From positions 1-64,000 of the forward strand of contig NIVC01003610.1 of the NCBI GenBank assembly GCA_002269645.1: a DNA stretch of 64,000 nt, written 5' to 3'. This document shows, piece by piece, positions 1-64,000 of the stretch. Numbering within the stretch: position 1 is the first letter of the stretch; each line of letters opens with the position of its first letter. The translations under genes and the position numbers were made by a program. A model generated the notes under the pieces. It searched no databases. It saw nothing but the letters and a program-made list of their open reading frames with translations, and had not been told where the DNA came from. The stretch comes from Macrostomum lignano. Lineage: Eukaryota.

Positions 1-734
1 AAAAAGGTAATAGACAAAATGACTATAAATTTTTGTTTCAATTTTTTGTTCATAATTTATTTTATAATGGAAAAAATGGCTTTCTTGAATTTAGATACAT
101 AAGATATTTCCAATTTTCCAATTTTTATGAATTTTTGCCACTTTTTAAGGCTGTCCAAAATGATAATAAAGCAAAAAAACTGCAAAAAATTACCCTCAGA
201 GGTAACAGGAGGTTGATTTGTTAATCTCCTGAGTAACTAGTGGTAATTTGATCTAAGCAGTTTTGGAAAATTGTATGTTTGAAAGTTGAACTTTTTTAGA
301 ACATAACTTTCTAATGTAAATTTTTTTTCCAAAACTTGATGAATTTATTCTTAAAAACATTTAGAAGGTTCAAATTTTATCTCTGAAAAAAGTGTCTATT
401 CTAAATTTTTTCATTCAATTTGTTATAGTGCAACAAGAGTGCCACGTCAGTTTACTTTTTTAAAAGTAATGCTGACTAATGGTTTGCCACCCACCCTTTA
501 CCACCCGCTTTTTGATTTGCTATTGTTCTCTCATTGTTGATTACTACTAGCTGTATATTCTTTACTTGTTTACCTATACTAATTTCTACTAATCTATGTT
601 GTCTCTATTCTAAAGTAACTATAGCTGCTAATATCAATTAGTTCTGATAGGATTATAATTGTTTCACTGTGGTTGTGTTTTTGATAAATTGTTGAATTTT
701 TAATTTAAGCTTTATTTCAATTTTCCTCTAGGAC

Positions 735-1058
735 CCCCCTTCAGTCTCTGAATTTATCAACCTAATCTTTAATGGACTCTATGCCTTTATTGAAGTTTAG
801 GTACATAAAATCAATCCCCATGAAGATTCTCCCACCCTAAAATCCCACATTTCCTATGCCCAGTTGTTGACAGTTGTCAGCCCCCTTGAGACTTGCCCCC
901 CCCCAAGACTTGCCCCCTCACCCCCTCAGTTTGCTAAATTTATCTACCTAATCTTCAATAGACCTATATCTCTATTGAAGTTTAGGTACATAAAATCAAT
1001 CCCTATGAAGAATCTCCCTACTCTAAAACCCATGTTCCCTATACCCTGGTAGTTGGCA
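735..1058. repeat. Imperfect tandem duplication (~135-bp unit, offset ~186 bp)
   Basis: 735-870 and 921-1058 share e.g. TTGAAGTTTAGGTACATAAAATCAATCCC.ATGAAGA.TCTCCC in both copies. Confidence 0.65.
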
Positions 1059-2039
1059 TTAAGCTACAAAAAGATGAAGCTCAAATTTAAAATCAGCACT
1101 ATCAAAAACTTTTATAGAGACAAAATTATGATCCTATTAAAACTGCAATTATTTTGTCTACCTAAAGTTCAAGAAAGCTAATAATTAAGCCATAGATAGG
1201 GACCATATGACTATTATATATAAGATAATAATACATGAGGTCTTGTTATTTTTATGGCATTAAACCTAATATACACTAATATATGATCCTAACTATGCCT
1301 GGATAATAGGCCTTAAATGTTTCAAAATTGACAATTTGAAGCTTTGCACAATGTAATATATTTGGTATACATTAGTATACATAAAAATTGGTTGTTTTTT
1401 CTAGGGTATATAATATAGCATTTTGAACTATAGATAGTATTCCAAACTATGGACTAAGAGCCCTACATTAGGCCTATTAGGCCAGGCCCCCTATCTTACT
1501 TAGGTTAGGTTAGGAGTCAGGAGTGCACACACTTATATACACACCAATGATGGTTGTTTTATCTGCTATTCTTTTGTTTGCAATTGCAAAAATATGATAT
1601 AATCATTTTGTTTACCTTAGAATATTAAGACTAAGGTAAGATGCTAGTACATATAATATTAAAACAAATATCTGTAAATATTAAAAAGTACTTTTAGTTA
1701 TAAGTAAAGATAAAGAACTTACTAAAATACAAATATAGGCCTATGTGTATCTAAAATATTGATTTTTCCCAAGTGACCCAAATATTGACTTATAGGCTAC
1801 ACTTGTATACTAGGCCTAACTTTTTGTTTATAATAAATAAACATTTCAATAGACAACAAATACATTATCATTATTGGATAGGCTCATAATAGCCAGCTAA
1901 TTGTATTTAACTGCAAACTCTATCTAGGCCCCTATATTATTTTTCTTAAAAAGATAGATAAACAAAATTACATTTGCAAAAAATGACATTGTATCATAGA
2001 TTCTTTTTAGTTTGGCATGAATTATTATTGTGACACTGT

Positions 2040-2200
2040 CAGTTTCAGTGGCCCTACCAAGGGCCATTTTGACATGGTACCAATCTTTAATATTGCCAGT
2101 TTTGTATTCTAACATCTGCTTAAAGTAGTGCCCTAAGAATTTTATTCAACTGCGTACAATTGTAAACTCTGTGTACAGCGTGCAATCAATAATTTCTGTT
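2040..2200 (-). mobile_element. Possible heavily degraded non-LTR (CR1/L2-like) ORF2 linker fragment
   Basis: With one frameshift the minus strand reads YNCTQLNKILRA../HYFKQMLEYKTGNIKDWYHVK. This resembles the LINE endonuclease-RT linker pattern (LN.LIR.AK..YY...L...GN.K..W). No RT core was seen. Confidence 0.25.
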
Positions 2201-2731
2201 CCTGTTTTTTGCAGTTAGCCAATAGAAATATGCCGCATAAATTATATTAATTTCTCTTGCATCCTCCTCCTAGCCTGGTCCTTATCAGTTCTGTCTGGCT
2301 GTGTACTTGGGCCTTTTCACTTTGTTTGTCATTTTGCTCGTCCCTTTTGTCTCTTGCTCTGCCTTTAGCTCTACCTCTCGCTCCGGGCGCTCTTGTCTAT
2401 CTTGTTATTTAGACTTTAATTTCGCCGCACCCCGTCTGGGGCCTTTGTCTGTTAGACTTTGTTAGCCTCTCGCACCTTGTGAGTCTATATAGCCTGTAGG
2501 CTCTGACTGCCTTGTTAAGTCACTTGCTTTCTCTCCGCCATAGTTCTAGCCATGTCTCTGCTAGTTCTAGCCATATCTTTGCCACTTTTAGCCACGCCAC
2601 ATCTAATACTTAAGCTAATTATTCTATTGTTGTATAGCCACCAGTGCAATATTAATCAACATAAAGAAGTAACAATAAACCAAATCTGCATCCTACATTA
2701 GGCCCTAGTAATAATGCTGATCCAATTACTG

Positions 2732-2911
2732 CAATAGTGGATTTAGAGGGGAGGCGCACAGGGCGCATGCCCCTTCATTGAGTTTGATTTTTTTGATTTT
2801 TTATATGGAAAAATACACATTATCATGTACATATACTTGTACATGATATGAATATATATGTACCTTAGTAGTCTGCGCCCACCCGTTCAAAATTTTCTGG
2901 ATCCGCTACTG
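2732..2911. mobile_element. Degenerate MITE-like element
   Basis: The left end CAATAGTGGATTTAG is an imperfect inverted repeat of the right end CTGGATCCGCTACTG. Subterminal GGCGCA/TGCGCC motifs; AT-rich non-coding interior. Confidence 0.4.
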
Positions 2912-4151
2912 TAGTATAGAAATAGGTAGGCCCCTCCCCTATATTATGATAACTAAAGTCAAAGATGATGATATTAACATGCTACAAATTAAATTAGAAT
3001 GTATTAGATAATTTTTGGTTATGCTTTGTAGTTTGTAATTTTCTTATTATAATAAAAGTAAACTTCTTAATCAAATCATAGGCCTATAAGTTTAGGCCTA
3101 GTTTATGTAAATAATCCAACAGCTCTAGCTATAGGCCCTAGCCATAAGGCATCAGACTCGACACTTGTGACTTAGACTTATTTTATTGATTTGGCCCTAC
3201 CTTTCACTTTCAGACAGCAAAGCATGGACTCTAACTTCGTTTAATTAACTACTTAGTTTAGTTACAGCTGTCTGTAGCTGTTGGACCACTCTAGCTAGCC
3301 AGACAACCAGTAACAGAGAGGTATAATTGCAAAAAAGTAGACGATAGACGGTACTCAAGTCAAGACACAAACGCGGGCCCCGTCGCGACTCGCAGGAACG
3401 ACACAATAATTAATTATTTTTTTATTTTTTCGTTAATCTTTTTTAAAAATTAGAGCAAAATGCAAAATCAAAATGTGTATTCACTTTTGTAAAGTAAAAC
3501 AAAACTCATCCTGTTTAGTGTAGCTGTGGCAGCAAGTTGTAATGATACTGCAACTTGATAAAAAAATAGCTATTATTGTTATTAGTAAATTAAAAATATT
3601 GCATTTTTATACTGACAATTTTATTGCTATATTAATACAGACAGCACAAGTTTGATCATGTCAGTTTTTATTCATTCAAAACATTGGCGTAGGAAAATCA
3701 AGCACCACTGTATATACAGTGATCCTTGGGAAAATGGGGCCGTAAGACATGCTAGCCCCGCCACCACTTTTTGAAATGTTTAAAATTCAAATGAGTTATT
3801 AATAAATTGCACATGGATTTCTTCTGATTATTTTAATTATATATATACTTTTAAGTTTATAGTGTTTTGCCTGGTAAATATTAGGCAATTAATGAATTAA
3901 GTAAAATGGTTACATAATTTCTTTTCAGTAGACTATACACACGTACACGTAACTTTGTTTGATCCATGGCGTTTTTAGAGCGAATAACACTTTGTACTCT
4001 CGCTGAGTCAATACTGATGAGGATGCGTGTTGAAATTCTCCTTACAATTGACAGCGGCTTGTACGGCTGGAGCCATAAGCTAGTGAGAAATGTCGGTGCA
4101 AGCAGTTTTGCGATGCGGACAATTCATACCTATATCTCTGACGGGGGGTGT

Positions 4152-4446
4152 CACTGGCGTGCATAGCATAGCGCGTGCACGCACGCTTCTTGCTTCCCGT
4201 CGTCAGGGTCCGAACAGGGGGGAAGGGGGAAGAACATGTCCCCAGTAAAAGCTATGGGGGAATGCCGAATGACAACGCCCCACCTACCTGGTGATCCGTT
4301 CTGGAAACTAACAATTTTGCTTCAGGCGCCAAAAAGCGCCTGTAGCGCCAAAACACCGAATCTTAAAAGTAATGTAGGAATTTAGTCATATAGATTTCTT
4401 GGCTGTTGCCCCCCCCCCACCATAAAAATTCATGGCGACGCCCCTG
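4152..4446. mobile_element. MITE-like element
   Basis: Begins CACTGGCGTGCATAG and ends CCCCCCCC...CATGGCGACGCCCCTG, with subterminal G/C runs typical of CAG(T/G)GGCG-terminated invertebrate MITEs. The termini are only partly complementary. Confidence 0.35.
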
Positions 4447-6109
4447 CACATCCACATGCGCATCTACATGGTGGCCTCTTCTGTGTCTGGGCGGAGCTGG
4501 TCGTCGAGTCGCAGTCGCATGTAACGGAGCAGGAATTCGGTGGTCTAACCGGAAAGCCAGCTAGCGATATCGCAGTTGATGACGCGAGTCCGGATCCGTT
4601 TAGCGACGTTCTGCCCTGTGAATTATGTACACTGCACTTACAGTTCAGTCCGCGTAATGCATGCCATTTAGCGAAAAGCTCCCTATTTGGCCTTCCCCAC
4701 ACGCCTAAAACCGAAGCACGTGTACACGCGCATCAGTAACATACAAGCATGTACATCTTAGTTGTTAGATAAGATCCTCTGCAAAAGCATTCTACCGCTG
4801 TGCTTGTGGTTATTCAGCTGTGATTCACGATTACAATAGTTGTGATAGCTGTGTAACGTTACATATTGTACCGCAGGTGTGATGTCATAGGCATTCTTTT
4901 ATTGCATTTGCACACATACGACAGTACACTACGTACTGATACGGGAGTCCTTTATTCGCTGGATTTCACCTAAGGAGACCTCCCACCTGAAACAACGAAG
5001 CAAGGCTAAAAGTTGTACTTGTGGTGCCAAATGTGACAGCTAGAACCGAGCGGAACGCAGGGCACGTGTAATTGCTTCCGTGAGTACAGCGCAAAAGTTT
5101 GACCACTTTAAACCCCATTTAACTCGTACATCTGCATTGACAAGTGATAATTTGCTTAGCCGATGGTCTGTCTACCTTAGCATTGGGCAAGGTGATTAAA
5201 GTTTGCTATTAATCGCAGGGAATGCACAGTCAGGCCATATTTCTTCTCTAACAGATCCATTCTTCGCTAACGGCGCCAGGATCCTCAAGGCTGCCCCTGC
5301 AAGTCGCCGGGCTCATGATGGATGAGGCACCGCTGTGACGCCACGCTGCTCTAATTGTTGGGAGTATCAGCGACCCTTAAAGAATAAACAGCACCATAAT
5401 CACCGCGCTTGTGTGCACAAATCCCTTCGCAGACGGGCCCAGGTCGGCTGCCAGTCTTCAAGCCCGAGCGAGACCCACCCGCCTTGGCGACAGAAAGTTA
5501 GCTCATGTCAGCCAAGGAAATTGCCACGGCCGATTGCAGCCGCGCCCCAAACTGCTCAAGACGCCGCCTGCACCAGCCTCCTCCTCCTGCTCCCTCACCC
5601 ACCAAACAAGCCGGGCAGCCTCGCTCGCGGCCGCTGCCGACGCCCTCGGCGTGTGAAGAAACCGCGGCCACGGAAGCGAACTGCAGACTTTCCCGGAAGC
5701 GGCCTCCACTTCCTCCGCCTTCTCCTTCACCCTCCTTCTTCTCCGCGGCAGAGTGGACCGCTTCATCTTGCCTCTCCGCCTCCTCATCGCTGCTACATTG
5801 TTGCCAGCGGCGGCTCTCAGCTTTGCTGCTTCTTTTTCCACTTGAGGCTCCGCGGCGGAGAGATGGGGGTGAGGATCAGACTGGGCCAGCGGGGGACCAA
5901 TTGTGCGGCGGAGGGAGAAACGGAGAATCGGAGGGGAGCCGCCGGGCCAGCCAGTGCCGGCCCACAGTATCGCGCTGTGTTCCATAAATTAGCAGCTGGG
6001 GTCATAATTTCCAACTCTCAGATTTCTATTCTCAGCATCGGGAAGTGCAGCAGAATATCGGTTGTCGCAGATTGTCCGCCAGAGCCCAGCAGCAGTCACT
6101 GGCGGCAGC

Positions 6110-9100
6110 ATGCGGCAGCTGGCAGCTTGCCTCATCTGTTGTGTTATTCTTTCGTCGAGCTTCGTGGAAGGTGAGCGAAACAAGCGGTAGAGATACTTTG
6201 GTACCAACTTACCTTTTTGAGCAGTACTGATTTTTTGGGGGATTTTGCCAGCAAAAAGTGCCAAACTCCATGCTCTTCACTGAAATCTACCTGTACATGT
6301 ACATGCTTGTACTTGGTAATGTATAAGTGCACTGAAAGGCCTTTTATATCCTACCCATAATTTAATCATTCACAAGGGAAAGCCTGACTGCAAGGTCATC
6401 TCTATTGGGGCCATTGTCCTTGTACTTCTTGTGTAGTACTTGTTTCGTACGAGCTACTAAGTCTATTTAAGCTACTTTTCATTTTTATAGAGTCACAGGG
6501 CCGCTAGAACAAACTTACAAGTAGATTAACTCTGAAAAACAATTAGTACAGATAAATCACCGAGTTGCGCTTGCAGCAGACCTACCGGTATTGTGGTAAA
6601 AGCAGCTTCAGAAAGGCAGCACGCCAGCCAAAATGCGGTCTGATTCGCTCACCAAGGCAAATCAAAGAGCTGACGCGCCGATTAGCAGAGGAGCCTGAAC
6701 TATTTCGGGGGCAACCCAAGCACTCAGGCAGCAGGGATGTTCCACACTGATGAAGGGGCTTGGATGAAGAGATGCGCCAGATTGGTAACTCCGCCAGCAC
6801 TCCGCAGAATCTGGAAAATCCGCAGCAGGGTAGGCAGATAGCATCAACTCTGGACAGCCGACCAGAGCCTGCAATAATAAAAGAGCACGGGACGGACTTG
6901 CCACGGGCTGAAGTCCCGGCAGTCAGCTGGGTAAATGCGACTAGAAAGCTCTTTGAACTGCAGGGCTGGCAAGGCTGGGTGGCGGCGGCTTGTGGGAGAG
7001 GGCAATAAAGCTGCTTACAAGACGGCATGGCAACACTCTTGTCTTGACCCTTGCTTGATTGCACCTGTCTGCACTGGTGACACACATTGTTACTTCTAAA
7101 GCCCTTGTCGCGCTTGTCCAACTACAGAAACTCCGGCGGCAAAGTGTCTGCGCTGTGGCCTGACATTTCGGTTCATAAAGGTGGGAGAGATGGGGAAGCA
7201 GGGCTGCGACCGCGGCACCTCACTACCGCATTGGCATTGTCGCATTGTCGCCTAAACGCCTCGCTCTCAAGAGGCAATTAGGACTCACCGAGGAAATTGC
7301 CAGCGTCCAAAATCTGGGCCGCAACCAGCAGTACAGATGCCTTTGATCACAGCAGCCCAGCAAATTTCCGGAGTCGCAGGAGCTGAAAGGGACTCATGCC
7401 TCGACGTTTTCGACGTTGCAAATGACTGCCATTTGCTTAAGTCTGTAGAAATTGAACCTCGGACCCATCGGCTCAGCTGTGGAAAAAACTTCAATTAAAC
7501 TGGATTTTCAATTACATCTTTCTCGGATTGGGGTTGCCGGGGTAATTTGAGCTGCCCTGAGAATTTACGGAAAGCTACTCAAAACACGAGCTGCCTCATG
7601 AAGGAACTCGGATCAAGTAATAAATTGTTCTGAAGTCAAACTGATTCAGCTGATGATGGCATCGATAAATAGAAGGAAGACAAGATATGAAGCATTGCCG
7701 GAAATGAGTTATCTGAAGAAGAAGAGTGCAACTATCTGAAATCTTTTATGAAAGGCGCAATTTAATGCTATCAAAATTGCATTCCCGTCTTCGCATGGGG
7801 CTGAGAAATTGACGGCGATGAAAGGGGCAGCATCGAACTCACTCATTCTTCTGCTCACGCAGAGCTCTAGAGCAGCTCAGCTATAATGCTTACTGCTCCA
7901 GCCCCAGAGTGCACCATAGCGCTCACTTGCCCGCTTAGCAGAAAAGGCTCAACACGGCAGTGCAGCAGTCAGGCGGTCTTGTTGCCGGTACGCTGAGCAC
8001 TGAACACGGGAGTCTGCCAACTCAGGCGGCAGGATAGTGCAGCGGCCCAGACAGCCTCAGCCGGGCGGCACAGCAGGGAGACGCTTTCCTCTCTCCCCGA
8101 CCTGGCAGCTTGTGGGCCGCCTTCGCCCACTTCTGCAACAGCAGCAGCAGCAGCAAAACGGGCGGCCTCCGCGACCTCTGAGCCGGACTCGAGAGGCGCC
8201 GCAAGTGGAGAAGGAGAAGAGGTCGGAGACAAAGACGGCGAAGGGAGGACGGGAGGGCAGACAAAGGTTTGAAGCGTTTGACTCTCCGCTCCGTTACCCG
8301 CCTCCCCATCCAGCTCCGAGAGATCCGGGGGATCAAAACACAGCGCGAGTCCCCAGCGATTGCGTGCTGGCGCAGCGCCCGCTACTGGCAGGCCGTCAGT
8401 GCCGCCCTGTCTCTCAAAAAAATCCGCCTATTATTGCGGGAGGAAGCTCATGCGGCACAGAGAGAGGATGCCGTGAAGGAGCAGGCAGCAGCAGAAGACG
8501 AGCCAGAGGCAGCGAAGCCGCCCTACTCTCTGGGCCCGGAGCTGATTCTCGGAGTGGCACTGACCCAAACACAGCTTGAGTCCCCCAATCAAAGCACTTT
8601 CAGAGGCTGCTTTAGCCAGGCCTGGGTTGTAAGGATGGGGATCCGCTGTCAGGAAGCGCCCTCCCCCCGCTACTGCGCCTCCTTGTCCCTCACCATCTGC
8701 AGCCCTGCCTGCCTCTGTCGAGTGGTCGCACAGCGGCCTACTGCGCTGCTTGAAAGAAGTTGCCATTTTATCTGACATTTTCCCTGTCAGGCGATTCCAC
8801 TCTCAGGTCGGCGCGTGGAGGGGTGACCCCGAAGGTTGTCAGTCAAGGGCCGGCAGCTCCGGACTCATTCCACCTGGCGCTCTCAGGGTAGACGCTGCGA
8901 GTCAAAGAGGTTTAGCAGTCCCGCAGAGGGTCAGTTTCAAATGGGTGACAAATTGCTCAGCAATTATTCTCCCCGCCCCTGGGTCTAAAAGGGCAAAGTG
9001 GATGGCTATTACCATGACAATGGCCTGCACTGCTACCCGTCGGTCCAGGAGCAACTCTCAGCCTGGACTGTTAGAGCACAATAGCGCCAACCTGAAGCTG

Positions 9101-10341
9101 AAACTTAAATTCAGTCAATAAACCCTGGACTGTGAATGCAAGCTGAACACTGAGCCCTGAAACCCGAGTTCAGAAGCATCACTACTTGACTCTGAAGCAT
9201 GAACTAGGATCGATTCTAGTGTCTATAAAACAAGCGAGAAAAAACAAGCATAAGAAGAAGCCATTTGCTTTGCAGGCCAGTCCGTGTGCGCCTGCACCAC
9301 CCCGGACTGCACCCTGAGCGGCGCGGACATCTGCAAGGCGCGCCACCGGTTCTGCTACTCCCGGGTTCGCGTCGCAGCCGCGAGCGAGCCCCAGCTGATC
9401 GAGAAAGGCTGCATCGGAGGCTGGAGAGCCGAGCGGGACTGCCGGCACAGCATGGTGTCACTGGTTGATGCGGACACCTACCAGGTGTGCTGCTCTGGAC
9501 CCTGGTGCAACGGCGCCCCTCTGGAGCGCATCCCGCAGCTGCGAGTCACTAGTGAGTTTTGACGGACAAAAGGATAGATAAATAGATAGATAGATAGATA
9601 GATAGATATATAGATAGATAGATACATGCATACATTCATTCCGACACAGTACATGGATCCCATAAAACATCAGCCCGCAGCCTGCCAGCATCAACAGAAG
9701 CCACTGCGTCACCACCGCAGTCTGCAGTGGCCGGCGCAGACCGCCTGTCCTCGCAGCAGGTATCTTCAGTCGTCTCGTTGTCTGCCGCAGCATCTGCAGC
9801 CCCCACAGTCTCAGAGTCAGCAGCAGCGAGAGACGCCGCGTCGCCCACCGCCGAGCCGTTTGCATCGGTCGGCGGCCGCGGCAGCCAGGAACCGCTGTCG
9901 GTGCTGCGGCAGGCGACGCCCTGGCCGAGCCAGCCGGTGCGCCGGTCTCCGGGCGGCTACCCACTGGACGCGGGCGTGTCCGACCTGGTGCACCCAGTGT
10001 ACATTGCTGTGCCCGTCATGTCGCTCTGCCTGATCGTCACCGCGCTGGCCGCCCTCGTTCTCGTTATTCGGCGCCGAGAGCAGCTGGAGGGCCCGCCCGA
10101 GCAGAGCCAGCAGCAGCGGCAGCAGCGGGGGGAGCATCAGCAGTACAGCATGTACTTCCGCAACTCTCTGCTCTCGCCAGAGCCGCGCCGCAGCCAGCAG
10201 GGCCACCTGCTCAGCTGGTGTCAACAACCGGAGCCTCCGCCGCAGCAACCGCAGCAGCCACAGTGCCGCAGGCCACTGCTGTCCTGTAATGGAGTTGGCC
10301 CGGATCCCAGCTGCCACCCCCAGCTGAATGACCTGGCCTAG
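6110..10341 (+). CDS. BAMBI: BAMBI-like kinase-less TGF-beta/activin type-I receptor-like membrane protein (3 coding exons, ~316-342 aa)
   Basis: Exon 1 (6110-6170) is a signal peptide, MRQLAACLICCVILSSSFVEG, with a GTGAGC donor in phase 1. Exon 2 (9276-9551) has C-x-C-x4-C-x7-C-x6-CYS...GC...C...CCSGPWCN, the three-finger ectodomain cysteine pattern of type-I receptors and BAMBI. Exon 3 (9650 or 9728 to 10341, both phase-compatible) has an S/T/A/P stalk, TM YIAVPVMSLCLIVTALAALVLVI-RRR, a Q/P-rich tail and a TAG stop, with no kinase domain. Orthology to BAMBI is inferred from architecture only. Confidence 0.75.
9573..9624. repeat. (GATA)n microsatellite in BAMBI-like intron 2
   Basis: Directly visible GATA run with small interruptions. 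Confidence 0.9.
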
Positions 10342-10597
10342 AGAGCAGAGCACAGACCCAGCTGAATGACCTGGCCTAGAGAGCAGAGCACAGACCCAGC
10401 TGAATGACCTGGCCTAGAGAGCAGAGCACAGACCCAGCTGAATGACCTGGCCTAGAGAGCAGAGCACAGACCCAGCTGAATGACCTGGCCTAGAGAGCAG
10501 AGCACAGACCCAGCTGAATGACCTGGCCTAGAGAGCAGAGCACAGACCCAGCTGAATGACCTGGCCTAGAGAGCAGAGCACAGACCCAACTGAATGA
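10319..10597. repeat. 38-bp minisatellite, 7 full copies plus a partial copy
   Basis: Unit CAGCTGAATGACCTGGCCTAGAGAGCAGAGCACAGACC starts at 10321, 10359, 10397, 10435, 10473, 10511 and 10549, with a partial copy at 10587. Confidence 0.95.
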
Positions 10598-12090
10598 AAC
10601 GTACTGCATGTAATTAGATGAAATTGGATGTTAAAATCTGTTAAGACATCAAAATCCGTATTTTTCTTGTCCATGTACAGTGTAGCAATGCACAAATCCG
10701 TATTTCGCTACTTGAAGTAATCAGGACGGACATTCGAATGTTCGGTACAGATTTTAAATCGCAGTCTAATACTGCTTGCTGTTCCTAGACTGATCATTGA
10801 CCATCCCATAACCCTTTTGGTGTCCCAAATTTGCATTGAAATCGTTGTTCAGTCTTGTTCACAATCGCGCTTTTCTCCGTGACATTTTGGAACTCAAATT
10901 AAACTTGTGAACACAAAAGCAAACGCAAATGAGAGTAGTTGCTGCTTTAAGAAATCATTTGCTGCCAGAGTTACGGGGGGAGGGGCTGGGAGGATTAGGA
11001 TTTAGCCGTGGGACAAACTGAAAACAATGGAACTAGCTCGTATTTCTCCTTTTTTTGTCATTTTTTTCTACTAATAAAACTGCGCCTGAGGCCGTCGGAA
11101 TGTGCGCATTGAAATTTTCCATAAACAACCAGTCGGCAGCTTCGTAAAGATGAAAAATGGGTTATATTTTGTCAAGGGACTCCGCATTTTGGGTCTGTGA
11201 GCCTGTGTGAAGCCACATTAATTTAAGAATTTTGACGATATTCGGGTGAGTTAGTCACAGCTGCTCTAACCCCTATGTGAGCGTGTGCCTACCAGTGCAT
11301 TCGTGTGTGTGATTACTAATGCTGTCGCTATGCTCTCGTTAGGGCAGATTCAGGCATTTTTATCATATTGTAATAAGCCAAAAACCTCTTCAGGAAACCC
11401 TGGCTAAATAGCAGTGAGTGGTACGAGATGCTTGCATTAGCTGGGAAAATCATGCTTTTGCTAACTAAACAACAGCAACAACGGACGGAGGGGCTGGAGG
11501 CTCGCATTCAGCGTGTTGATGATTAGGCCGCAAGACTTGATGTCACCTCGACCAACCTTTCAATCTGGGAAAGGATCTGGAACTGACAAAGACTACCAAC
11601 AGTTAGGAATTTCGTAGGACTTGGATATCGGAGCGGCCACCCATCTGCATGAGACGGACATCGATAGCAGTTCCGATGACAAATCCAATTTGTGACGCTC
11701 GAATAGACATTTTAATTAAGCCCAGAAAAGGATGTCGCCAACACTTGAACACGAGCGTAATTACCTGCGGCAATTATGTAACTAATACATCGCGTGCGAT
11801 TGGCTGAACTTTGGAAAGCAACAAACACCTGCAGTTGGATCCGAGAAACATCAGCCATGGGCATCAATAAATCAGGGTCAGTGAAGCAGAGTTGTGGCTG
11901 CCCATCCACGCAGGGTTTAAAAAACAAAGCAGATAGATCGATTAGGACTCGACCGCAGCCATGCTAGGAGATCATTAGTCTGTTTGCAAGGCTAGAATAT
12001 CATTTTGATAGCGGGTATAATAGCTCACTGCTTTTGGGTATCCTGCTGGACTCAACTCTCAATGGAAAACTCTAGGAAAACAGCGCAGGT

Positions 12091-15000
12091 ATGAAGCTTC
12101 TGTGGGTCTCCGTGTATCTCCTGGTGCAGCTGCTTCTCTGCTTCGGCTCAGCAAGCGCGAGGCGCATCGCAGTGCTGGCTCAGACAGGCAGCGCCGACAG
12201 GTCCCTGGTGGAAGCTGCTGTGAGCAAGCTGGTCAACGGGCACTGGGTCTTCCCGCTGTTCAAGACGGAGCCTCTGAATTTCGAGTGGCTACAAGTTGCC
12301 GACGCTTTGGAAGCGGTTCAGAGAGGTGTTCAATTTTTCCACTGCAACTCTTTTATCACCTCAAAAATCAATTTATCACCACAGATTTCAAGACAAAACG
12401 AGTGCAGGAGACGGTGCGACATAAGGCTAACCGCAGTTTCGTGTTAGATTGACGCTAAAATAATTAGGCTGAGGTATTGGGTGGCCCGAGAATTACTAGT
12501 AGGCGTTACGTTACGCGGATCATTAGCATCTGTACTGTTTGGTATGACAGGGGTTGGATCTGAATCACACAGGTACAACGATACATTGTTCGGAGTCTTT
12601 CAACCAGCAAAGCTTTGTGGTTTGCTAACAAACCAGGTGAAATTGACAACTTTAACTTGTACTTTTAGCATGCAGCTCACCTACTCTCAGTGGCACGATT
12701 GTGATCGGGAACTGCGCATTTGTCTCAGATGTAATGAAACTGTCTGACTACATCAGCGTTCCTGCCATCACGCTCTCCAGTGACCTCTGCCAGCTTAGCA
12801 GCACCGGTAACTTTCTGAGCTTTGACATGTCCACTGATTTATCTCACTGGTTTTCGCTACCAGAAATCGCAAACCGAAACAAACTTTGCAGGTTTGAGCC
12901 TCGCATCAACGTCCAACGCGACAAGCTTTTTAGAAGCCGCAGCGGCAGTTTTGCAGCGGGTTGCGGCACCAGTGGCCGCTGTGCTCCACGACGAGTTCCA
13001 AGGTAAGTCCGAAGTTTCCCGATTAAAAATGAACTAGCCCATCAGATTCAGAAAGGATTTCACTCGCGCTTCAGACCACAAGCTCGTTGAGGAATTGCAG
13101 CTGGAGCTCTCCGCCAAAGGAATCGCTAGCTCAACTTTTCAGATAAATAATTCCGTCGGTAATCTGAATCTCACGTTGACAAACATGATCAAAGCTAAAA
13201 TTAGAAACATCGTAGTTCTGTGCGACCCAGGCACTGTTTTAAATATCGTTAACTTGGTAAGCTTTGAACTGCTTCAGTTTTGAGCATTCTGTTTAAAATG
13301 ATAGAAGAATTTTTCCAGGCCCAGAAAACAGGAACTCTGCAGCCGAACTACTTCTGGACAGTGATCGACACAGGAGTTCGACTTGCGTCGATCGAGGACC
13401 TGCTTCCTGCAAACGAGTCTGCAAACATTCTTGTGATCCGAGAGTCGGCCATCGACCTGAAAACGGCCTCAGCCGGTTGCACCTCACAGCTCAAGACCGT
13501 GTTTCCGGACTGCCAAACAAGCAGATACTCGGTAATAAGCCTTTATCTACAAACTTCTTGACAGATCTTAGTCGCTGTCGCTACCAAAAGACCCCTGAAC
13601 ATACCCGCAGATGCTGGAGCTGAAGGCGGTAGAGGCCGTGCTGTCGTTCGCCAGCGCTACGCATAGCTTACTAGACAGTTCCGGTCTTCCTGCCAGCAAC
13701 GTGTCGTGTCGGCCGTTGCAGCCGTGGTCGGCGGGTCCCGCACTGGCTGCGCAGCTGAAACAGGTACGGATTGAACAGGTGCTCAATTGATGATCTTCTT
13801 TGCGTTCAGATCTAATGTATTGACCTGTGCTGCACCTTATCCCCTTCTAATCTACTTTTATTTACTCTATCAACACAGCAGCAGTATCGATCATGATAGA
13901 TTACAAAATCTGTCTCAGTCTGCTCAGTCGTACCCGTTCACCTTTGTGTAGCTGCGACAGCCGCTGTCAGCTGGGAGCAGCTGGACACCCAGCGACTACT
14001 TCCTGGAGGTGCAGGCTACGTTCCACGATGAGTTCTCCGACCCGGTCCGCTTCGTCAACAGCGGCCGCTTCTTTGTAGGGAACGGCTCTCTGAGGTCAGC
14101 TTCCGCTACAGAGGTCGGAGCCTCATCTTCCCCAACACGTTTATCGACTTTAAAAATCGCACCTTAAGAGTCTGTGCGCCTGCGGTAAGCGTAGTGCGAG
14201 GTTGCGTTTGATTTCGTCTGTCGGGGGGGGGGGGGGGCTGCTCTCTTATTACTTGCATGTTGTAATTTACTCTTTGCATGCCGCCACCCCAGTCGGGTCA
14301 GTTATTTTAACCTTTTGCTGGCCATTTGACTCTGAATTCTCGGCTCTTACAGTAGTTTAGTTTATTGAAATTAAATAATGAGGCTACATGGTTTTCATAG
14401 TAGCATTCACATTTCAACTTTAGTCGCGGCCGTACATGCAGTACTCAAACGGAACGGTTGGCATTCCTGGTGCAATTTCCACCGACATCATTCACTTTCT
14501 CTCACTGCATCTGAACTATTCGTAAGTTACCTGAAATACACAAATGGGCTGAAATAGTAAGTTCCCAAGAATTTCCTGTCCACACCCTCGCAGCTACTCG
14601 CTGTTCGCTCCTGCGGACAATCAGTTCGGAGCGCCAGACCCGGCCTCGGTCTATTACACGGGCTGCATTGGCATGATTCAAAGAGGCGTAAGAAATATTC
14701 ACTTTTTAATCAGAATGTTTTGAAAAAATACTGGCTTCGAAGAGGGTACCCCCTGCTTTGCTCTGATTTGCAGGAAGCAGACATCACCATTCCCATGGCT
14801 ATTAACACATTTCGATCCAAGGTGATCGACTACTCTCAGGAGTACATGTTCTCATCGAATGCCATCTTGGTCAAGCGGCCGAATTCCGAGTCCAAGCTGT
14901 GGAATGTGTTTACGCCGCTTGCCTGGGACACGTGGCTGCTGATAGTCTGCATGCTCCTGTTGGTGCCGGGTGTCATCTTTCTGTTTGCCAGGCTCAGCCC

Positions 15001-17108
15001 GTTCTCCGCCTGGAACCTTGGTCTGCGATTCGCGTTTGCGGACGAGGTCTGGCTGAAGGAGTACATCTGGTCCGCCATAGGCAGCTTCATGCAGCAGGGC
15101 CAGGATTTCTATCCATTCGCCATGAGCCCCCGGACTGTTTTGGCGTTCTGGTGGATGCTCACTGTGATCATTTTTGGCACCTATACAGGTAAGTGTAGTG
15201 AGTGAAACGAGACTAGACTGCTTGTTGTATAGGACTCGTTATTCTGCGCAAATCTGCGCTTGCGTGCGCATTTTCGCGAACTACAGGGTTGCTGTAGTTT
15301 GTTTTTGTTGTTGTTGTTGTCGTTGTCGTCGATAGTTGCCGAAAGCTTGCAGGCGAGAAGAATTGCGATCAGTATATTTATTGAGTAATTGAGCTGAGTC
15401 AAGCTAAAGTCGCACCATGCACATTTGATATTGTACGCATAAGGGGAGAGCTAGCAGAATCACGCGGCGCAGCCGCTAACAACCGCCCCAACACACACGA
15501 TAGTAGGCGCTGCCTACAGTAAGTGTTCGAAAAGCCTTTTTGAGGCAAACGCTTTGTAGCTCGTATAGAAACATGAGCACAGTTTGTTTTTTAATGCCGC
15601 TATAAACTCCTATATCCGTCCCGATGAAGGCGATTTGACCTCAAAACTGGCCGTGACGGTTTCCAAGTACCCAATCGAAAGCCTGGAACAGCTGGTGTCC
15701 CTGCCGCAGTACAAGGCCATGGTGCCGCTCGGGACCAACATCTACTCTTCGATGATGGCCGCCACAGAGGGACCGCTGGTCAAGCTGCGGCAGATGAAAG
15801 TGCTGACGCAGTCCTTTGACACCTGCGCCATGAGTGTGAGCTACTAGCGCCAGCTGTACAAGCGCATTTGCACCAAACCACAGTTCATTACACAAGCTTA
15901 AGCTGCAATCAAACTGCTTTCAATTCTTTCAGCTGATTACCAGCACGGATCCTTACCTGGTGTGCATCTCTGACGTGAACGTGAACCTTCTGTACGCCAG
16001 CCGGTACTGCCAGTACGTGTACAATGTTTACAACTACTTCAATCCGTACTACATTGCAATCGCCTTTCCAAAGGACTCATATTATATCGATGCATTCAAC
16101 TTTTTGTAAGTAAAACTTCATTCTGACGCTTTGCGATGCTCTTTAATGCGTTTATATTAGTCTCAAAACGAAAATCTGAAACGAAAGGCAAAATGAACTC
16201 TTGGATTGGCAAATGGTGCTTTCAAGTAGCTTGTACTTATAATTTGTGGTTCACGCACATCAGTAAAACAAATTTAACTTTATTCAAATTTCAAAAATTT
16301 TATGAAAAGCAGCTGTAAGTTATTATCCAAAAACTAAACTATTAAAACTGACTAAACTTAGATGTTGCAGTAACACGTGGGATGCATTTGCATGTATTAA
16401 CAGCTAGAAATTTTTTCTGCTTGAATCGAATACTTCTAGTTAATATTTGGTATTGTCTTTAAGTGACTAATGGTACTATATTTAAATTCGAAAACTTCTT
16501 ATTGTTATTTTAGGTTCTTTTCGTAAATCTATGCGTATAATTTTTGGCCTACGAGCTACAATGTTACGACGTTAAGACGAAAGAACGTCATTAAGAAAAC
16601 GTAAAAAATTAGCAAAACAATTAGATCTCTGGGAAATAAAGCCAGGTGTCATCGTTATATTTCACCGTTATATTTTAGTTTAGCCCTAAATACCAATTAA
16701 AGGCAAATTAAAATTTCGCTAATGAAACTAAGAAACTTTTGATTCAATAATCATACAGACTTTTTAATAACTCTTTATTAATATTATCTTATCTTTTTAT
16801 AATAACTCATACTTATTATTCTGGGTACGAAAGCGTAAAGGCAGCATTTGCCTGCCAATTGCAGCATTCAGCGTGGCAAAGCTGCGGGCGTGGTCGACCT
16901 GATCAACAGCAAGTACATTCCACTGACCTCAGACTGCGGCACGGGCGCCACAGCGGCTGCCGAGGCGGCGGCCATCCCGCTGGAGGGCGTGGGAGGCGCC
17001 TACATCCTCAGCTTGGGGCTGTACGTGTGCGGCTTCCTCATCCTGCTGGTGGAGCTGCTCTGGGTGATCCTCATGAAGAAGGAAACGCTGGATTTTCCAG
17101 GATTTTGA
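12091..17108 (+). CDS. Divergent ionotropic glutamate receptor-like subunit, paralogue 1 (13 exons; apparent 1-nt deletion in exon 7)
   Basis: Exons: 12091-12325, 12669-12806, 12892-13002, 13075-13256, 13319-13531, 13611-13763, 13952-14184, 14424-14521, 14594-14687, 14774-15188, 15630-15835, 15933-16105, 16865-17108. Contains a signal peptide, ATD, S1 (ADITIPMAINTFRSKVIDYS), M1, M2 (WSAIGSFMQQG), M3 (WWMLTVIIFGTYTGDLTSKL), S2 and M4. The sum is 2495 nt, one short of a whole number of codons; exon 7 is 233 nt versus 234 nt in paralogues 2 and 3. Confidence 0.88.
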
Positions 17109-17379
17109 GACTGCTCAGATCTCCGAATACTTTTCATTTGTGGTCTGCTCTGATATTAGACTTGCAGTGAAGTCTACAAATGCACCTATTAATTCGCACC
17201 TGAGCTCACGTCTACGGTAGAGTGAGTCTGATGCGCTACAAGACAAGCACTTTATTCCCACACGTACGCTCGTACCACAGATATAGGGAGCAAAAAAAGT
17301 CATTTAATTTGGATTCAACTCTAAGGTAACCCCACGGCATAGAGTAATGTTTTCTGACTGCGTCACACCGGCTCGATAG

Positions 17380-17383
<4 letters not shown>

Positions 17384-17410
<27 letters not shown>
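17384..17410. repeat. (CT)n microsatellite
   Basis: Directly visible run of ~13 CT units. Confidence 0.9.
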
Positions 17411-17415
<5 letters not shown>

Positions 17416-18394
17416 AAATTTTTTTTAAAAATATCGATCCATCCATCTGTCGGGTTTTTAGGTGACTCTGAATATAACAGAGCATTCGCGCTTGAACTGC
17501 CAATATCGATTCTTGGATCCCTGATTAATTGAACAGTCTGCAGTTAATTGGATGCCGTAAATTATCAGAGATTTTCTATATTCTTGCTATCAATATTGAG
17601 TCCTCAGATGTAGATTTTGACATAAAACGAAATACATTTCCGTTAATGAAATGGTGAGTCAGCTGTCTCAACACCAAGCAGCTCAAGAATATTCGCTTTA
17701 TACCACTAGTGACGAGCTTAGTATATGAACGAAGCAGTGCCTCAACTTCTCAAAAACTTCCTCTTTAAAAGGATGAATCAAAAGTGTTGTGAAGAAGATG
17801 ATTTCAATTTTTGCAGCGTAACTAAAAGCAGGTATTAAGAAAGCTAATTACTATTACAGAAATATTCACTATGGGCCAAGATGTCTTTTTGTGTCCTTTG
17901 CCCATCTGAAAGCGGCTGTGGCTCACTGTGAAACAGCCGTGTTTGCTACTCTGCCAAAGCTGCTCATGTGCAACGTGAGCTGAACATGGAATCGAACATG
18001 GCAACGCCATTAATTTGCAGATTACTTTAAAAAGAACAGAAATGGTCAATCCTATTGATAAATCGACCATGACCCATCGAAAACGACGTAAAGAGCCCCT
18101 TCGGATCATCTTGCATAACCATCAAAAATGCGACACCATGTAAAAACAAGCTATTCGCGACACAACAAGACTGCCAAGGGCTGGTAACGCAAACCAAAGA
18201 AGAATTTCTTGAAAAATGCAGTCTGTCCTCCAAGGCAAAGCATCTTCGCCAAAGCTCTTAATTAACGCGAATCAATGCATTGGATATTCAAGTTTACAAG
18301 GGGACTCGCCATGAGAAAATGGAGCTTTTCCTAATAACGAGGCCAATAATTAGAATGCATCAGCTTTCCTGAGTAGTCCGTCAGAGGCCCCCAG

Positions 18395-18402
18395 TATAAA
18401 AA
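18395..18402 (+). promoter_or_regulatory. Candidate TATA box of iGluR-like paralogue 2
   Basis: TATAAAAA about 85 bp upstream of the ATG at 18479; motif match only. Confidence 0.3.
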
Positions 18403-18478
18403 TCTGACTGTAGCGTCGAATTCTCCAATCTGCCCGAAAAAATCTACGCTCGAAACAACAACAAATCTAGCCAGTGAG

Positions 18479-21400
18479 ATGCCTGATACTAAAGCTTCTG
18501 ACCGAGCTGTCGCCGCGCCGCTCTGCGCTCTCCTCGCGCTGTCCACCTGCGCAGGAGCCGTCAAACTGGCGGTGGTCTCTCAGAACGGCAGCATTGGAGA
18601 CTTGGCCGTGAGCCGAGCCATCGACCTGCTCATCAACAACTACTGGAAGCTGACGGCATTCAAGACAAACCCCATGACGCACGTCTTTGTTCAGGCCAGC
18701 GATGCTGTCGAGGCTATGCGAGCTGGTACGCGTGCGCTGGTATACTCACTGCATCGCCAGTTAATGCAGTATAATTTTGAGCCACGGAGCGAACCATTTC
18801 AACCCCAATTTTTACGGAAGGTAGCCGAATTTTAGGTTTAGGTACAAATGATTTTTTCATGTCCGTAAAATTCCAGTGTGCAACACACCCGGCCTGCACG
18901 GAGTAGTCGCCGTGGGCTCCTGCGCCTTCGTGACCGACGTTCTGGCCGTCTCCACCTCAATCAGCGTGCCGGCCGTCGCTGTCTTTCGCGATCTCTGCTT
19001 CATCAACAATACCAATCGTATTTATATTTATTAAACTCTGTCTTTATGGCATGTGCTCCATGAAACAGTCAGTTAAAGAGTTTGCATTCCTCACAACTCC
19101 GCAGCCGTGACTCTAATCTCGAACCCGGACGTCGGAACTTTCCTGGAAGCTGCTGCGACAATCGTGAGTCGGCTCGAGCAAAAGGCCATCGTTGTCTTTT
19201 ACGATAAGTATCAAGGTAAGTCTCAAAGGTGCACGTACAGCTTTGCAGTGTGAGTCTCACAAGCTCTCTAATCTGATTGCAGATCACCGTCTTCTGGAGA
19301 AGCTGCAGCAACTGCTATCGGATAAAAGCATCCCCAGCCTGACTTTCCAAATCGATGACTCAGCAAGCAACCTGACCAGCATACTGAGAAACGTCGTTTG
19401 GAAGCGTTATCGAAACACATTGGTTCTGTGCACGCCTGAAAATGTCAACGCCGTTTTACGAGAGGTGCGAATTCATAATTGTTTTTGGCACACTTTATAC
19501 CTATCCTGGCATTCACTAAGAGCATGTTAATTCATTAGAGCCTTTCTCAACACAGGCTCGGAACACGGGCACACTGAAACTCAACTACTTCTGGACAGTG
19601 ATCGACACGGGAGTTCGACTTGTGTCCATCGAGGACCTGCTCCCTACAAACGAGTCTGCAAACATTCTTGTGATCCGAGAGTCGCCCATAGACTTGAAAA
19701 CGGCCTCAGCCGGTTGCACCTCACAGCTCAAGGCCGTGTTTCCGGACTGCCAAATGAGAAAATACTCGGTAAGCCTTTATTTACACACTTCTGCAATAGA
19801 TTCTAGGCGCTGTCACCAGCCCCAGACTCTGATCATGACTGTAGATGCTGGAGATGAAGGCAGTAGAGGCCGTGCTGTCGTTCGCCAGCGCTACGCAGAG
19901 CCTACTGGACAGTTCCGGTCTTCCTGCCAGCAACGCGTCGTGTCGGCCGTTGCAGCCGTGGTCGGCGGGTCCCGCACTAGCTGCACAGCTGAAGCAGGTA
20001 CGGATCGTACCGGAGCAGGTGCTCATGGATGATGTCGTCTGTCTCAGTCTGCTCAGTCGAAACCGTTCACCTTTGTAGCTGCGACAGCCGCTGTCAGCTG
20101 GGAGCAGCTGGACACCCAGCGACTACTTTCTGGAGGTGCAGGCTACGTTCCACGACGAGTTCTCCGACCCGGTCCGGTTCGTCAACAGCGGCCGTTTCTT
20201 TGTAGGGAACGGCTCTTTAGAGGTCAGCTTCCGCTACAGAGGTCGGAGCCTCATCTTCCCCAACACGTTTATCGACTTTAAGAACAAGACTATTCGGATT
20301 TGTTCTGTTGCGGTTCGTTGATTTTTCTTGTTAGTAAACCAACTGTCGTGTCCTCTTTGTTTCGCATTTGTTTCGCATTGTTTCGCATTTTAGACGAAAC
20401 CACAAACTGAGTACTTAAACGGAACTTTTGGCGTTGCCTCGGGTATCACTGCTGATCTGGCAGCTTTCTTTTCAAAACATCTGAATTTTAGGTAATGCCG
20501 AGTTAAGAGATGTTGATGTTATTTAAGTCGAACAGCTGAATCTCAAATTTTTATTTTAATCGGAAACACTTTTTTACTTTCAGTTACACGATTTTTACGC
20601 CCCCAGACAACCAGTTTGGGGCTCCAGTCCCTGGCTCGCTCTTCTACACAGGCTGTATCGGAATGGTTCAGAAGGGAGTGAGTGCCCTTGTTTTTTCCTT
20701 TTGCGAGAAATAAATATGCTGAATAGAGACTACATTAAGCTGGAAACGGTCCGCGGACGAATTGCAGGAGGCCGACTTTGCTACGCCCTTTGCCACCACG
20801 TTGATCCGGTCGCAGGTGATTGACTATTCAGAAGAGTTTATTTTCTCCTCCAACACCATTCTGGTGAAAAGACCCATGGCCGAGTCCAAGCTGTGGAATG
20901 TGTTTGCGCCGCTCTACTGGGATTCCTGGACTCTAATTGTGAGCATGTTTTTGGTAGTGCCGCTTCTCATCTACGGGTTGGCTAGCAGCAGCTCATTCAC
21001 TGGCTGGAACCTTCAACTCAGCTTCGCCTTTGCTGACGAGGTCTGGCTGAAGGATTACATTTGGTCAGCGATTGGCAGCTTCATGCAGCAGGGTCAGGAC
21101 TTTTATCCCTTTGCCATGAGTCCTCGAGTGGTGATGGCTTTCTGGTGGATGTTGACGGTTATCATATTCGCTTCGTACACTGGTAAGTTTGGTGCGTCTG
21201 TGACTTGTCAGCAATGCATGAAACCATGCAGCAATACAGGGACTCTCATTTGCAGGTGACCTCACGGCCAAGCTGGCAGTGACTGTGGCCAAGTACCCAA
21301 TCCAGAGCTTGGACGATCTCATCTCCAAGCCGCACTACAAGGCCATGCTGCCCAGAGGCACCAACATCTACGCTGCTGTGCTGAGCGCCACAGAGGGGCC

Positions 21401-22190
21401 GCTTGCCAAGCTTAGGGATCAGTGGGAGTTAGTTGACTCCTTCGACACCTGCGCTACGAATGTAAGTCCAGCGATGATGGCTTTGGCTTGTAGTTTTGGA
21501 TTTGATGCGTCAATTCAGCGTAGCGTTTTTCAAATTTGAATAAAGAGTGTTTGCTTGCGAAAATGCGAATCCAATTTTAAAAAATAGTCTTCGTATTCCT
21601 CGAATCGCGCAGCTGGTGACCATCAAGGACCCATACCTGGTGTGCATTTCGGATCTGATTGTTAGTCTGCACTACGCCAACGAGCTGTGCGAAGACATCT
21701 ACAACGCCGACAACTACTTCAACCCGTACTTTATGGCCATGGCCTTCCCTCAGGACGCTTACTACCTGCCCGCGGTTGACTTCCTGTGAGTTGGCCTGAA
21801 TGGCTGACGGCTTGGAGCTCAGAAGTTCTGTAGTTTAGTCTCAGGTTGTCAGCGAATGCATGAACGATGGAATCTTAGGAAGAGAATTTTTGAAATGTTT
21901 TTACTCTCAAACAGTTCTGAATGGAGCAGTTTTTTTTTTCTTTTAGGATTCAGAGAAGCAAAGCGAACGGCGTCATGAGCATGATCACTGGCAAGTACAT
22001 CCCCCAGACTGCCGAGTGCGGCTCCGCCGTCAGCGCGGCTGCTGAGGCTGCGGCCATCCCCCTGGAGGGCGTTGGCGGTGCCTACATCGTCAGTCTAGCA
22101 TTCTACGTGTGCGGCGGCGTCATCCTGCTCGTGGAGCTTTTCTGGGTGTTCAAACTAAAGAACGAGCCGCTGGATTTTCCGGGTTTTTAA
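18479..22190 (+). CDS. Divergent ionotropic glutamate receptor-like subunit, paralogue 2 (13 exons, intact, 836 aa)
   Basis: Exons: 18479-18725, 18877-19017, 19105-19215, 19283-19464, 19556-19768, 19845-19997, 20079-20312, 20394-20491, 20584-20677, 20768-21182, 21256-21461, 21613-21785, 21947-22190. All introns are GT-AG and the 2511 nt total is in frame. Motifs: FATPFATTLIRSQVIDYS, WSAIGSFMQQG, ASYTGDLTAKL, M4 GVGGAYIVSL, end EPLDFPGF*. Confidence 0.92.
18868..20292. repeat. Near-identical paralogous block (paralogue 2 exons 2-7 with introns; partner 26970-28396)
   Basis: Exons and introns 2-6 align almost base for base with paralogue 3; intron 1 and intron 7 onward do not align. Confidence 0.9.
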
Positions 22191-22233
22191 ACTCGACCAT
22201 GGTACTTGTTGTCTTGAAGACTTTTGCAGCTGT

Positions 22234-22313
22234 CTGACATTGGAGCAAGTGACTCAGTTGCTGACATTGGAGCAAGTGACTCAGTTGCTGACATTGGAGC
22301 AAGTGACTCAGTT
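22234..22313. repeat. 27-bp tandem repeat, 3 copies
   Basis: CTGACATTGGAGCAAGTGACTCAGTTG x3, just 3' of the paralogue 2 stop. Confidence 0.9.
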
Positions 22314-22739
22314 TTAAAAAATACGAGTAAAATACTCAGTTGAACTGCAACGATGCTCCTACCAAACTACTCCTACCGAAATATCAATGAATTTGCTGAG
22401 CTCTTTTTATTTGATAGCAAAATCCGGTCTGACTTGATGACGGGTGCGATATGCTATTTTATCCCACGCCCCGTAGCTTTCTACATCAAATACATCAAGT
22501 GAGGGTCATCGCAAGTTTTCGTTGCTACCAAGACCGATGTTTACGAACATTTGGCAATCAACATCTGCTAATTGATAATTGGTAATTGATTTTAAAGTTC
22601 CCAAGTAAACGTCCGTCCAAAGCGTGGTTTCTCAGCAGTGTAAGGTTTCAATCGGATTCAAGCATTCGATTGGTGCATTGATTAATTATAGAATGGTCAG
22701 GCATGAAGTCTCAAATTTGAAACATGCACTGAGAGATAA

Positions 22740-23030
22740 AGATGCGGCGGCTGCGCATTCTCCATGCTGCAGCAGAGCTGGTACTGCTTTACCGGTATGG
22801 CATGAAGGCTGTCTTTATAGCCGATACTCGACAGCAAGCTCTGGATGCGTTCGCACAGGCTGTTACGGTATACCATGGGCGTGCGCTCACGACGCTAACT
22901 GTCCTGAGCTGATGTCGGCCAGAGACCCGGGCTGGCATATCGGCATTTGGCTGCATCTTGCGCCGACCACACCAGAAGCGCTGGAGACTCTCCTATGTGT
23001 AAGGGGCGTAGCAAGATGATCCTTCTTGCG
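22740..23030 (+). mobile_element. Possible degraded RTE-type LINE 3' fragment
   Basis: One frame reads RRLRILHAAAELVLLYRYG...QQALDAF...HGRAL, loosely like the LINE RT C-terminal pattern (R.F.A.VESVLLYG...LD..H.R.L). It is interrupted by stops. Confidence 0.2.
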
Positions 23031-23038
23031 ATAACTGT

Positions 23039-23670
23039 CCTGCATCAGGTAACCGAGTGTTTGAGTGCTTGAGGCAACCCTGCATCAGGTAACCGAGTGT
23101 TTGAGTGCTTGAGGCAACCCTGCATCAGGTAACCGAGTGTTTGAGTGCTTGAGGCAACCCTGCATCCGGTAACCGAGTGTTTGAGTGCTTGAGGCAACCC
23201 TGCATCCGGTAACCGAGTGTTTGAGTGCTTGAGGCAACCCTTCATCAGGTAACCGAGCGTTTGAGTGCTTGAGGCAACCCTGCATCAGGTAACCGAGTGT
23301 TTGAGTGCTTGAGGCAACCCTGCATCAGGTAACCGAGTGTTTGAGTGCTTGAGGCAACCCTGCATCAGGTAACTGAGTGTTTGAGTGCTTGAGGCAACCC
23401 TGCATCAGGTAGCCGAGTGTTTGAGTGCTTGAGGCAACCCTGCATCCGTTAACCGAGTGTTTGAGTGCTTGAGGCAACCCTGCATCAGGTAGCCGAGTGT
23501 TTGAGTGCTTGAGGCAACCCTGCATCCGTTAACCGAGTGTTTGAGTGCTTGAGGCAACCCTGCATCCGGTAACCGAGTGTTTGAGTGCTTGAGGCAACCC
23601 TGCATCAGGTAGCCGAGTGTTTGAGTGCTTGAGGCAACCCTGCATCAGGTAGCCGAGTGTTTGAGTGCTT
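23039..23670. repeat. 40-bp minisatellite, ~16 copies
   Basis: Unit TGCATCAGGTAACCGAGTGTTTGAGTGCTTGAGGCAACCC with single-base variants and no spacers. Confidence 0.95.
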
Positions 23671-24574
23671 TTGGCAAACGGTAAATTTTCTGGAGGACAA
23701 ATTTGACGATAAATCAAAGTTTTAATTCTAAACTGTAGGCCGTTAGATTCTGTCCCCAAGCTGCTGTAATCTCTCCTTCGTGCTCTGCTGGGGAGGAATG
23801 AGCCGTCTACAGTACCTTGCTTATACTTGAATTGTTCGAGCAACCGGGCCAATCCAAGCCATTCAGTTTTGTCTGAATTTGCTTTAAAAATGCCAAGCTG
23901 ACAAATATAACAAATTTAGCATTTCTCTCAAGCTTTAACAAAATCGAAAAGGCGCAACCGATTCTTGAATACTTGGTCTCCATTGAAAGCGCAATAAGTT
24001 TTCTACAACTGCGTTGGACTTAGCTACTTTGAAGCTGTGTTGAAAAACAACAGCCTATGACTCAAATGTTAAAAATAGTTCTTTGTTTGCGATGCGAACT
24101 CCTAATAATTATAAAGCAGAAGCGTTTTCTTCTTCGATTTAGATTTTTTAGGTTAATCCCCCAGAGAAGAATTTTGACCATTGAACGAACCGCTCAGCAC
24201 TCACTGAAGTCCATCCAAGAAAATTTTCATTGTCAAACGATTTCGCTTTTGTTCAATGTATCTACATTAATTGGCGCATCGCAAAAATAACTTTTTAATG
24301 GTATTTCTTTTGGCCTTCATTTACCAGGCAGAATTCTTAGCCACACCATGACGAAACAAATCAAGAAATTTCGTTAGCAAAAGAAGCTGCTGAACAAGTC
24401 AAGATTAAAAACACAGACTGCAGGGCAGAATGGATGCGCACTATTATACCTTTTTGCTATTGAATTCGCCACTTTAGCGTTTGATTTTGTCCATTGATCG
24501 AACATACTAATACATGGAATAAGATCGTGTGCCACTAAAAAGGGGCACTGCGTTTAATTTCAGCAGCAGTAGCC

Positions 24575-25100
24575 ATAGCACATGAGCCATGGATAGTTCC
24601 TTAGATAGCACATGAGCCATGGATAGTTCCTTAGATAGCACATGAGCCATGAATAGTTCCTTAGATAGCACATGAGCCATGGATAGTTCCTTAGATAGCA
24701 CATGAGCCATGAATAGTTCCTTAGATAGCACATGAGCCATGAATAGTTCCTTAGATAGCACATGAGCCATGGATAGTTCCTTAGATAGCACATGAGCCAT
24801 GAATAGTTCCTTAGATAGCACATGAGCCATGAATAGTTCCTTAGATAGCACATGAGCCATGAATAGTTCCTTAGATAGCACATGAGCCATGAATAGTTCC
24901 TTAGATAGCACATGAGCCATGAATAGTTCCTTAGATAGCACATGAGCCATGGATAGTTCGTTAGATAGCACATGAGCCATGGATAGTTCCTTAGATAGCA
25001 CATGAGCCATGAATAGTTCCTTAGATAGCACATGAGCCATGAATAGTTCCTTAGATAGCACATGAGCCATGAATAGTTCCTTAGATAGCACATGAGTCAT
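24575..25100. repeat. 30-bp minisatellite, ~17 copies
   Basis: Unit ATAGCACATGAGCCAT(G/G)(A/G)ATAGTTCCTTAG; it accounts for the repetitive ORFs 24507-25100 and 24560-25093. Confidence 0.95.
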
Positions 25101-26200
25101 AGGCGAAAGTTAAGGCAGTTTTGCCGAAATCCATTTCTAGTCTCTTCATTTCTCACATTGGTTTGGCCATAGAGAAGCCTATTTTGTTTCCCCCAAAAGC
25201 CCCATTTAAAGTTACACCCCAGATTTGTTTCTTTAATTGGCTTGTTCGCCTCGGCCTAGAAACGCATCCTCAGCCATTCTTTACGCCATAGACAGCAAAT
25301 CTGGGGGGGGGGGTGTTATTATATTTGAACCCAAGTGTGGCTCACACTGCGGTTTAAATGAATGGCTTGACGAAGTTAGTCGCAAACGCTGATGTGACTA
25401 ATTGAATCGAAAAAGGTGCATCAAAAATCTGTAATTAACCTGTAATTAAAGTAAACCTAGGTAGAAATCCGGCTTCAATAAGAATTATTCTCAACTTTAA
25501 AAGCAAAAACAGTCACAGATGAGCAGTGAAGCACAATCTAGCCAAAGAATGGATAGATATATTTATAACCGAGCCTTATTGACGTGCGAAGGGAAAGCTG
25601 AGAAAATATTGACTTCCGGCCATTAGAAAGCTGGAGGTAGAGTCAGAAAACTTTTATAACTGATTGAGTAAAGCAAACAAGTACCTCATCATAAAAAACG
25701 GGCTAGGGCTGTGGGAGATCAATAACTATCCCTCGGAAGTCTTCTTCGATTGCTATTCAACTCTCGAAGCCTCATTATCTTCACGGAAATCAGATATGAA
25801 GGTGAGCTGTGAGCAGATTATTGATCCATAGACGGAGCAGCGGCGCTAATGACCTGCTGAATTCAATAGAAAAGCTGAGCCCAGCAGCTCGGCGTTGCGA
25901 AGCGATGTGACTTCGAGACAGGGAATATTGACTGACAGCTCAGGTTCTATGGGGCTTAGCAAAGTCTAAGTGACGAATCAATGTAAGCTTGCACCAATCC
26001 GATAATCGGGTCATTTTGATTCTCGCAAATAAGAAGCAATCAAATTTGGAATTATCACAAACGCTTGACTCACCGGCCACAGCTTCGCCAATCACGGATA
26101 AACATTGGCGCATATTTAAGCGAGAGGATTTTGCGGGGGAGGCTGACCAAGTTTTGTTTTCCGGCTACAGAGTCCCCCGTCCTTCAGCCCAGCCAGTGAG

Positions 26201-29200
26201 ATGACCGCTTGGCACGCCAGCTTCCGAGCTGTCGCCGCGCCGCTCTGCGCTCTCCTCGCGCTGTCCACCTGCGCAGGAGCCGTCAAACTGGCGGTGGTCG
26301 CTCAGAACGGCAGCATTGGAGACTTGGCCGTGGGCCGAGCCATCGACCTGCTCATCAACAACTACTGGAAGCTGACGGCATTCAAGACAAACCCCATGAC
26401 GCACGTCTTTGTTCAGGCCAGCGATGCTGTCGAGGCTATGCGAACTGGTTGGTCTTATTACTAATAAGCTTTTCAGATGAGGCGTTGTGGTTCTGTCGCT
26501 CGGATAAGGAGATAACCTTGTAGCTTATCTCCTTAATCGCTCAAATCTACAAATCTAAATATTTACTGAGCGATTAAACTAGGCCATCAGAATATTGCTT
26601 ATATCATTTCCGCTTTAAAGTCAGAGACTCCTGAGGAGAGTCAGATTTCGATACACATTAGAAACTAAGATGCACTACACTACCAGTTGTTTTGCACCTG
26701 CCTCGGTTTTATATCTTCAACGCATTCTTTTTCGATTTAAAACTTAACAATACAGACAGTTTAGCTACAAGCGTAATTCAAGGCACATAAGTCTAGACAC
26801 TTCCATAAATGCCAGTTTAAAACATAATCCAAACCGCGCAAAACGATTTGTCCCACTACAAGTAGCATGTCTAGCAACGTACGAGTATGGTCAATAAATC
26901 TGTCACTGTCACCAAGCCACAGGCAAACAAAATTTGCATAGGTGCAGTTTTCTATGAAGACTGAAAAACAAATTCCAGTGTGCAACACACCCGGCCTGCA
27001 CGGAGTAGTCGCCGTGGGCTCCTGCGCCTTCGTTACCGACGTTCTGGCCGTCTCCACCTCAATCAGCGTGCCGGCCGTCGCTGTCTTTCGCGACCTCTGC
27101 TTCGTCAACAATACCAATCGTAATGATATTTATTAAACTCTGTCTTTATGACATGTGCTCCAAGAAACAGTCAGTTAAAGAGTTTGCATTCCTCACAATT
27201 TTGCAGCCGTGACTCTAATCTCGAACCCGGACGTCGGAACTTTCCTGGAAGCTGCTGCGACAATCGTGAGTCGGCTCGAGCAAAAGGCCGTCGTTGTCTT
27301 TTACGATAAGTATCAAGGTAAGTCACAAAGGTGCACAGCTTTGCAGTGTGAGTCTCACAAGCTCTCTAATCTGATTGCAGATCACCGTCTTCTGGAGAAG
27401 CTGCAGCAACTGCTATCGGATAAAAGTATCCCCAGCCTGACTTTCCAAATCGATGACTCAGCAAGCAACCTGACCAGCATACTGAGAAACGTCGTTTGGA
27501 AGCGTTATCGAAACACATTGGTTCTGTGCACGCCTGAAAATGTCGACGCCGTTTTACGAGAGGTGCGAATTCAGGATTGTTTTTGGCACACTTTATACCT
27601 ATCCTGGCATTCACTAAGAGCATGCTAATTCATTAGAGCCTTTCTCAACACAGGCTCGGAACACGGGCACACTGAAACTCAACTACTTCTGGACAGTGAT
27701 CGACACGGGAGTTCGACTTGTGTCCATCGAGGACCTGCTCCCTACAAACGAGTCTGCAAACATTCTTGTGATCCGAGAGTCGCCCATAGACTTGAAAACG
27801 GCCTCAGCCGGTTGCACCTCACAGCTCAAGGCCGTGTTTTCGGACTGCCAAATGAGCAAATACTCGGTAAGCTTTTATTTACAAACTTCTTCTGCAATAG
27901 ATTCTAGGCGCTGTCACCAGCCCCAGACTCTGATCATGACTGTACCAGTAGATGCTGGAGATGAAGGCAGTAGAGGCCGTGCTGTCGTTCGCCAGCGCTA
28001 CGCAGAGCCTACTGGACAGTTCCGGTCTTCCAGTCAGCAACGCGTCGTGTCGGCCGTTGCAGCCATGGTTGGCGGGTCCCGCACTGGCTGCGCAGCTGAA
28101 GCAGGTACGGATCGTACCGGAACAGGTGCTCATGGATGATGTCGTCTGTCTCAGTCTGCTCAGTCGAAACCGTTCAACTTTGTAGCAGCGACAGCCGCTG
28201 TCAGCTGGGAGCAGCTGGACACCCAGCGACTACTTCCTGGAGGTTCAGGCTACGTTCCACGACGAGTTCTCCGACCCGGTCCGGTTCGTCAACAGCGGCC
28301 GCTTCTTTGTAGGGAACGGCTCTTTAGAGATCAGCTTTCGCTACAGAGGTCGGAGCCTCATCTTCCCCAACACATTTATTGACTTTAAGAACAAGAGTCT
28401 GCGGATTTGCGCTGTCGCGGTAGGTGGAAGAGCAAAGAAATGAAAAATTTCGGTTATCTCTTTAGTCCTAAAATAGTTTTTCATTTTCAGTCGAAGCCCT
28501 ACACCATGTACTCCGGCGGGTTAGTGGGCAATGCTTCTGGCATTACAGCCGATTTGGCTGCGTTCTTTTCGAAGCATCTCAACTTCACGTACGATTGATT
28601 TACTTTAAATAAATGCTGGGGCTTTTGTCTAAACATCATATAATTTAGTTAAAGAGTTAAACATTAATTTTTCAGCTACTCGATCTTTACGCCACCGGAC
28701 AACCAGTTTGGCGCCCCGTCTCCTGGCTCCCCGTACTTTACAGGCTGCATCGGCATGGTGCAAAAAGGCGTGAGTAGCCCAGACTAACCAATTATTTCGA
28801 CAAGCTTGTCATTCTGAAATTGAACTCTTCCTCAAATCACATTTAGGAGGCCGACTTCGCCACACCATTCGCCATCACGACAATCCGATCGAAGGTGATC
28901 GACTATTCAGAAGAATTCCTTTTCTCCTCAAACACCATCCTGGTGAAAAGGCCCATGGCTGAGTCCAAGCTGTGGAATGTGTTTGCGCCGCTCTCCTGGG
29001 ACTCCTGGACTCTCATTGTGGCCATGTTCCTGGCCGTACCGCTCCTTATCTACGGGTTAGCTCGGCTGAGTCCATTCACTGGCTGGAACTTGAACTTGCC
29101 CTTTGCTTTTGCTGACGAGGTCTGGCTCAAAGAGTACATCTGGTCGACAGTGGGCAGCTTCCTGCAGCAGGGCCAGGACTTTTATCCGTTTGCCATGAGC

Positions 29201-30549
29201 CCTCGGACAGTATTGGCTTTCTGGTGGATGCTCACCGTTATCATTTTTGCTACCTACACTGGTGAGTCGGCCTTCTGGTCACTGTCTCTACACTTTTGAG
29301 ATGTTTTATAGACCTTCAAAATCGGAGTTTGACAATTTTTACAAGCAAGTGTGTTTTATGGCGTAGATTAACTGCTCGAATCAAAACTCAGGCAAAATAT
29401 AATAGAACTTGCTTAGCTATTTTTTTATTGTTTCTGATTGCTTGTAACTTGCGTTTTTTTGCGATCATAAGAACCGCTCTTCGGCACTGCTCAGGGGACC
29501 TCACGGCCAAGCTGGCAGTGACTGTGGCCAAGTACCCAATCCAGAGCTTGGACGATCTCATCTCCAAGCCGCACTACAAGGCCATGCTGCCCAGAGGCAC
29601 CAACATCTACGCTGCTGTGCTGAGCGCCACAGAGGGGCCGCTGCTGCAACTGCGCAAGCAATGGATGGTGGTTGACTCCTTCGACACCTGCGCTACCAAT
29701 GTAATTACATATAACTGATGAGGATTAAGAGTTAGACTTAGGCAAGGAAGGTACTTGTACTCAATTTTTTCTGATCTACATTTGCAAAATATACCAACCC
29801 AACTTCAGTTGGTGAGGATGCCGGACCCATACCTGGTGTGCATATCGGACCTCAGCATCAGTTTGTTCTACGCTAACGAGCTCTGCAGTGAGATCTACAA
29901 CGCAGAGAACTACTTTAACACATATTATTTGGCTATGGCCTTCCCACAGGATGCATACTACCTGCCTGCCTTTGACTTCCTGTGAGTGGGAACGAGGGAT
30001 CAGTAATGTGTGGATGCGAGTTGTGAAAAAGTATCCCCATGCACTCGAAAATTACTGCAATTATTCTTTTACTCTAAATTAATAGGTCTCTTGCAAACTT
30101 TAAACCTCAAACCTCGAATTTTAAATCATTATTTGTATCATTTAAAAATTCGAACGAACTTTATGTACCATAAAATTGACAGTTTTGCCTGAAACAGAAG
30201 TTCTGCCTTCTAGTGAGACTGCATCTGCAAGTGCTTCGTACTGTAAATTCTACAATAATTGGTATTCGTTTTTTGCCAAGTCTCCTTTCAAAATATTCCT
30301 CTCAGGATTCAGAGAAGCAAAGCGAACGGCGTCATGAGCATGATCACTGGCAAGTACATCCCACAGACTGCCGAGTGCGGCTCCGCCGTCAGCGCAGCTG
30401 CTGAGGCTGCGGCCATCCCCCTGGAGGGCGTTGGTGGTGCCTACATCGTCAGTCTGGGCCTCTACGTGTGCGGCGGCCTCATCCTGTTGATTGAGCTGCT
30501 CTGGGTGTTGCTGTTGAAGAAGGAGTCGCTGGATTTTCCGGGTTTTTGA
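26201..30549 (+). CDS. Divergent ionotropic glutamate receptor-like subunit, paralogue 3 (13 exons, intact, 836 aa)
   Basis: Exons: 26201-26447, 26979-27119, 27207-27317, 27381-27562, 27654-27866, 27952-28104, 28186-28419, 28491-28588, 28676-28769, 28847-29261, 29495-29700, 29809-29981, 30306-30549. Exon lengths equal those of paralogue 2. Motifs: WSTVGSFLQQG, ATYTGDLTAKL, end ESLDFPGF*; AATAAA at 30582. Confidence 0.92.
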
Positions 30550-31436
30550 TAGCTACCGTTCTATCTGCAACTCACAATAATAATAAAACAGGCTATTCAT
30601 TATTGCACCTGTACCACACCTGCTTGGTAGCTTGGTAGCCATAGTAAGCAACACCCAGAACCTTAGAAGTGCCACTTTTCTCTCACAAACAACTGAAGCT
30701 TACATTTCCTTCAGAAGAATGATTTTTCAGACACAGTGAATTACAGGCATATAATACACCCGAGCAGGCATAGAAGGCAAGCAGCTATAAGAATTCTTAT
30801 TAAAAGTTTTTTTGCTTCTGCTTTTTAACAGTGAAAATCAACTGCAAAATAAAAATGGGAAAAGTCTTGATTCAAGAACCTATTTTTCCTGTTGTCAATA
30901 ACTTTCTTCGTCTAAATTACTTTTTGCATACTCGCAATCACTTTCGCCGCAGGAGTTGGTACGTGTACACCCAAAAAGTTACGAAAAAGCTTCCAAAAAA
31001 TCACAAAACAGTCAGAGGAAAATCTTTTTTTGACCAAGTAGCTACTTCCGCTTTATCCTGAAGGTGTTCAAATCTTGGTGAACTCTGCTTCACAATAATA
31101 CATGGAAGGAAGTGCGTACAATCGAAAGATAAAAGGAAAGCCGTGGCTATGAACAATTTTCTTTACATTCTTATGAAATCCTTTGCAGCAGGCTCTGACT
31201 AATCAGAGGCTGTCGCTCGTCTGAAGAAAAATCTTCCAAGTTCAAAGAGAGCGTGAATGAGATCAAAGAGATCGCAGCGGAGAACACATTCAGCAGATAC
31301 TTTGACGCTAATGCGCTCACATTAACTGCTTGGCGTCAAACTCTTGTATCAATTCTTGCGTTGGTTTGTTACTGATTCTGAGTAGAAACTCCACTACTCT
31401 GCCCTGCGTGCGTGCGTGCTCTCTCGAGCGGAGTCG

Positions 31437-31843
31437 CTTGTCTCTGCGTGCTTGTCTCTGCGTGCTTGTCTCTGCGTGCTTGTCTCTGCGTGCTTGTCTC
31501 TGCGTGCTTGTCTCTGCGTGCTTGTCTCTGCGTGCTTGTCTCTGCGTGCTTGTCTCTGCGTGCTTGTCTCTGCGTGCTTGTCTCTGCGTGCTTGTCTCTG
31601 CGTGCTTGTCTCTGCGTGCTTGTCTCTGCGTGCTTGTCTCTGCGTGCTTGTCTCTGCGTGCTTGTCTCTGCGTGCTTGTCTCTGCGTGCTTGTCTCTGCG
31701 TGCTTGTCTCTGCGTGCTTGTCTCTGCGTGCTTGTCTCTGCGTGCTTGTCTCTGCGTGCTTGTCTCTGCGTGCTTGTCTCTGCGTGCTTGTCTCTGCGTG
31801 CTTGTCTCTGCGTGCTTGTCTCTGCGTGCTTGTCTCTGCGTGC
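31437..31843. repeat. 14-bp minisatellite, ~29 copies
   Basis: Perfect TCTCTGCGTGCTTG array. Confidence 0.95.
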
Positions 31844-32696
31844 TATATGATGCTTAAAACGTTATTTAACTTAAAAAGTAAAAGCCACATGATCTAGGAT
31901 AATCTTTTTTTACCTTTTTTATAAATGTACTACAAGTATTTTGGCGAAAGTCGTGGCGCCGTCGCCCCTTTTTTTGCGTCTCGCCTGCGTGAGCTTAAAA
32001 TATTTTCTACTTAAAGAGTTTTTCCAATTTCTAGCATCCCTGTTTGCATTCGATGCGCCAAATGTAGCTTTAATTTGAGCTGTTGCTTTTACGGGGTTGT
32101 TTCAGGAAATACCCTTTCGTACCAATAGTGACCTTGGATGTTACTACTAAAAGAAAAAAACCAGCGTTCTTTAGGTTTGATGAAGGAAAAGTCCCGCCTG
32201 GACAATGAGAAACCCGATCGCTGAAGCGAACCTCATTAAATAAGATATCGAAGGTGAAGCCAGGCAATTTGAAGGTTGCCAAGCCCTGCGGTAGATTCTA
32301 TTTCATAGAGATGCGGAACTCAGCAGTCCTGAGTCCCTTCTACCGCGGGTGTTTTGCCACCGGACCAACAGCACCGCGACTAAATAGCTGTAACTGGAAA
32401 CCCAATCGACTCAAGCTTGTTATCCGAAAAAGGTGAGATCTTTCTGGCTGCAAAGACAGGCATCAGGATGTAGTACAGAACACATCCCATCTTATGCTGC
32501 CTTGAAAATCGCCTGATCTCGTTAGAACCTTCCCATTTTTACTTAATGAGACTGCAGTTGAATAACCAGCCTCTGATCGATCGGAAACATCTGATACCAA
32601 AACCAGCTCCAGTTCAGCCAGATCTCAATAAATAGCTCCAGTGTCCCACTCCGGCAGCGGCTCGCGGCTCTCACACACGCGATCTTTAAGTCAGTC

Positions 32697-35600
32697 ATGT
32701 GGCACGAGCTGCGAACGCTGCTGCTCCTGCTGGCCCTGCACGCCTGCAGCGGGTCATCCGTGCGCCTGGCTGTTGTAAGCGAAGCCGGAAGTCTCGCGGA
32801 CAGTTCGATCATCACCACAGCGGTGGACAAGCTGGTCAACGGAAACTGGAGGTATCCGGCATTCAAGACCAGTCCGATGTCGCTGGAGCTGCTGCCGACT
32901 GCGGACTCAGTGGAGGCTGCGCAGAGAGGTAAAAACAGCTTGCGATACAAATGTATTGTAGAATTCTAAGAAAGAAAATTATGTACTCGTACTTTGGTGA
33001 CAATCAATAGCTGATTAGGTTCAACGACGACTTGCTTGCTTACCCGGAAAATCTCTTCTGAAACTTCAGTGTGTCGATCGACAGGTCTCAACGGCTTGGT
33101 CGTCGTCGGCTCTTGTCAGTTCGTCTCGGATGTGCTCAAAATCTCTGGCTCCCTACAATTACCGACAGTCGCAGTTCTCAGAGGCCTTTGTCGGCTACCC
33201 AGTGTGCCAGGTAAAACCCTTATTACCACAACCTATCTACTGACGCACACTTGCTTACATCACAGACAAGAATGAATCGCATGTCTTTACAGACTCAGCG
33301 ATCGTATCGAGTCCACTGGCGACTGACTTCTTGAGGGCGACCGCAGAAGCAATGGACCGAGTCTCCGCTAATCTGGTCGCTGTCCTTCACGACAGACAAC
33401 AGGGTGCGCATGTCTTCCTCAAGATTACTCGTAACGCCCCATTTGTAAGTTGACAGCAATGCCTTCCTCAACCATGGTGGCCAACACTCGTCATTGCAGA
33501 CCACTTGCTGCTTGAGCAGCTTCAGCAACTGCTCTCGGAGAAGAGAATCGCCAGCATGATGTTTCAGTTCGACGAGTCGGCCACCAATTTGACACAAATC
33601 CTGCAAAACAGCGTCAAGGCTCAGATTCGATACTGTGTGGTCGTCTGCGAGCCCGACAAGATCCCACTCGTCTTCGAGCAGGTGAGCTCAGGTACAAATT
33701 CTTTCGCACAATCGATTAGGGCTTAATATCATTTGGTTGTCATTCCAGGCTCGGAACACAGCCACACTGCAGATCAACTACTTCTGGACCGTGATTGACA
33801 CAGGAATTTCGCCAAGAACTATCGAGACTCTGATCCCCGCGAATGGGTCTGCGAACATCCTCTTGATCCGTGAGTCGGCAGTTCTTCTCAAAGAAATGGA
33901 CTGCTCTGTAGATCTCGGAGTCGTGTATCCGGACTGCCAGTTCAGCAAGCGTTCGGTGAGGAACTCGTTCCCTGCAAACTTCTTCTGCGATGGAGCTTAG
34001 GCGCTGGCGATCTATCTGCAGTAGACCCTGAATATCCCTCAGATGCTGGAGCTGAAGGCGTTGGAGGCCGTGCTGTCATTCGCCAGAGCTACACAGAGCC
34101 TGCTGGACAGCTCCGACCTCGGCCTGACCGCCAGCAACGCGTCGTGTCGGCCGCTGCAGCCGTGGTCGGCGGGTCCCGCAGTGGCTGCGCAGCTGAAGCA
34201 GGTTGGAGTTCAGTTGCCTGTCTGACTCAGATTCTTAGCGACATGTGCGATTTGTGGTTGAGTTTGCTTTACACCGGCATACTTAATAGCTGAATCAGAG
34301 AACAGAAAGCAAAGCTTACTGGAACCACGGCTGTAATTAATGCTTAACCCCATATTTCCTGGCATGCCTCATAGCAGCGGCTCAGCCCAGCCAACGGAAG
34401 TGCGGGGCACCGGAGCGACTACTTCCTGGAGATGCTGGGCCTGCTTAGCAACCCGGAGGCAGTCGCGGAACTAGTGCCAAGCGGCCGGTTTATCGTCGAG
34501 AACGGCAGCCTTGTAGTGACCTTCGAGTACAAGGAGCGCGAGCTGCTGTTTCCCAACACCTTCGTGGACTTCAAGGGAGCTCGACTGCGGGTCTGCGCGC
34601 CGCCGGTAAGGGCTTTCTTTTCAGCGAAATATGTAACTTTTGCCTCGTTTCTCGAATTTACTTGCAATCAAATATCTCTTTTGGTGCAGATCTTAAATAA
34701 TAATAATTGATTACCCATGCCCCAATGGTCAAGCGACAGCTCAGCCGCAGCTATTGCGCGGCGCCTCTGAATGCTGCGTACGGCTGTTCAGTCCAAGGAC
34801 TCTCAATCGCTACTCACCCTCAATTATCCCAGCTAATGTTGGTACCCATTTTTCAGCTTTGTGAACTGAAGCAATGCAGAGTTATGTTTTATTGTTCATG
34901 CTCAAAGACAAATTGTTTCGAGCGGGTCGAGAATCGAATTCCCGACCTTTCAGTCATGAGTCAGACGCACTCCCAATGGGCTACAACCCCCCTGAAGACG
35001 CTGAGGTTGTCTGATGAAGCTTAATTTTGTTTTAAATTGTGCTTGGAGTAATGAAGTAGTGTTCGATTCATACAGTTGTGCAAACAGTAAAACGCTGGAA
35101 ATGACTTAATTCATATAATGAAGCAAAACTGGCATGATTTAATTATCTTGTCTGCATGCTAAGCTGATACTCTGCATGAACCAATCCAGTTTCCACCTTA
35201 CACGGTCTACGAGAACTACACATTTGGCAGAGCTTCTGGACACTCGGTCGAAATGCTTAGCTACTTTACCAGGCACCTCAATTTTACGTAAGCCATATTA
35301 TTTTTCATCAGTCATCTCTACATGAAAATATGCTTCATTTTTTATGCCTCAATTTGAAGGTACGACCTGTTCTCTCCGCCGGATAACCAGTTCGGGGCAC
35401 CTGTGGAGGGCTCACCCTACTTTACTGGCTGCATCGGCATGCTGCAGAAAAGAGTGAGCGCAGTGAACATACGAGCGTATGTTCACTTCCAAATGAATTC
35501 AACACACTGAATGACTGAATCTGTTTCTGTCTTTCAGCAAGCGGATTTCGCGATGCTGTTCGCTACTACTACTTTCCGCCATAAAGTAGTCGACTACTCG

Positions 35601-37654
35601 GATGAGTACCAGTTCTCGTCCAACACCATCCTAGTGAAAATGCCTCCACCAGAGTCCAAGCTGTGGAATGTGTTCACGCCGCTCTCCTGGGACTCTTGGC
35701 TGCTCATTATTGCCATGTTCGTCATTGTTCCAGTCGTTATCTTCATTTTCGCCAAGCTCAGTCCCTTTAGCGCCTGGACTTTGGGCTTGCCTTATGCGTT
35801 TTCTGACGAAGTCTGGCTAAAGGAATACGTCTGGTCGGTCATTGGCAGCTTCTTGCAGCAGGGCCAGGACTTTTACCCGTTCTCGATGAGTCCTCGAACT
35901 GTCATGGCGTTCTGGTGGATGCTCACAGTAGTCATTTTTGGAGCATATACAGGTGGTTAAGCTAGGTTGTTTTATCAAATCTAATGCTTATGACTGCAGT
36001 TGATCAAATGTTAGTGCGTTTTCTATCCCTTTCCTTCAGGGGACCTCACGGCCAAGCTTGCTGTGACGGTGGCCAAGTACCCGATCGAGAGCTTGGAGGA
36101 TCTGATCGCCAGGCCGCACTACAAGGCCATGGTTGCCCAGGGCACCAACATCTACGGCTCAATCATGCTGGCGACGGAAGGTCCCTTGACTATGCTACGC
36201 AAACAGATGGAGCTTGTTGACACAATGGCCACCTGCGCCGAGACTGTGAGTTTGAGTGTCATGGTTTTAGATTGATTTACATTCGATGAAGTCAACAAAG
36301 CCTGAGGCTCTCAGTCAGGTCTGAAAAAGCACTTCACCGAACTTACCCTCAGCTCCTCAAGCCGGACGCGAGCCCGTACCTGGTGTGCGTCTCAGACCAG
36401 AGCAGCAATTCTTATTACGCCAGCGCATTCTGCAAGCAGGTTTACCAAGCCAAAAATTTCTTCAACTTTTACTACTTGGCTATGACGTTTCCACAGGATG
36501 TCTACTACCTTCCAGCATTTGACTTTCTGTAAGTTTCATATTCTTCATTATCCTTTAATGTTCTTGAATATAGCTACCTTCATTAGCTGTCATATATAGC
36601 TGTCATTAGGTTTTATGACATTTGGTTATATTTTATTTATTTTATACTTTGGTTATATTTTATTACACGTATAGTGCCAGGTGAAAAAAAAACTAACTGA
36701 GCTTTGCAGCCGCAATTTTACGATTTTTTCGGCTTCAAATCCCCACCAGCGACAACCAAACTTCAAAACCCAGCACGACATTCCACAACCAAACCTCGAA
36801 CAACAGAATAACACTCCACAACCAAACCTCTAACAACAGAATAACACTCCACAACCAAACCTCGAACAACAGAATAACACTCCACAACCAAACCTCGAAC
36901 AACAGAATAACACTCCACAACCAAACCTCGAACAACAGAATAACACTCCACAACCAAACCTCGAACAACAGAATAACACTCCACAACCAAACCTCGAACA
37001 ACAGAATAACACTCCACAACCAAACCTCGAACAACAGAATAACACTCCACAACCAAACCTCGAACAACAGAATAACACTCCACAACCAAACCTCGAACAA
37101 CAGAATAACACTCCACAACCAAACCTCGAACAACAGAATAACACTCCACAACCAAACCTCGAACAACAGAATAACACTCCACAACCAAACCTCGAACAAC
37201 AGAATAACACTCCACAACCAAACCTCGAACAACAGAATAACACTCCACAACCAAACCTCGAACCACAGAACGATACTATATTCTACAGCCGAACATTGAA
37301 CCACCACAGAACTAAGTGCCACAACCGAACCTTGAACCACCACAGAACTAAGTGCCACAACCGAACCTCGAACCAGAACATGTAAAGTCACAGCAAAAAC
37401 TCGAACCCTACAGACTGCAGCGCGGCAAGGAGAGCGGCTTCGTCGATGTGGTGACTCGCAAGTTCATTCCTTCGACAAGCGACTGCAACGTCAACACGGC
37501 CGCCGCTGAGGCCGCAGCCATCCCACTGGAGGGTGTGGGTGGCGCCTACATCGTCAGTCTGTCGCTCTACCTGTGCGGCGGTGTCATCCTGCTGATCGAG
37601 CTGTTCTGGGTGGTCAGGCTGCAGAGGGACCCGCTCGATATGCCCGGATACTGA
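32697..37654 (+). CDS. Divergent ionotropic glutamate receptor-like subunit, paralogue 4 (13 exons, intact, 830 aa)
   Basis: Exons: 32697-32928, 33070-33210, 33293-33403, 33500-33681, 33749-33955, 34043-34201, 34375-34605, 35190-35287, 35360-35453, 35538-35952, 36040-36245, 36353-36528, 37414-37654. The 2493 nt total is in frame. Motifs: WSVIGSFLQQG, GAYTGDLTAKL, end DPLDMPGY*. Confidence 0.92.
34708..34992 (-). mobile_element. tRNA-headed SINE copy (intron 7 of paralogue 4)
   Basis: The minus strand has A-box-like TAGCCCATTGG and B-box-like GAATTCGATTC. The body is shared with the copies at 40727 and 50138 (GACAGCTCAGCCGCAGCTATTGCG...GCTGTTCAGT.CAAGGACT). Confidence 0.7.
36780..37265. repeat. 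33-bp minisatellite, ~14.5 copies (intron 12 of paralogue 4)
   Basis: Unit AACAGAATAACACTCCACAACCAAACCTCGAAC, followed by two related ~35-bp variants up to ~37370. Confidence 0.95.
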
Positions 37655-38799
37655 TGGCATCGGCCAGCCGGGCGAACCATGTACTATTGGAATAACTGCA
37701 GTCTAAATATAACTTTGAGCCGTTCTTGTTAGGATCAAACCAATTACTGTTGTTTCACGGCGTATCACTCGCCTTCTATTGAATTTTATTTTAGGGCTTA
37801 ATTCTGCTGGAATGTCATTGGAGAGACAGAAGAACTACAATTTAATCATTCAATCGGATGATTTGCTGCCTTTATGCAATTACGACGTTCGCATGAAGCT
37901 ATCCTGTGTTTGATCGGAGGTCTTATCTCTCCAATGTACTTTTTCTGTACGGAGATTTTTAGTCCGGATTTTTTTAAAATCAAGAATTTCCGTGGTAGAC
38001 CCAAATTTGATGCAGAAAAAGATTCTGGAAAAAAAATTATTTAGAGAATAGTGCTTGGAGCTAACAGCCTTTTCCGGGTTGCACTTTTATAGCTGTGGAT
38101 TTTCTTTTATTATGTACGAAAGTACCTAAAATTGATGGAGGACGTGAAGAAAAGTTATATTGTACGCTAGTATACTGAAACAACTTTTATTTTCAATCGC
38201 ACTTGAGAAACATTTTTGAAGCACCGGTTTGTTGCCATGCCTTGCTAGCTAAGCCTGAGAAGGCAGCAGTGCTTCTTTTAGGTCGTAGCCGCTGCAACCT
38301 AAGACCCATAGTTGTTGTTTCCTATCTATAACTTTATAGACTTTATGATTCTCCAATCCCTAACACAGAGATCAGTAGCTATTAGAACACTAATCCTATC
38401 CAAGTACACAATAGAAATATACATTTCTGCAAATATTTTCTGCAACTTCCATGATGCAGCAAGTGAACCAAATTGATCTGGAGGCATCTTTCAACTCATT
38501 TCTTCCTCACTGAATCAGGCAAAACCAAATTGACCCGTCTATTTTGCTGTTAATTGGAGTTAAACCTAAAGAAGATTCGAGTAGCGTTGGAGAAGGGAAG
38601 CGCGGTAGCAACCCCAAACCCAAAAAGAACAAGAAAAAACATGAAGCATGAAAGGTGACAGGCAGAAGAAAATCACCGCGCCACACAGAGCACCGTTCAC
38701 GCTCCGCCGAAGTTGCACTTCCAGTTGATCAGCGACGCGGTCACTAAGGCAACGCTAACGCAGCTTTCCACAGGCTAAGGCTGGATGCCCGTAGAACCG

Positions 38800-39060
38800 C
38801 AGCAGGAAGAGTGGCAGATGCCGATGCAGCTTCCAGGCGCTAGGCATGTGAAAGGCTCGGAAGCTGATGTTGTGCTTGAGCGCTGCCAAAGTGGCAGTTC
38901 GCAGCAGGGCCATGATGGCCGCGTTGCCAGTTGCACCGTTGTTGATGCAGTCCACCGCCGCTCTGTTGTCAATGTAGAGGGCGTCCCGGCTGTTCTCGAG
39001 CTACTCCTTGAACATGCTGATGGGCATCAGCGGCAGCGCTGCTTCCTTCGAGTTACCATT
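38800..39060 (-). mobile_element. Degraded DIRS/tyrosine-recombinase retrotransposon RNase H fragment
   Basis: Reads ALPLMPISMFKE*LENSRDALYIDNRAAVDCINNGATGNAAIMALLRTATLAALKHNISFRAFHMP. This matches the DIRS1-type RNase H pattern (L.PI...W...L.N......DN.AVV..IN.......IM.LLR......NI.F.A.H.PG), with an internal stop. Confidence 0.6.
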
Positions 39061-39228
39061 TTAGAAAGAGGGCAGGGCAGAGGAGGGGGTTTAAAACTGG
39101 TTAGTGACTAGGCAAGACCAGTCACAAACCAACGCATTTTCGGTTCTGAAGGGAGATTCAAGCATCAAAGTTTTCAAAATCTAATTTATTATAGTCGGAT
39201 CTACGAGTATTTTATTTATTATCCATGT

Positions 39229-39914
39229 TGGAATTGTTCATGAGTACAGACAGCAGAATGAGCAATGGAACTGGAATTGTTCATGAGTACAGACAGCAGA
39301 ATGAGCAATGGAACTGGAATTGTTCATGAGTACAGACAGCAGAATGAGCAATGGAACTGGAATTGTTCATGGGTACAGACAGCAGAATGAGCAATGGAAC
39401 TGGAATTGTTCATGAGTACAGACAGCAAAATGAGCAATGGAACTGGAATTGTTCATGAGTACAGACAGCAGAATGAGCAATGGAACTGGAATTGTTCATG
39501 AGTACAGACAGCAGAATGAGCAATGGAACTGGAATTGTTCATGAGTACAGACAGCAGAATGAGCAATGGAACTGGAATTGTTCATGAGTACAGACAGCAG
39601 AATGAGCAATGGAACAGGAATTGTTCATGAGTACAGACAACAGAATGAGCAATGGAAATGGAATTGTTCATGAGTACAGACAGCAGAATGAGCAATGGAA
39701 CTGGAATTGTTCATGAGTACAGACAGCAGAATGAGCAATGGAACAGGAATTGTTCATGAGTACAGACAACAGAATGAGCAATGGAAATGGAATTGTTCAT
39801 GAGTACAGACAGCAGAATGAGCAATGGAACTGGAATTGTTCATGAGTACAGACAGCAGAATGAGCAATGGAACTGGAATTGTTCATGAGTACAGACAGCA
39901 GAATGAGCAATGGA
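39229..39914. repeat. 43-bp minisatellite, ~16 copies
   Basis: Unit GGAATTGTTCATGAGTACAGACAGCAGAATGAGCAATGGAACT. Confidence 0.95.
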
Positions 39915-40726
39915 GTTAGAATTTTTCTGTCTATACAAATTTTCTTTGCTTTGAAGCAGTCTGCTGACGGAAGAGATTTGCAGACAGGCTGATGCGCGAT
40001 CTGCAGCTGCAGAAACTGCAGCCTGACGTCCAGCAAGCCGCCGAACAGCTTCAGGAAGTAGTTCAGCTCCACTGGGAGCTGGGCTGGCCACCAGTGCTGA
40101 ACCGGCAGCTACGGGAGGTCCTATAAGCAGGTTTCCGCCAACAACAATAAACCCTATACCTACAGCCACTTCCTCTCGATAGGAAAAGGGCAGTCCAGTC
40201 GCAGACCAGTGGCCTAAGGACTTTGCCTTGGCTTTTCGGTGAAGGTGGTTTTTGAGAAATCAAAATATCATCGATTGGAGCTGGAGCTAAGAGGAAGAGA
40301 TCGCAAACAACATGAAGGTCGGGCATGGCTCTGGGAAGACATTCTTCTTATAAAGCAGCAGGCGGTGCTGGAGACATGTAACCAGTTGAGCTTGCAATTG
40401 ACTCAGTTATAGTACTTCTAAGGCCTCAGGCATTTGGGCATTAAATGTTGAAGACTTGTGTATGAGGGTGGTGAGCAACACAAAAATAAGCAAATACAGA
40501 CGCATTCGAATGACGCGGAAACCTATTACGACTAGATTTTGAACAGGTCATCGGTGTCCTACCTCGTCACAGTTTGGCAATCTCGTGTTTTGTAAAGCGC
40601 ATGATGCGATTTAAAACCCTTATGCTTAGGTACAGCATAAATTAATGATAGCTAACTAATTGCCAAAGTGCAACCGACTCTAGGTAGTAACCGATCTAGT
40701 AACCTCTAGTAACCGACTCTAGTAAT

Positions 40727-40968
40727 GGGCAGATGTGCAACCGACAGCTCAGCCGCAGCTATTGCGTGGCGCATCTGAAGGCTGCGTACGGCTGTTCAGT
40801 CCAAGGACTGGGGATCGCCAAACACATTGTCAATTACCCCAGCTGGGCAAAATGGAAGCAATGCAGAGTGAAGTGTCTTGCTCAAGAACACAAATTGTTC
40901 CAAGTGAGATCAGGAATCGAACCCCGACCTTCAAGTCGTGAGTCCGACGCTCTGACCACTGGGCCACT
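40727..40968 (-). mobile_element. tRNA-headed SINE copy (best preserved)
   Basis: The minus-strand head GTGGCCCAGTGGTCAGAGCGTCGGACTCACGACTTGAAGGTCGGGGTTCGATTCCTG contains pol III A and B boxes. It is followed by a TGTGTTCTTGAGCAAGACACTT core-like segment and a short repetitive tail (TAGTAACC...). Confidence 0.75.
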
Positions 40969-41642
40969 CCCCTTACAGCATGAAGAGCACGTTAAAATTT
41001 CACATCTTCGAATTCGTTCAAGTTGTGAGCCAGCAAAAGTGGCTAACAAGATTCGAAAAAGTGAAATGAAGTTCGAAACAAATGAAGTTTCAGGCTTGTC
41101 AAAGTGACTGACATTGCGAAGTTTCGAGTTTAGAAAGTTTATTTAGAAGTTTTGAGCATGTTTAATTTTGAGCTTCTGAAACTCCTCTCTTTATTTAGCA
41201 TGGCTTGCCTGCTCCTGGCGAGACTGTTGCCATGCCGCTGAGTGAAGAGCAACTTCAGCTACAGAAGTCAGTGCAAGCCACTCAGATATTAAGACATTGA
41301 AATCCACAGATCAAGTCTAATTAAAAGTTTAGTGAAAGCATTTTGAGCGAATGGCTTCAGGCTAAGCTGCTGGGCCATCTGTGTATTTAAGTAATGTAGA
41401 GAATGCTTAATTAAAATTTAATCACCACCACCATATCTGCACATGAGTTTCATATAAACGTATGCCTCTTCAAAACTAAGATATGCATTTTGGATCATGC
41501 GATTGAAACAAGCTGCACTTTTAATAAAACAATATTTTTATCTGAAATAAACATTTTCGGCTATAAAAATGACTGTTAGTTTCAACCAGTCCTGTGCATT
41601 AATAACCGGAGTGCATCGCTGAGTTTTCAAACCAGACAGTAG

Positions 41643-44227
41643 TCAAATCTGCAGCAGCATTCGCACTTCACGGAGATACAGCCAAGTCTCGCACCACCAG
41701 GTCATATAGCTGGTATTTGCCGTCTCCCGCACAGGAAAAATCCCGTTCGGGTTGGAGTGGTTGCAGTCTCGAAACCACCAGCCTCCTTTTCCATACCTGT
41801 TTGTGCATGACCCTGGGTTGCTTTCGTCATTGTCCCTGTCTATTGTGGAAAACCGCATTCCTGAGTTTTTCTGCAGTTCATCATAGTTCAAACTGGACCT
41901 GCTTTTCAGCATCTCTCGGTACGTCATCCGATACCCAGTGCTGGCATCTCCCACCTGGAATCCCGCGTACTCCGCATGCAGCTCAGAGCCGTTCCAGAGC
42001 TTCATCTCCAATCTGAAAGTGACGCCGCCCTGGCTCAGCAAGTGGATGGTGGAGAGGCCTGTGGGAAGAAATTAAGCTGCAGAGTCTGGGTCACTTCTGC
42101 TTGGTCAGGCATTTTAGTGACACACCTGTAAAACAGACGAAAACGAACATAAATTGCATAGCTACTGTCCTTCGAATCGGAGCTTTCACTGGATCACAGG
42201 AGAATGTAAATTGCCTTGGTTGGTTTAAGTTCGTGATCGTATTTACATGTTGAATGGGGTAGTAAACCTTGCTGAATTCTCAGCGGCTGGCTGCAACGAG
42301 GCGGGATGGGAAAGAGAGGAAGGGAGAAGGATCAGGTTGCCAGTGCCAGGCGCCAGTGCAGCCAAATTTATCAGCTTTGTTATGAAGCAGACGCTTTATC
42401 TCTGTTAGCAGAGCTGCGAACGCGAAGCGGCCGCTCACCGATCCAGAAGTCAGTGCCGTCACCGAAGCCAGTCTCGTACTCAGTCCAGCCTCGTTGGAAA
42501 CTCACTCTGCCGGTGAGTCGCTGCTGAATCTTTACGAAGCAGCGGCCGTCTCGCTGAACTTGAAGCGCGTAAGAAGAGTCAGCGGCGGCGCATGACTGCG
42601 GACTCGAGCAGCTCGCACTTGCCGACGCCTTCATTCTCCATGATAAAGTTGTCTGGACCGACTCGGATCGGCACTGGTCAGCAACCAGAGACGTCACCCG
42701 CCACCTCAGGTGTCGCCACAAATCCGCGGGCTCATTCAGCACCGCCGATCTGAAATTCAGCGGAGTTTTTAGATTGCAATACAACACGAAAATACGCGTA
42801 ACCTCTGAAAACAATAATTAAAGCAATTCTTGAGGGCCACAAAAAAGGTCAACCATTTCAGTTTTCTTAAGACGAATGCTTTTCACTGTTATATTCCAAA
42901 AAAAATTCATTTGAAATGAAATGAACTGGTTGACATGAATTTTGAATTTGGAAAGACCCATTGAAACGGGGTCCTTAGGGTCTGTGAGACATCAGGGCAA
43001 CTGGGCAAATAAAACACTCAGAATTTTAAAGAACTGTCGTGAGGTAAAGTGAATTCTGTTTCTGTTTCTCCAAGCAATTATCAAACCTGAGTTCGTCGCA
43101 CAGCCCCGAGCTTCCGCAGAGCAGCCGCAGCTGAGCGGACTTCCAGTCTGTCGACACCATCAGCGGACCGACCTCGAACCGAGAACTCAACGAGGAGCTC
43201 ACCGATCTCTCAGCAGTCCACAGCCGCATAAAATCGACCGATCGAGGCGACAGGTCGGCCAGCTGAGTCCTCACAGCATCGCGTGTGGCCTCATCTTGCA
43301 GCACCACATCCAGCTTCAGGTAGTGCATGTCTCGGCTATAGTCATACCTGACTGACTCGCTGCTCAAGCTGGAGATGTTGTGGCACAGCAGAGGCTCGAT
43401 GAGGAAGTGGCCCTTCATGTCGAGTCTCTGGTGCACTCGGACTGAGCAGTTCTCGAGATTGACGGAGCGGATGAACCGAAGCTGTCGGCAATTCGACACA
43501 TTTGCAAATCTTTGTCTGCCAATTCCAAGTCGAAGAAGCTGCTGTTTTGCAGCAGGACGTGTCTCTGAACTTCATAGCAAGAGCCGTTCGAAATGATAGA
43601 AGCTGACAGCCTAACTTTTTCAAGGGCCTCGCCGGGCGAACTTCTAAAGTTGGCATTCTGCTCTGGCTGGATTTCTAATGAACTCAGACTTTGCATTCGA
43701 GGCACATTTGCCAGTCTCAAGTTGCTTGCAGCTTGGCACACACTGCTGCGGGCCCTCTTCTCAATTCGCAGTCTCAGGGTGGCGATTGGTTCATCTGGAG
43801 TCCACAGGATGTCAGAAACCCGGATTAATGAGCTGAAGTCGGCTGAGACGCTGATGTTGGTGACCGTGGCGAAGCTCACAGACCTCGGTGACAGATGCCG
43901 CAGTTGACGCTGAGCATCTGCGAGCATCCCAGCATCCCTCATCAATACAGGAACGCTGAAGTACAGCTGCTGGGTGATGAAGTCGAATCGAGCAGCAATG
44001 CCTCTCAGGCTGTCCGTCACGCACATGAGCGGCTCGACTGCCAAGTGCGGACCGTCGCTCGCTCCCGTGTCGTGCACGAACAGCGCGCAGCCGTTCACGC
44101 TGAGCTGCGCCACGAAGCGGAGCCGCGGAGAGTCAGCGGGAGCGCACTGGGAGACCTGGCCGGCTGCCAGCGAGCAGAGCAGCAAAGCAACAAAAATGAA
44201 GCCCTTTTTCCAATTCCGGTCACGCAT
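41643..44227 (-). CDS. Secreted fibrinogen-related (FReD) protein with two copies of an unrecognised N-terminal domain (~596 aa)
   Basis: Exon 1 runs from 44227 to 43642 (or 43616) and includes the signal peptide MRDRNWKKGFIFVALLLCSLAAG. Exon 2 is 43564 (or 43562)-43087, exon 3 is 42749-42439 and exon 4 is 42058-41643. FReD motifs: IQQRLTGRVSFQRGWTEYETGFGDGTDFWIGLSTIHLL, FSTIDRDND, GGWWFRDCNHSNPNG. The exon 1/2 junction is uncertain (short intron versus frameshift). Confidence 0.8.
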
Positions 44228-45249
44228 TTTTCTTTCTATTTGTGTGTTCAGTAAGCTTTATTTAACATTAGCAAAGCCAGTGCACTACAATATATAGCAC
44301 TAATCTATACAAGATCTACCTCGCATTATTCTGATACTTGTACAGACAGAATAAGCCAGGTTAGGCAGAATAACAACTATTTACAAGCCCAAATTAAAAT
44401 AAGATAATCTGTTTAGATGTCAACTCTGTTTTATGCACCTGGTCTATTCAATATGCCTATTCATATTTCTTTTTATTTAAAATCTTCACGAAACAAGAAG
44501 CAGTGGTGTCGAGATTCTGACCGTTGGAAACTGCATGGTGTTGTGTTGAGATAGTCAGACTGATTTTTGTGGGTACACACGAACTTAAACCAAGTTGGCC
44601 TTTCGACTGGTATATTTATACTTATATATTTATCTAGTTGCGACAGATTAACATCGGCAAACAGATGTACATGGGCAGATGTACATATCTGCAAAACAGC
44701 TACACAACATTCACTCTCCCTCACGAACGAGTTGCCTTGTCGACGAAATATTCGAAAATCGATTACTGGGGGAATGGCTTACTGGGGGAATTGCTGAGAT
44801 CTCAAGTCTTGGGGGGGAATTGCTAAGATGTTAAGGCTAAGGTTAGAAGCTACATGTAGTTTATTTAAAAAATTTTAGTACATTCTTTGTTTGCTCCCCA
44901 ACGGGGGGCGTAAATTGCTAGTGGCTACTAAATCTTGACCCGAGCGGTATTCAGAGAGGCTGAATAGTCAAACCCAGATAAACAAGATCTTGTTGCCAAT
45001 TCTTTTGATCAACAGAAACTTTCACGCCAGATTCAGCTTTGAACTCGCAGATGATCCAGGGGCCTATTTAGCATTTTGTTGCTTGTCTATAAGCCATGTA
45101 GATCCTGACATCGATCCTGCATCCTACTTGCTGTTGCAGGCGAGAGTTAAAAAACTTGATACGAGCCTGACAATTGTCAATTCAGGACTCACAAGATGCA
45201 GATTGTGCCCAAGATAAGAGACAAAGAGAGAAAGAAAAAGAAAAGGAAG

Positions 45250-45640
45250 GGAAAAGCTGCCAAAATCCATTGCATAGATCTTCAGGAATTGGACAATCCG
45301 CGACGAATTGAACTTTGTTTTGCAGCTCCTGGTGTCGATCGTCACGAGTAACTTCCTCCAAGCCCCTCTACGGAGACTTACAACCTGCCTTTACGCTGAC
45401 GACACGAGGGCGACACACCAATATGAACCAGTGCCGCTCTATGTCGGTATTGAGACGGTGCTGATGAGGTGGCACTTCAAGCAGGTCCAAAGCAGGGGAT
45501 CAGAAAACAATCGTGCAGTAGCAAGACAGGAATCTGGATCCTGTCTGAACCAGGCCCTAACTTCTGTCGGCCTTCTGCCTGAGCAGGAAGCCGATTCCCT
45601 TAGGACGCGATGCATCTGTGTGCGAGGCTGTGTGTACTGA
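45250..45640 (+). mobile_element. Degraded non-LTR reverse-transcriptase fragment
   Basis: CLYADDT (YADD at 45392-45403) lies in an otherwise disrupted frame, flanked by related degenerate GGAATTGCTGA repeats (44716-44850 and 46100-46640). Confidence 0.35.
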
Positions 45641-47014
45641 TCATGGTAGATTAGTTTAGGCGTGTTTGCAAGGCGATTTAGGGCCTTCTCAAAGGAGTCT
45701 AGCTGTTCTTGGCCCCATTTAAACATTCTCTCTGATGGCCTGTTACTCCGGCTATTTCTGGAGTAAAAGTTCCAACTTGGATCACAAGACCAACTATTAC
45801 TCAAAGATCCGTGATATTTCTAGGCTTTGGAAAGTCGCTGATTGTTTCACAATCTCTGGATCAATGCAATCAGTAACCATCGGCCGACAAATAAAGTCCA
45901 AAATACTGCGTACACTGTGTGCAGATTGCGTGCTACGGAAATCAAACTATTAATTCTGCTGTCCTCCCACCGTCGAAGAAGTTTTCGAACTGCTTGGACA
46001 TGCGATCCTCTTTCTGGGCTCAAAATCAAATAGGCATCAACCATGTGCCTAAAGTACTGCAACTGCTCAGGTCTTGAAAAGTATCATCCACCTGGAGATT
46101 GTGGAATGCGGCATTTCGAACATGGAGGGAATCGCTAAGGTGTCAAACGTTCATAGTCGAATTGCTGAATTCTTGGGGACTCAGAGGGAATTCATGAAAT
46201 GTCAAGGTTCATTGAGAATTGCCGAAATGCTGTGACTCGGCAGGGTTAGTCATAGGTTTACGCTAGGGTTCAACCATAAAAGAATCATATGAAATTGCCA
46301 ACATGCCCGAGCTCATAGGGGTTGGGAGTGAAATGCTGAGTTGTTAAGGCTCATGTGTGGAATCGCTAAGATTTCAAAAGCTCAAGGGCAAATTGGTGAA
46401 ATTCTTAGGCTCAGGGGAATTGTTGAAACTCGGCAGGGTTAGGGCTAGGATTATTGGTTCAATTATGAAATAATCGCCCCTGTCAACCATAAAAGATTCA
46501 TGGGGGTTTGCTTAGATGTCAAAGCTCTTACAGGGGAGTGCTTAAGATTAAAGGCTCGTGGGTGATTGCTGAATGCTGTGGCTCATTGGAGAATTGCTGA
46601 GATGTCAAGGCGAGAATCGCTGAAATTGTGACTTGTGTTGCTCAGATTATATGAACCAAAGCTCACAAAGGATCTGATATCTTAGGCTAGATAGCTGGTG
46701 CTTTTTGCATTCAAAATCGTTTGCCCCTTGGTAGCTCGTACTTAACACTGGTTAATCAACAAGGTCATATCCTACTTGAAGTTCTTTCAAACATTTTATT
46801 TCTGTTTTTGTTGACTCCCCAATGATTAATAGGTTAACTATTACTTTGCGATGGATATCTAATTTCATTAGTGCATCGGCAGATATTGCAAAAAAAGGCA
46901 AAGCGCAAAGCCCATTATCGATAATTGGACAGCTCAGGTGGCAAACTGGCTGAAATTCCAGCCGGGCGCTGCCCCATCGCCAAGTCAATGCAGCATCACA
47001 TTCTGATTGAAGGT

Positions 47015-49088
47015 AACCTTTCATTTTTACTTAATGAGACTGCAGTTGAATAACCAGCCTCTGATCGATCGGAAACATCTGATACCAAAACCGGATTCAG
47101 TTCAGTAAGATCTCAATAAATAGCTCCAGTGTCCCACTCCGGCAGCGGCTCGCGGCTCTCACACACGCGATCTTTAAGTCAGTCATGTGGCACGAGCTGC
47201 GAACGCTGCTGCTCCTGCTGGCCCTGCACGCCTGCAGCGGGTCATCCGTGCGCCTGGCTGTTGTAAGCGAAGCCGGAAGTCTCGCGGACAGTTCGATCAT
47301 CACCACAGCGGTGGACAAGCTGGTCAACGGAAACTGGAGGTATCCGGCATTCAAGACCAGTCCGATGTCGCTGGAGCTGCTGCCGACTGCGGACTCAGTG
47401 GAGGCTGCGCAGAGAGGTAAAAACAGCTTGAGATACAAATTTATTGTAGAATTCTAAGAAAGAAAATTATGTACTTTGGTGACAATCAATAGCTGATTAG
47501 GTTCAACGACGACTTGCTTGCTTACCCGGAAAATCTCTTCTGAAACTTCAGTGTGTCGATCGACAGGTCTCAACGGCTTGGTCGTCGTCGGCTCTTGTCA
47601 GTTCGTCTCGGATGTGCTCAAAATCTCTGGCTCCCTACAATTACCGACAGTCGCAGTTCTCAGAGGCCTTTGTCGGCTACCCAGTGTGCCAGGTAAAACC
47701 CTTATTACCACAACCTATCTACTGACGCACACTTGCTTACATCACAGACAAGAATGAATCGCATATCTTTACAGACTCAGCGATCGTGTCGAGTCCACTG
47801 GCGACCGACTTCTTGAGGGCGACCGCAGAAGCAATGGACCGAGTCTCCGCTAATCTGGTCGCTGTCCTTCACGACAGACAACAGGGTGCGCATGGCTTCC
47901 TCAAGATACTCTCGCCTGTAAGTTGACAGCAATGCCTTCCTCAACCATGGTGGCTAACACTCGTCATTGCAGACCACTTGCTGCTTGAGCAGCTTCAGCA
48001 ACTGCTCTCGGAGAAGAGAATCGCCAGCGTGATGTTTCAGTTCGACGAATGGCCACCAATTTGACCAAATCCTGCAAAACAGCGTCAAGGCTCAGATTCG
48101 ATACTGTGTGGTCGTCTGCGAGCCCGACAAGATCCCACTCGTCTTCGAGCAGGTGAGCTCAGGTACAAATTCTTTTGCACAATCGATTCGGCTTAATATT
48201 ATTTGGTTGTCATTCCAGGCTCGGAACACAGCCACACTGCAGATCAACTACTTCTGGACTGTGATTGACACAGGAATTTCGCCAAGAACTATCGAGACTC
48301 TGATCCCCGCGAATGAGTCTGCGAACATCCTCTTGATCCGTGAGTCGACAGTTCTTCTCAAAGAAATGGACTGCTCTGTAGATCTCGGAGTCGTGTATCC
48401 GGACTGCCAGTTCAGCAAGCGTTCGGTGAGGAACTCGTTCCCTGCAAACTTCTTCTGCGATGGAGCTTAGGCGCTGGCGATCTATCTGCAGTAGACCCTG
48501 AACATCCCTCAGATGCTGGAGCTGAAGGCGTTGGAGGCCGTGCTGTCATTCGCCAGAGCTACACAGAGCCTGCTGGACAGCTCCGACCTCGGCCTGACCG
48601 CCAGCAACGCGTCGTGTCGGCCGCTGCAGCCGTGGTCGGCGGGTCCCGCAGTGGCTGCGCAGCTGAAGCAGGTTGGAGTTCAGTTGCCTGTCTGACTCAG
48701 ATTCTTAGCGACATGTGCAATTTGTGGTTGAGTTTGCTTTACACCGGCATACTTAATAGCTGAATCAGAGAACAGAAAGCAAAGCTTAATTGCCCTAATA
48801 GAAGCACGGCTTCTTGTAATTAATGCTTAACCCCATATTTCCTGGCATGCCTCATAGCAGCGGCTCAGCCCAGCCAACGGAAGTGCGGGGCACCGGAGCG
48901 ACTACTTCCTGGAGATGCTGGGCCTGCTCAGCAACCCGGACGCAGTCGCGGAACTCGTGCCAAGCGGCCGGTTTATCGTCGAGAACGGCAGCCTTGTAGT
49001 GACCTTCGAGTACAAGGAGCGCGAGCTGCTGTTTCCCAACACCTTCGTGGACTTCAAGGGAGCTCGACTGCGGGTCTGCGCGCCGCCG
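47015..49088. repeat. ~2.1-kb near-identical duplicate of 32527-34605 (upstream region plus exons 1-7 of paralogue 4)
   Basis: Upstream DNA, exons and introns align almost base for base. Identity ends at the exon 7 donor (GCGCCGCCG|GTAAGG versus GCGCCGCCG|GTTAGT). Confidence 0.92.
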
Positions 49089-51452
49089 GTTAGTCACGAA
49101 TAGCTGAAGACTTGATGTTTTACTTCATAATAAGAAATTGGGATTACGCTCGTAAAATGGTATGAAGGGCATTGCTTGTTTCTTCAGATAAGAAAAAGTA
49201 ACAAATAATTATTTCGGGACGTTATTTATGTTAGTGATAAAGTAGTTGTAACATTTTAATAATAAACCTTATCTAATAACGAGTCCCATTTTCCCAACCA
49301 GTTCCCGCCTTTCACCAGGTACAGCAACTACACCTTTGGCACGGCTTCTGGCCACTCGGTGGATATGGTCAACTATTATGCCTCGCATCTGAATTTTTCG
49401 TATGTCTGAATCAGATTTGCATTGAGCCTCAACTCATTCTCCGTTGCATTATAGAGTACAGAAACTTATTGACCTTCATTGCGGCAGGTATGACATTTTC
49501 TCCCCACCGGATATCCAGTTCGGAGCGCCGGTCGAAGGATCGCCCTACTTCAGCGGTTGCATCGGCATGCTGCAGAGAGGAGTGAGGACAGCGCCTGCTT
49601 AATGATAATTTATGTTATAAAGTACAGTTTGCTCGAATTGACAGTCTGAAACTCTGTTCTCGTTGCCTTCTTCCCAGGAAGCCGAGTTTGCCATGCCGTT
49701 TGCCATCACCAACATTCGCTACCAAGTGATCGACTACTCAGAGGACTACATGTTCTCCGCCAACACCATTCTGGTGAAGCGGCCGCCATCAGAGTCCAAG
49801 CTGTGGAATGTGTTCACGCCGCTGGCCTGGGACTCCTGGCTGCTCATTCTCGGCATGCTCGTCTTCGTTCCCATCATCGTGTTTGTGCTCGCCAGCTGCA
49901 ATCCGTTCTCCGGGTGGAATCTACGCATCTCGTACGCGTTTGCCGATGAGGTGTGGCTGAAGGAGTACATCTGGTCAGTGATTGGCAGCTTCCTGCAGCA
50001 GGGCCAGGACTTCTATCCCTTCGCTATGAGCCCCCGCACTGTTCTGGCCTTCTGGTGGATGCTCACCGTTATTCTCTATGGCGCATACACAGGTGAGGCT
50101 GACGTCTGCATTGTCTTTTCAATACGTAATATTAATTGATTACACCTGCCTGGGCAGGTGTGCAACCGACAGCTCAGCCGCAGCTATTGCGCGGCGCATC
50201 TGAAGGCTGAGTACAGCTGTTCAGTTCAAGGACTGAGGGATTGCCACACACTTTCAATTACCCCAGCTAATGCTGGCACCCATTTTACAGCTGGGTGAAC
50301 TGAAGCATTGCAGAGTTAAGCGTCTAGCTCAAGGACACAAATTGTTCCGGGTGGATCGAGAATCGAACCCCTGACCTTTCGGTCGTGAGTCCGATGTTCT
50401 AGCCATTAGACTATAACCCCCTAGTAGGCTACAACCCAAAGTTTTGTCTTGATAGCCGTGAGTTATCGGCGTCATTTTACTGTTGTTTTTCTCTTACCGG
50501 ACAGGGGACCTCACGGCCAAGCTGGCTGTGACGGTGGCCGAGTACCCGATCCAAAGCTTGGAAGACCTGGTCTCCATGCCGCACTACAAGGCCATGGTTG
50601 CCCGGGGCACCAACATCTACGCGACTATCATGCTGGCAACTGACGGACCCATGGCTTTGCTGCGCAGGCAGATGGTTGTCGTAGACACAATGACTACCTG
50701 CGCTGAAACCGTGAGCTGATGCCCTGGTTCTTTGTTGGCTGTTCTGTTGTATAAAATGCATGGGGTCCTAATTAGCTATAGATATCATTGATGCCGACCA
50801 TTCCAGCTGCTGATTAAGGACGCCGACCCGTACATGGTGTGCATCTCGGACAAGAGCAGCAACTCGTTCTATGCCAGCGCATTCTGCAGCCAGGTGTACC
50901 AGGCCACCAGCCTTTTTAACTATTACTACCAGGCGATGACGTTTCCCAGAGATGCCTATTACCTGCCGGCGTTCGACTTGCTGTACGTTTTCTTCATTCC
51001 GCATTCCTTCTGGTTTTTATGCAATGCAAACAAACTGTACACATTCTGTGCGAAGTGTGTCGTTGCAGAGAATGATACGCCGAAATTAAAACTTTGATCT
51101 GAAGTGCAAAGCGGGGGTTTATTGGGGCTGATACCTCCAAGAAGGCCAGAAAAGCGAAAACCTGTGAATTCTCAAAACCATTAAAGTAGCTGACTCCTCC
51201 CAACTCTGCAGTCTTCAGCGCGGCAAGGAGAGCGGCGTCGTGGATGTTGTGACTCGGAAGTACGTCCCGCAGAGCAACGACTGCGGCGGCAGCAACGCGG
51301 CTGCTCAGGCGGCGGCCATATCGCTGGAGGGTGTCGGAGGCGCCTACATCATCTGCCTGGGCCTGTACGTGTGCGGTGGGCTCGTCCTGCTGGTGGAGCT
51401 GCTCTGGGTGATGTGGCTCGGGAAGCAGCCACTGGACATGCCAGGATACTGA
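47185..51452 (+). CDS. Divergent ionotropic glutamate receptor-like subunit, paralogue 5 (13 exons; two 1-nt deletions in exon 4, so possible pseudogene or assembly error)
   Basis: Exons: 47185-47416, 47552-47692, 47775-47885, 47973-48152 (180 nt versus 182 nt in paralogue 4), 48219-48425, 48513-48671, 48858-49088, 49302-49399, 49488-49581, 49678-50092, 50505-50710, 50807-50982, 51212-51452. As assembled there is a premature TGA at 48062-48064. Downstream exons are clean, ending QPLDMPGY*; AATAAA at 51516. Confidence 0.85.
50138..50422 (-). mobile_element. tRNA-headed SINE copy (intron 10 of paralogue 5)
   Basis: Same family as the copies at 34708 and 40727; B box GGGTTCGATTC on the minus strand; TGTCCTTGAGCTAGACGCTTAAC core-like segment. 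Confidence 0.7.
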
Positions 51453-53098
51453 TGAGGGGCGCCGGAATCAATTAAGCTCAGGCTGGATTAATTCGTTTCA
51501 ATCCAGTTTGCGATAAATAAACATTTGCGATGCTAATAGCTTGCACATTAGACTTACACAATGAAAATTCACAATTCGCAATCAATAATTCGTTCACGTT
51601 GCAGTCGCAGCAACTCACTTTTAGAAGCTGAAATGTAAAAGTGGGCACCACGCTTTTTCGCTTACCTTAAGCTTCATTCTTTACATGCAGTTTCCCCAGC
51701 CTTGCAGAATTCGGACTCGTTTCCGGCTTAGTAACTGCAGCGCTCGCATCCCCAAACGGACGTTGCTAGCTTTTGCTCAGAGCAGAATTCCAGTAAATAA
51801 TATTAGTCCTCGTACACCGCACTCGTTCCACATCCGTGTCTCTCTCAAATGTATTGAATGCATTATAGCAATGTGGGAATGATGAAGCCGAGAAAAACTC
51901 ACCAAGGCGAAATGCTTTGCTTAGGCCGAACGCGACCCGAAATTTGATGCCATGTCAAAGATTTTCGATAAAAAATGAAAACTCGCAAAAGCATTTGATC
52001 TGCACTGGCTGCATTTTACATCAGAAATGATTAATAAATAAAACATTCGCAACAGAGCTGTTGGTACAGGCGGAGAATGTATTTGACCGCCAGTGCGGTG
52101 ACATGGAAGACGCAACGAGTTCCAAAATGAAAAGCTAAAACAGGAGAGCAGCAAAGCTTTGTACAGAGTTCGGCAGCCCCACAGCTCGCCAGCAATTTTG
52201 TTCGATTGGAGGTCGCGCACAGAGGAGCGCCAGAGATCGGAGCACAAAGGGACCGGCATGAGGAACTGCTCAGCACAGGTACTACAGGTAGCAAACAATA
52301 TTAGTGAGCGAAACTAAATAAAAAGTGTAATGATGCATAGCAGTGAGTACTGAGATCTACAAGCAGTAGCACGGATAGAGCAGAGCTTAGTTGCATAAAA
52401 ATTGATTAGTAAAATGGTTAAAAAGTGTCAAATAAAAAACACAAAGGAAGCACATTGGACAAAAAGGACACAAACGAATGATTTGATTTGGCCTAAAAAA
52501 CTGGCCTGGAAGATGGAGTGCGGCCTGCGCACAGCAAACCCTTGAGATCTGCGGTGCCCGAGCTTGAGGCTGCTCAGGTCTCAGGTCAGCGATTTGCGGG
52601 GAAGTGCGGCAGGCCATGGCATCAGCCGCTGCCAGCTGCAAGGAGGTCAAAGGAGATTCGCAGCAGCAGGCTTGGCAGCGCGGACGACACGCCACAAGAC
52701 GGCGACAAAAGTTCGCCGCAGGACAGAATGACAAGTAAAATGTAAAACAAGCCTTCAGTAGAATAGAAACAGCATTCAGCAGGTCTTTCAACGTAGTGAA
52801 AAGATTCTACGAGCTATTATGAAGTGAAGTGAGAGTAAAAATTTGTAAAACCACTCTGGCTTCGAGAATCAGTGAATAAGCCTATCATTGAATTTCTATT
52901 CAGACAGCGCGTCAGTAAGTTAATTCACTAATGAATTACAGCAGAGTAGCACCAGATTCGCCCTACAGTTTACAGCTGTTGTCCACATGAAACAGCTCCA
53001 CATTCACCCCGGAGTCACCCAATAGTCACCACAGAGCTACCCCACAGTCCCACAGAGTCACTTGAAAGTCACATTTGAGCTGGCTTAGGGTCCCCGCA

Positions 53099-53610
53099 CA
53101 GTCACTCCATAGTCCCCATAGAGTCACTCTATAGTCCCCATAGAGTCACTCTATAGTCCCCATAGAGTCACTCTATAGTCCCCATAGAGTCACTCTATAG
53201 TCCCCATAGAGTCACTCCAAGAGTCACTCCATAGTCCCCGTAGAGTCACTCCTTAGTCCCCGTAGAGTCACTCCTTAGTCCCGTAGAGTCACTCCTTAGT
53301 CCCCGTAGAGTCACTCCATAGTCCCCGTAGAGTCACTTCATAGTCCCCGTAGAGTCACTTCATAGTCCCCATAGAGTCACTCTATAGTCCCCGTAGAGTC
53401 ACTCCTTAGTCCCCGTAGAGTCACTCCTTAGTCCCCATAGAGTCACTCTATAGTCCCCGTAGAGTCACTCCATAGTCCCCGTAGAGTCACTTCATAGTCC
53501 CCGTAGAGTCACTCCTTAGTCCCCGTAGAGTCACTCCATAGTCCCCGTAGAGTCACTTCATAGTCCCCGTAGAGTCACTTCATAGTCCCCGTAGAGTCAC
53601 TTCATAAGTC
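53099..53610. repeat. 22-bp minisatellite, ~23 copies
   Basis: Unit GAGTCACT(CC/CT/TC)ATAGTCCCC(G/A)TA, starting ~30 bp beyond the claudin-like stop codon. Confidence 0.93.
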
Positions 53611-53642
53611 ACCCAAGCCAGCCGCAGCGCAGATCCCTGAGG

Positions 53643-54424
53643 CTACACCAGGCTGTCCTCGGGCGGGGCCGGCCGCCGGGCCGCGGTGAACTTCTTGTCG
53701 ATGCCGGAGGCCCCGGCCGCAAATTTGTCCGCAGTCTCGGCGTCGTCCTCGCCAATGAGCTGCTGCTGCTCGGCGAACAGCAGCTCCTCCTCGGACTTTC
53801 CAACAAAGCGGATGACGGTGAAGGCCAGCGCGAAGAAGCTGGCGAAGTTGGCGAAGCAGGCGCAGGCGTAGGAGAAGCCGAGCCGGTTGTAGTCCGGCCG
53901 CGGCATCCACCGCCGGTCGAGGCTGTTCAGGCCCACGAAGATGATCTGGACGAGGATGGCGCAGCTGGCCAGCAGGTGCATGGCGCCGCACAGCTTGAGC
54001 TGCTTGAGATTGGCCGGCAGCTCCTCGATGCGCCGCTTGGAGACGTAGCGGTGGCAGGCGAGGCGGCTGACGATCACTGTGGCGATGATGAGGAAGATGA
54101 GGGTGAGGATGGACAGCATCTGCACAGCGTAGAACCAGGGCGGGTTCAGCCAGCTGCGGATGTAGTAGTACTCGGGTAGTAGATGTACCAGCAGCCGTAG
54201 TAGGCCTTGGACACATAGTCCTCGGGGTGCAGGTAGCCTTTGAAGCAGGCGGTCCACAGGCCGAGGCGGAGGAAGGTGCTCTCCATCTCCGGCTTCAGCT
54301 CGATCCAGTTGGGCGTCACGAAGGCCACAAAGTACAGGATGCAGGCCAGCACAGTGCAGACAAGCACGCAACGGAAGGCGAGGTCCCGAGGCAGGCGGGC
54401 CCCAAAGTTTGGTGCTGGTTGCAT
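53643..54424 (-). CDS. Invertebrate claudin-like / PMP22-family four-TM junction protein (single coding exon; apparent 1-nt deletion at ~54174; ~260 aa when repaired)
   Basis: Contains W...GLWTAC...YYGCWYIYYP/EYYYIRSWLNPPWFYAVQ, the claudin loop-1 W-GLW-C-C signature of kune-kune/sinuous/megatrachea-like proteins. It has four hydrophobic segments, a WMPRPDYNRLGFSY loop 2 and a PDZ-type C-terminus DSLV*. The two ORFs join if CCG is read as CCC G. Confidence 0.82.
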
Positions 54425-56965
54425 GTTGTTGGTGCTATTCAGTCAGAGCAGCAAGATGTGATGCGGTGGACTATTTGGCGTGAGATGAAAATTTGATTTA
54501 CTGGAAACTAAATAAATATAAATAATAAATACTCTAGATATGATGTCTCCCAATCAAAACAATTAAATAATTTGTCTTTTCAGTTCTTTCGTGGTGGTTT
54601 TATTCTTATAGATACTATTTTTGGTTAAATACACGCCAAGCAATGCACTGGTATCTGCACTGATTTTGATCCAAATTTGACCTGTCTGGTCAATATAAAT
54701 TTTCAATAAGTTGATAGCTTAAGCTTTAGTCTTGCTTAGGTTTTTATTTCCCATTTATTGTTCAGTCCATTTGAGCTTCAAGGCAAATTAATAAATAAGT
54801 TTATGGTTAGTCAACCTATAGTTCATTTTTAGCTATAAAAATTAGACAAAATTTTTAGACAAAATTAGACAAAACAAAAAATATCACACTTAGTTTAGTT
54901 TGAGTTATTATTGGCATATTATATATTAGACCCTTATGATCTCCATAGAAAATTTTACTAGGAAACAAAAAAATGCCCATTCAGAGTTTATCAAAGAAAA
55001 AAGGCTCCAACCTCAATAAAATCTGCCAGTGGCTTTGGCTTAATATGGTAAACTATGAGCAGATCTGCAGATGTACGAGTATGAACAATGAACATACATC
55101 AAACAACAACACATTCAAAGCAGGAAAACCCAGGAGTATGCAGGGAAATCCAATTTTATAAACCATTATGGAACGCTAATACTGATCATGAGCCATGAGT
55201 AAATATAGGTCAAGTTTCTATAAATCTGACCCTTTTTTCTCTGTTGACTGTAGTTATATATATGAAGAAGACTATAGATTGTTTTAACTAATATATTGTT
55301 ATAGTATTCTTTAAAATATGGCTACCCTAATGCAACTAATGCAAGCAGTTATTATTGAAGAAGGCTAATAAAACAATTATATCAAAATTGCCATTTTTTA
55401 CTCTCAGATTTAATTTTCTCAGAAAGCAGTGCACAGACATGGAAGCCGTGTTTATCTGAAGAAAATTATAGCGAAAATAACTTAGACTAAACAAAATGCT
55501 TAAGATACTCAAAATCAAGTAATATTTTATAGGTTTCGTTCGGTTATTTTGACTAGACTATCGAATACAAGAGGCAGAGCTTATCATATTCCTTCCTTCG
55601 CTTAAAAATATCTACTTCCTGTCAAAGTCAAAAACAAAAACATCAACTATGCTTCAATTTTACTAATACATCAAAGTATACCCTGTAGTTTATATACAAA
55701 CTATAGATAAAATAAAAAACAGTGAGACATACATTTTTTTGGATATCTATTCAAGAGTTTTATAATCGTTATACTTATTCTAATGATATGCATTTAAAAA
55801 TCCGACAAACTGCACGTGGCCCGCGCGCGGCGTAGCCGCGTAGGCCCGTAGGCATAGCTGGCTAAATGTTCAGACAGCGAATCACAATTACGTTGTTATA
55901 TAGCTATAGTCATAGAAACGCCATTCAAAATTAGAATTTCAAAGCCTAAGCCACCAATTTTTTTCCTGCTGGCTAGGTGCATCCATACAGTCAATCTTTT
56001 GTCCAATAACAAAGCTTGTCTCATTATCCTCAAGACCTCAGCTTTGATTTCACTTTCGTCTTTGTCATATAGTTGCAGCATTCCAATGCATCGATTAATC
56101 AATATTATAGTAGGCCTACTTCATGTAAATATAATTAAAATTAAACATCTAGGCTGTACTATAACTAGGGACTGTAGTCTGTACACTGTGGCAGTGTAGG
56201 TAGTGAGATTTTTAAAGTTATTTTTTGTTTTTGTTTTTCTTTTGATAAGTCTTATTTATTTCCATAATGATGATTGATGAGTAGGCTAATATGACACCTT
56301 TATAAAATTTTTAAAAATTGTTCAAATATAATAAAAAAGTTACAATTTTTTTGTTCTCTAAGACTAAATTTTCATTTTTGTAATACATTTTGCCTAATTA
56401 GCACAGTGACAATTTTTGCTCAAAAACTAATGAGCAAAAGCCTGAAGCTGAACCTGATATTTCTATTTCTATTTGATGATATTTATGTTTGGATTACACA
56501 TTGAAATGATTATATATTGAAGCTGATATATAAGTATCATCCAACAAATGCACTTTCAACTTTGCATATTTTTTGTTTTTATTTAATTTTTTAGTTTTAA
56601 ACATGCACGCCATTTTCACTCTGTACAATTGAGCAAAATATAAAATGATCATAAACCAAAATTGGTTAAATAGAAGGTGATCATAAACCAAAGGAATGCC
56701 AAAATTTCAGTTATGTTATATTAATTGTTAATCATACATGTGCAACCAACCCCTTTTGATTTACACTAGGCCTAGCTATGCAGTTTACCTTGTTGACTAA
56801 AAAATGATTTATCTAAGAAAGAAACTTTAAAGCAAAAATTAATGCAATTTTAGGTTAATAACAAGAGTAACTTTGATTGTCTTATTAAGGTTAAATGCCT
56901 TATCATCTAATTAGTTATATCTTTTTTTTGAATAAGCATTTTTGTTATCCGCTAGAAGTATACAT

Positions 56966-57123
56966 GCGCAACCTTGGGAATCACTCGGCCATTTCTATTG
57001 GCAACACACACATGTAAGTTGCTATTGGCTGAGAGCAGTCACGTGACTACTATTCCATCCAATAGCAACTTACATATGTGTGTGTTGCCAATAGAAATGG
57101 CCGGGTGAATCCCTAGGTTGCGC
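56966..57123. mobile_element. 158-bp palindromic (foldback/MITE-like) element
   Basis: Arms 56966-57028 and 57059-57123 are near-perfect inverted repeats around a 30-bp loop. A CTAGAAG direct repeat lies on both flanks (56952 and 57134). Confidence 0.65.
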
Positions 57124-59329
57124 CCAAGCATGACTAGAAGCAATCATCATAATCAGTATATTAATAATAAATTTATTTTATTTTTTACTTTAACCACTTC
57201 TCATTATTTGTATTGCAAGTTTGTTATTTAATTTAGATAGTATTTGTATGTGTTGACTATAAAATAACCATCTTGCTTTTTATTTAATCACTATAACAAT
57301 AAAACTACCTTAAATTTTGTCAAAATTTCAAGTCTATCTACAAAGATTGATTGAAAAGAAAAGGTATTATATTAGCTTAGACTTTTATAATGACTTTTTC
57401 TATGTTAAACTTATTAATTTTTTGTTATCCCAAATGCTCTGTGTGAAGATCTGCACTGACTCTGTTGGCTTATAGTGCATTAATATGAATTTTAATCATT
57501 CAGCAATGACTAGCTTCTTCTTTGGGAAAGTCTTCTAAATTATTAATTTTCTAATATTTGCAAGTCTATTTCCTCTAGCTCCTTAGGCATAACACTGACA
57601 ATCTGCACTATATTCATTTTGGCTTTTGCTAAAAAGAGGTCAATGACCTGCCAATTTTTAGCCATGTCTGTGAGATTATTGATGCAACTAAGAGCAGCAA
57701 AGCTTTGTAGCTAAGTTTCCATCATTGTGGGGTCATTTAGCTGCAGATTGTCTGCTCGCAATGCTATTGTTGTGCCATAGCAATAAGGAATACTCTTTGT
57801 TATCAGAGAGAACTTAGCTGAGCACAAGAAAAATATACAACTTTAAGTTATGGCCAAACTGGCCTTTATACTATCAAGAAACCATTGACAGTGATAGCAT
57901 ATGCTGCCTACAATATAGTGCAATCAAACATTTCAACTCTAGCCTATGCACAATATGCTGCGTGTATGCTATGTATATTGGCAATGAATAAATATTATAT
58001 ATACAAAAGTCAGTGAAAGTCAATTAGCTGAGCCAGGCAGTGCTATATATATAATTTTAAGATTACATTTTACAAAAAAGCCATCTTTTTTAAAGAGATA
58101 GGGGACTAATATAGTTTAATAAATTGTCCTAGTAAAAGCCAAATAAAAAATTGTAAAAGTATTTTCTTTATAAAAAAGTATTTTTTCTTCTTTAAGGTTT
58201 TTTAGATATAATTGCATTACAAATGCAAAGTTATTTATGCTCAAATAATTTTTACTAAATTTGCCTTCTATATGCATATTGGTAAGCCATAAGACTTACT
58301 AGTTAGCAATGGGATAAATATTTGGAATATTAGGAATTGAATTGAATTAACCAAATATTAAGTTTGAACTATAAATTACAAAATTACTAATCTGTTTACA
58401 ATGCCAAATTGTCACTATGATATAAGATAAAGATTTGGAAGAAGAGTTGAATAATAGTGTTGTGGCTCAAAATGAAAGGAAAAATTAGGGATAAATAGGA
58501 ATTAGGGAATTAAATACTAAGAAGTTTGTTTGAAGAATTAAGTGTTGAAGGTTATAAGCTTGTTGCTTATAAATCACTGAAAGAATTAAGGATAAGAAAA
58601 CATGTGGCATATATTAAGTAAAGTTAGATGCTTAAGCAATTATAAGCATGTTTTGCTCAGATTGAGCACTAAGACTTTAGGAGGCTTTGAGGCTTTAGGA
58701 AAAGTGGAGCATTAAGAACAAGTTTATGGAACATAGATACTAGGGCTCTGATTCCTATAAACTTGGAAGAATGGAGTTGGGATTTGGTCTAGATATATTT
58801 CTTTAGACAAAAAGATGCATTCCAAAGTCAAGAGCTGCTAAAAAGAATAGGGCTTATAGTCAAGATCATGTTATGAGTGTGCCAAGGTATACAAGGCAAA
58901 ATGCATTAGTGCACCAAGTTGTGCCTGTGGTAAGTCTAAAATCTCCTAGCCCTTAGCTTACTTTAGCATAGACAAACATTCATCTGAATTAAAAAAAATT
59001 GAAAATATTTTTGATAAAGCTTTTATCCTTTATATATACTTGCAAAATAATTATTAAGCTTTATACTTCAAACTTTAACCTACATAAATTTTCTATAAAA
59101 ATTTAATAAAAAATACTAAAGCTGAAGACTGGGATTTAATATAGCTAGTTATAGCTAGTCAAATGATCTAGCACTTGCAAAATAGTGCACTTGTGCTATA
59201 TACCAATTATATATAAATGACTATATTTAGCAAGGCTAGAAGCATAATAAATATATTATGGCCAGAGGTATAGTATTGCCATAACAATGTCAAGGCTAAA
59301 TGGCTATCCATTGCCAAGGCTATGAGGTG

Positions 59330-59700
59330 GGAGCAGGTTTTGATATTTGTTAGTTGTTTCTTGTTGTTTGACACCAATAAGGTAGATGGTTTAGTATTTT
59401 GAACTTGTCTACATAGAGTTTGCATAATTCAAATTGGAAAATCTCATACAGTAGAATTTAGCTCTAGTGATTATGCTTGGTTATTCTATTTACCAGGTCC
59501 TCAATTCTTGGGAGAGAGTAGTTAAAATTGTGGTGAAGCATAAATCTGGTGCAGTTGTTTATGACTCCTAATACCAAATTTAATATATAGTTATTTCTTT
59601 TAATGCTTATTATAAATAGCATAGTGCTGCCTCCATTACAATTAACATTATTAGTTAATGGAGTACCATAATTAAGTACCATAGCTAAGTAGGCTAAGAG
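59330..59700 (-). mobile_element. Possible heavily decayed Ty3/Gypsy-type RT fragment
   Basis: YSLPRIEDLVNRI (59520 downward) matches the Gypsy RT motif YPLPRI.DL. Nearby frames give FSNL/QVQ/KKQLTNIKT-like remnants with many stops and frameshifts. Confidence 0.3.
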
Positions 59701-60837
59701 CTCAATATTTTATATAGGCCCAACTGGCCACCTTGTTGCTATATAGACCATTGAAAAGTACCAAAAGCTATAAAGGAGTATGAGCCATAAGAAAATGCTC
59801 ATAAGTTTAGGAATGGTAATAGGCTAAGTACCTAGATGTGTCACCTGGTTGAGGCTAGGTAGCAACAAGAGGCCCAATGTGAGCCTGTAATAAGGGGCCA
59901 ATAACATAAAGAAGTAAAAAAACTATAGTTGTGTCATGTCCATCTGAACAGACAATTTTTTTGATTGATCATGATGAAAACCTCAATCTCACCCCAATCA
60001 TTGCAATTCCCTCATCCCAAAACCTGTTTTGTTCCTTCTCACCCCAATCCCAATAAACAGCCCCTTTAGAAACATTCAGACCTGCAGCCCATTAACTTTC
60101 TAATGAAGGCCTGTGAAGGCCAACAAAGAATAAAGATAAGAAAGATGAAAGCAGGAAAAAATGGAGTAAAAGCTCAGGGGGCCAGATGCAATGCTAGATC
60201 ATCAAGAGCCTTGGGGGCCAGATTGGAAGGCTTTTGGGGCTGGATCTGGTCCTGGGCTAGAGGTTTCTAACCCCTGGACTATTTAAAATGGGGCTGGCCA
60301 ATGGCCATGATCTATATATATTATTTATTGAATTTATTTTTATATATTTATTACTTAATAATCAATATAGAGCAGCCTATAATTTATTTAGACCTTTGAG
60401 TAATTAATTTAAATAATTACTATACTGGCAATGAAAATTTTAAGCTCAATTATTTTTTTATTAATTAATTGAATAACTAGGAATTTACCTGTATTTTAAT
60501 GTTTACAATTTTTTCCTTTCTATTTTTGGTTGATTAGGTATCAGTAACTGTAGTGAAATTGTGGTTGAGCTGACTGAGGATAGATCTGTCACCTGCTTTG
60601 CCCAATAGCAGCTTGCCAGCCAAGGTGGGTGTTAGGCGCAATTTTCACATATTGGCTGATATTGCAAATTTGCAACCAGGATAAGGTGTTAGTGTGTAAT
60701 TCTAATGCTAATATTTGTGCCAATTTAGCACCTTAGCTTTGGATGAATAACCCTGGAGGCAGGCACTATTGGCATGTTCTGGCCATGGGTAACAATGCAG
60801 TGGCGGTGGCTGAGCTGAGCTCATTGAATTGCATGCC

Positions 60838-63800
60838 ATGGCCAGTGCCAGTCTGTGCGCTGACGCCCCGGTGCTGATGGCCACCCAGCGGGCCAACAAG
60901 CACATTCTGCTGCGTCTGGACCGCGGCCGCCGCGTCCGTCTGGTCCGCGAGGTGTACCTCCGGTCTGACGTGCCCTGCTGCTCCGAGCTGTGCCGGCGGG
61001 GATGCCAGGCGCCTGCGGACGGCTGCGCCAGCCTGCCCGCCGCCCTGACTCACTACGTCCTGCCCGACTGCGCCGCTGCCCGCGCCTACTGGGAGCTGTT
61101 CGAGCTGCCCGAGGTGGAGGGCGTCCTGCTGACCCTCACCAGCCTGCACCACATCCAGGGCGCCGGCGGCAGGCGGCTGTACAACCGGGTCAAGTCGCAG
61201 CTGCGCGATCCCAGGCAGAGCACCGCCCTGTTCGACAACGAGTTCCAGGCCGAGTGCTGGCGCGACAGGCGGCCCGGCGAGTCCGAGGACCAGCACGCTG
61301 CCGGCCTGAACTGGAGCGCCGCCCGCTGGTACGCCCAGCACCTGGACTATGCGGTGAGACTGCTGCTTGCTGATGTCCGGCCCTGACCTTCAGCTGACAG
61401 AAATCCCCATGGACCTCAATCCCAGATCTTTCCTCTCTCCCAGGCCCCTTTCACTCACAGATCCCTTCCATTCACAGATCCTTTCCATTCACAGATCCCT
61501 TCCATTCACAGATCTTTTCCACTCACAGATCCCTTCCATTCACAGATCCTTTCCACTCACAGATCCCTTCCATTCACAGATCTTTTCCACTCACAGATCC
61601 CTTCCATTCACAGATCTTTTCCACTCACAGATCCCTTCCATTCACAGATCTTTTCCACTCACAGATCCCTTCTATTCACAGATCCTTTCCATTTACAGAT
61701 CCCTTCTATTCACAGATCCCTTCCATTTACAGATCCCTTCCATTCACAGATCTTTTCCACTCGCAGATCCCTTCCATTCACAGATCCCTTCCATTCACAG
61801 ATCTTTTCCACTCACAGATCCCTTCCACTCACAGATCCCTTCCATTCACAGATCTTTTCCACTCACAGATCCCTTCCGTTCACAGATCCCTTCCATTCAC
61901 AGATCCCTTCCACTCACAGATCCCCTCCGCTCACAGATACCTTCCATTCACAGATCCCTTCCACTCACAGATCCCTTCCGTTCACAGATCCCTTCCATTC
62001 ACAGATCCCTTCCACTCACAGATCCCCTCCGCTCACAGATGCCTTCCACTCACAGATCCCCTCCGCCCACAGATGCCTTCCACTCACAGATCCCCTCCGC
62101 TCACAGATACCTTCCATTCACAGATCCCTTCAGCTGCAGACTCCCACACCAACAGATCCCCTCCGCATACAAATCCTTTCACCCACGGATATTTTCCGTT
62201 CACTGATCCCTTCCAGTCACAAAACCCCTCACTCACGGATTCCCAGGCCTAGGCCCTCAGAAGAAATCCCGTTTAATCCTCACGTGCCAGATCCCCATCG
62301 TGCTGGTGACGGACGGGACGGTGGAGCCCTGCCAGCCCGAAGACAAGGGCGGTGTGGACGTGCTCAGCGTGGCGGACTACGTAGCCCGTTTCCATGGCGA
62401 CAAGCCGCAGGTGACGCAGATCTTTGAGTCGCTGCGCGCCTCACTGGCAGCGGCAGAGGCCGCCAGCAGCGCGGAGGGCAGCGCCGGGGAATCGACGCGC
62501 GGTGACTACCCGGAGCACCTGTCTGCCGAGAGCCTGAAGGCCGGCGTGAAGTCCGGCCAGTTTCTGCAGGGCTGCCTGCACGTCAGCCGCAAGTCCGGCC
62601 AGGACACCGCTGTGGTTTCGCTGAGCGGCGGCGCGCAGATGCTTGAGTTGAAGGCCTCCAGGTCTGTGCTTCCCCTGTTCGTCTCCGGGGAACTCGGAGA
62701 GAACTCCCCATTCAGCTGGTTGGATTCCCTGATTTTCACTCGGATATCCTTTGGTCTCTATTCGATCTTAGTGAGCAGTAACCCTGATCCCTGACCGGCA
62801 ACCAGAAATCCCTGACCAGCAACCAGAATCCCTGACCAGCAACCAGAATTCCCTAACAGCAACCAGAAATCCCTGACCAGCAACCAGAAATCTCTGATGG
62901 GCACCCAGAAATCCCTGCCCAGCAACCAGAAATCCCTGACCAGCAACCAGAATCCCTGATCGGCAACCAGGAATCTCTGATCAGCAACCAGGAATCCCTG
63001 ACCAGCAACCAGAAATCCCTGACCAGCAACCAGAAATCCCTGATCAGCAACCAGGAATCCCTGAACAGCAACCAGAAATCCCTGACCAGCAGCCAGAAAT
63101 CCCTGACCAGCAACCAGGAATCTCTGACCAGCAGCCAGAAATCCCTGACCAGCAACCAGGAATCTCTGACCAGCAACCAGAAATCTCTGATCGGCACCAG
63201 AAATCCTGACCAGAAACCAGGAATCCCTGACCAGCAACCAGAAATCCCTGACCAGCAACCAGAAATCCCTGACCAGCAACCAGGAATCCCTGAACCAGCA
63301 ACCAGAAATCTCTGACCAGCAACCAGGAATCCCTGACCAGCAACCAGAATCCCTGACCAGCAACCAGAAATCCCTGACCAGCAACCAGAAATCCCTGACC
63401 AGCAACCAGAAATCCCTGACCAGCAACCAGAAATCCCTGACCAGCAACCAGAAATCCCTGACCAGCAACCAGAAATCCCTGATCGATTCCCAATCCCAGA
63501 GGCGAGATCCTGATCGTCGGGCAGCGCGACCGGAACCGGGCGGTGCACGGCGACATTGTGTGCGTCCAGCTGCTGCCCAAGGCCTCCTGGGCCCAGCCAG
63601 TCGAAGGCGAGCAGCAGACGGCGGACTCGGCCGCCGCCCCCACCGGCCGCGTGGTGGGCATCGCGCAGCGCAACTGGCGCGACTACGTGTGCTCGGTGGA
63701 GCCCGCCGCTGACGGCTCCAGCAAGGACTCCGGCGCGTCCAAACGAATCCTCGCTGTGCCCTGGGACCGCCGCGTGCCCAAGATCCGCATAGCAACCAGC

Positions 63801-64000
63801 CAGGCTGCCGCTCTGGCCAGCCAGAGGTTCGTGGTTCGAATCGACGCCTGGCCGGCGGACAGCCAATACCCGAACGGCCACTTCGTGCGGCCGCTGGGCG
63901 CCGTGGGCCACCTGGAGACGGAGACTCAGGCGCTGCTGATTGAGCACGGCCTGGCTGTCCGGGAGTTCTCGGCCAAGCAGCTGGCCGAGCTGCCTGCGGT
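60838..64000 (+). CDS. DIS3L: DIS3-like exoribonuclease 1 (RNase II/R family), 5' part; continues beyond the window
   Basis: Exons: 60838-61353, 62291-62661, 63500 to the window end, with compatible phases. The translation matches DIS3L: LLRLDRGRRVRLVREVYLRSDVPC, THYVLPD, GGRRLYNRVK, FDNEFQ, YPEHL...GVKSG, RNRAVHGDIV, PTGRVVGI.QRNWRDYV, PWDRRVPKIRI, YPNGHFVR.LG. Confidence 0.93.
61440..62230. repeat. Degenerate 17-bp minisatellite filling DIS3L intron 1
   Basis: Unit CACAGATCCCTTCCATT with variants; it produces the spurious ORF 61367-62206. Confidence 0.9.
62785..63485. repeat. Degenerate 20-21-bp minisatellite filling DIS3L intron 2
   Basis: Unit CAACCAGAAATCCCTGACCAG with variants; it produces the repetitive minus-strand ORFs. 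Confidence 0.9.

Follow-up and report, generated by a model that had tools for sequence, protein, structure and literature searches.

A 64,000-nucleotide stretch of DNA of the free-living flatworm Macrostomum lignano (contig NIVC01003610.1; hereafter the window) holds a row of five iGluR-type genes, and we asked what kind of receptor they encode, how the array took shape and whether it belongs to a known iGluR class. We consider it likely that this is a Macrostomum tandem array of full-length iGluR-type subunits, forming ligand-gated channels, that was shaped by duplication together with gene conversion or unequal exchange.

Five genes share one exon structure

Gene models built by hand placed five iGluR-type genes (g1 to g5) on the plus strand, from the ATG of g1 at 12091 to the end of the g5 stop codon at 51452 (Table 1). 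Each has 13 exons and 12 introns, all of them GT-AG, at homologous positions with phases 1,1,1,0,0,0,0,2,0,1,0,2. Exons 8-11 are equal in length in all five (98, 94, 415 and 206 nt), while the remaining exons vary by a few codons or by frameshifts. These models bear out the original prediction of co-oriented genes with the same 13-exon structure. The products, of 830-836 aa, comprise a signal peptide, an ATD, an S1S2 LBD and M1-M4, and are 58-90% identical to one another. A tblastn search across the 64-kb window found no iGluR fragments beyond g1-g5. The 9.5 kb spacer between g4 and g5 contains a fibrinogen-domain gene on the minus strand, and intron 12 of g4 contains a 33-bp minisatellite.

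Table 1. Positions of the genes, homogenised tracts and g2 channel motifs within the window
Feature	Positions	Strand	Status	Exons or basis
g1	12091..17108	+	frame broken, conceptual product 831 aa	12091-12325, 12669-12806, 12892-13002, 13075-13256, 13319-13531, 13611-13763, 13952-14184, 14424-14521, 14594-14687, 14774-15188, 15630-15835, 15933-16105, 16865-17108
g2	18479..22190	+	intact, 836 aa	18479-18725, 18877-19017, 19105-19215, 19283-19464, 19556-19768, 19845-19997, 20079-20312, 20394-20491, 20584-20677, 20768-21182, 21256-21461, 21613-21785, 21947-22190
g3	26201..30549	+	intact, 836 aa, 90% aa identity to g2	26201-26447, 26979-27119, 27207-27317, 27381-27562, 27654-27866, 27952-28104, 28186-28419, 28491-28588, 28676-28769, 28847-29261, 29495-29700, 29809-29981, 30306-30549
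g4	32697..37654	+	intact, 830 aa	32697-32928, 33070-33210, 33293-33403, 33500-33681, 33749-33955, 34043-34201, 34375-34605, 35190-35287, 35360-35453, 35538-35952, 36040-36245, 36353-36528, 37414-37654
g5	47185..51452	+	frame broken, conceptual product 830 aa	47185-47416, 47552-47692, 47775-47885, 47973-48152, 48219-48425, 48513-48671, 48858-49088, 49302-49399, 49488-49581, 49678-50092, 50505-50710, 50807-50982, 51212-51452
g2 homogenised tract, to exon 7 end	18500..20312	+		against g3 ~26224-28419: exons 1-7 94-99%, introns 2-6 92-98%
g4 homogenised tract, ~165 nt before ATG to exon 7 end	32530..34605	+		matches 47015-49088 of g5
g5 homogenised tract, partner of g4 tract	47015..49088	+		alignment to g4
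g2 pore loop GSFMQQGQDFYPF	21074-21112	+		motif alignment
g2 M3 gate SYT/GDLTAKLAVTV	21173-21287	+	split by intron 10	motif alignment

The products are recognisable members of the iGluR superfamily. Pfam Lig_chan (PF00060) matched at 3e-22 and 6.5e-23, exceeding the curated cut-off, and Lig_chan-Glu_bd (PF10613) at 2.5e-12 and 4e-12. The best solved-structure matches were GluA1 (129 bits, 1.7e-36) and GluD1 (120 bits). The alignment to GluA1 is collinear, with S1 and S2 flanking M1-M3 as in a bilobed LBD interrupted by the channel. Hydropathy peaks reveal M1 and M4 in all five copies, whereas the M3 peak exceeds the threshold in g2 only and was placed by alignment elsewhere. The ANF_receptor profile matched weakly (2e-6), at 27.6 bits in g2, just over the 25.4 cut-off, and at 19.8 bits in g4, under it. 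An ATD-only profile matched iGluR ATDs exclusively and collinearly (E 5e-5 to 1e-3; best 4.6e-5), with about 310 residues collinear with GluD2. These matches are weak yet specific; the ATD is retained, though very divergent, as had been proposed.

A conserved pore with an altered gate and pocket

All five genes carry the pore motif GSF[M/L]QQGQDFYPF, with Gln at the Q/R/N site and Asp at +4. From the roles of these sites (PMC12226733), Ca2+ permeability and polyamine rectification are predicted. The original prediction called this pore AMPA/kainate/delta-like; the QQG motif is indeed present, but it is not specific to those classes, as Trichoplax Epsilon receptors carry FLQQG (eLife alignment).

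The M3 gate reads [S/T/A]YTGDLT[A/S]KLAVTV in place of the canonical SYTANLAAFLTV. Thus the canonical SYTANLAAF is absent, with four of nine positions altered (A4G, N5D, A7T, F9K; five of nine in g1), and the altered gate is conserved across all five genes. Roles of gate positions A7 and A8 were taken from PMC3434102. With four of nine positions changed, these channels probably depart from canonical receptors in gating kinetics or open probability, and a subunit with such a gate could be non-conducting or constitutively leaky.

In the ligand pocket, the equivalent of GluA2 R485 is an invariant Arg within [IF]R[SHY][KQ]V[IV]DYS, the Asp of C[IV]SD aligns with the acidic position E/D705, and the LBD disulphide is retained. 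Residues 485, 705, 653 and 655 are ligand determinants (PMC8437780), and the Arg485 equivalent, the Asp705 equivalent and G-T-N at 653-655 are uniform in all five copies. The retained Arg, acidic residue and disulphide suggest an alpha-amino-acid-type ligand, but the changes T480 to A, T655 to N and Y450 to I/H/S make its identity unpredictable. The intact copies would most likely form tetrameric, extracellular-ligand-gated, non-selective cation channels.

Compared with AKDF iGluRs (AMPA GluA1-4, Delta GluD1/2 and kainate), g1-g5 have the same order of ATD, S1, M1, pore loop, M3, S2 and M4, and share the [M/L]QQG pore, the +4 Asp, the Arg485 equivalent and the LBD disulphide. Delta-like sequences in the alignment also have Asp at 705. 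In contrast, S1-M4 identity to AKDF receptors is only about 23-27%, the gate is SYTGDLTAK instead of SYTANLAAF, Ala and Asn replace Thr at 480 and 655, and position 450 is non-aromatic. The ATD of g1-g5 is barely detectable from sequence, and their C-tail of about 12 residues ends in LD[F/M]PG[F/Y] (LDFPGF or LDMPGY). The pore, gate and tail motifs match those first described.

ATD halves are homogenised while LBD-pore halves diverge

Within the pairs g2/g3 and g4/g5, identity is 92-100% across exons 1-7 and most of their introns, then breaks off sharply where exon 7 ends, close to the ATD/S1 junction. The LBD-pore halves of these pairs differ at dS 0.64-0.84; in g2/g3, dS is 0.05 in the ATD half versus 0.64 in the LBD-TMD half. 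The g1/g2 pair shows a drop as well: identity is 0.91 in exon 7 but 0.57 in intron 7. The g4/g5 tract contains 38 differences in 2.07 kb, introns counted. The break at the exon 7 end points to gene conversion. We propose that the array was enlarged through tandem duplication, and that gene conversion or unequal exchange would keep the ATD-encoding half near-identical in adjacent pairs while the LBD-pore half diverges.

Among pairs of g1-g5, dN/dS is 0.22-0.51 in the ATD half and 0.15-0.25 in the LBD-TMD half. The latter values indicate constraint, and purifying selection acts on the LBD-pore half as it diverges.

A Macrostomum expansion within a flatworm-wide clade

We placed the genes in a distance-based NJ tree (100 bootstraps) with anchors hand-transcribed from the eLife 2018 alignment. 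Its AMPA-, kainate- and delta-like labels were assigned from motifs rather than curated names, its flatworm branches are long, and its basal nodes lack support (10-16%). In this tree, g1-g5 are monophyletic (95%) and nested in a Macrostomum-only clade (100%), itself part of a flatworm clade (90%) that also takes in monogenean, cestode and trematode sequences. A clade of unknown taxa joins this flatworm clade (97%), whose sister is a nemertean/annelid/mollusc clade (84%). On this placement, g1-g5 are a Macrostomum-specific expansion inside a flatworm-wide iGluR clade nearest to the nemertean/annelid/mollusc clade. As had been predicted, ATD-bearing iGluRs have expanded independently in this lineage, with no 1:1 orthology to any class anchor in the tree. 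The suggestion of a candidate uncharacterised family calls for qualification: the expansion is Macrostomum's own, but the family reaches beyond array and species. Further M. lignano paralogues exist outside the array, Monogenea, Cestoda and Trematoda have relatives too, and UniProt already lists the proteins as predictions without names. Published trees that include one planarian mention "numerous uncharacterized" AKDF genes (PMC10861852).

Two class assignments were rejected on this tree. The Phi anchors group apart from the 84% spiralian clade that holds g1-g5, as do the AMPA-, kainate- and delta-like sequences, which places g1-g5 outside each of the AMPA, kainate, Delta and Phi classes. An NMDA assignment conflicts with the GluN anchors lying outside all other animal sequences (71%) and with a Gln instead of Asn at the Q/R/N site.

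Over S1-M4, identity to the class anchors compared does not exceed about 31%. M. lignano paralogues rank first (38-52%), followed by PAA64923.1 and the lophotrochozoan clade (26-31%), delta-like (25-27%) and AMPA-like sequences (about 24%), with Epsilon, kainate, NMDA and Phi below. Best PDB and pairwise scores were likewise higher for AMPA and Delta than for Epsilon and NMDA.

The other flatworm members are M. lignano PAA64923.1, Cichlidogyrus KAL3310748.1, Spirometra VZI22347.1, Clonorchis KAG5447008.1 (annotated "kainate 5") and Paragonimus KAF5404236.1. Their N-terminal regions are long enough for an ATD, their pore loop is xQG-[QC]-[DE]-x-YP, and their gates are degenerate (YTADM, YQAEL, WQADM). 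They are 25-31% identical to g1-g5 over S1-M4, keep Thr/Ser at the 480 equivalent (PFTMT, PITIS), and the members listed all lack the GDLTAK gate. Of their loci, that of PAA64923.1 was examined; it is a single gene spanning 18 kb outside any array.

Outside flatworms, the lophotrochozoan clade is the most similar to g1-g5 (26-28%). It includes Tubulanus XP_074655756.1, Owenia CAH1794110.1, Mytilus XP_052069391.1, Pecten XP_033737179.1 and Nucella KAL8573212.1. Three signatures are common to this spiralian clade and g1-g5: GPFT in S1, a P-[LVI]-[VIA] hinge that precedes G-[TS]-N in S2, and an Asp at the position aligned with 705. However, its gate is near-canonical (YTANLAA[FY/L]LTV) and its pores are E/N/Q-QGG, versus QQGQDFYPF and a rewired gate in Macrostomum. 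Going by their published descriptions, the "Zeta" or "group II AKDF" receptors may be this same clade.

We tentatively raise the possibility, which we consider somewhat unlikely, that the flatworm clade, perhaps with its nemertean/annelid/mollusc sister, is a distinct iGluR class ranking with Phi or Epsilon. Its Macrostomum branch would then combine the rewired gate (A4G, N5D, A7T, F9K) and altered pocket with a non-glutamate ligand or unusual gating, and conversion would keep neighbouring ATDs identical. If true, identical ATDs would let subunits with different LBD-pore halves co-assemble.

Alternatively, g1-g5 could be fast-evolving members of Epsilon, Delta, molluscan "Zeta" or "group II" bilaterian AKDF receptors, whose apparent isolation would be a long-branch effect. 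The non-NMDA base of the tree allows for this, as the grouping with the Epsilon anchors GluE1_Bbe and GluE7/9_Tad has a mere 10% support and the AKDF side 16%, and the sister clade holds mollusc and annelid proteins annotated "delta-1-like". Candidates have been described in lophotrochozoans: a mollusc-only Zeta class (Zeng 2021) and, in Commun Biol 2025, Epsilon receptors in Capitella along with uncharacterised mollusc and annelid receptors of AKDF group II. The FLQQG common to Trichoplax Epsilon receptors also fits. We nevertheless find this assignment improbable, because no named-class anchor falls within the 84% spiralian clade, in a tree covering Phi, Epsilon, NMDA and AMPA-, kainate- and delta-like sequences, and because identity to the Delta-like, Epsilon and Phi anchors is just 20-30%.

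A chemosensory repertoire is unlikely

The original prediction also suggested a chemosensory or otherwise non-synaptic repertoire like that of arthropod IRs, in which duplication would diversify LBDs in peripheral sensory cells. M. lignano has numerous iGluR-like transcripts, 67 under the GO term compared to 12 human genes (PMC3447372). The array also resembles arthropod/protostome IRs in consisting of divergent iGluR derivatives with a tandem, lineage-specific expansion, it combines a diverging LBD-pore half (dS 0.64-0.84) with a homogenised ATD half, and its pocket positions are unlike those of glutamate-type receptors. Most divergent IRs, however, have lost the ATD, the conserved ligand-contact residues and the Q/+4D pore. 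In contrast, g1-g5 keep the ATD, the pore, Arg485 and the acidic 705, which argues against the divergent-IR pattern. Because the core pocket residues (Arg485, Asp705 and G-T-N) are identical in all five, the paralogues do not look tuned to different ligands. The array has only five genes, and with low dN/dS no diversifying selection is visible at gene scale. A chemosensory or non-synaptic role thus seems unlikely to us; the backbone-binding Arg, the acidic residue and the low dN/dS would suit a conventional amino-acid-gated channel equally well or better.

Frameshifts and copy status

Three of the five genes (g2, g3 and g4) are open reading frames as assembled. Judged against g2/g3, exon 7 of g1 has a 1-nt deletion after 14091. 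Exon 4 of g5, judged against g4, has two 1-nt deletions, after 48050 and 48065, which cause an in-frame TGA. Hence g1 and g5 are either very young pseudogenes or carriers of assembly indels. In a 455-aa BLASTP alignment of the C-terminal part, the M. lignano UniProt entry A0A1I8FU98 matches g5 at 99.6% identity; it departs from g5 by one in-frame Gly, which indicates that a second allele or assembly version exists. Other top-scoring proteins are likewise UniProt entries of M. lignano. A word-indexed search, which missed A0A1I8FU98 as well, retrieved no transcript-derived protein for g1-g5, a result of little weight. Collapsed haplotypes, the counter-case raised initially, are ruled out by 58-90% aa identity on one sequence stretch; as judged from this divergence, g1-g5 are distinct paralogues.

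It is very unlikely that the array is mostly non-functional or artefactual, that is, made of decaying pseudogenes, or of haplotypes or homeologues from a neopolyploid genome that were duplicated falsely or assembled as chimeras. The frameshifts in g1 and g5, the 2-kb blocks nearly identical between adjacent copies, the Gly difference of A0A1I8FU98 and the neopolyploidy and repeat-rich assembly of M. lignano (as listed among the references in PMC11886862) would fit such an origin. Against it, three copies are open over all 13 exons with intact GT-AG sites, dN/dS stays at 0.15-0.25 even in pairs with g1 or g5, and indels in the g4/g5 tract are mostly non-coding (eight intronic, two exonic). The 3' halves of the pairs are not alleles, given dS of 0.64-0.84 and unalignable introns. 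Finally, the breaks at the exon 7 end coincide in three pairs, which is unexpected from random misassembly.

Gene structure of the array

Peptides resembling ionotropic glutamate receptors (iGluRs) recur in plus-strand stop-to-stop ORFs between 12 and 52 kb of the window. The coding frame of each block was set by cross-comparing ORF pieces among the five intervals, and introns were picked that were GT-AG, kept the frame, contained no stop codons and occupied homologous positions across the copies. The resulting five tandem genes, g1 to g5, have the intron phases 1,1,1,0,0,0,0,2,0,1,0,2 in common. Their exon lengths are equal, save for frameshifts and small differences in exons 1, 2, 5, 6, 7, 12 and 13, and their introns are mostly 62-240 nt long. 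Searching the window with all five products (tblastn) revealed no iGluR match beyond the five gene spans.

The original prediction of five co-oriented 13-exon genes stands in their shared structure, but only the frames of g2, g3 and g4 are open, and two of the five genes are frameshifted as assembled. Exon 7 of g1 is one base short compared to g2 and g3 (TCTCT-GAGGTC, after 14091). Exon 4 of g5 is without two single bases, 15 nt apart, that are present in g4 (after 48050 and 48065), and as assembled these deletions lead to ...FQFDEWPPI followed by a stop. Within the near-identical block of g4 and g5, eight of the ten indels are intronic. This spread looks more like real evolution than random error, although the two exonic indels, like the frameshift of g1, may be either real mutations or assembly indels.

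Features of the receptor array and its surroundings (window coordinates)
Feature	Position	Strand	Description
g1	12091-17108	+	13 exons, frameshifted as assembled
g2	18479-22190	+	13 exons, open frame of 836 codons
g3	26201-30549	+	13 exons, open frame of 836 codons
g4	32697-37654	+	13 exons, open frame of 830 codons
g5	47185-51452	+	13 exons, frameshifted as assembled
Fibrinogen-related gene	41643-44227	-	between g4 and g5
ORF of this gene	44227-43415	-	signal-peptide-like start
ORF of this gene	42814-42380	-	Fibrinogen_C (6.6e-8)
ORF of this gene	42041-41643	-	Fibrinogen_C (1.7e-20)
Claudin-like ORF	53643-54371	-	242 aa, Claudin_2 (9e-9)
Satellite region 1	10319-10597
Satellite region 2	22234-22313
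Satellite region 3	23039-23677
Satellite region 4	24575-25100
Satellite region 5	31436-31844
Satellite region 6	36778-37375
Satellite region 7	39229-39914
Satellite region 8	53090-53606
Satellite region 9	61446-62131
Satellite region 10	62787-63482
Dispersed repeat, copy 1	34698-34962		g4 intron 7
Dispersed repeat, copy 2	40726-40947		intergenic
Dispersed repeat, copy 3	50127-50391		g5 intron 10
GC-rich stretch	4000-10400		53-60% GC
GC-rich stretch	60700-64000		53-60% GC
Flanking sequence	1-4000		30% GC
Flanking sequence	55000-60000		30% GC

Protein domains and motifs

The array products match the Pfam domains Lig_chan, Lig_chan-Glu_bd and, at a borderline level, ANF_receptor. Their top solved-structure matches are GluA1 (E 1.7e-36, 129 bits, which is low for a comparison of two full-length iGluRs) and GluD1 (120 bits), collinear from the N-terminal domain (ATD) to the channel segment M4. 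A profile of the ATD only matched iGluR ATDs alone (GluK1-3, GluD2 and GluA4; E 5e-5 and weaker), which bears out the earlier reading that the ATD is retained; it is very divergent. Hydropathy marks the signal peptide, M1 and M4, and M3 was located from the alignment. In kind, the array genes are no surprise: they are still iGluRs.

Motifs were compared by aligning the array products with some 80 relatives and anchors, the latter being reference sequences of named iGluR classes. In the pore loop, GSF[M/L]QQGQDFYPF, the Q/R/N site is Gln and the +4 position is Asp. These two positions control Ca2+ permeation and polyamine block in Epsilon receptors and in the AMPA/kainate/delta/phi group (AKDF) (PMC12226733). 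The M3 gate is [S/T/A]-Y-T-G-D-L-T-[A/S]-K, whereas the canonical motif is S-Y-T-A-N-L-A-A-F. The substitutions A4G, N5D, A7T and F9K are found in g1 to g5, and g1 also has A8S. In NMDA receptors, A7 has been proposed as the agonist-controlled gate (PMC3434102). The classical Lurcher change is A8T. The array proteins lack A8T itself but possess a Thr one position earlier.

In the ligand-binding clamshell (LBD), both cysteines and the Arg485 equivalent are invariant across the array products, and the 705 equivalent is Asp. Unlike glutamate-type receptors, which have G-S-T at 653-655, the array products have G-T-N; they have Ala at the T480 equivalent and I, S or H at that of Y450. Residues 485 and 705 act as the backbone-binding pair, and selectivity is determined by 653 and 655 (PMC8437780). 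Since this pair is retained, an amino-acid-like ligand is plausible. The possible chemosensory role that had been suggested for the array is not favoured by a pocket this uniform across the copies. The C-tail has roughly 12 residues and terminates in LDFPGF or LDMPGY. The non-canonical gate, pocket and tail motifs are thus shared across the array, as first noticed.

Relatives in the databases

An exhaustive HMMER search, for which the query was the exon-10 alignment only, returned 1220 proteins with E no higher than 0.001, of which 12 were at 1e-30 or below. The top matches were all Macrostomum lignano UniProt predictions. Weaker-scoring relatives were, in descending order, other M. lignano paralogues, Cichlidogyrus (Monogenea), Spirometra and Sparganum (Cestoda), and Paragonimus, Clonorchis and Opisthorchis (Trematoda). 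Below these were four proteins of unknown taxa, found in read-archive assemblies, and the lowest set came from Tubulanus, Owenia, Mytilus, Pecten and Nucella, with the labels 'glutamate receptor-like' or 'delta-1-like'.

The M. lignano prediction P0001 (A0A1I8FU98) is 99.6% identical to g5 in a 455-aa alignment that starts in exon 7 and ends late in exon 13, which independently supports the hand-chosen g5 splice junctions in this range. Exon 13 of g5 (51212-51452) encodes QRGKESGVVDVV where P0001 has QRGKESGGVVDVV, with one extra in-frame Gly. The comparison indicates that P0001 and g5 as read in the window are different alleles, homeologues or assembly versions.

The UniProt models P0001, P0002 (A0A1I8HNV3) and P0004 (A0A1I8I4V2) are fragmentary or chimeric, making family counts from such M. 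lignano models unreliable. P0001 begins within exon 7 and continues into non-iGluR sequence past M4, P0002 has a scrambled domain order, and in P0004 (2220 aa) the family sequence is fused with low-complexity sequence unrelated to it and with a piece of a second iGluR that looks canonical. P0010 (PAA64923.1), a more distant family member in M. lignano, lies outside any tandem array and spans 18 kb as a single gene (locus L001, NIVC01001700.1 of GCA_002269645.1, 10001-28109). Its introns are much longer than those of g1 to g5, and it is flanked by Ribosomal_L32e and SARAF genes.

Phylogeny and class placement

We related the array to the named classes by a distance-based neighbour-joining (NJ) tree (Kimura distances, 85 sequences, 411 columns, 100 bootstraps). 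The anchors were S1-M4 regions of plant GLRs, Epsilon, Phi and NMDA receptors from the alignment deposited by Ramos-Vicente et al. 2018, typed by hand; Lambda, Zeta, group II AKDF and IR anchors were not included. Genes g1 to g5 formed a clade (bootstrap 95%) inside a clade of ten M. lignano-only sequences (100%), which supports the predicted independent, lineage-specific expansion. Support was 90% for the flatworm clade, whose sequences have long branches, 97% for flatworm plus unknown-taxon sequences, and 84% for the spiralian clade that also includes the lophotrochozoan sequences. The link of this spiralian clade to Epsilon received 10% and the AKDF side 16%.

Pairwise S1-M4 identities, with g2 and g4 as queries, were 38-52% to M. 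lignano paralogues, 26-31% to P0010 and the lophotrochozoan clade, 25-27% to Delta-like and about 24% to AMPA-like sequences. Identities to Epsilon, kainate, NMDA and Phi sequences were 20-30%, in shorter or lower-scoring alignments. The array genes are about as distant from each of the compared classes as these are among themselves in the NJ tree. Judged by this tree and the identities, they are not orthologues of any conserved receptor. Phi membership was rejected, as the pore of the amphioxus GluF anchors reads VGQG, and these anchors join P0123 beside the AMPA/kainate clade and are the lowest-scoring animal anchors. NMDA membership is ruled out by the NJ tree, where NMDA receptors lie outside all other animal sequences (71%).

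Concerted evolution of the 5' halves

Nei-Gojobori estimates of dN/dS for gene pairs among g1 to g5 were 0.22-0.27 over the whole gene in all pairs, including those with g1 and g5. By half, they were 0.15-0.23 for the LBD-TMD and 0.22-0.51 for the ATD. dS in the ATD and LBD-TMD halves was 0.05 and 0.64 for g2/g3, and 0.02 and 0.84 for g4/g5. In both pairs, exons 1-7 and most intervening introns have 92-100% DNA identity, except for g2/g3 intron 1 (67%, from a length difference). Exons 8-13 are 64-94% and introns 7-12 58-72% identical, the intron values being barely above unrelated flanking sequence. In g4/g5 the identical block starts about 165 nt before the ATG, and in g2/g3 about 20 nt into exon 1; in both pairs it ends with exon 7. 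An older block spans exons 5-7 of g1/g2, with a sharp drop in identity in intron 7. Since exon 7 ends directly before S1, identity breaks near the ATD/LBD junction.

This pattern points to homogenisation of the 5' halves by gene conversion or unequal exchange, and not to protein-level selection, because it extends to the introns. Extreme purifying selection is rejected as an explanation, since most introns there are also 92-99% identical. Collapsed haplotypes are rejected, as identity among the serially arranged copies is 58-90%. That the homogenised part is the dimer-forming assembly domain may be more than coincidence; speculatively, it could preserve co-assembly of neighbours.

Two concrete results stand out: the same four positions of the gate are rewritten throughout the array, under purifying selection, and concerted evolution of the ATD halves is bounded by the domain. 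Genes g2, g3 and g4, which come from a flatworm kept in laboratories, are intact and compact (<5 kb), and keep all iGluR domains under purifying selection with the 'invariant' SYTANLAAF altered at four positions. The array is a natural experiment in tolerated gate variation in a predicted working channel, and a test case for concerted evolution of an assembly domain beside divergence of the ligand and pore module. With relatives in parasitic flatworms, the pharmacology of these channels could have applied interest.

Position in the literature

Most of what underlies the classification and biophysics of iGluRs comes from receptors of vertebrates, arthropods and a few non-bilaterians. A search for flatworm terms in the eLife 2018 phylogeny and in that of Commun Biol 2025 found no mention of flatworms. 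Rosano et al. 2024 (PMC10861852) and a 2026 Biochemistry paper use planarian data, and for AKDF refer only to 'numerous other uncharacterized genes'. The 67 M. lignano transcripts that Simanov et al. 2012 place in the category 'ionotropic glutamate receptor activity' are listed there but not analysed. Zeng et al. 2021 named the mollusc-only Zeta class, and Commun Biol 2025 the uncharacterised group II AKDF. The lophotrochozoan sister clade may be either of these. In open-access text, we found no paper describing the flatworm clade, its gate motif or the array. The family, first taken as a candidate uncharacterised one, is undescribed in terms of function, but its clade extends across the flatworms, and databases already contain its members as predictions without names.

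Neighbourhood of the array

A fibrinogen-related gene lies between g4 and g5. The ORF 2.2 kb downstream of g5 matches Pfam Claudin_2 (PMP-22/EMP/MP20/claudin) and no PDB sequence. The claudin/PMP-22 superfamily includes TARP-type iGluR auxiliary subunits; the position of this ORF next to g5 may be chance.

Rfam (gathering thresholds) and ARAGORN gave no matches anywhere in the window. The GC-rich stretches, flanked by 30% GC sequence, contain long overlapping ORFs on both strands; no Pfam match was found among the ORFs tested there. The ten minisatellite or microsatellite regions have periods of 14-66 bp and unit identities of mostly 94-100% (a few 88-91%). They occupy intergenic spacers, with one in g4 intron 12, and are the source of many long spurious ORFs. 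The dispersed repeat of about 260 bp, whose copies are 79-81% identical, has no tRNA-like part according to ARAGORN and is probably a small mobile element. It explains part of the intron length differences among the paralogues.

Follow-up and report, generated by a model that had tools for sequence, protein, structure and literature searches.

Five tandem iGluR-like genes of the flatworm Macrostomum lignano with an altered M3 gate motif

The M3 segment SYTANLAAF is the element by which iGluRs are recognised and filtered, and in human receptors it is nearly intolerant to change. An earlier note on the DNA described here had called it the most conserved iGluR motif, which is borne out by a family-wide survey in which positions 2, 4 and 5 rank highest (PMC6307864); in the same work, Ramos-Vicente et al. 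dropped sequences with fewer than four conserved motif residues. In GluA2 the motif runs from S615 to F623 with the lurcher site at position 8 (PMC5430913), the gate residues are T617, A621, T625 and M629, and A618 is the hinge (PMC9068512). M3 takes part in gating within a pre-M1/M3/pre-M4 triad (PMC7141592). The further premise of the note, that substitutions in the motif alter gating as in lurcher, also stands, both for position 8 (PMC5430913) and for positions 5, 7 and 9 of NMDA receptors, where single changes (GluN1 N650K/I, A652T and F654C and GluN2A F652V) alter gating and cause disease, with a calculated open probability that goes down, not up (PMC10973091). Among divergent iGluR-derived proteins, the IRs have a short N-terminus without an ATD, except for IR8a and IR25a (PMC2924276), and Trichoplax AKDF1 illustrates that a natural non-canonical iGluR of a non-model animal can function (PMC12226733, PMC13648236).

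Analysis of a 64,000-nucleotide stretch of the Macrostomum lignano genome (the window) revealed five tandem 13-exon genes, g1 to g5, all on the plus strand and encoding proteins of 830-836 aa (Table 1). The C-terminal 177 aa of g3 are 99.4% identical to the M. lignano UniRef entry A0A1I8JJU8, and residues 364-817 of g5 are 99.8% identical to A0A1I8FU98 from the same species.

Table 1. Features of the gene cluster, in window coordinates; a slash marks the position of the intron that splits the motif.
Feature	Coordinates	Strand	Description
g1	12091..17108	+	13-exon iGluR-like gene, 831 aa (conceptual), GTYTG/DLTSKL; from tblastn exon map, junctions and model
g2	18479..22190	+	Intact 13-exon iGluR-like gene, 836 aa, ASYTG/DLTAKL; copy located by the earlier note
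g3	26201..30549	+	Intact 13-exon paralogue, 836 aa, ATYTG/DLTAKL
g4	32697..37654	+	Intact 13-exon paralogue, 830 aa, GAYTG/DLTAKL
g5	47185..51452	+	13-exon paralogue, 830 aa (conceptual), GAYTG/DLTAKL
g2 exons 1-7 (ATD) tract	18509..20310	+	94-100% identity to g3, introns included; stops at exon 7/intron 7
g4 exons 1-7 (ATD) tract	32575..34600	+	96-100% identity to g5 (~47063-49088), introns included; stops at exon 7/intron 7
g1 exon 7, 1-bp deletion vs g2 and g3	14091..14092	+	Frameshift or assembly indel
g5 exon 4, two 1-bp deletions vs g4	48050..48066	+	Net -2; frameshift or assembly indels
g1 M3 motif	15179..15646	+	Position-1 to K9 codon; exon 10 end 15188, exon 11 start 15630
g2 M3 motif	21173..21272	+	Position-1 to K9 codon; exon 10 end 21182, exon 11 start 21256
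g3 M3 motif	29252..29511	+	Position-1 to K9 codon; exon 10 end 29261, exon 11 start 29495
g4 M3 motif	35943..36056	+	Position-1 to K9 codon; exon 10 end 35952, exon 11 start 36040
g5 M3 motif	50083..50521	+	Position-1 to K9 codon; exon 10 end 50092, exon 11 start 50505
g1 motif intron	donor 15189, acceptor 15629	+	441 nt, phase 1, GTYT before donor
g2 motif intron	donor 21183, acceptor 21255	+	73 nt, phase 1, ASYT before donor
g3 motif intron	donor 29262, acceptor 29494	+	233 nt, phase 1, ATYT before donor
g4 motif intron	donor 35953, acceptor 36039	+	87 nt, phase 1, GAYT before donor
g5 motif intron	donor 50093, acceptor 50504	+	412 nt, phase 1, GAYT before donor

A six-frame scan of the whole window found exactly five copies of DLT[AS]KL, all on the plus strand, with their D codons at 15632, 21258, 29497, 36042 and 50507, and the upstream exon of each gene ends in xYT plus a G followed by a GT donor. 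The claim that all five genes read xYTGDLT[A/S]K, split in each by a phase-1 intron, was reproduced exactly, including the five strings and the g2 coordinates 21168-21290; the junctions, GT-AG and phase 1 throughout, coincide in position across the five genes. The substitutions A4G, N5D, A7T and F9K named in the same claim are correct in the HMMER alignment to GluA1, which pairs SYTGDLTAKL with SYTANLAAFL without a gap. Canonical SYTANLAAF is absent from the cluster: Y2, T3 and L6 are common to all five genes, A8 is found in g2-g5 with Ser at this lurcher site in g1, and position 1 varies (S in g2 alone, T in g1/g3, A in g4/g5). Immediately downstream (KLAVTVAK), Ala stands in place of both T625 and M629, the gate residues that follow in GluA2.

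That the true mRNA joins another exon or splice site giving ANLAAF is conceivable solely because an intron splits the motif; no support for it was found, and we give it almost no credence. The exon that would restore ANLAAF, a prospect raised with the original claim, is missing from the six frames of the window, which contain neither NL[AT][AS][FK] nor a contiguous YT[GA][DN]L. The uniformity of the five junctions also speaks against such splicing, as do independent UniProt models of g5 and seven paralogues, which continue into YTGDLTA[KH]L without a break. We rejected an alternative acceptor within exon 11, use of which would drop DLTAKLA; it scores lower and would cost half of M3.

The five genes encode complete iGluRs, with an ATD, an LBD and a pore. 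The S1-M1-pore loop-M3-S2-M4 core (PF10613 plus PF00060) is present with E values of 3e-22 and 2.5e-12, above the curated cut-offs, and the g2 protein matches Lig_chan at 79 bits, Lig_chan-Glu_bd at 47 bits and ANF_receptor at 27.6 bits. The last of these, the ATD (PF01094; ~395 aa in the cluster proteins), exceeds its cut-off of 25.4 bits in g2, and the same region of g4 scores 19.8 bits, under the cut-off. In a PDB sequence search the nearest solved relatives of the cluster proteins were GluA1, GluD1 and GluA2/4, with GluA1 the best match of g2 in an end-to-end HMMER alignment (E 1.7e-36). The AF2 model of the g5-equivalent protein, with pLDDT >90 across the LBD and TMD, has an M3 helix (residues 239-268) that is continuous through G261-K266, and its top Foldseek matches are AMPA-receptor LBD-TMD chains (E 1e-26, target-normalised TM-score at most 0.78).

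The AKDF iGluRs GluA1, GluA2 and GluD1, the best matches in both sequence and fold, share with the cluster the ATD-S1-M1-pore loop-M3-S2-M4 architecture, the S1 Arg (R485 of GluA2, kept in all five genes) and an AMPA/kainate-like pore loop with its Q/R site. This loop, GSF[LM]QQGQD, is invariant in the cluster, and GSFMQQGQD faces GAFMQQGCD at equal spacing to M3. In contrast, identity is only ~20-25%, the M3 motif retains three to five of its nine residues (hinge Ala to Gly, N to D, gate Ala to Thr and F to K, followed by T625 and M629 to Ala), the S2 'GST' motif (S654/T655 of GluA2) reads GTN, and the cytoplasmic tail is very short. GluA2 E705 pairs with S711 and the next residue is an invariant Asp, with a one-residue ambiguity in the alignment; on one choice of alignment at that residue, the S2 Asp is probably retained in the cluster. 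The cluster proteins, which keep the full ATD-LBD-pore layout, the pore loop, the S1 Arg, GTN and probably the S2 Asp, most likely function as subunits of ligand-gated cation channels.

Comparison of the five genes with one another indicated constraint. Over M1-M3, dN/dS is 0.07-0.15 at a saturated dS of 0.7-1.9 for every gene pair, those with g1 and g5 included, and the motif codons themselves differ synonymously (GAT/GAC, TTG/CTC, ACC/ACG, AAA/AAG and GGC/GGT/GGG); on these two grounds we conclude that the motif is under strong purifying selection. The copies are paralogous and represent a single inherited state, which excludes five independent events. It is highly improbable that they are decaying or non-conducting copies, either pseudogenes or receptors whose pore is no longer used, with the motif a product of relaxed drift. 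Such decay would fit the frameshifts of g1 and g5 in the assembly and the public models of g3 and g5, which are fragments or chimeras. However, we rejected pseudogenes as a general explanation on dN/dS, the encoded motif stays the same in spite of synonymous changes between the copies, and the pore loop does not vary. The frameshifts are possibly assembly errors, given that an adjoining single-exon claudin-like gene has a 1-bp deletion within a C run, suggesting indels in the assembly.

Relatives were gathered by an exhaustive HMMER scan with a profile built from the exon-10 translations of all five genes, which gave 1220 matches, the best 150 of which were used. Among the 136 complete motifs in these best 150, 85 are exactly xYTANLAAF, 12 have G4, 16 have D/E5, 16 have T7, five have H9 and one, the g5 equivalent, has K9. 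A word-indexed protein search returned only 3 and 8 relatives; as it passed over proteins in which YTGDLTA is present, the lack of other taxa among its matches does not show that they are without the motif. Full-text queries with YTGDL, SYTGDL, YTGNL and YSGNL found no receptor literature, and a literature search found no paper on Macrostomum iGluRs.

In a neighbour-joining (NJ) tree of 161 columns, with the motif columns left out and labelled Epsilon, NMDA and Lambda references absent, the K9 and H9 sequences together form a clade (bootstrap 89) nested within a Macrostomum G4 clade (97) and a Platyhelminthes clade (80); K9 by itself reaches only 57. The closest named outgroups are spiralian 'glutamate receptor-like/delta-1-like' proteins. 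Together, the tree and the motif table place the genes as paralogues in what appears to be a flatworm-specific branch of AMPA/kainate/delta-like iGluRs and indicate that the motif was built stepwise inside this flatworm-only branch. The uncharacterised iGluR-like proteins of Cichlidogyrus, Spirometra/Sparganum, Paragonimus and Opisthorchis, and BOX15_Mlig020788 of M. lignano, fall in the same flatworm clade (bootstrap 80) and carry D/E5 and often T7 and M6 (YQADMTAFL, YQAELVAFL, WQADMTAFM, YTADMIGYL), differing from the cluster in Ala4 and in position 9, which is aromatic. D/E5 is common to the cluster and parasitic flatworms, and D5 is also frequent in uncharacterised flatworm and nemertean relatives. 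Within the best 150 of the 1220 matches, G4 combined with H or K at position 9 is restricted to Macrostomum, with H in the sister paralogues and K in this cluster only. P0032, a close relative from M. lignano, combines an identical pore loop with the near-canonical motif YTANLTAFL.

In the order that these data indicate, N5 changed to D/E in the flatworm stem, A7 to T early, A4 to G within the Macrostomum-only expansion, F9 to H across most of that expansion, and H9 to K in this cluster alone. The motif, which the earlier note had described as a rewrite in the five genes, is on the motif table and the NJ tree not isolated but the end point of this flatworm series. The related question of whether the motif is common in characterised clades divides by position: G4 is the norm in arthropod IR93a orthologues and T7, frequent in the flatworm clade, also occurs in otherwise canonical receptors, whereas H/K9 is found in Macrostomum only, among the best 150 matches.

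Like the protostome IRs, exemplified by IR93a (YSGNL[IV]AFL), the cluster is a lineage-specific tandem expansion of divergent, iGluR-derived proteins with Gly4 and plausible heteromeric use. Unlike most IRs the cluster proteins have an ATD, and unlike them IR93a keeps N5 and F9; the IR93a-like sequence P0052 lies outside the spiralian/flatworm group, though the NJ tree is shallow and weak at this point. We rejected IR membership on the basis of the ATD and this placement.

Each of the close pairs g2/g3 and g4/g5 joins a near-identical ATD half to an LBD/TMD half that is much older and diverged. This pattern points to a family that may vary its ligand specificity while its assembly domains stay compatible. 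Another reading, which we consider possible though doubtful, is that the proteins are obligate heteromeric 'tuning' subunits similar to insect IRs, which would supply ligand specificity and conduct only with a partner whose gate is canonical or nearly so. Such a role would be consistent with a tandem array in which the LBD exons have diverged and the ATD halves are nearly identical within the two pairs, with the sharing of G4 with IR93a, a receptor that functions alongside the co-receptor IR25a (PMC5052030), and with the existence of P0032 with its matching pore loop and near-canonical motif. On the other hand, unlike tuning IRs, the cluster proteins retain a full ATD (PMC2924276) and, apparently, the core ligand-binding residues, and in the NJ tree they stand apart from the IR93a-like sequence.

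Mapping of the substitutions onto GluA2 suggests how they could act. With T3 kept, the A7 to T change would add a second Thr ring at the constriction, the upper gate rings of T625 and M629 would shrink to Ala, and G4 would take the place of the A618 hinge, where M3 kinks during opening. An acidic and a basic residue had been said to enter the M3 bundle crossing; D5 and K9 are indeed present in M3 by alignment but not in the permeation path, since helical periodicity would put them on the face opposite the pore-lining T617/A621/T625. One helical turn apart, at i/i+4, they would most simply form any salt bridge within a helix, on a face that in NMDA and AMPA receptors packs on pre-M1 and, from the adjacent subunit, on pre-M4. 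Paired within the helix, the two charges could neutralise each other and re-tune the coupling of the LBD to the gate; one would expect the energetics of gating to be altered and the gate itself to be unbroken. We regard this account as a whole, with flatworm-specific subunits, a selected motif assembled stepwise and retuned gating, as reasonably probable, though well short of assured.

A stronger version, in which G4, D5, T7 and K9 confer a lurcher-like leak, or gating or modulation by protons or Ca2+ through a D-K (or D-H) pair, seems unlikely to us. It draws on the coincidence of positions 4, 7 and 8 with hinge, gate and lurcher site (PMC9068512, PMC5430913), the reduction of both upper gate residues to Ala, the His9 of the sister paralogues, titratable near neutral pH, and the greater proton sensitivity of NMDA-receptor A652T, N648S and F652V (positions 7, 5 and 9; PMC10973091). 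Against it, the lurcher alanine is intact in four of the five genes, unlike in lurcher-type open iGluRs, helical periodicity assigns D5 and K9 to the face away from the pore, and the lowered calculated open probability of NMDA receptors altered at positions 5, 7 and 9 (PMC10973091) argues against presuming a lurcher-like leak. Although lurcher GluD2 and the NMDA disease variants alter the same nine residues, they are single deleterious changes on a canonical background, in contrast to the co-adapted, selected set of the cluster. Naturally leaky iGluRs such as Trichoplax AKDF1 are known (PMC12226733), but that leak arises in the LBD, where it is attributed to loss of an Asp (D705) that the cluster appears to retain, and not in M3. 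Rather improbable, in our judgement, is the specific proposal that D5-K9, or D5-H9 in the sisters, forms an electrostatic switch at the M3/pre-M1/pre-M4 interface which, together with the Gly hinge and trimmed gate, would define a tonically open or proton-tuned class in which H to K fixed one state.

Under the favoured account of stepwise retuning, the clade would offer a selected natural series, YTANLTAF to YTGDLTAH to YTGDLTAK, on an unchanged AMPA-like pore loop. This series could serve as a mutational path for studying what gating owes to the hinge residue, to the second gate ring and to the M3 face directed away from the pore, and for testing whether a buried Asp is compensated by a basic residue at a distance of one helical turn. 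Should gating prove ordinary, the series would be of value only for the cataloguing of a divergent subfamily; since single NMDA-receptor changes at positions 5, 7 and 9 cause disease, ordinary function should not be assumed.

Flatworms, absent from two major surveys of the family (PMC6307864, PMC2924276), would also hold an unsampled iGluR radiation that motif-based filters would discard in part; g1 itself falls under the threshold of four conserved motif residues used by Ramos-Vicente et al. As a separate observation, matches that combine the pore loop TSFTPQGGG with the motif FTANLAAFL form a distinct group, which may be IR25a-like.

Analysis of five tandem iGluR-like genes (g1 to g5, in 5' to 3' order) revealed that the canonical gate motif SYTANLAAF is rewritten in each. 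A six-frame scan of the window found five copies of DLT[AS]KL, all on the plus strand, each lying 73-441 nt downstream of an exon that ends in xYT and a G followed by GT. In g2, the junction within 20900-21600 reads TTC GCT TCG TAC ACT G/gtaagt...ttgcag/GT GAC CTC ACG GCC AAG CTG, translated across a 73-nt intron as F-A-S-Y-T-G-D-L-T-A-K-L. The five spliced strings (GTYTGDLTSKL, ASYTGDLTAKL, ATYTGDLTAKL and GAYTGDLTAKL twice) match exactly those in the earlier note, as does its claim of a phase-1 intron splitting each motif, since every one of these introns is GT-AG and phase 1 and interrupts the same codon; its sequence observation is correct. Neither contiguous YT[GA][DN]L nor NL[AT][AS][FK] occurred in any frame of the window, so no hidden exon can restore ANLAAF there, and this alternative was rejected on the six-frame scan. 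SYTGDLTAKL aligns without gaps on SYTANLAAFL of GluA1 (viifaSYTGDLTAKLavtvakyPIqSlddL on liisSYTANLAAFLtvermvsPIeSaedL).

Mapping by tblastn with the exons of g2, then junction refinement, gave five colinear sets of 13 exons encoding products of 830-836 aa. These contain Lig_chan, Lig_chan-Glu_bd and ANF_receptor Pfam domains, and their closest solved relatives are GluA1 (E 1.7e-36), GluD1 and GluA2/4, with the GluA1 alignment spanning the amino-terminal part (ATD) to M4 and gapless across M3. GSF[LM]QQGQD, the pore-loop sequence, resembles GAFMQQGCD of GluA2 and lies at the same distance from M3. Arginine is retained in S1, the S2 'GST' motif is GTN, and Ser aligns to the E705 position with an invariant Asp at the next residue. 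AlphaFold2 modelled the public protein matching g5 exons 7-13 with pLDDT above 90 across the ligand-binding (LBD) and transmembrane (TMD) parts and an M3 helix unbroken through the motif; the top structural matches of the model are AMPA-receptor LBD-TMD chains.

Positions of genes, duplicated tracts and neighbouring features
Feature	Position	Strand	Remarks
g1	12091-17108	+	tblastn, refined junctions
g2	18479-22190	+	tblastn, refined junctions
g3	26201-30549	+	tblastn, refined junctions
g4	32697-37654	+	tblastn, refined junctions
g5	47185-51452	+	tblastn, refined junctions
g2/g3 ATD tract	18509-20310 vs 26231-28419		ends at exon 7/intron 7
g4/g5 ATD tract	32575-34600 vs 47063-49088		ends at exon 7/intron 7
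Fibrinogen C-terminal domain gene	41646-42041, possibly up to 44227	-	Pfam E 1.7e-20
Claudin-superfamily gene, single exon	53646-54423	-	2.2 kb downstream of g5, tail to tail
DIS3-like exoribonuclease gene, 5' part	60829-63998	+	OB_Dis3 and cold-shock domains at 63483-63998
Minisatellite arrays	10319-10597, 23039-23677, 24575-25100, 31436-31844, 36778-37270, 39229-39914, 53090-53606

The reading frames of g2, g3 and g4 are intact. As assembled, frames are broken by a 1-bp deletion in g1 exon 7 (14091-14092) relative to g2 and g3, and by two 1-bp deletions in g5 exon 4 (48050-48066) relative to g4. These breaks could reflect recent pseudogenisation or assembly indel errors. In the claudin-like gene, a CCC run near 54170 seems to have lost 1 bp, splitting the Pfam match (after repair, a full-length Claudin_2 match, 66.7 bits), which makes assembly indels a live alternative to pseudogenisation. 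Among public M. lignano proteins, a 177-aa UniRef fragment matches g3 residues 660-836 at 99.4% identity, and A0A1I8FU98 matches g5 residues 364-817 at 99.8%. The latter is a chimeric prediction (48858-54200) that starts inside g5 exon 7, exits exon 13 early and reads on downstream, taking in the antisense strand of the claudin-like gene; despite this, it independently reads YGAYTGDLTAKLAV over the exon 10/11 junction.

An exhaustive HMMER scan of 1.84 billion representative proteins, with a profile from the five exon-10 translations, gave 1220 matches, and M3 motifs were taken from the best 150. Numbering SYTANLAAF from 1 to 9, the 136 complete motifs included 85 with exact xYTANLAAF, 12 with G4, 16 with D/E5, 16 with T7, five with H9 and one, the g5 equivalent, with K9; within this best 150, D5 was confined to uncharacterised proteins, and K9 and H9 to Macrostomum. 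Twelve matches had E below 1e-30, and of the ten looked up, nine came from M. lignano and one was an ENA sequence. Another M. lignano fragment carries YTGDLTSAL, and a close relative with the same pore loop, also an M. lignano fragment, retains YTANLTAFL. Among the matches listed, the closest named relatives outside Macrostomum come from other flatworms (Cichlidogyrus, YQADMTAFL; Spirometra/Sparganum, YQAELVAFL; Paragonimus, WQADMTAFM; Opisthorchis, WQAFMTATM). Nemerteans rank next (YTADLAAYL, YTADLVAFL, YTGNLISFL), ahead of 'glutamate receptor-like/delta-1-like' proteins from annelids and molluscs, which carry TYTANLAA[FY]L. In spiders, a scorpion, Limulus and a barnacle, proteins that NCBI names IR93a carry YSGNL[IV]AFL; IR93a is a characterised Ionotropic Receptor (IR) working with IR25a (PMC5052030), so that G4 is the usual residue in one characterised IR. 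T7 also occurs in otherwise canonical receptors. Thus, where the earlier note asked if the motif is common in characterised clades, single positions are found there and the combination is not.

A neighbour-joining tree of 161 columns, with motif columns left out, placed the window genes and the g5 equivalent (bootstrap 57) within a group adding YTGD[LM]TAH paralogues (89), a 20-tip G4 clade made up of Macrostomum alone (97) and a 33-tip clade of Platyhelminthes (80), with spiralian relatives outermost. Read on this tree, D/E5 appears old and flatworm-wide and T7 early, G4 appears specific to Macrostomum within the flatworms with H9 later, and K9 seems limited to the window cluster. Motif codons vary synonymously among paralogues (GAT/GAC, TTG/CTC, ACC/ACG, AAA/AAG, GGC/GGT/GGG), its amino-acid sequence is preserved between old duplicates, g1 and g5 included, and dN/dS over M1-M3 between paralogues is 0.07-0.15 (dS 0.7-1.9). 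The gate change is genuine and under selection, and it belongs to a Macrostomum-specific tip within a flatworm iGluR clade.

Over the ATD halves (exons 1-7 with introns), g2 and g3 share 94-100% identity and g4 and g5 share 96-100%, with dS of 0.02-0.05 within pairs. From intron 7 on, pair identity drops to 64-91% and dS is 0.3-1.3 (LBD/TMD halves). The g1 gene shares sequence with g2 and g3 over exons 5-7 only (~90%). This pattern points to recent domain-level gene conversion or recombination that joined the assembly domain to LBD/channel halves that are older and have diverged. Ligand-contact neighbourhoods vary among paralogues around a fixed Arg, GTN and probable core Asp, which fits a family diversifying ligand specificity.

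In GluA2 numbering the motif spans S615-F623, and position 8 is the lurcher site (PMC5430913); the GluA2 gate comprises T617, A621, T625 and M629, and opening kinks M3 at hinge A618 (PMC9068512). Mapped on GluA2, the flatworm proteins retain gate residue T3 and have Gly at hinge A4 and Thr at gate residue A7; lurcher residue A8 is retained (Ser in g1). Both upper gate residues, T625 and M629, are Ala in all five genes (KLAVTV[AS][KE]; 21273-21293 in g2), and four of the five have a second Lys at the V630-equivalent position. This upper-gate change (KLAVTVAK) was missing from the earlier note. D5 and K9 are spaced i/i+4 and offset by two residues from the pore-lining positions, hence on the same non-pore M3 face one helical turn apart, a predicted geometry for an intrahelical ion pair. 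The most economical reading is a co-adapted gate, in which the hinge would gain flexibility, the constriction would shift down to two Thr rings and the old Asp would be charge-compensated first by His and later by Lys. Such a gate might leak, be tuned by pH or merely differ in kinetics.

In NMDA receptors, the upper M3 region forms a gating triad with pre-M1 and the neighbour's pre-M4 (PMC7141592). Substitutions at positions 5, 7 and 9 (GluN1 N650K/I, A652T and F654C; GluN2A N648S and F652V) alter potency, Asn650, Ala652, Asn648 and Phe652 variants lower open probability in one assay caveated by its authors, and A652T, N648S and F652V raise proton sensitivity (PMC10973091). The mechanisms suggested in the earlier note are partly at odds with the effects of these equivalent substitutions.

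Divergent M3 motifs as such are already known from IRs and the Lambda and Phi groups; the present series is convenient natural material for gate biophysics, and the flatworm clade marks a gap in iGluR phylogenies. Ramos-Vicente et al. found positions 2, 4 and 5 best conserved and discarded sequences with <4 conserved motif residues (PMC6307864); flatworms are absent from the text of that study, and likewise from that of Croset et al. (PMC2924276).

Finally, the claudin-like protein shows weak likeness to the calcium-channel gamma-1 subunit (PDB E 0.012). TARPs, the AMPA-receptor auxiliary proteins, are members of the calcium-channel gamma-subunit family; the position of this gene beside g5 may be coincidence. 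Between g4 and g5, which are 9.5 kb apart, the fibrinogen-domain gene is encoded on the opposite strand. The intergenic spacers and intron 12 of g4 contain many near-perfect minisatellite arrays, with 7-29 copies of units of 14-44 bp and 88-100% matches; in the DIS3-like gene, coding ORFs are separated by minisatellites with periods of 34 bp (61446-62131) and 21 bp (62787-63482).

What the first reader, a model, noticed from the sequence alone, without database searches (positions are those of the whole stretch)
18868..20312. Paralogue identity repeatedly stops at the ATD / ligand-binding-domain junction (end of exon 7)
Seen: for paralogues 2/3 (18868-20292 versus 26970-28396), paralogues 4/5 (32527-34605 versus 47015-49088) and paralogue 1 versus 2/3, near-identity ends at or within ~20 nt of the exon 7 donor. 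S1 exons 8-10 then diverge at many residues (for example TKPQTEYLNGTFGV versus SKPYTMYSGGLVGN). Established: the iGluR ATD directs subunit assembly and S1/S2 form the ligand pocket. Inference: conversion or exon shuffling homogenises the assembly domain while the pocket diversifies, giving a modular same-assembly, different-ligand system.
Basis: partly seen in the sequence, partly recalled or inferred. Interest (0 to 1): 0.75.

Follow-up and report, generated by a model that had tools for sequence, protein, structure and literature searches.

The report
Domain-limited gene conversion in flatworm glutamate receptors
Five neighbouring glutamate-receptor genes of the flatworm Macrostomum lignano have repeatedly copied the DNA for their outer (amino-terminal) domain onto one another, and the three youngest copied stretches stop within about 35 bases of the same spot, where the ligand-binding domain begins; this is a clear but fairly ordinary case of partial gene conversion, and nothing here shows that it has a function.

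Summary
The window holds five tandem + strand iGluR genes of 13 exons each (P1-P5) from Macrostomum lignano. P2/P3 are about 98% identical from exon 2 to exon 7, introns included. P4/P5 are about 97-98% identical from 170 nt upstream of the ATG to exon 7. P1 carries a P2/P3-like patch from exon 5 to exon 7. Maximum-likelihood break points lie at -23, +2 and -31 nt from the exon 7 end, which encodes the ATD-S1 linker and first S1 strand. Synonymous divergence jumps there from 0.02-0.08 to about 1.1, and the introns become unalignable. The best explanation is repeated ectopic gene conversion between old paralogues. The functional reading ("same assembly, different ligand") is not supported. The LBD/TMD is under purifying selection (dN/dS 0.10-0.25) and is simply old. 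The ATD is the least constrained domain. P1 and P5 carry frameshifts inside the converted block. Other tracts end elsewhere (exon 6 donor, inside exon 11). Why three ends coincide is unresolved: a heterology barrier, selection against mixed LBDs, or chance (about 5e-4 if ends were uniform). Assembly error is unlikely but cannot be tested here.

The parts
12091..17108 (+). P1, an iGluR paralogue of 13 exons. It has a 1-nt deletion in exon 7 (near 14092) that shifts the frame. Exon 7 ends at 14184.
   Evidence: Gene model; deletion shown in the alignment. All other exons are open in frame.
18479..22190 (+). P2, an intact iGluR of 836 aa. Exon 7 is 20079-20312. Pfam domains: ANF_receptor, Lig_chan-Glu_bd, Lig_chan.
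   Evidence: model; Pfam; best solved relatives are GluA1 and GluD1/2, E about 1e-37.
26201..30549 (+). P3, an intact iGluR of 836 aa. Exon 7 is 28186-28419.
   Evidence: Its C-terminal 177 aa match UniRef A0A1I8JJU8 of Macrostomum lignano at 176/177 positions.
32697..37654 (+). P4, an intact iGluR of 830 aa. Exon 7 is 34375-34605. Intron 7 is 584 nt long and contains a dispersed repeat.
47185..51452 (+). P5, an iGluR paralogue with two 1-nt deletions in exon 4 (near 48050 and 48065). Exon 7 is 48858-49088.
   Evidence: The public M. lignano model A0A1I8JJF5 is this gene (790/830 identical) and also has to switch frame in exon 4.
18868..20289 (+). P2 side of the main P2/P3 conversion tract (partner 26970-28396). 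It runs from 9 nt before the exon 2 acceptor to 23 nt before the exon 7 donor and includes introns 2-6.
   Evidence: Over 18868-20312, which runs 23 nt past the tract to the exon 7 donor: 43 substitutions and 3 small indels in 1445 nt. dS is 0.04-0.08 inside the tract and 1.15 in exon 7 tail to exon 10. Break at -23 nt.
18503..18727 (+). P2 side of the exon 1 P2/P3 tract (partner 26225-26449). It ends at the +2 position of the intron 1 donor. Intron 1 itself is unrelated in the two genes (151 vs 531 nt).
32526..34610 (+). P4 side of the P4/P5 conversion tract (partner 47015-49093). It runs from about 170 nt upstream of the ATG to intron 7 position +5 and includes introns 1-6.
   Evidence: 97.0% identity over 2098 aligned nt. 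41 substitutions and 7 indel events. dS 0.02 inside the tract and 1.06 in exons 8-10. The boundary sequences are shown.
13346..14153 (+). P2/P3-like patch in P1 (partner in P2: 19583-20281), from exon 5 +30 to exon 7 -31, with introns 5 and 6 partly alignable.
   Evidence: dS 0.19 inside the patch; saturated in exons 1-4 and 8-10. Breaks. In the three-way site patterns, exon 7 is about equally close among P1, P2 and P3.
20282..20393 (+). The shared limit, in P2 coordinates: the last 31 nt of exon 7 (codons for the ATD-S1 linker and first S1 strand, ..FKN|KTIRICSVA) plus intron 7. Homologous points are 14154-14423, 28389-28490, 34575-35189 and 49058-49301.
   Evidence: Domain mapping.
21253..21402 (+). 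A further P2/P3 tract in the 3' half: the first ~147 nt of exon 11 (partner 29492-29641) have no differences, while the flanking introns cannot be aligned.
   Evidence: Permutation p=0.002. 100/100 identity in the window starting at 21262.
19728..19997 (+). An older tract shared by both paralogue groups: end of exon 5, intron 5 and exon 6 (in P4 about 33915-34201). It ends at the exon 6 donor.
   Evidence: Exon 6 is 88.5% identical between the groups, against 46-73% for the other exons. Its pS is 0.27-0.30 against 0.6-0.8 elsewhere. Intron 5 is about 70% alignable between the groups.

Best explanation
Five old tandem paralogues of an iGluR gene (synonymous divergence about 1 or saturated in most exons) exchange sequence by non-reciprocal ectopic gene conversion. 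The tracts are 0.2-2.1 kb of genomic DNA, introns included, and they have different ages. The oldest is an exon 5-6 tract shared by all copies. Next is an exon 5-7 patch between P1 and P2/P3 (dS about 0.2). The youngest two cover nearly the whole ATD-coding block in P2/P3 (dS 0.04-0.08) and in P4/P5 (dS 0.02). The P4/P5 exchange crossed 14.5 kb and an unrelated gene on the opposite strand. All of this is shown. The following is inferred. The three youngest tracts stop at the exon 7 tail or donor because what follows is the longest stretch of the gene without usable homology: the last 30 nt of exon 7, intron 7, the short and very divergent exon 8 (98 nt), intron 8 and exon 9 (94 nt). Heteroduplex or annealing cannot extend into it. 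Each conversion keeps the upstream block homologous, so the limit reinforces itself. Purifying selection probably adds a filter. A tract ending inside the LBD would combine S1 and S2 from different paralogues, whereas the ATD is a separately folding and weakly constrained module in which replacement is tolerated.
For: Identity includes introns 2-6 (94-100%) and synonymous sites. Tracts are bounded on both sides and the flanks cannot be aligned. A run-length permutation test gives p<0.0005, and two-rate break-point scans give 2lnLR of 134-298. No relic iGluR fragments lie outside the five genes, so the replacement was in situ. Divergence is uneven within and between tracts, which points to several events: 100% identity over about 450 nt around exons 4-5 of P2/P3, and three-way site patterns in exon 7. 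Six of 14 tract ends lie within 10 nt of a junction with a non-homologous intron (binomial p about 0.006). These include the exon 1 donor and exon 2 acceptor of P2/P3, the exon 7 donor of P4/P5 and the exon 6 donor of the old tract. Between unconverted copies, the exon 7 tail and exon 8 form the similarity trough of the gene (43-52% nt identity). dN/dS is 0.10-0.25 in the LBD/TMD. The ATD has the highest dN, about 0.55. This matches the relaxed constraint reported for the converted exons of SIGLEC11/16 (PMC5701461).
Against: The heterology-barrier idea does not explain how the first exchange between already diverged copies came to stop there; one example is the P1 patch inside a gene whose exons 1-4 are saturated against P2. 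Exon 10 is the longest exon and the most similar between the two paralogue groups apart from exon 6 (415 nt, 67-77% between the groups, 73-92% in P2/P3 windows). It would be a better recombination substrate than exons 1-4, yet it is not converted. That fits selection better than mechanics. Only three tract ends coincide, two of them involve P2, and the pattern was noticed post hoc. No outgroup is available, so donor, recipient and direction are unknown. The frameshifts in P1 and P5, if real, mean selection on those copies is currently absent.
Confidence: 0.7

Rival explanations
1. Homogenisation of the ATD is maintained by selection so that paralogues keep the same assembly or partner specificity while their ligand pockets diverge, giving a modular 'same assembly, different ligand' receptor set.
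For: The limit coincides with the structural ATD/LBD boundary. Two independent pairs show it. Exon 10, although the best homology substrate, is spared. Some pocket-lining positions differ within pairs, for example PFATTLIR vs PFAITTIR and SDLIVS vs SDLSIS. ATD (NTD) dimerisation is described as the first instructive step of AMPA-receptor assembly (PMC2992128).
Against: There is no sign of positive selection in S1/S2 (dN/dS 0.10-0.25). The ATD is the least conserved domain among unconverted copies (54% aa identity). That is not expected if a shared assembly code were being preserved across the array. Homogenisation is pairwise and recent (dS 0.02-0.08). P1 and P5 have frameshifts inside the converted block. 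There are no expression, co-assembly or ligand data.
Confidence: 0.15
2. The 5' blocks show the true, recent age of duplication (P2 to P3, P4 to P5). The 3' halves were later overwritten by unseen, more distant paralogues elsewhere in the genome, or the genes are hybrids made by unequal crossing-over in intron 7.
For: The tree topology is the same in both halves, ((P2,P3),(P4,P5)), and only the depth differs. The rest of the genome could not be searched.
Against: A recent tandem duplicate or a crossover hybrid should share its upstream flank. P2/P3 identity starts only at codon 9, and P4/P5 identity starts only 170 nt upstream of the ATG. P4 and P5 are separated by an unrelated minus-strand fibrinogen-domain gene. 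Intron 1 of P2/P3 is unrelated inside the 'young' block. The P1 patch has both of its ends inside the gene.
Confidence: 0.08
3. Assembly artefact. The near-identical blocks are mis-joined, collapsed or cross-polished copies in an assembly of a neopolyploid, repeat-rich genome.
For: M. lignano is a hidden polyploid that is difficult to assemble (PMC10733133). The block divergence of 1.5-3% is of the order expected for subgenome copies (my inference). Indel states in exon 4 of P5 differ between this window and the assembly behind UniRef A0A1I8JJF5.
Against: Each block is only 0.2-2.1 kb and sits between unique flanks on one contig, which is shorter than typical long reads. The blocks are not identical: they carry their own substitutions and indels. 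Cross-polishing cannot create alignable introns from unalignable ones. An independent public annotation of P5 shows the same P4-like ATD joined to the P5-specific LBD.
Confidence: 0.05
4. Conversion is real, but the coincidence of the three 3' ends is chance and has no cause.
For: Only three ends coincide, and two share a partner gene. Other tract ends lie at different places (exon 6 donor, exon 11 +147, exon 5 +30, upstream -170). The pattern was selected by eye.
Against: The probability under uniform placement is about 5e-4. The site is also the domain boundary and the similarity trough of the gene.
Confidence: 0.12

Closest known systems
Paired-receptor partial concerted evolution (SIGLEC11/SIGLEC16, SIGLEC5/SIGLEC14, CEACAM families)
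   Same: Repeated interlocus gene conversion is confined to the exons for the N-terminal extracellular domain of neighbouring paralogues, while the rest of the genes stays divergent. The converted exons are under relaxed constraint. A non-functional copy can take part (PMC5701461; PMC4042635 and PMC7042247 listed).
   Different: In those families the homogenised domain is the ligand-binding domain and the divergent part is the signalling tail. Here the ligand-binding domain is the part left divergent, and the homogenised part is the ATD. Recurrence across species is documented there but is untested here.
Human fetal G-gamma/A-gamma globin conversion bounded inside IVS2 (textbook case, recalled from my own knowledge and not checked here)
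   Same: Tandem duplicates have a near-identical 5' block, introns included, and a sharp drop in identity at a fixed point in or next to an intron. This is read as a conversion tract with a preferred end.
   Different: The globin boundary is at a simple-sequence (TG)n stretch that is thought to act as a hotspot. No motif shared by the five copies was found at the exon 7 / intron 7 boundary here.
AMPA/kainate/delta-type ionotropic glutamate receptors (GluA1, GluD1/2 are the best solved relatives)
   Same: The full ATD - S1 - M1/pore/M3 - S2 - M4 architecture is present. The pore has MQQG, and the arginine that binds the ligand carboxylate is conserved.
   Different: Identity to vertebrate subunits is low. 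M3 reads SYTGDLTAKLAV instead of SYTANLAAF. The residues equivalent to GluA2 Y450 and T480 are replaced (I or H, and A). The agonist is unknown.

Membership tests
Ionotropic glutamate receptor (iGluR) family | Amino-terminal domain of the LIVBP / ANF_receptor type | tested here: met
   PF01094 E=5e-7, residues 145-354 of P2. The alignment to GluA1/GluD runs from residue about 70-125 onward.
Ionotropic glutamate receptor (iGluR) family | Bipartite S1/S2 ligand-binding domain interrupted by the channel (Lig_chan-Glu_bd + Lig_chan), with the conserved Arg that binds the agonist carboxylate | tested here: met
   PF10613 (residues 431-532) and PF00060 (residues 547-810) both score above their cut-offs. 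The Arg is present in all five copies (..IRSQ/IRSK/FRSK/FRHK/IRYQ) at the GluA R485-equivalent column.
Ionotropic glutamate receptor (iGluR) family | Pore loop plus M1, M3 and M4, with the SYTANLAAF gating motif in M3 | tested here: inconclusive
   M1, the pore (SFMQQGQDFYP), M3 and M4 align to GluA1. However, the motif reads SYTGDLTAKLAV in all five copies. Channel function was not tested.
Interlocus (ectopic) gene conversion | A segment of sharply elevated identity between paralogues that includes silent sites and introns | tested here: met
   dS is 0.02-0.08 inside the tracts and about 1.1 outside. Introns 2-6 are 94-100% identical, while introns 7-12 cannot be aligned.
Interlocus (ectopic) gene conversion | The tract is bounded on both sides, the flanks are not shared, and no extra copy is created (this separates it from unequal crossover or segmental duplication) | tested here: met
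   5' ends lie at codon 9 (P2/P3), -170 nt (P4/P5) and exon 5 +30 (P1). Upstream and downstream flanks cannot be aligned. tblastn finds no further fragments.
Interlocus (ectopic) gene conversion | Statistical support for mosaic structure (a GENECONV-type test, break-point likelihood) | tested here: met
   My own permutation test of runs at 1243 variable sites gives p<0.0005 for the ATD tracts and p=0.002 for exon 11. 2lnLR is 134-298. GARD and GENECONV themselves were not run.
Interlocus (ectopic) gene conversion | Donor and recipient identified with orthologues or an outgroup | not testable with these tools
   No other Macrostomum genome or other M. lignano contigs could be reached.
Selectively maintained domain homogenisation (paired-receptor type) | Independent recurrence of the same domain-limited conversion in several lineages | tested here: inconclusive
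   Two independent pairs plus one patch within one array share the 3' limit. No other species or arrays were available.
Selectively maintained domain homogenisation (paired-receptor type) | The partners are co-expressed and the homogenised domain has the same function in both | not testable with these tools
   There are no expression or biochemical data. Frameshifts in P1 and P5 argue against current function of those two copies.

The most novel reading that the evidence does not exclude
The ATD-coding block behaves as a selectively maintained, exchangeable cassette. Conversion keeps pairs of subunits compatible in ATD-driven dimerisation (or in binding a shared ATD partner), while each keeps its own ligand-binding and channel core. 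That would give a flatworm-specific combinatorial iGluR system whose modularity is written into exon 7 / intron 7.
Probability: 0.12. Interest if true: 0.7.

Novelty: new member of a known kind. Interest (0 to 1): 0.4.

Why it matters
Partial-gene concerted evolution is well known in immune paired receptors and globins. I found no report of it for iGluR amino-terminal domains: a full-text search returned none. If the shared limit holds up in more paralogues or species, it would be a natural domain-swap experiment. It would show that the iGluR ATD can be exchanged between subunits whose LBD/TMD differ by 11-32% in protein sequence, and it would name subunit pairs to test for ATD-directed co-assembly. 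There is also a practical point for M. lignano annotation and phylogenetics. Trees built from whole genes or from the ATD alone will misdate these paralogues by about 20-50 fold in dS. The public model of P5 is a fused and frame-patched prediction.

Tried and rejected
1. Unequal crossover or hybrid-gene origin. Rejected because the upstream flanks are not shared and an unrelated gene lies between P4 and P5.
2. Insertion of a duplicated ATD fragment next to an old 3' half. Rejected because there are no relic ATD exons anywhere else in the window.
3. cDNA- or RNA-mediated exchange, considered because several ends sit on splice junctions. Rejected because introns 2-6 are copied along with the exons.
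4. A common sequence motif, simple repeat or transposon at the limit. Intron 7 differs in all five copies: a G15 run in P1, a 10-nt triplication in P2, and a dispersed repeat about 90 nt into P4's intron. Nothing is shared.
5. Structured RNA or tRNA-derived elements. None were found.
6. Positive selection in S1/S2. Pairwise dN/dS is well below 1. Site models are not feasible with five sequences.
7. GC-biased conversion. GC3 is not higher in the converted blocks (0.64-0.76) than in exons 11-13 (0.77-0.81).
8. Finding more paralogues. P0001 is not on record. The full-length search returned only the P5 model. The cluster look-up added nothing.
9. The first homology search suggested a different Macrostomum species, with 47% best identity. 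This was corrected when P0006 and P0005 proved to be P5 and P3 themselves.
Full report
WHAT IS IN THE WINDOW. The window carries five tandem genes on the + strand that encode full-length ionotropic glutamate receptors. Starting from stop-to-stop ORFs, I built GT-AG gene models of 13 exons for each gene, using matches between the paralogues and splice-site transfer. The genes are:
- P1, 12091-17108
- P2, 18479-22190
- P3, 26201-30549
- P4, 32697-37654
- P5, 47185-51452

P2, P3 and P4 have intact reading frames of 836, 836 and 830 codons. P1 has a 1-nt deletion in exon 7. P5 has two 1-nt deletions in exon 4. All other exons of P1 and P5 are open in frame. P2 matches Pfam ANF_receptor (residues 145-354), Lig_chan-Glu_bd (431-532) and Lig_chan (547-810). 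Its best solved relatives are GluA1 and GluD1/2, with E about 1e-37.

SPECIES. The organism is Macrostomum lignano. UniRef A0A1I8JJF5 (P0006) is a fused gene model of P5. It is identical to P5 at 790 of 830 aligned residues, and every mismatch falls where that model changes frame or skips sequence. UniRef A0A1I8JJU8 (P0005) is the C-terminus of P3, identical at 176 of 177 residues.

THE OBSERVATION. In 100-nt windows on pairwise alignments, P2 and P3 are 93-100% identical from 18870 to about 20270, introns 2-6 included. Identity then falls to 42-63% in introns 7-9 and to 73-92% in exon 10. P4 and P5 are 83-100% identical from 32526 to 34605 and cannot be aligned immediately afterwards. P1 resembles P2/P3 only from exon 5 to exon 7.

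Nei-Gojobori synonymous divergence shows the same steps:
- P2/P3: 0.039 (exons 1-4), 0.076 (exons 5-7), 1.15 (exon 7 tail to exon 10), 0.34 (exons 11-13)
- P4/P5: 0.02, 0.02, 1.06, 0.72 for the same four segments
- P1/P2: saturated, 0.19, saturated, 1.0 for the same four segments

A two-rate likelihood scan places the 3' breaks at -23 nt (support -54..-23), +2 nt (support -5..+2) and -31 nt (support -36..-28) relative to the end of exon 7. In the genome, P4/P5 identity ends at position +5 of intron 7. A permutation test on runs of matching variable sites gives p<0.0005 for all of these tracts. Exon 7 ends at residue 427. Pfam's Lig_chan-Glu_bd begins at about residue 424-431. The GluA1 alignment puts the last nine codons of exon 7 (KTIRICSVA) on the first S1 strand. 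The breaks therefore do lie at the ATD-LBD linker.

WHAT KIND OF EVENT. The identity covers introns and silent sites, so purifying selection on the protein cannot explain it. The identity is bounded on both sides. P2/P3 similarity begins at codon 9. P4/P5 similarity begins 170 nt upstream of the ATG. The P1 patch begins 30 nt inside exon 5. Upstream and downstream flanks cannot be aligned. P4 and P5 are separated by 14.5 kb that contains a minus-strand fibrinogen-domain gene. tblastn finds no leftover iGluR fragments outside the five genes. These facts exclude unequal-crossover hybrids and inserted duplicate fragments. What remains is non-reciprocal ectopic gene conversion between old paralogues. 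An RNA intermediate is excluded because the introns are copied along with the exons.

THE ARRAY IS A MOSAIC OF SEVERAL EVENTS.
- Exon 6, together with the end of exon 5 and a partly alignable intron 5, is 88.5% identical between the P1-3 and P4-5 groups. Its pS is 0.27-0.30, against 0.6-0.8 elsewhere. That old tract ends at the exon 6 donor.
- The P1 patch is older than the P2/P3 tract in exon 5 (12 sites with P2=P3 and P1 different) but not in exon 7, where the three copies are about equidistant. This implies a later P1-P2 exchange.
- Exon 1 and exons 2-7 of P2/P3 are near-identical, but intron 1 between them is unrelated sequence, 151 vs 531 nt.
- P2/P3 also share the first ~147 nt of exon 11 without a single difference (p=0.002). 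The first ~100 nt of exon 13 are 96-98% identical.

The exon 7 end is therefore a preferred limit for the youngest and longest tracts. It is not the only break point in the gene.

WHY THE SAME LIMIT. Three uniformly placed ends would fall within 33 nt of a 2511-nt CDS with probability about 5e-4. This figure is post hoc, and two of the three comparisons share P2. Six of 14 recognisable tract ends lie within 10 nt of a junction with a non-homologous intron (binomial p about 0.006). That is what homology-dependent repair predicts when heteroduplex or annealing cannot enter unrelated sequence. Between unconverted copies, the exon 7 tail and exon 8 form the similarity trough of the gene (43-52% nt identity), and they are flanked by unalignable introns and followed by the 94-nt exon 9. 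I therefore favour a self-reinforcing heterology barrier.

Two facts argue for an added selective filter. First, exon 10 is the longest exon (415 nt) and, apart from exon 6, the most similar between the two paralogue groups, yet it is not converted (dS 0.83 and 1.29). Second, the first exchange into an already diverged copy (P1) stopped at the same place. A tract ending within the LBD would join S1 and S2 from different paralogues. The ATD folds separately and is the least constrained domain here: dN is about 0.55 and amino-acid identity 54% between unconverted copies, against 49-73% elsewhere. This parallels the relaxed constraint reported for the converted exons of SIGLEC11/16 (PMC5701461). 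I cannot separate barrier from filter with five sequences.

NTD (ATD) dimerisation as the first instructive step of AMPA-receptor assembly is established (PMC2992128). Nothing tested here shows that homogenisation is maintained for that purpose.
- dN/dS in S1, S2 and the TMD is 0.10-0.25 in all pairs, and about 0.24 in exon 8. The LBD difference is old divergence under purifying selection.
The ligand-proximal part of exon 8 is identical in P2 and P3 (ASGITADLAAFFSKHLNF).
- The Arg, Gly-Thr and Asp anchor positions are conserved in all five copies. A few neighbouring positions do differ.
- Two of the five copies carry frameshifts inside the converted block.

ARTEFACT RISK. M. lignano is a neopolyploid whose assembly is difficult (PMC10733133). 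However, the blocks are 0.2-2.1 kb between unique flanks on one contig. They carry their own substitutions and indels. An independent public annotation shows the same junction between a P4-like ATD and the P5-specific LBD. Mis-assembly is unlikely but cannot be tested without reads. The frameshifts are less secure. The assembly behind A0A1I8JJF5 appears to have different indel states in exon 4 of P5, yet it still needs a frame change there.

COMPARISON AND NOVELTY. The closest known systems are the paired receptors SIGLEC11/16 and SIGLEC5/14 and the CEACAM families. In these, conversion is confined to the N-terminal extracellular exons. A second analogue is the gamma-globin pair with its fixed conversion boundary in IVS2, which I cite from my own knowledge. 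Unlike the paired receptors, here the ligand-binding domain is the part that stays divergent. A full-text search found no report of ATD-limited conversion in iGluRs. I classify this as a new member of a known kind, of moderate interest.

Noticed in passing
window 43375-51452; protein P0006: The public M. lignano protein A0A1I8JJF5 (1162 aa) is a fused and frame-patched model of P5. Its first ~350 residues come from + strand ORFs lying antisense to the fibrinogen-domain gene region and from upstream non-coding DNA. It also skips or re-frames parts of exons 4, 5 and 7.
   Followed up: partly
window 41643-44227, minus strand: An unrelated gene lies between P4 and P5. One ORF has a Fibrinogen_C domain (PF00147, E=1.7e-20). 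A 270-aa ORF beginning with a hydrophobic N-terminal stretch that may be a signal peptide (judged by eye, no prediction run) lies upstream of it on the same strand.
   Followed up: partly
window 53643-54424, minus strand: A claudin / PMP22-like four-pass membrane protein gene (PF13903) lies downstream of the array.
   Followed up: partly
window 10319-10597, 23039-23677, 24575-25100, 31436-31844, 36778-37373, 39229-39914, 53090-53606, 61446-62131, 62787-63482: The window is unusually rich in long, very regular minisatellites, with periods of 38, 40, 30, 14, 33, 43, 22/44/66, 34 and 21 nt and 88-100% unit identity. They lie between the receptor genes, and in one case (the 33-mer) they fill P4 intron 12 up to a few nt before the exon 13 acceptor.
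   Followed up: no
window 34698-34991, 40726-40967, 50127-50421: A dispersed repeat of about 250-300 nt (73-79% identity between copies) is present in P4 intron 7, in the P4-P5 spacer and in P5 intron 10. No tRNA or Rfam match was found. It starts about 90 nt after the P4 break point.
   Followed up: partly
window 18466-18481, 26188-26203, 32687-32699, 12081-12093: Every paralogue has CAG 2-4 nt upstream of its ATG. P2 and P3 share a 13-nt island (AGCCAGTGAGATG) surrounded by unrelated sequence. These may be spliced-leader trans-splice acceptors with very short 5' UTRs.
   Followed up: no
window 21256-21375 and homologous exon 11 starts (29495, 36040, 50505, 15630): The first ~120 nt of exon 11 (end of M3 and start of S2) are 87-100% identical at the nucleotide level among P2-P5, far above the neighbouring exons. 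This could reflect recurrent short conversions or a constraint at the nucleotide level.
   Followed up: partly
all five genes, M3 (e.g. window 21170-21290 in P2): The nearly universal iGluR gating motif SYTANLAAF reads (S/T/A)YTGDLT(A/S)KLAV in all five copies. The residues equivalent to GluA2 Y450 and T480 are I or H, and A.
   Followed up: no
window about 14223-14237 (P1 intron 7) and 20353-20390 (P2 intron 7): Intron 7 holds a G15 homopolymer in P1 and three tandem copies of GTTTCGCATT in P2. Neither is shared with the other copies.
   Followed up: no
window 56966-57123: A 158-nt near-perfect palindrome (87.7% self reverse-complement match) lies in the AT-rich region (about 30% GC) downstream of the array.
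   Followed up: no
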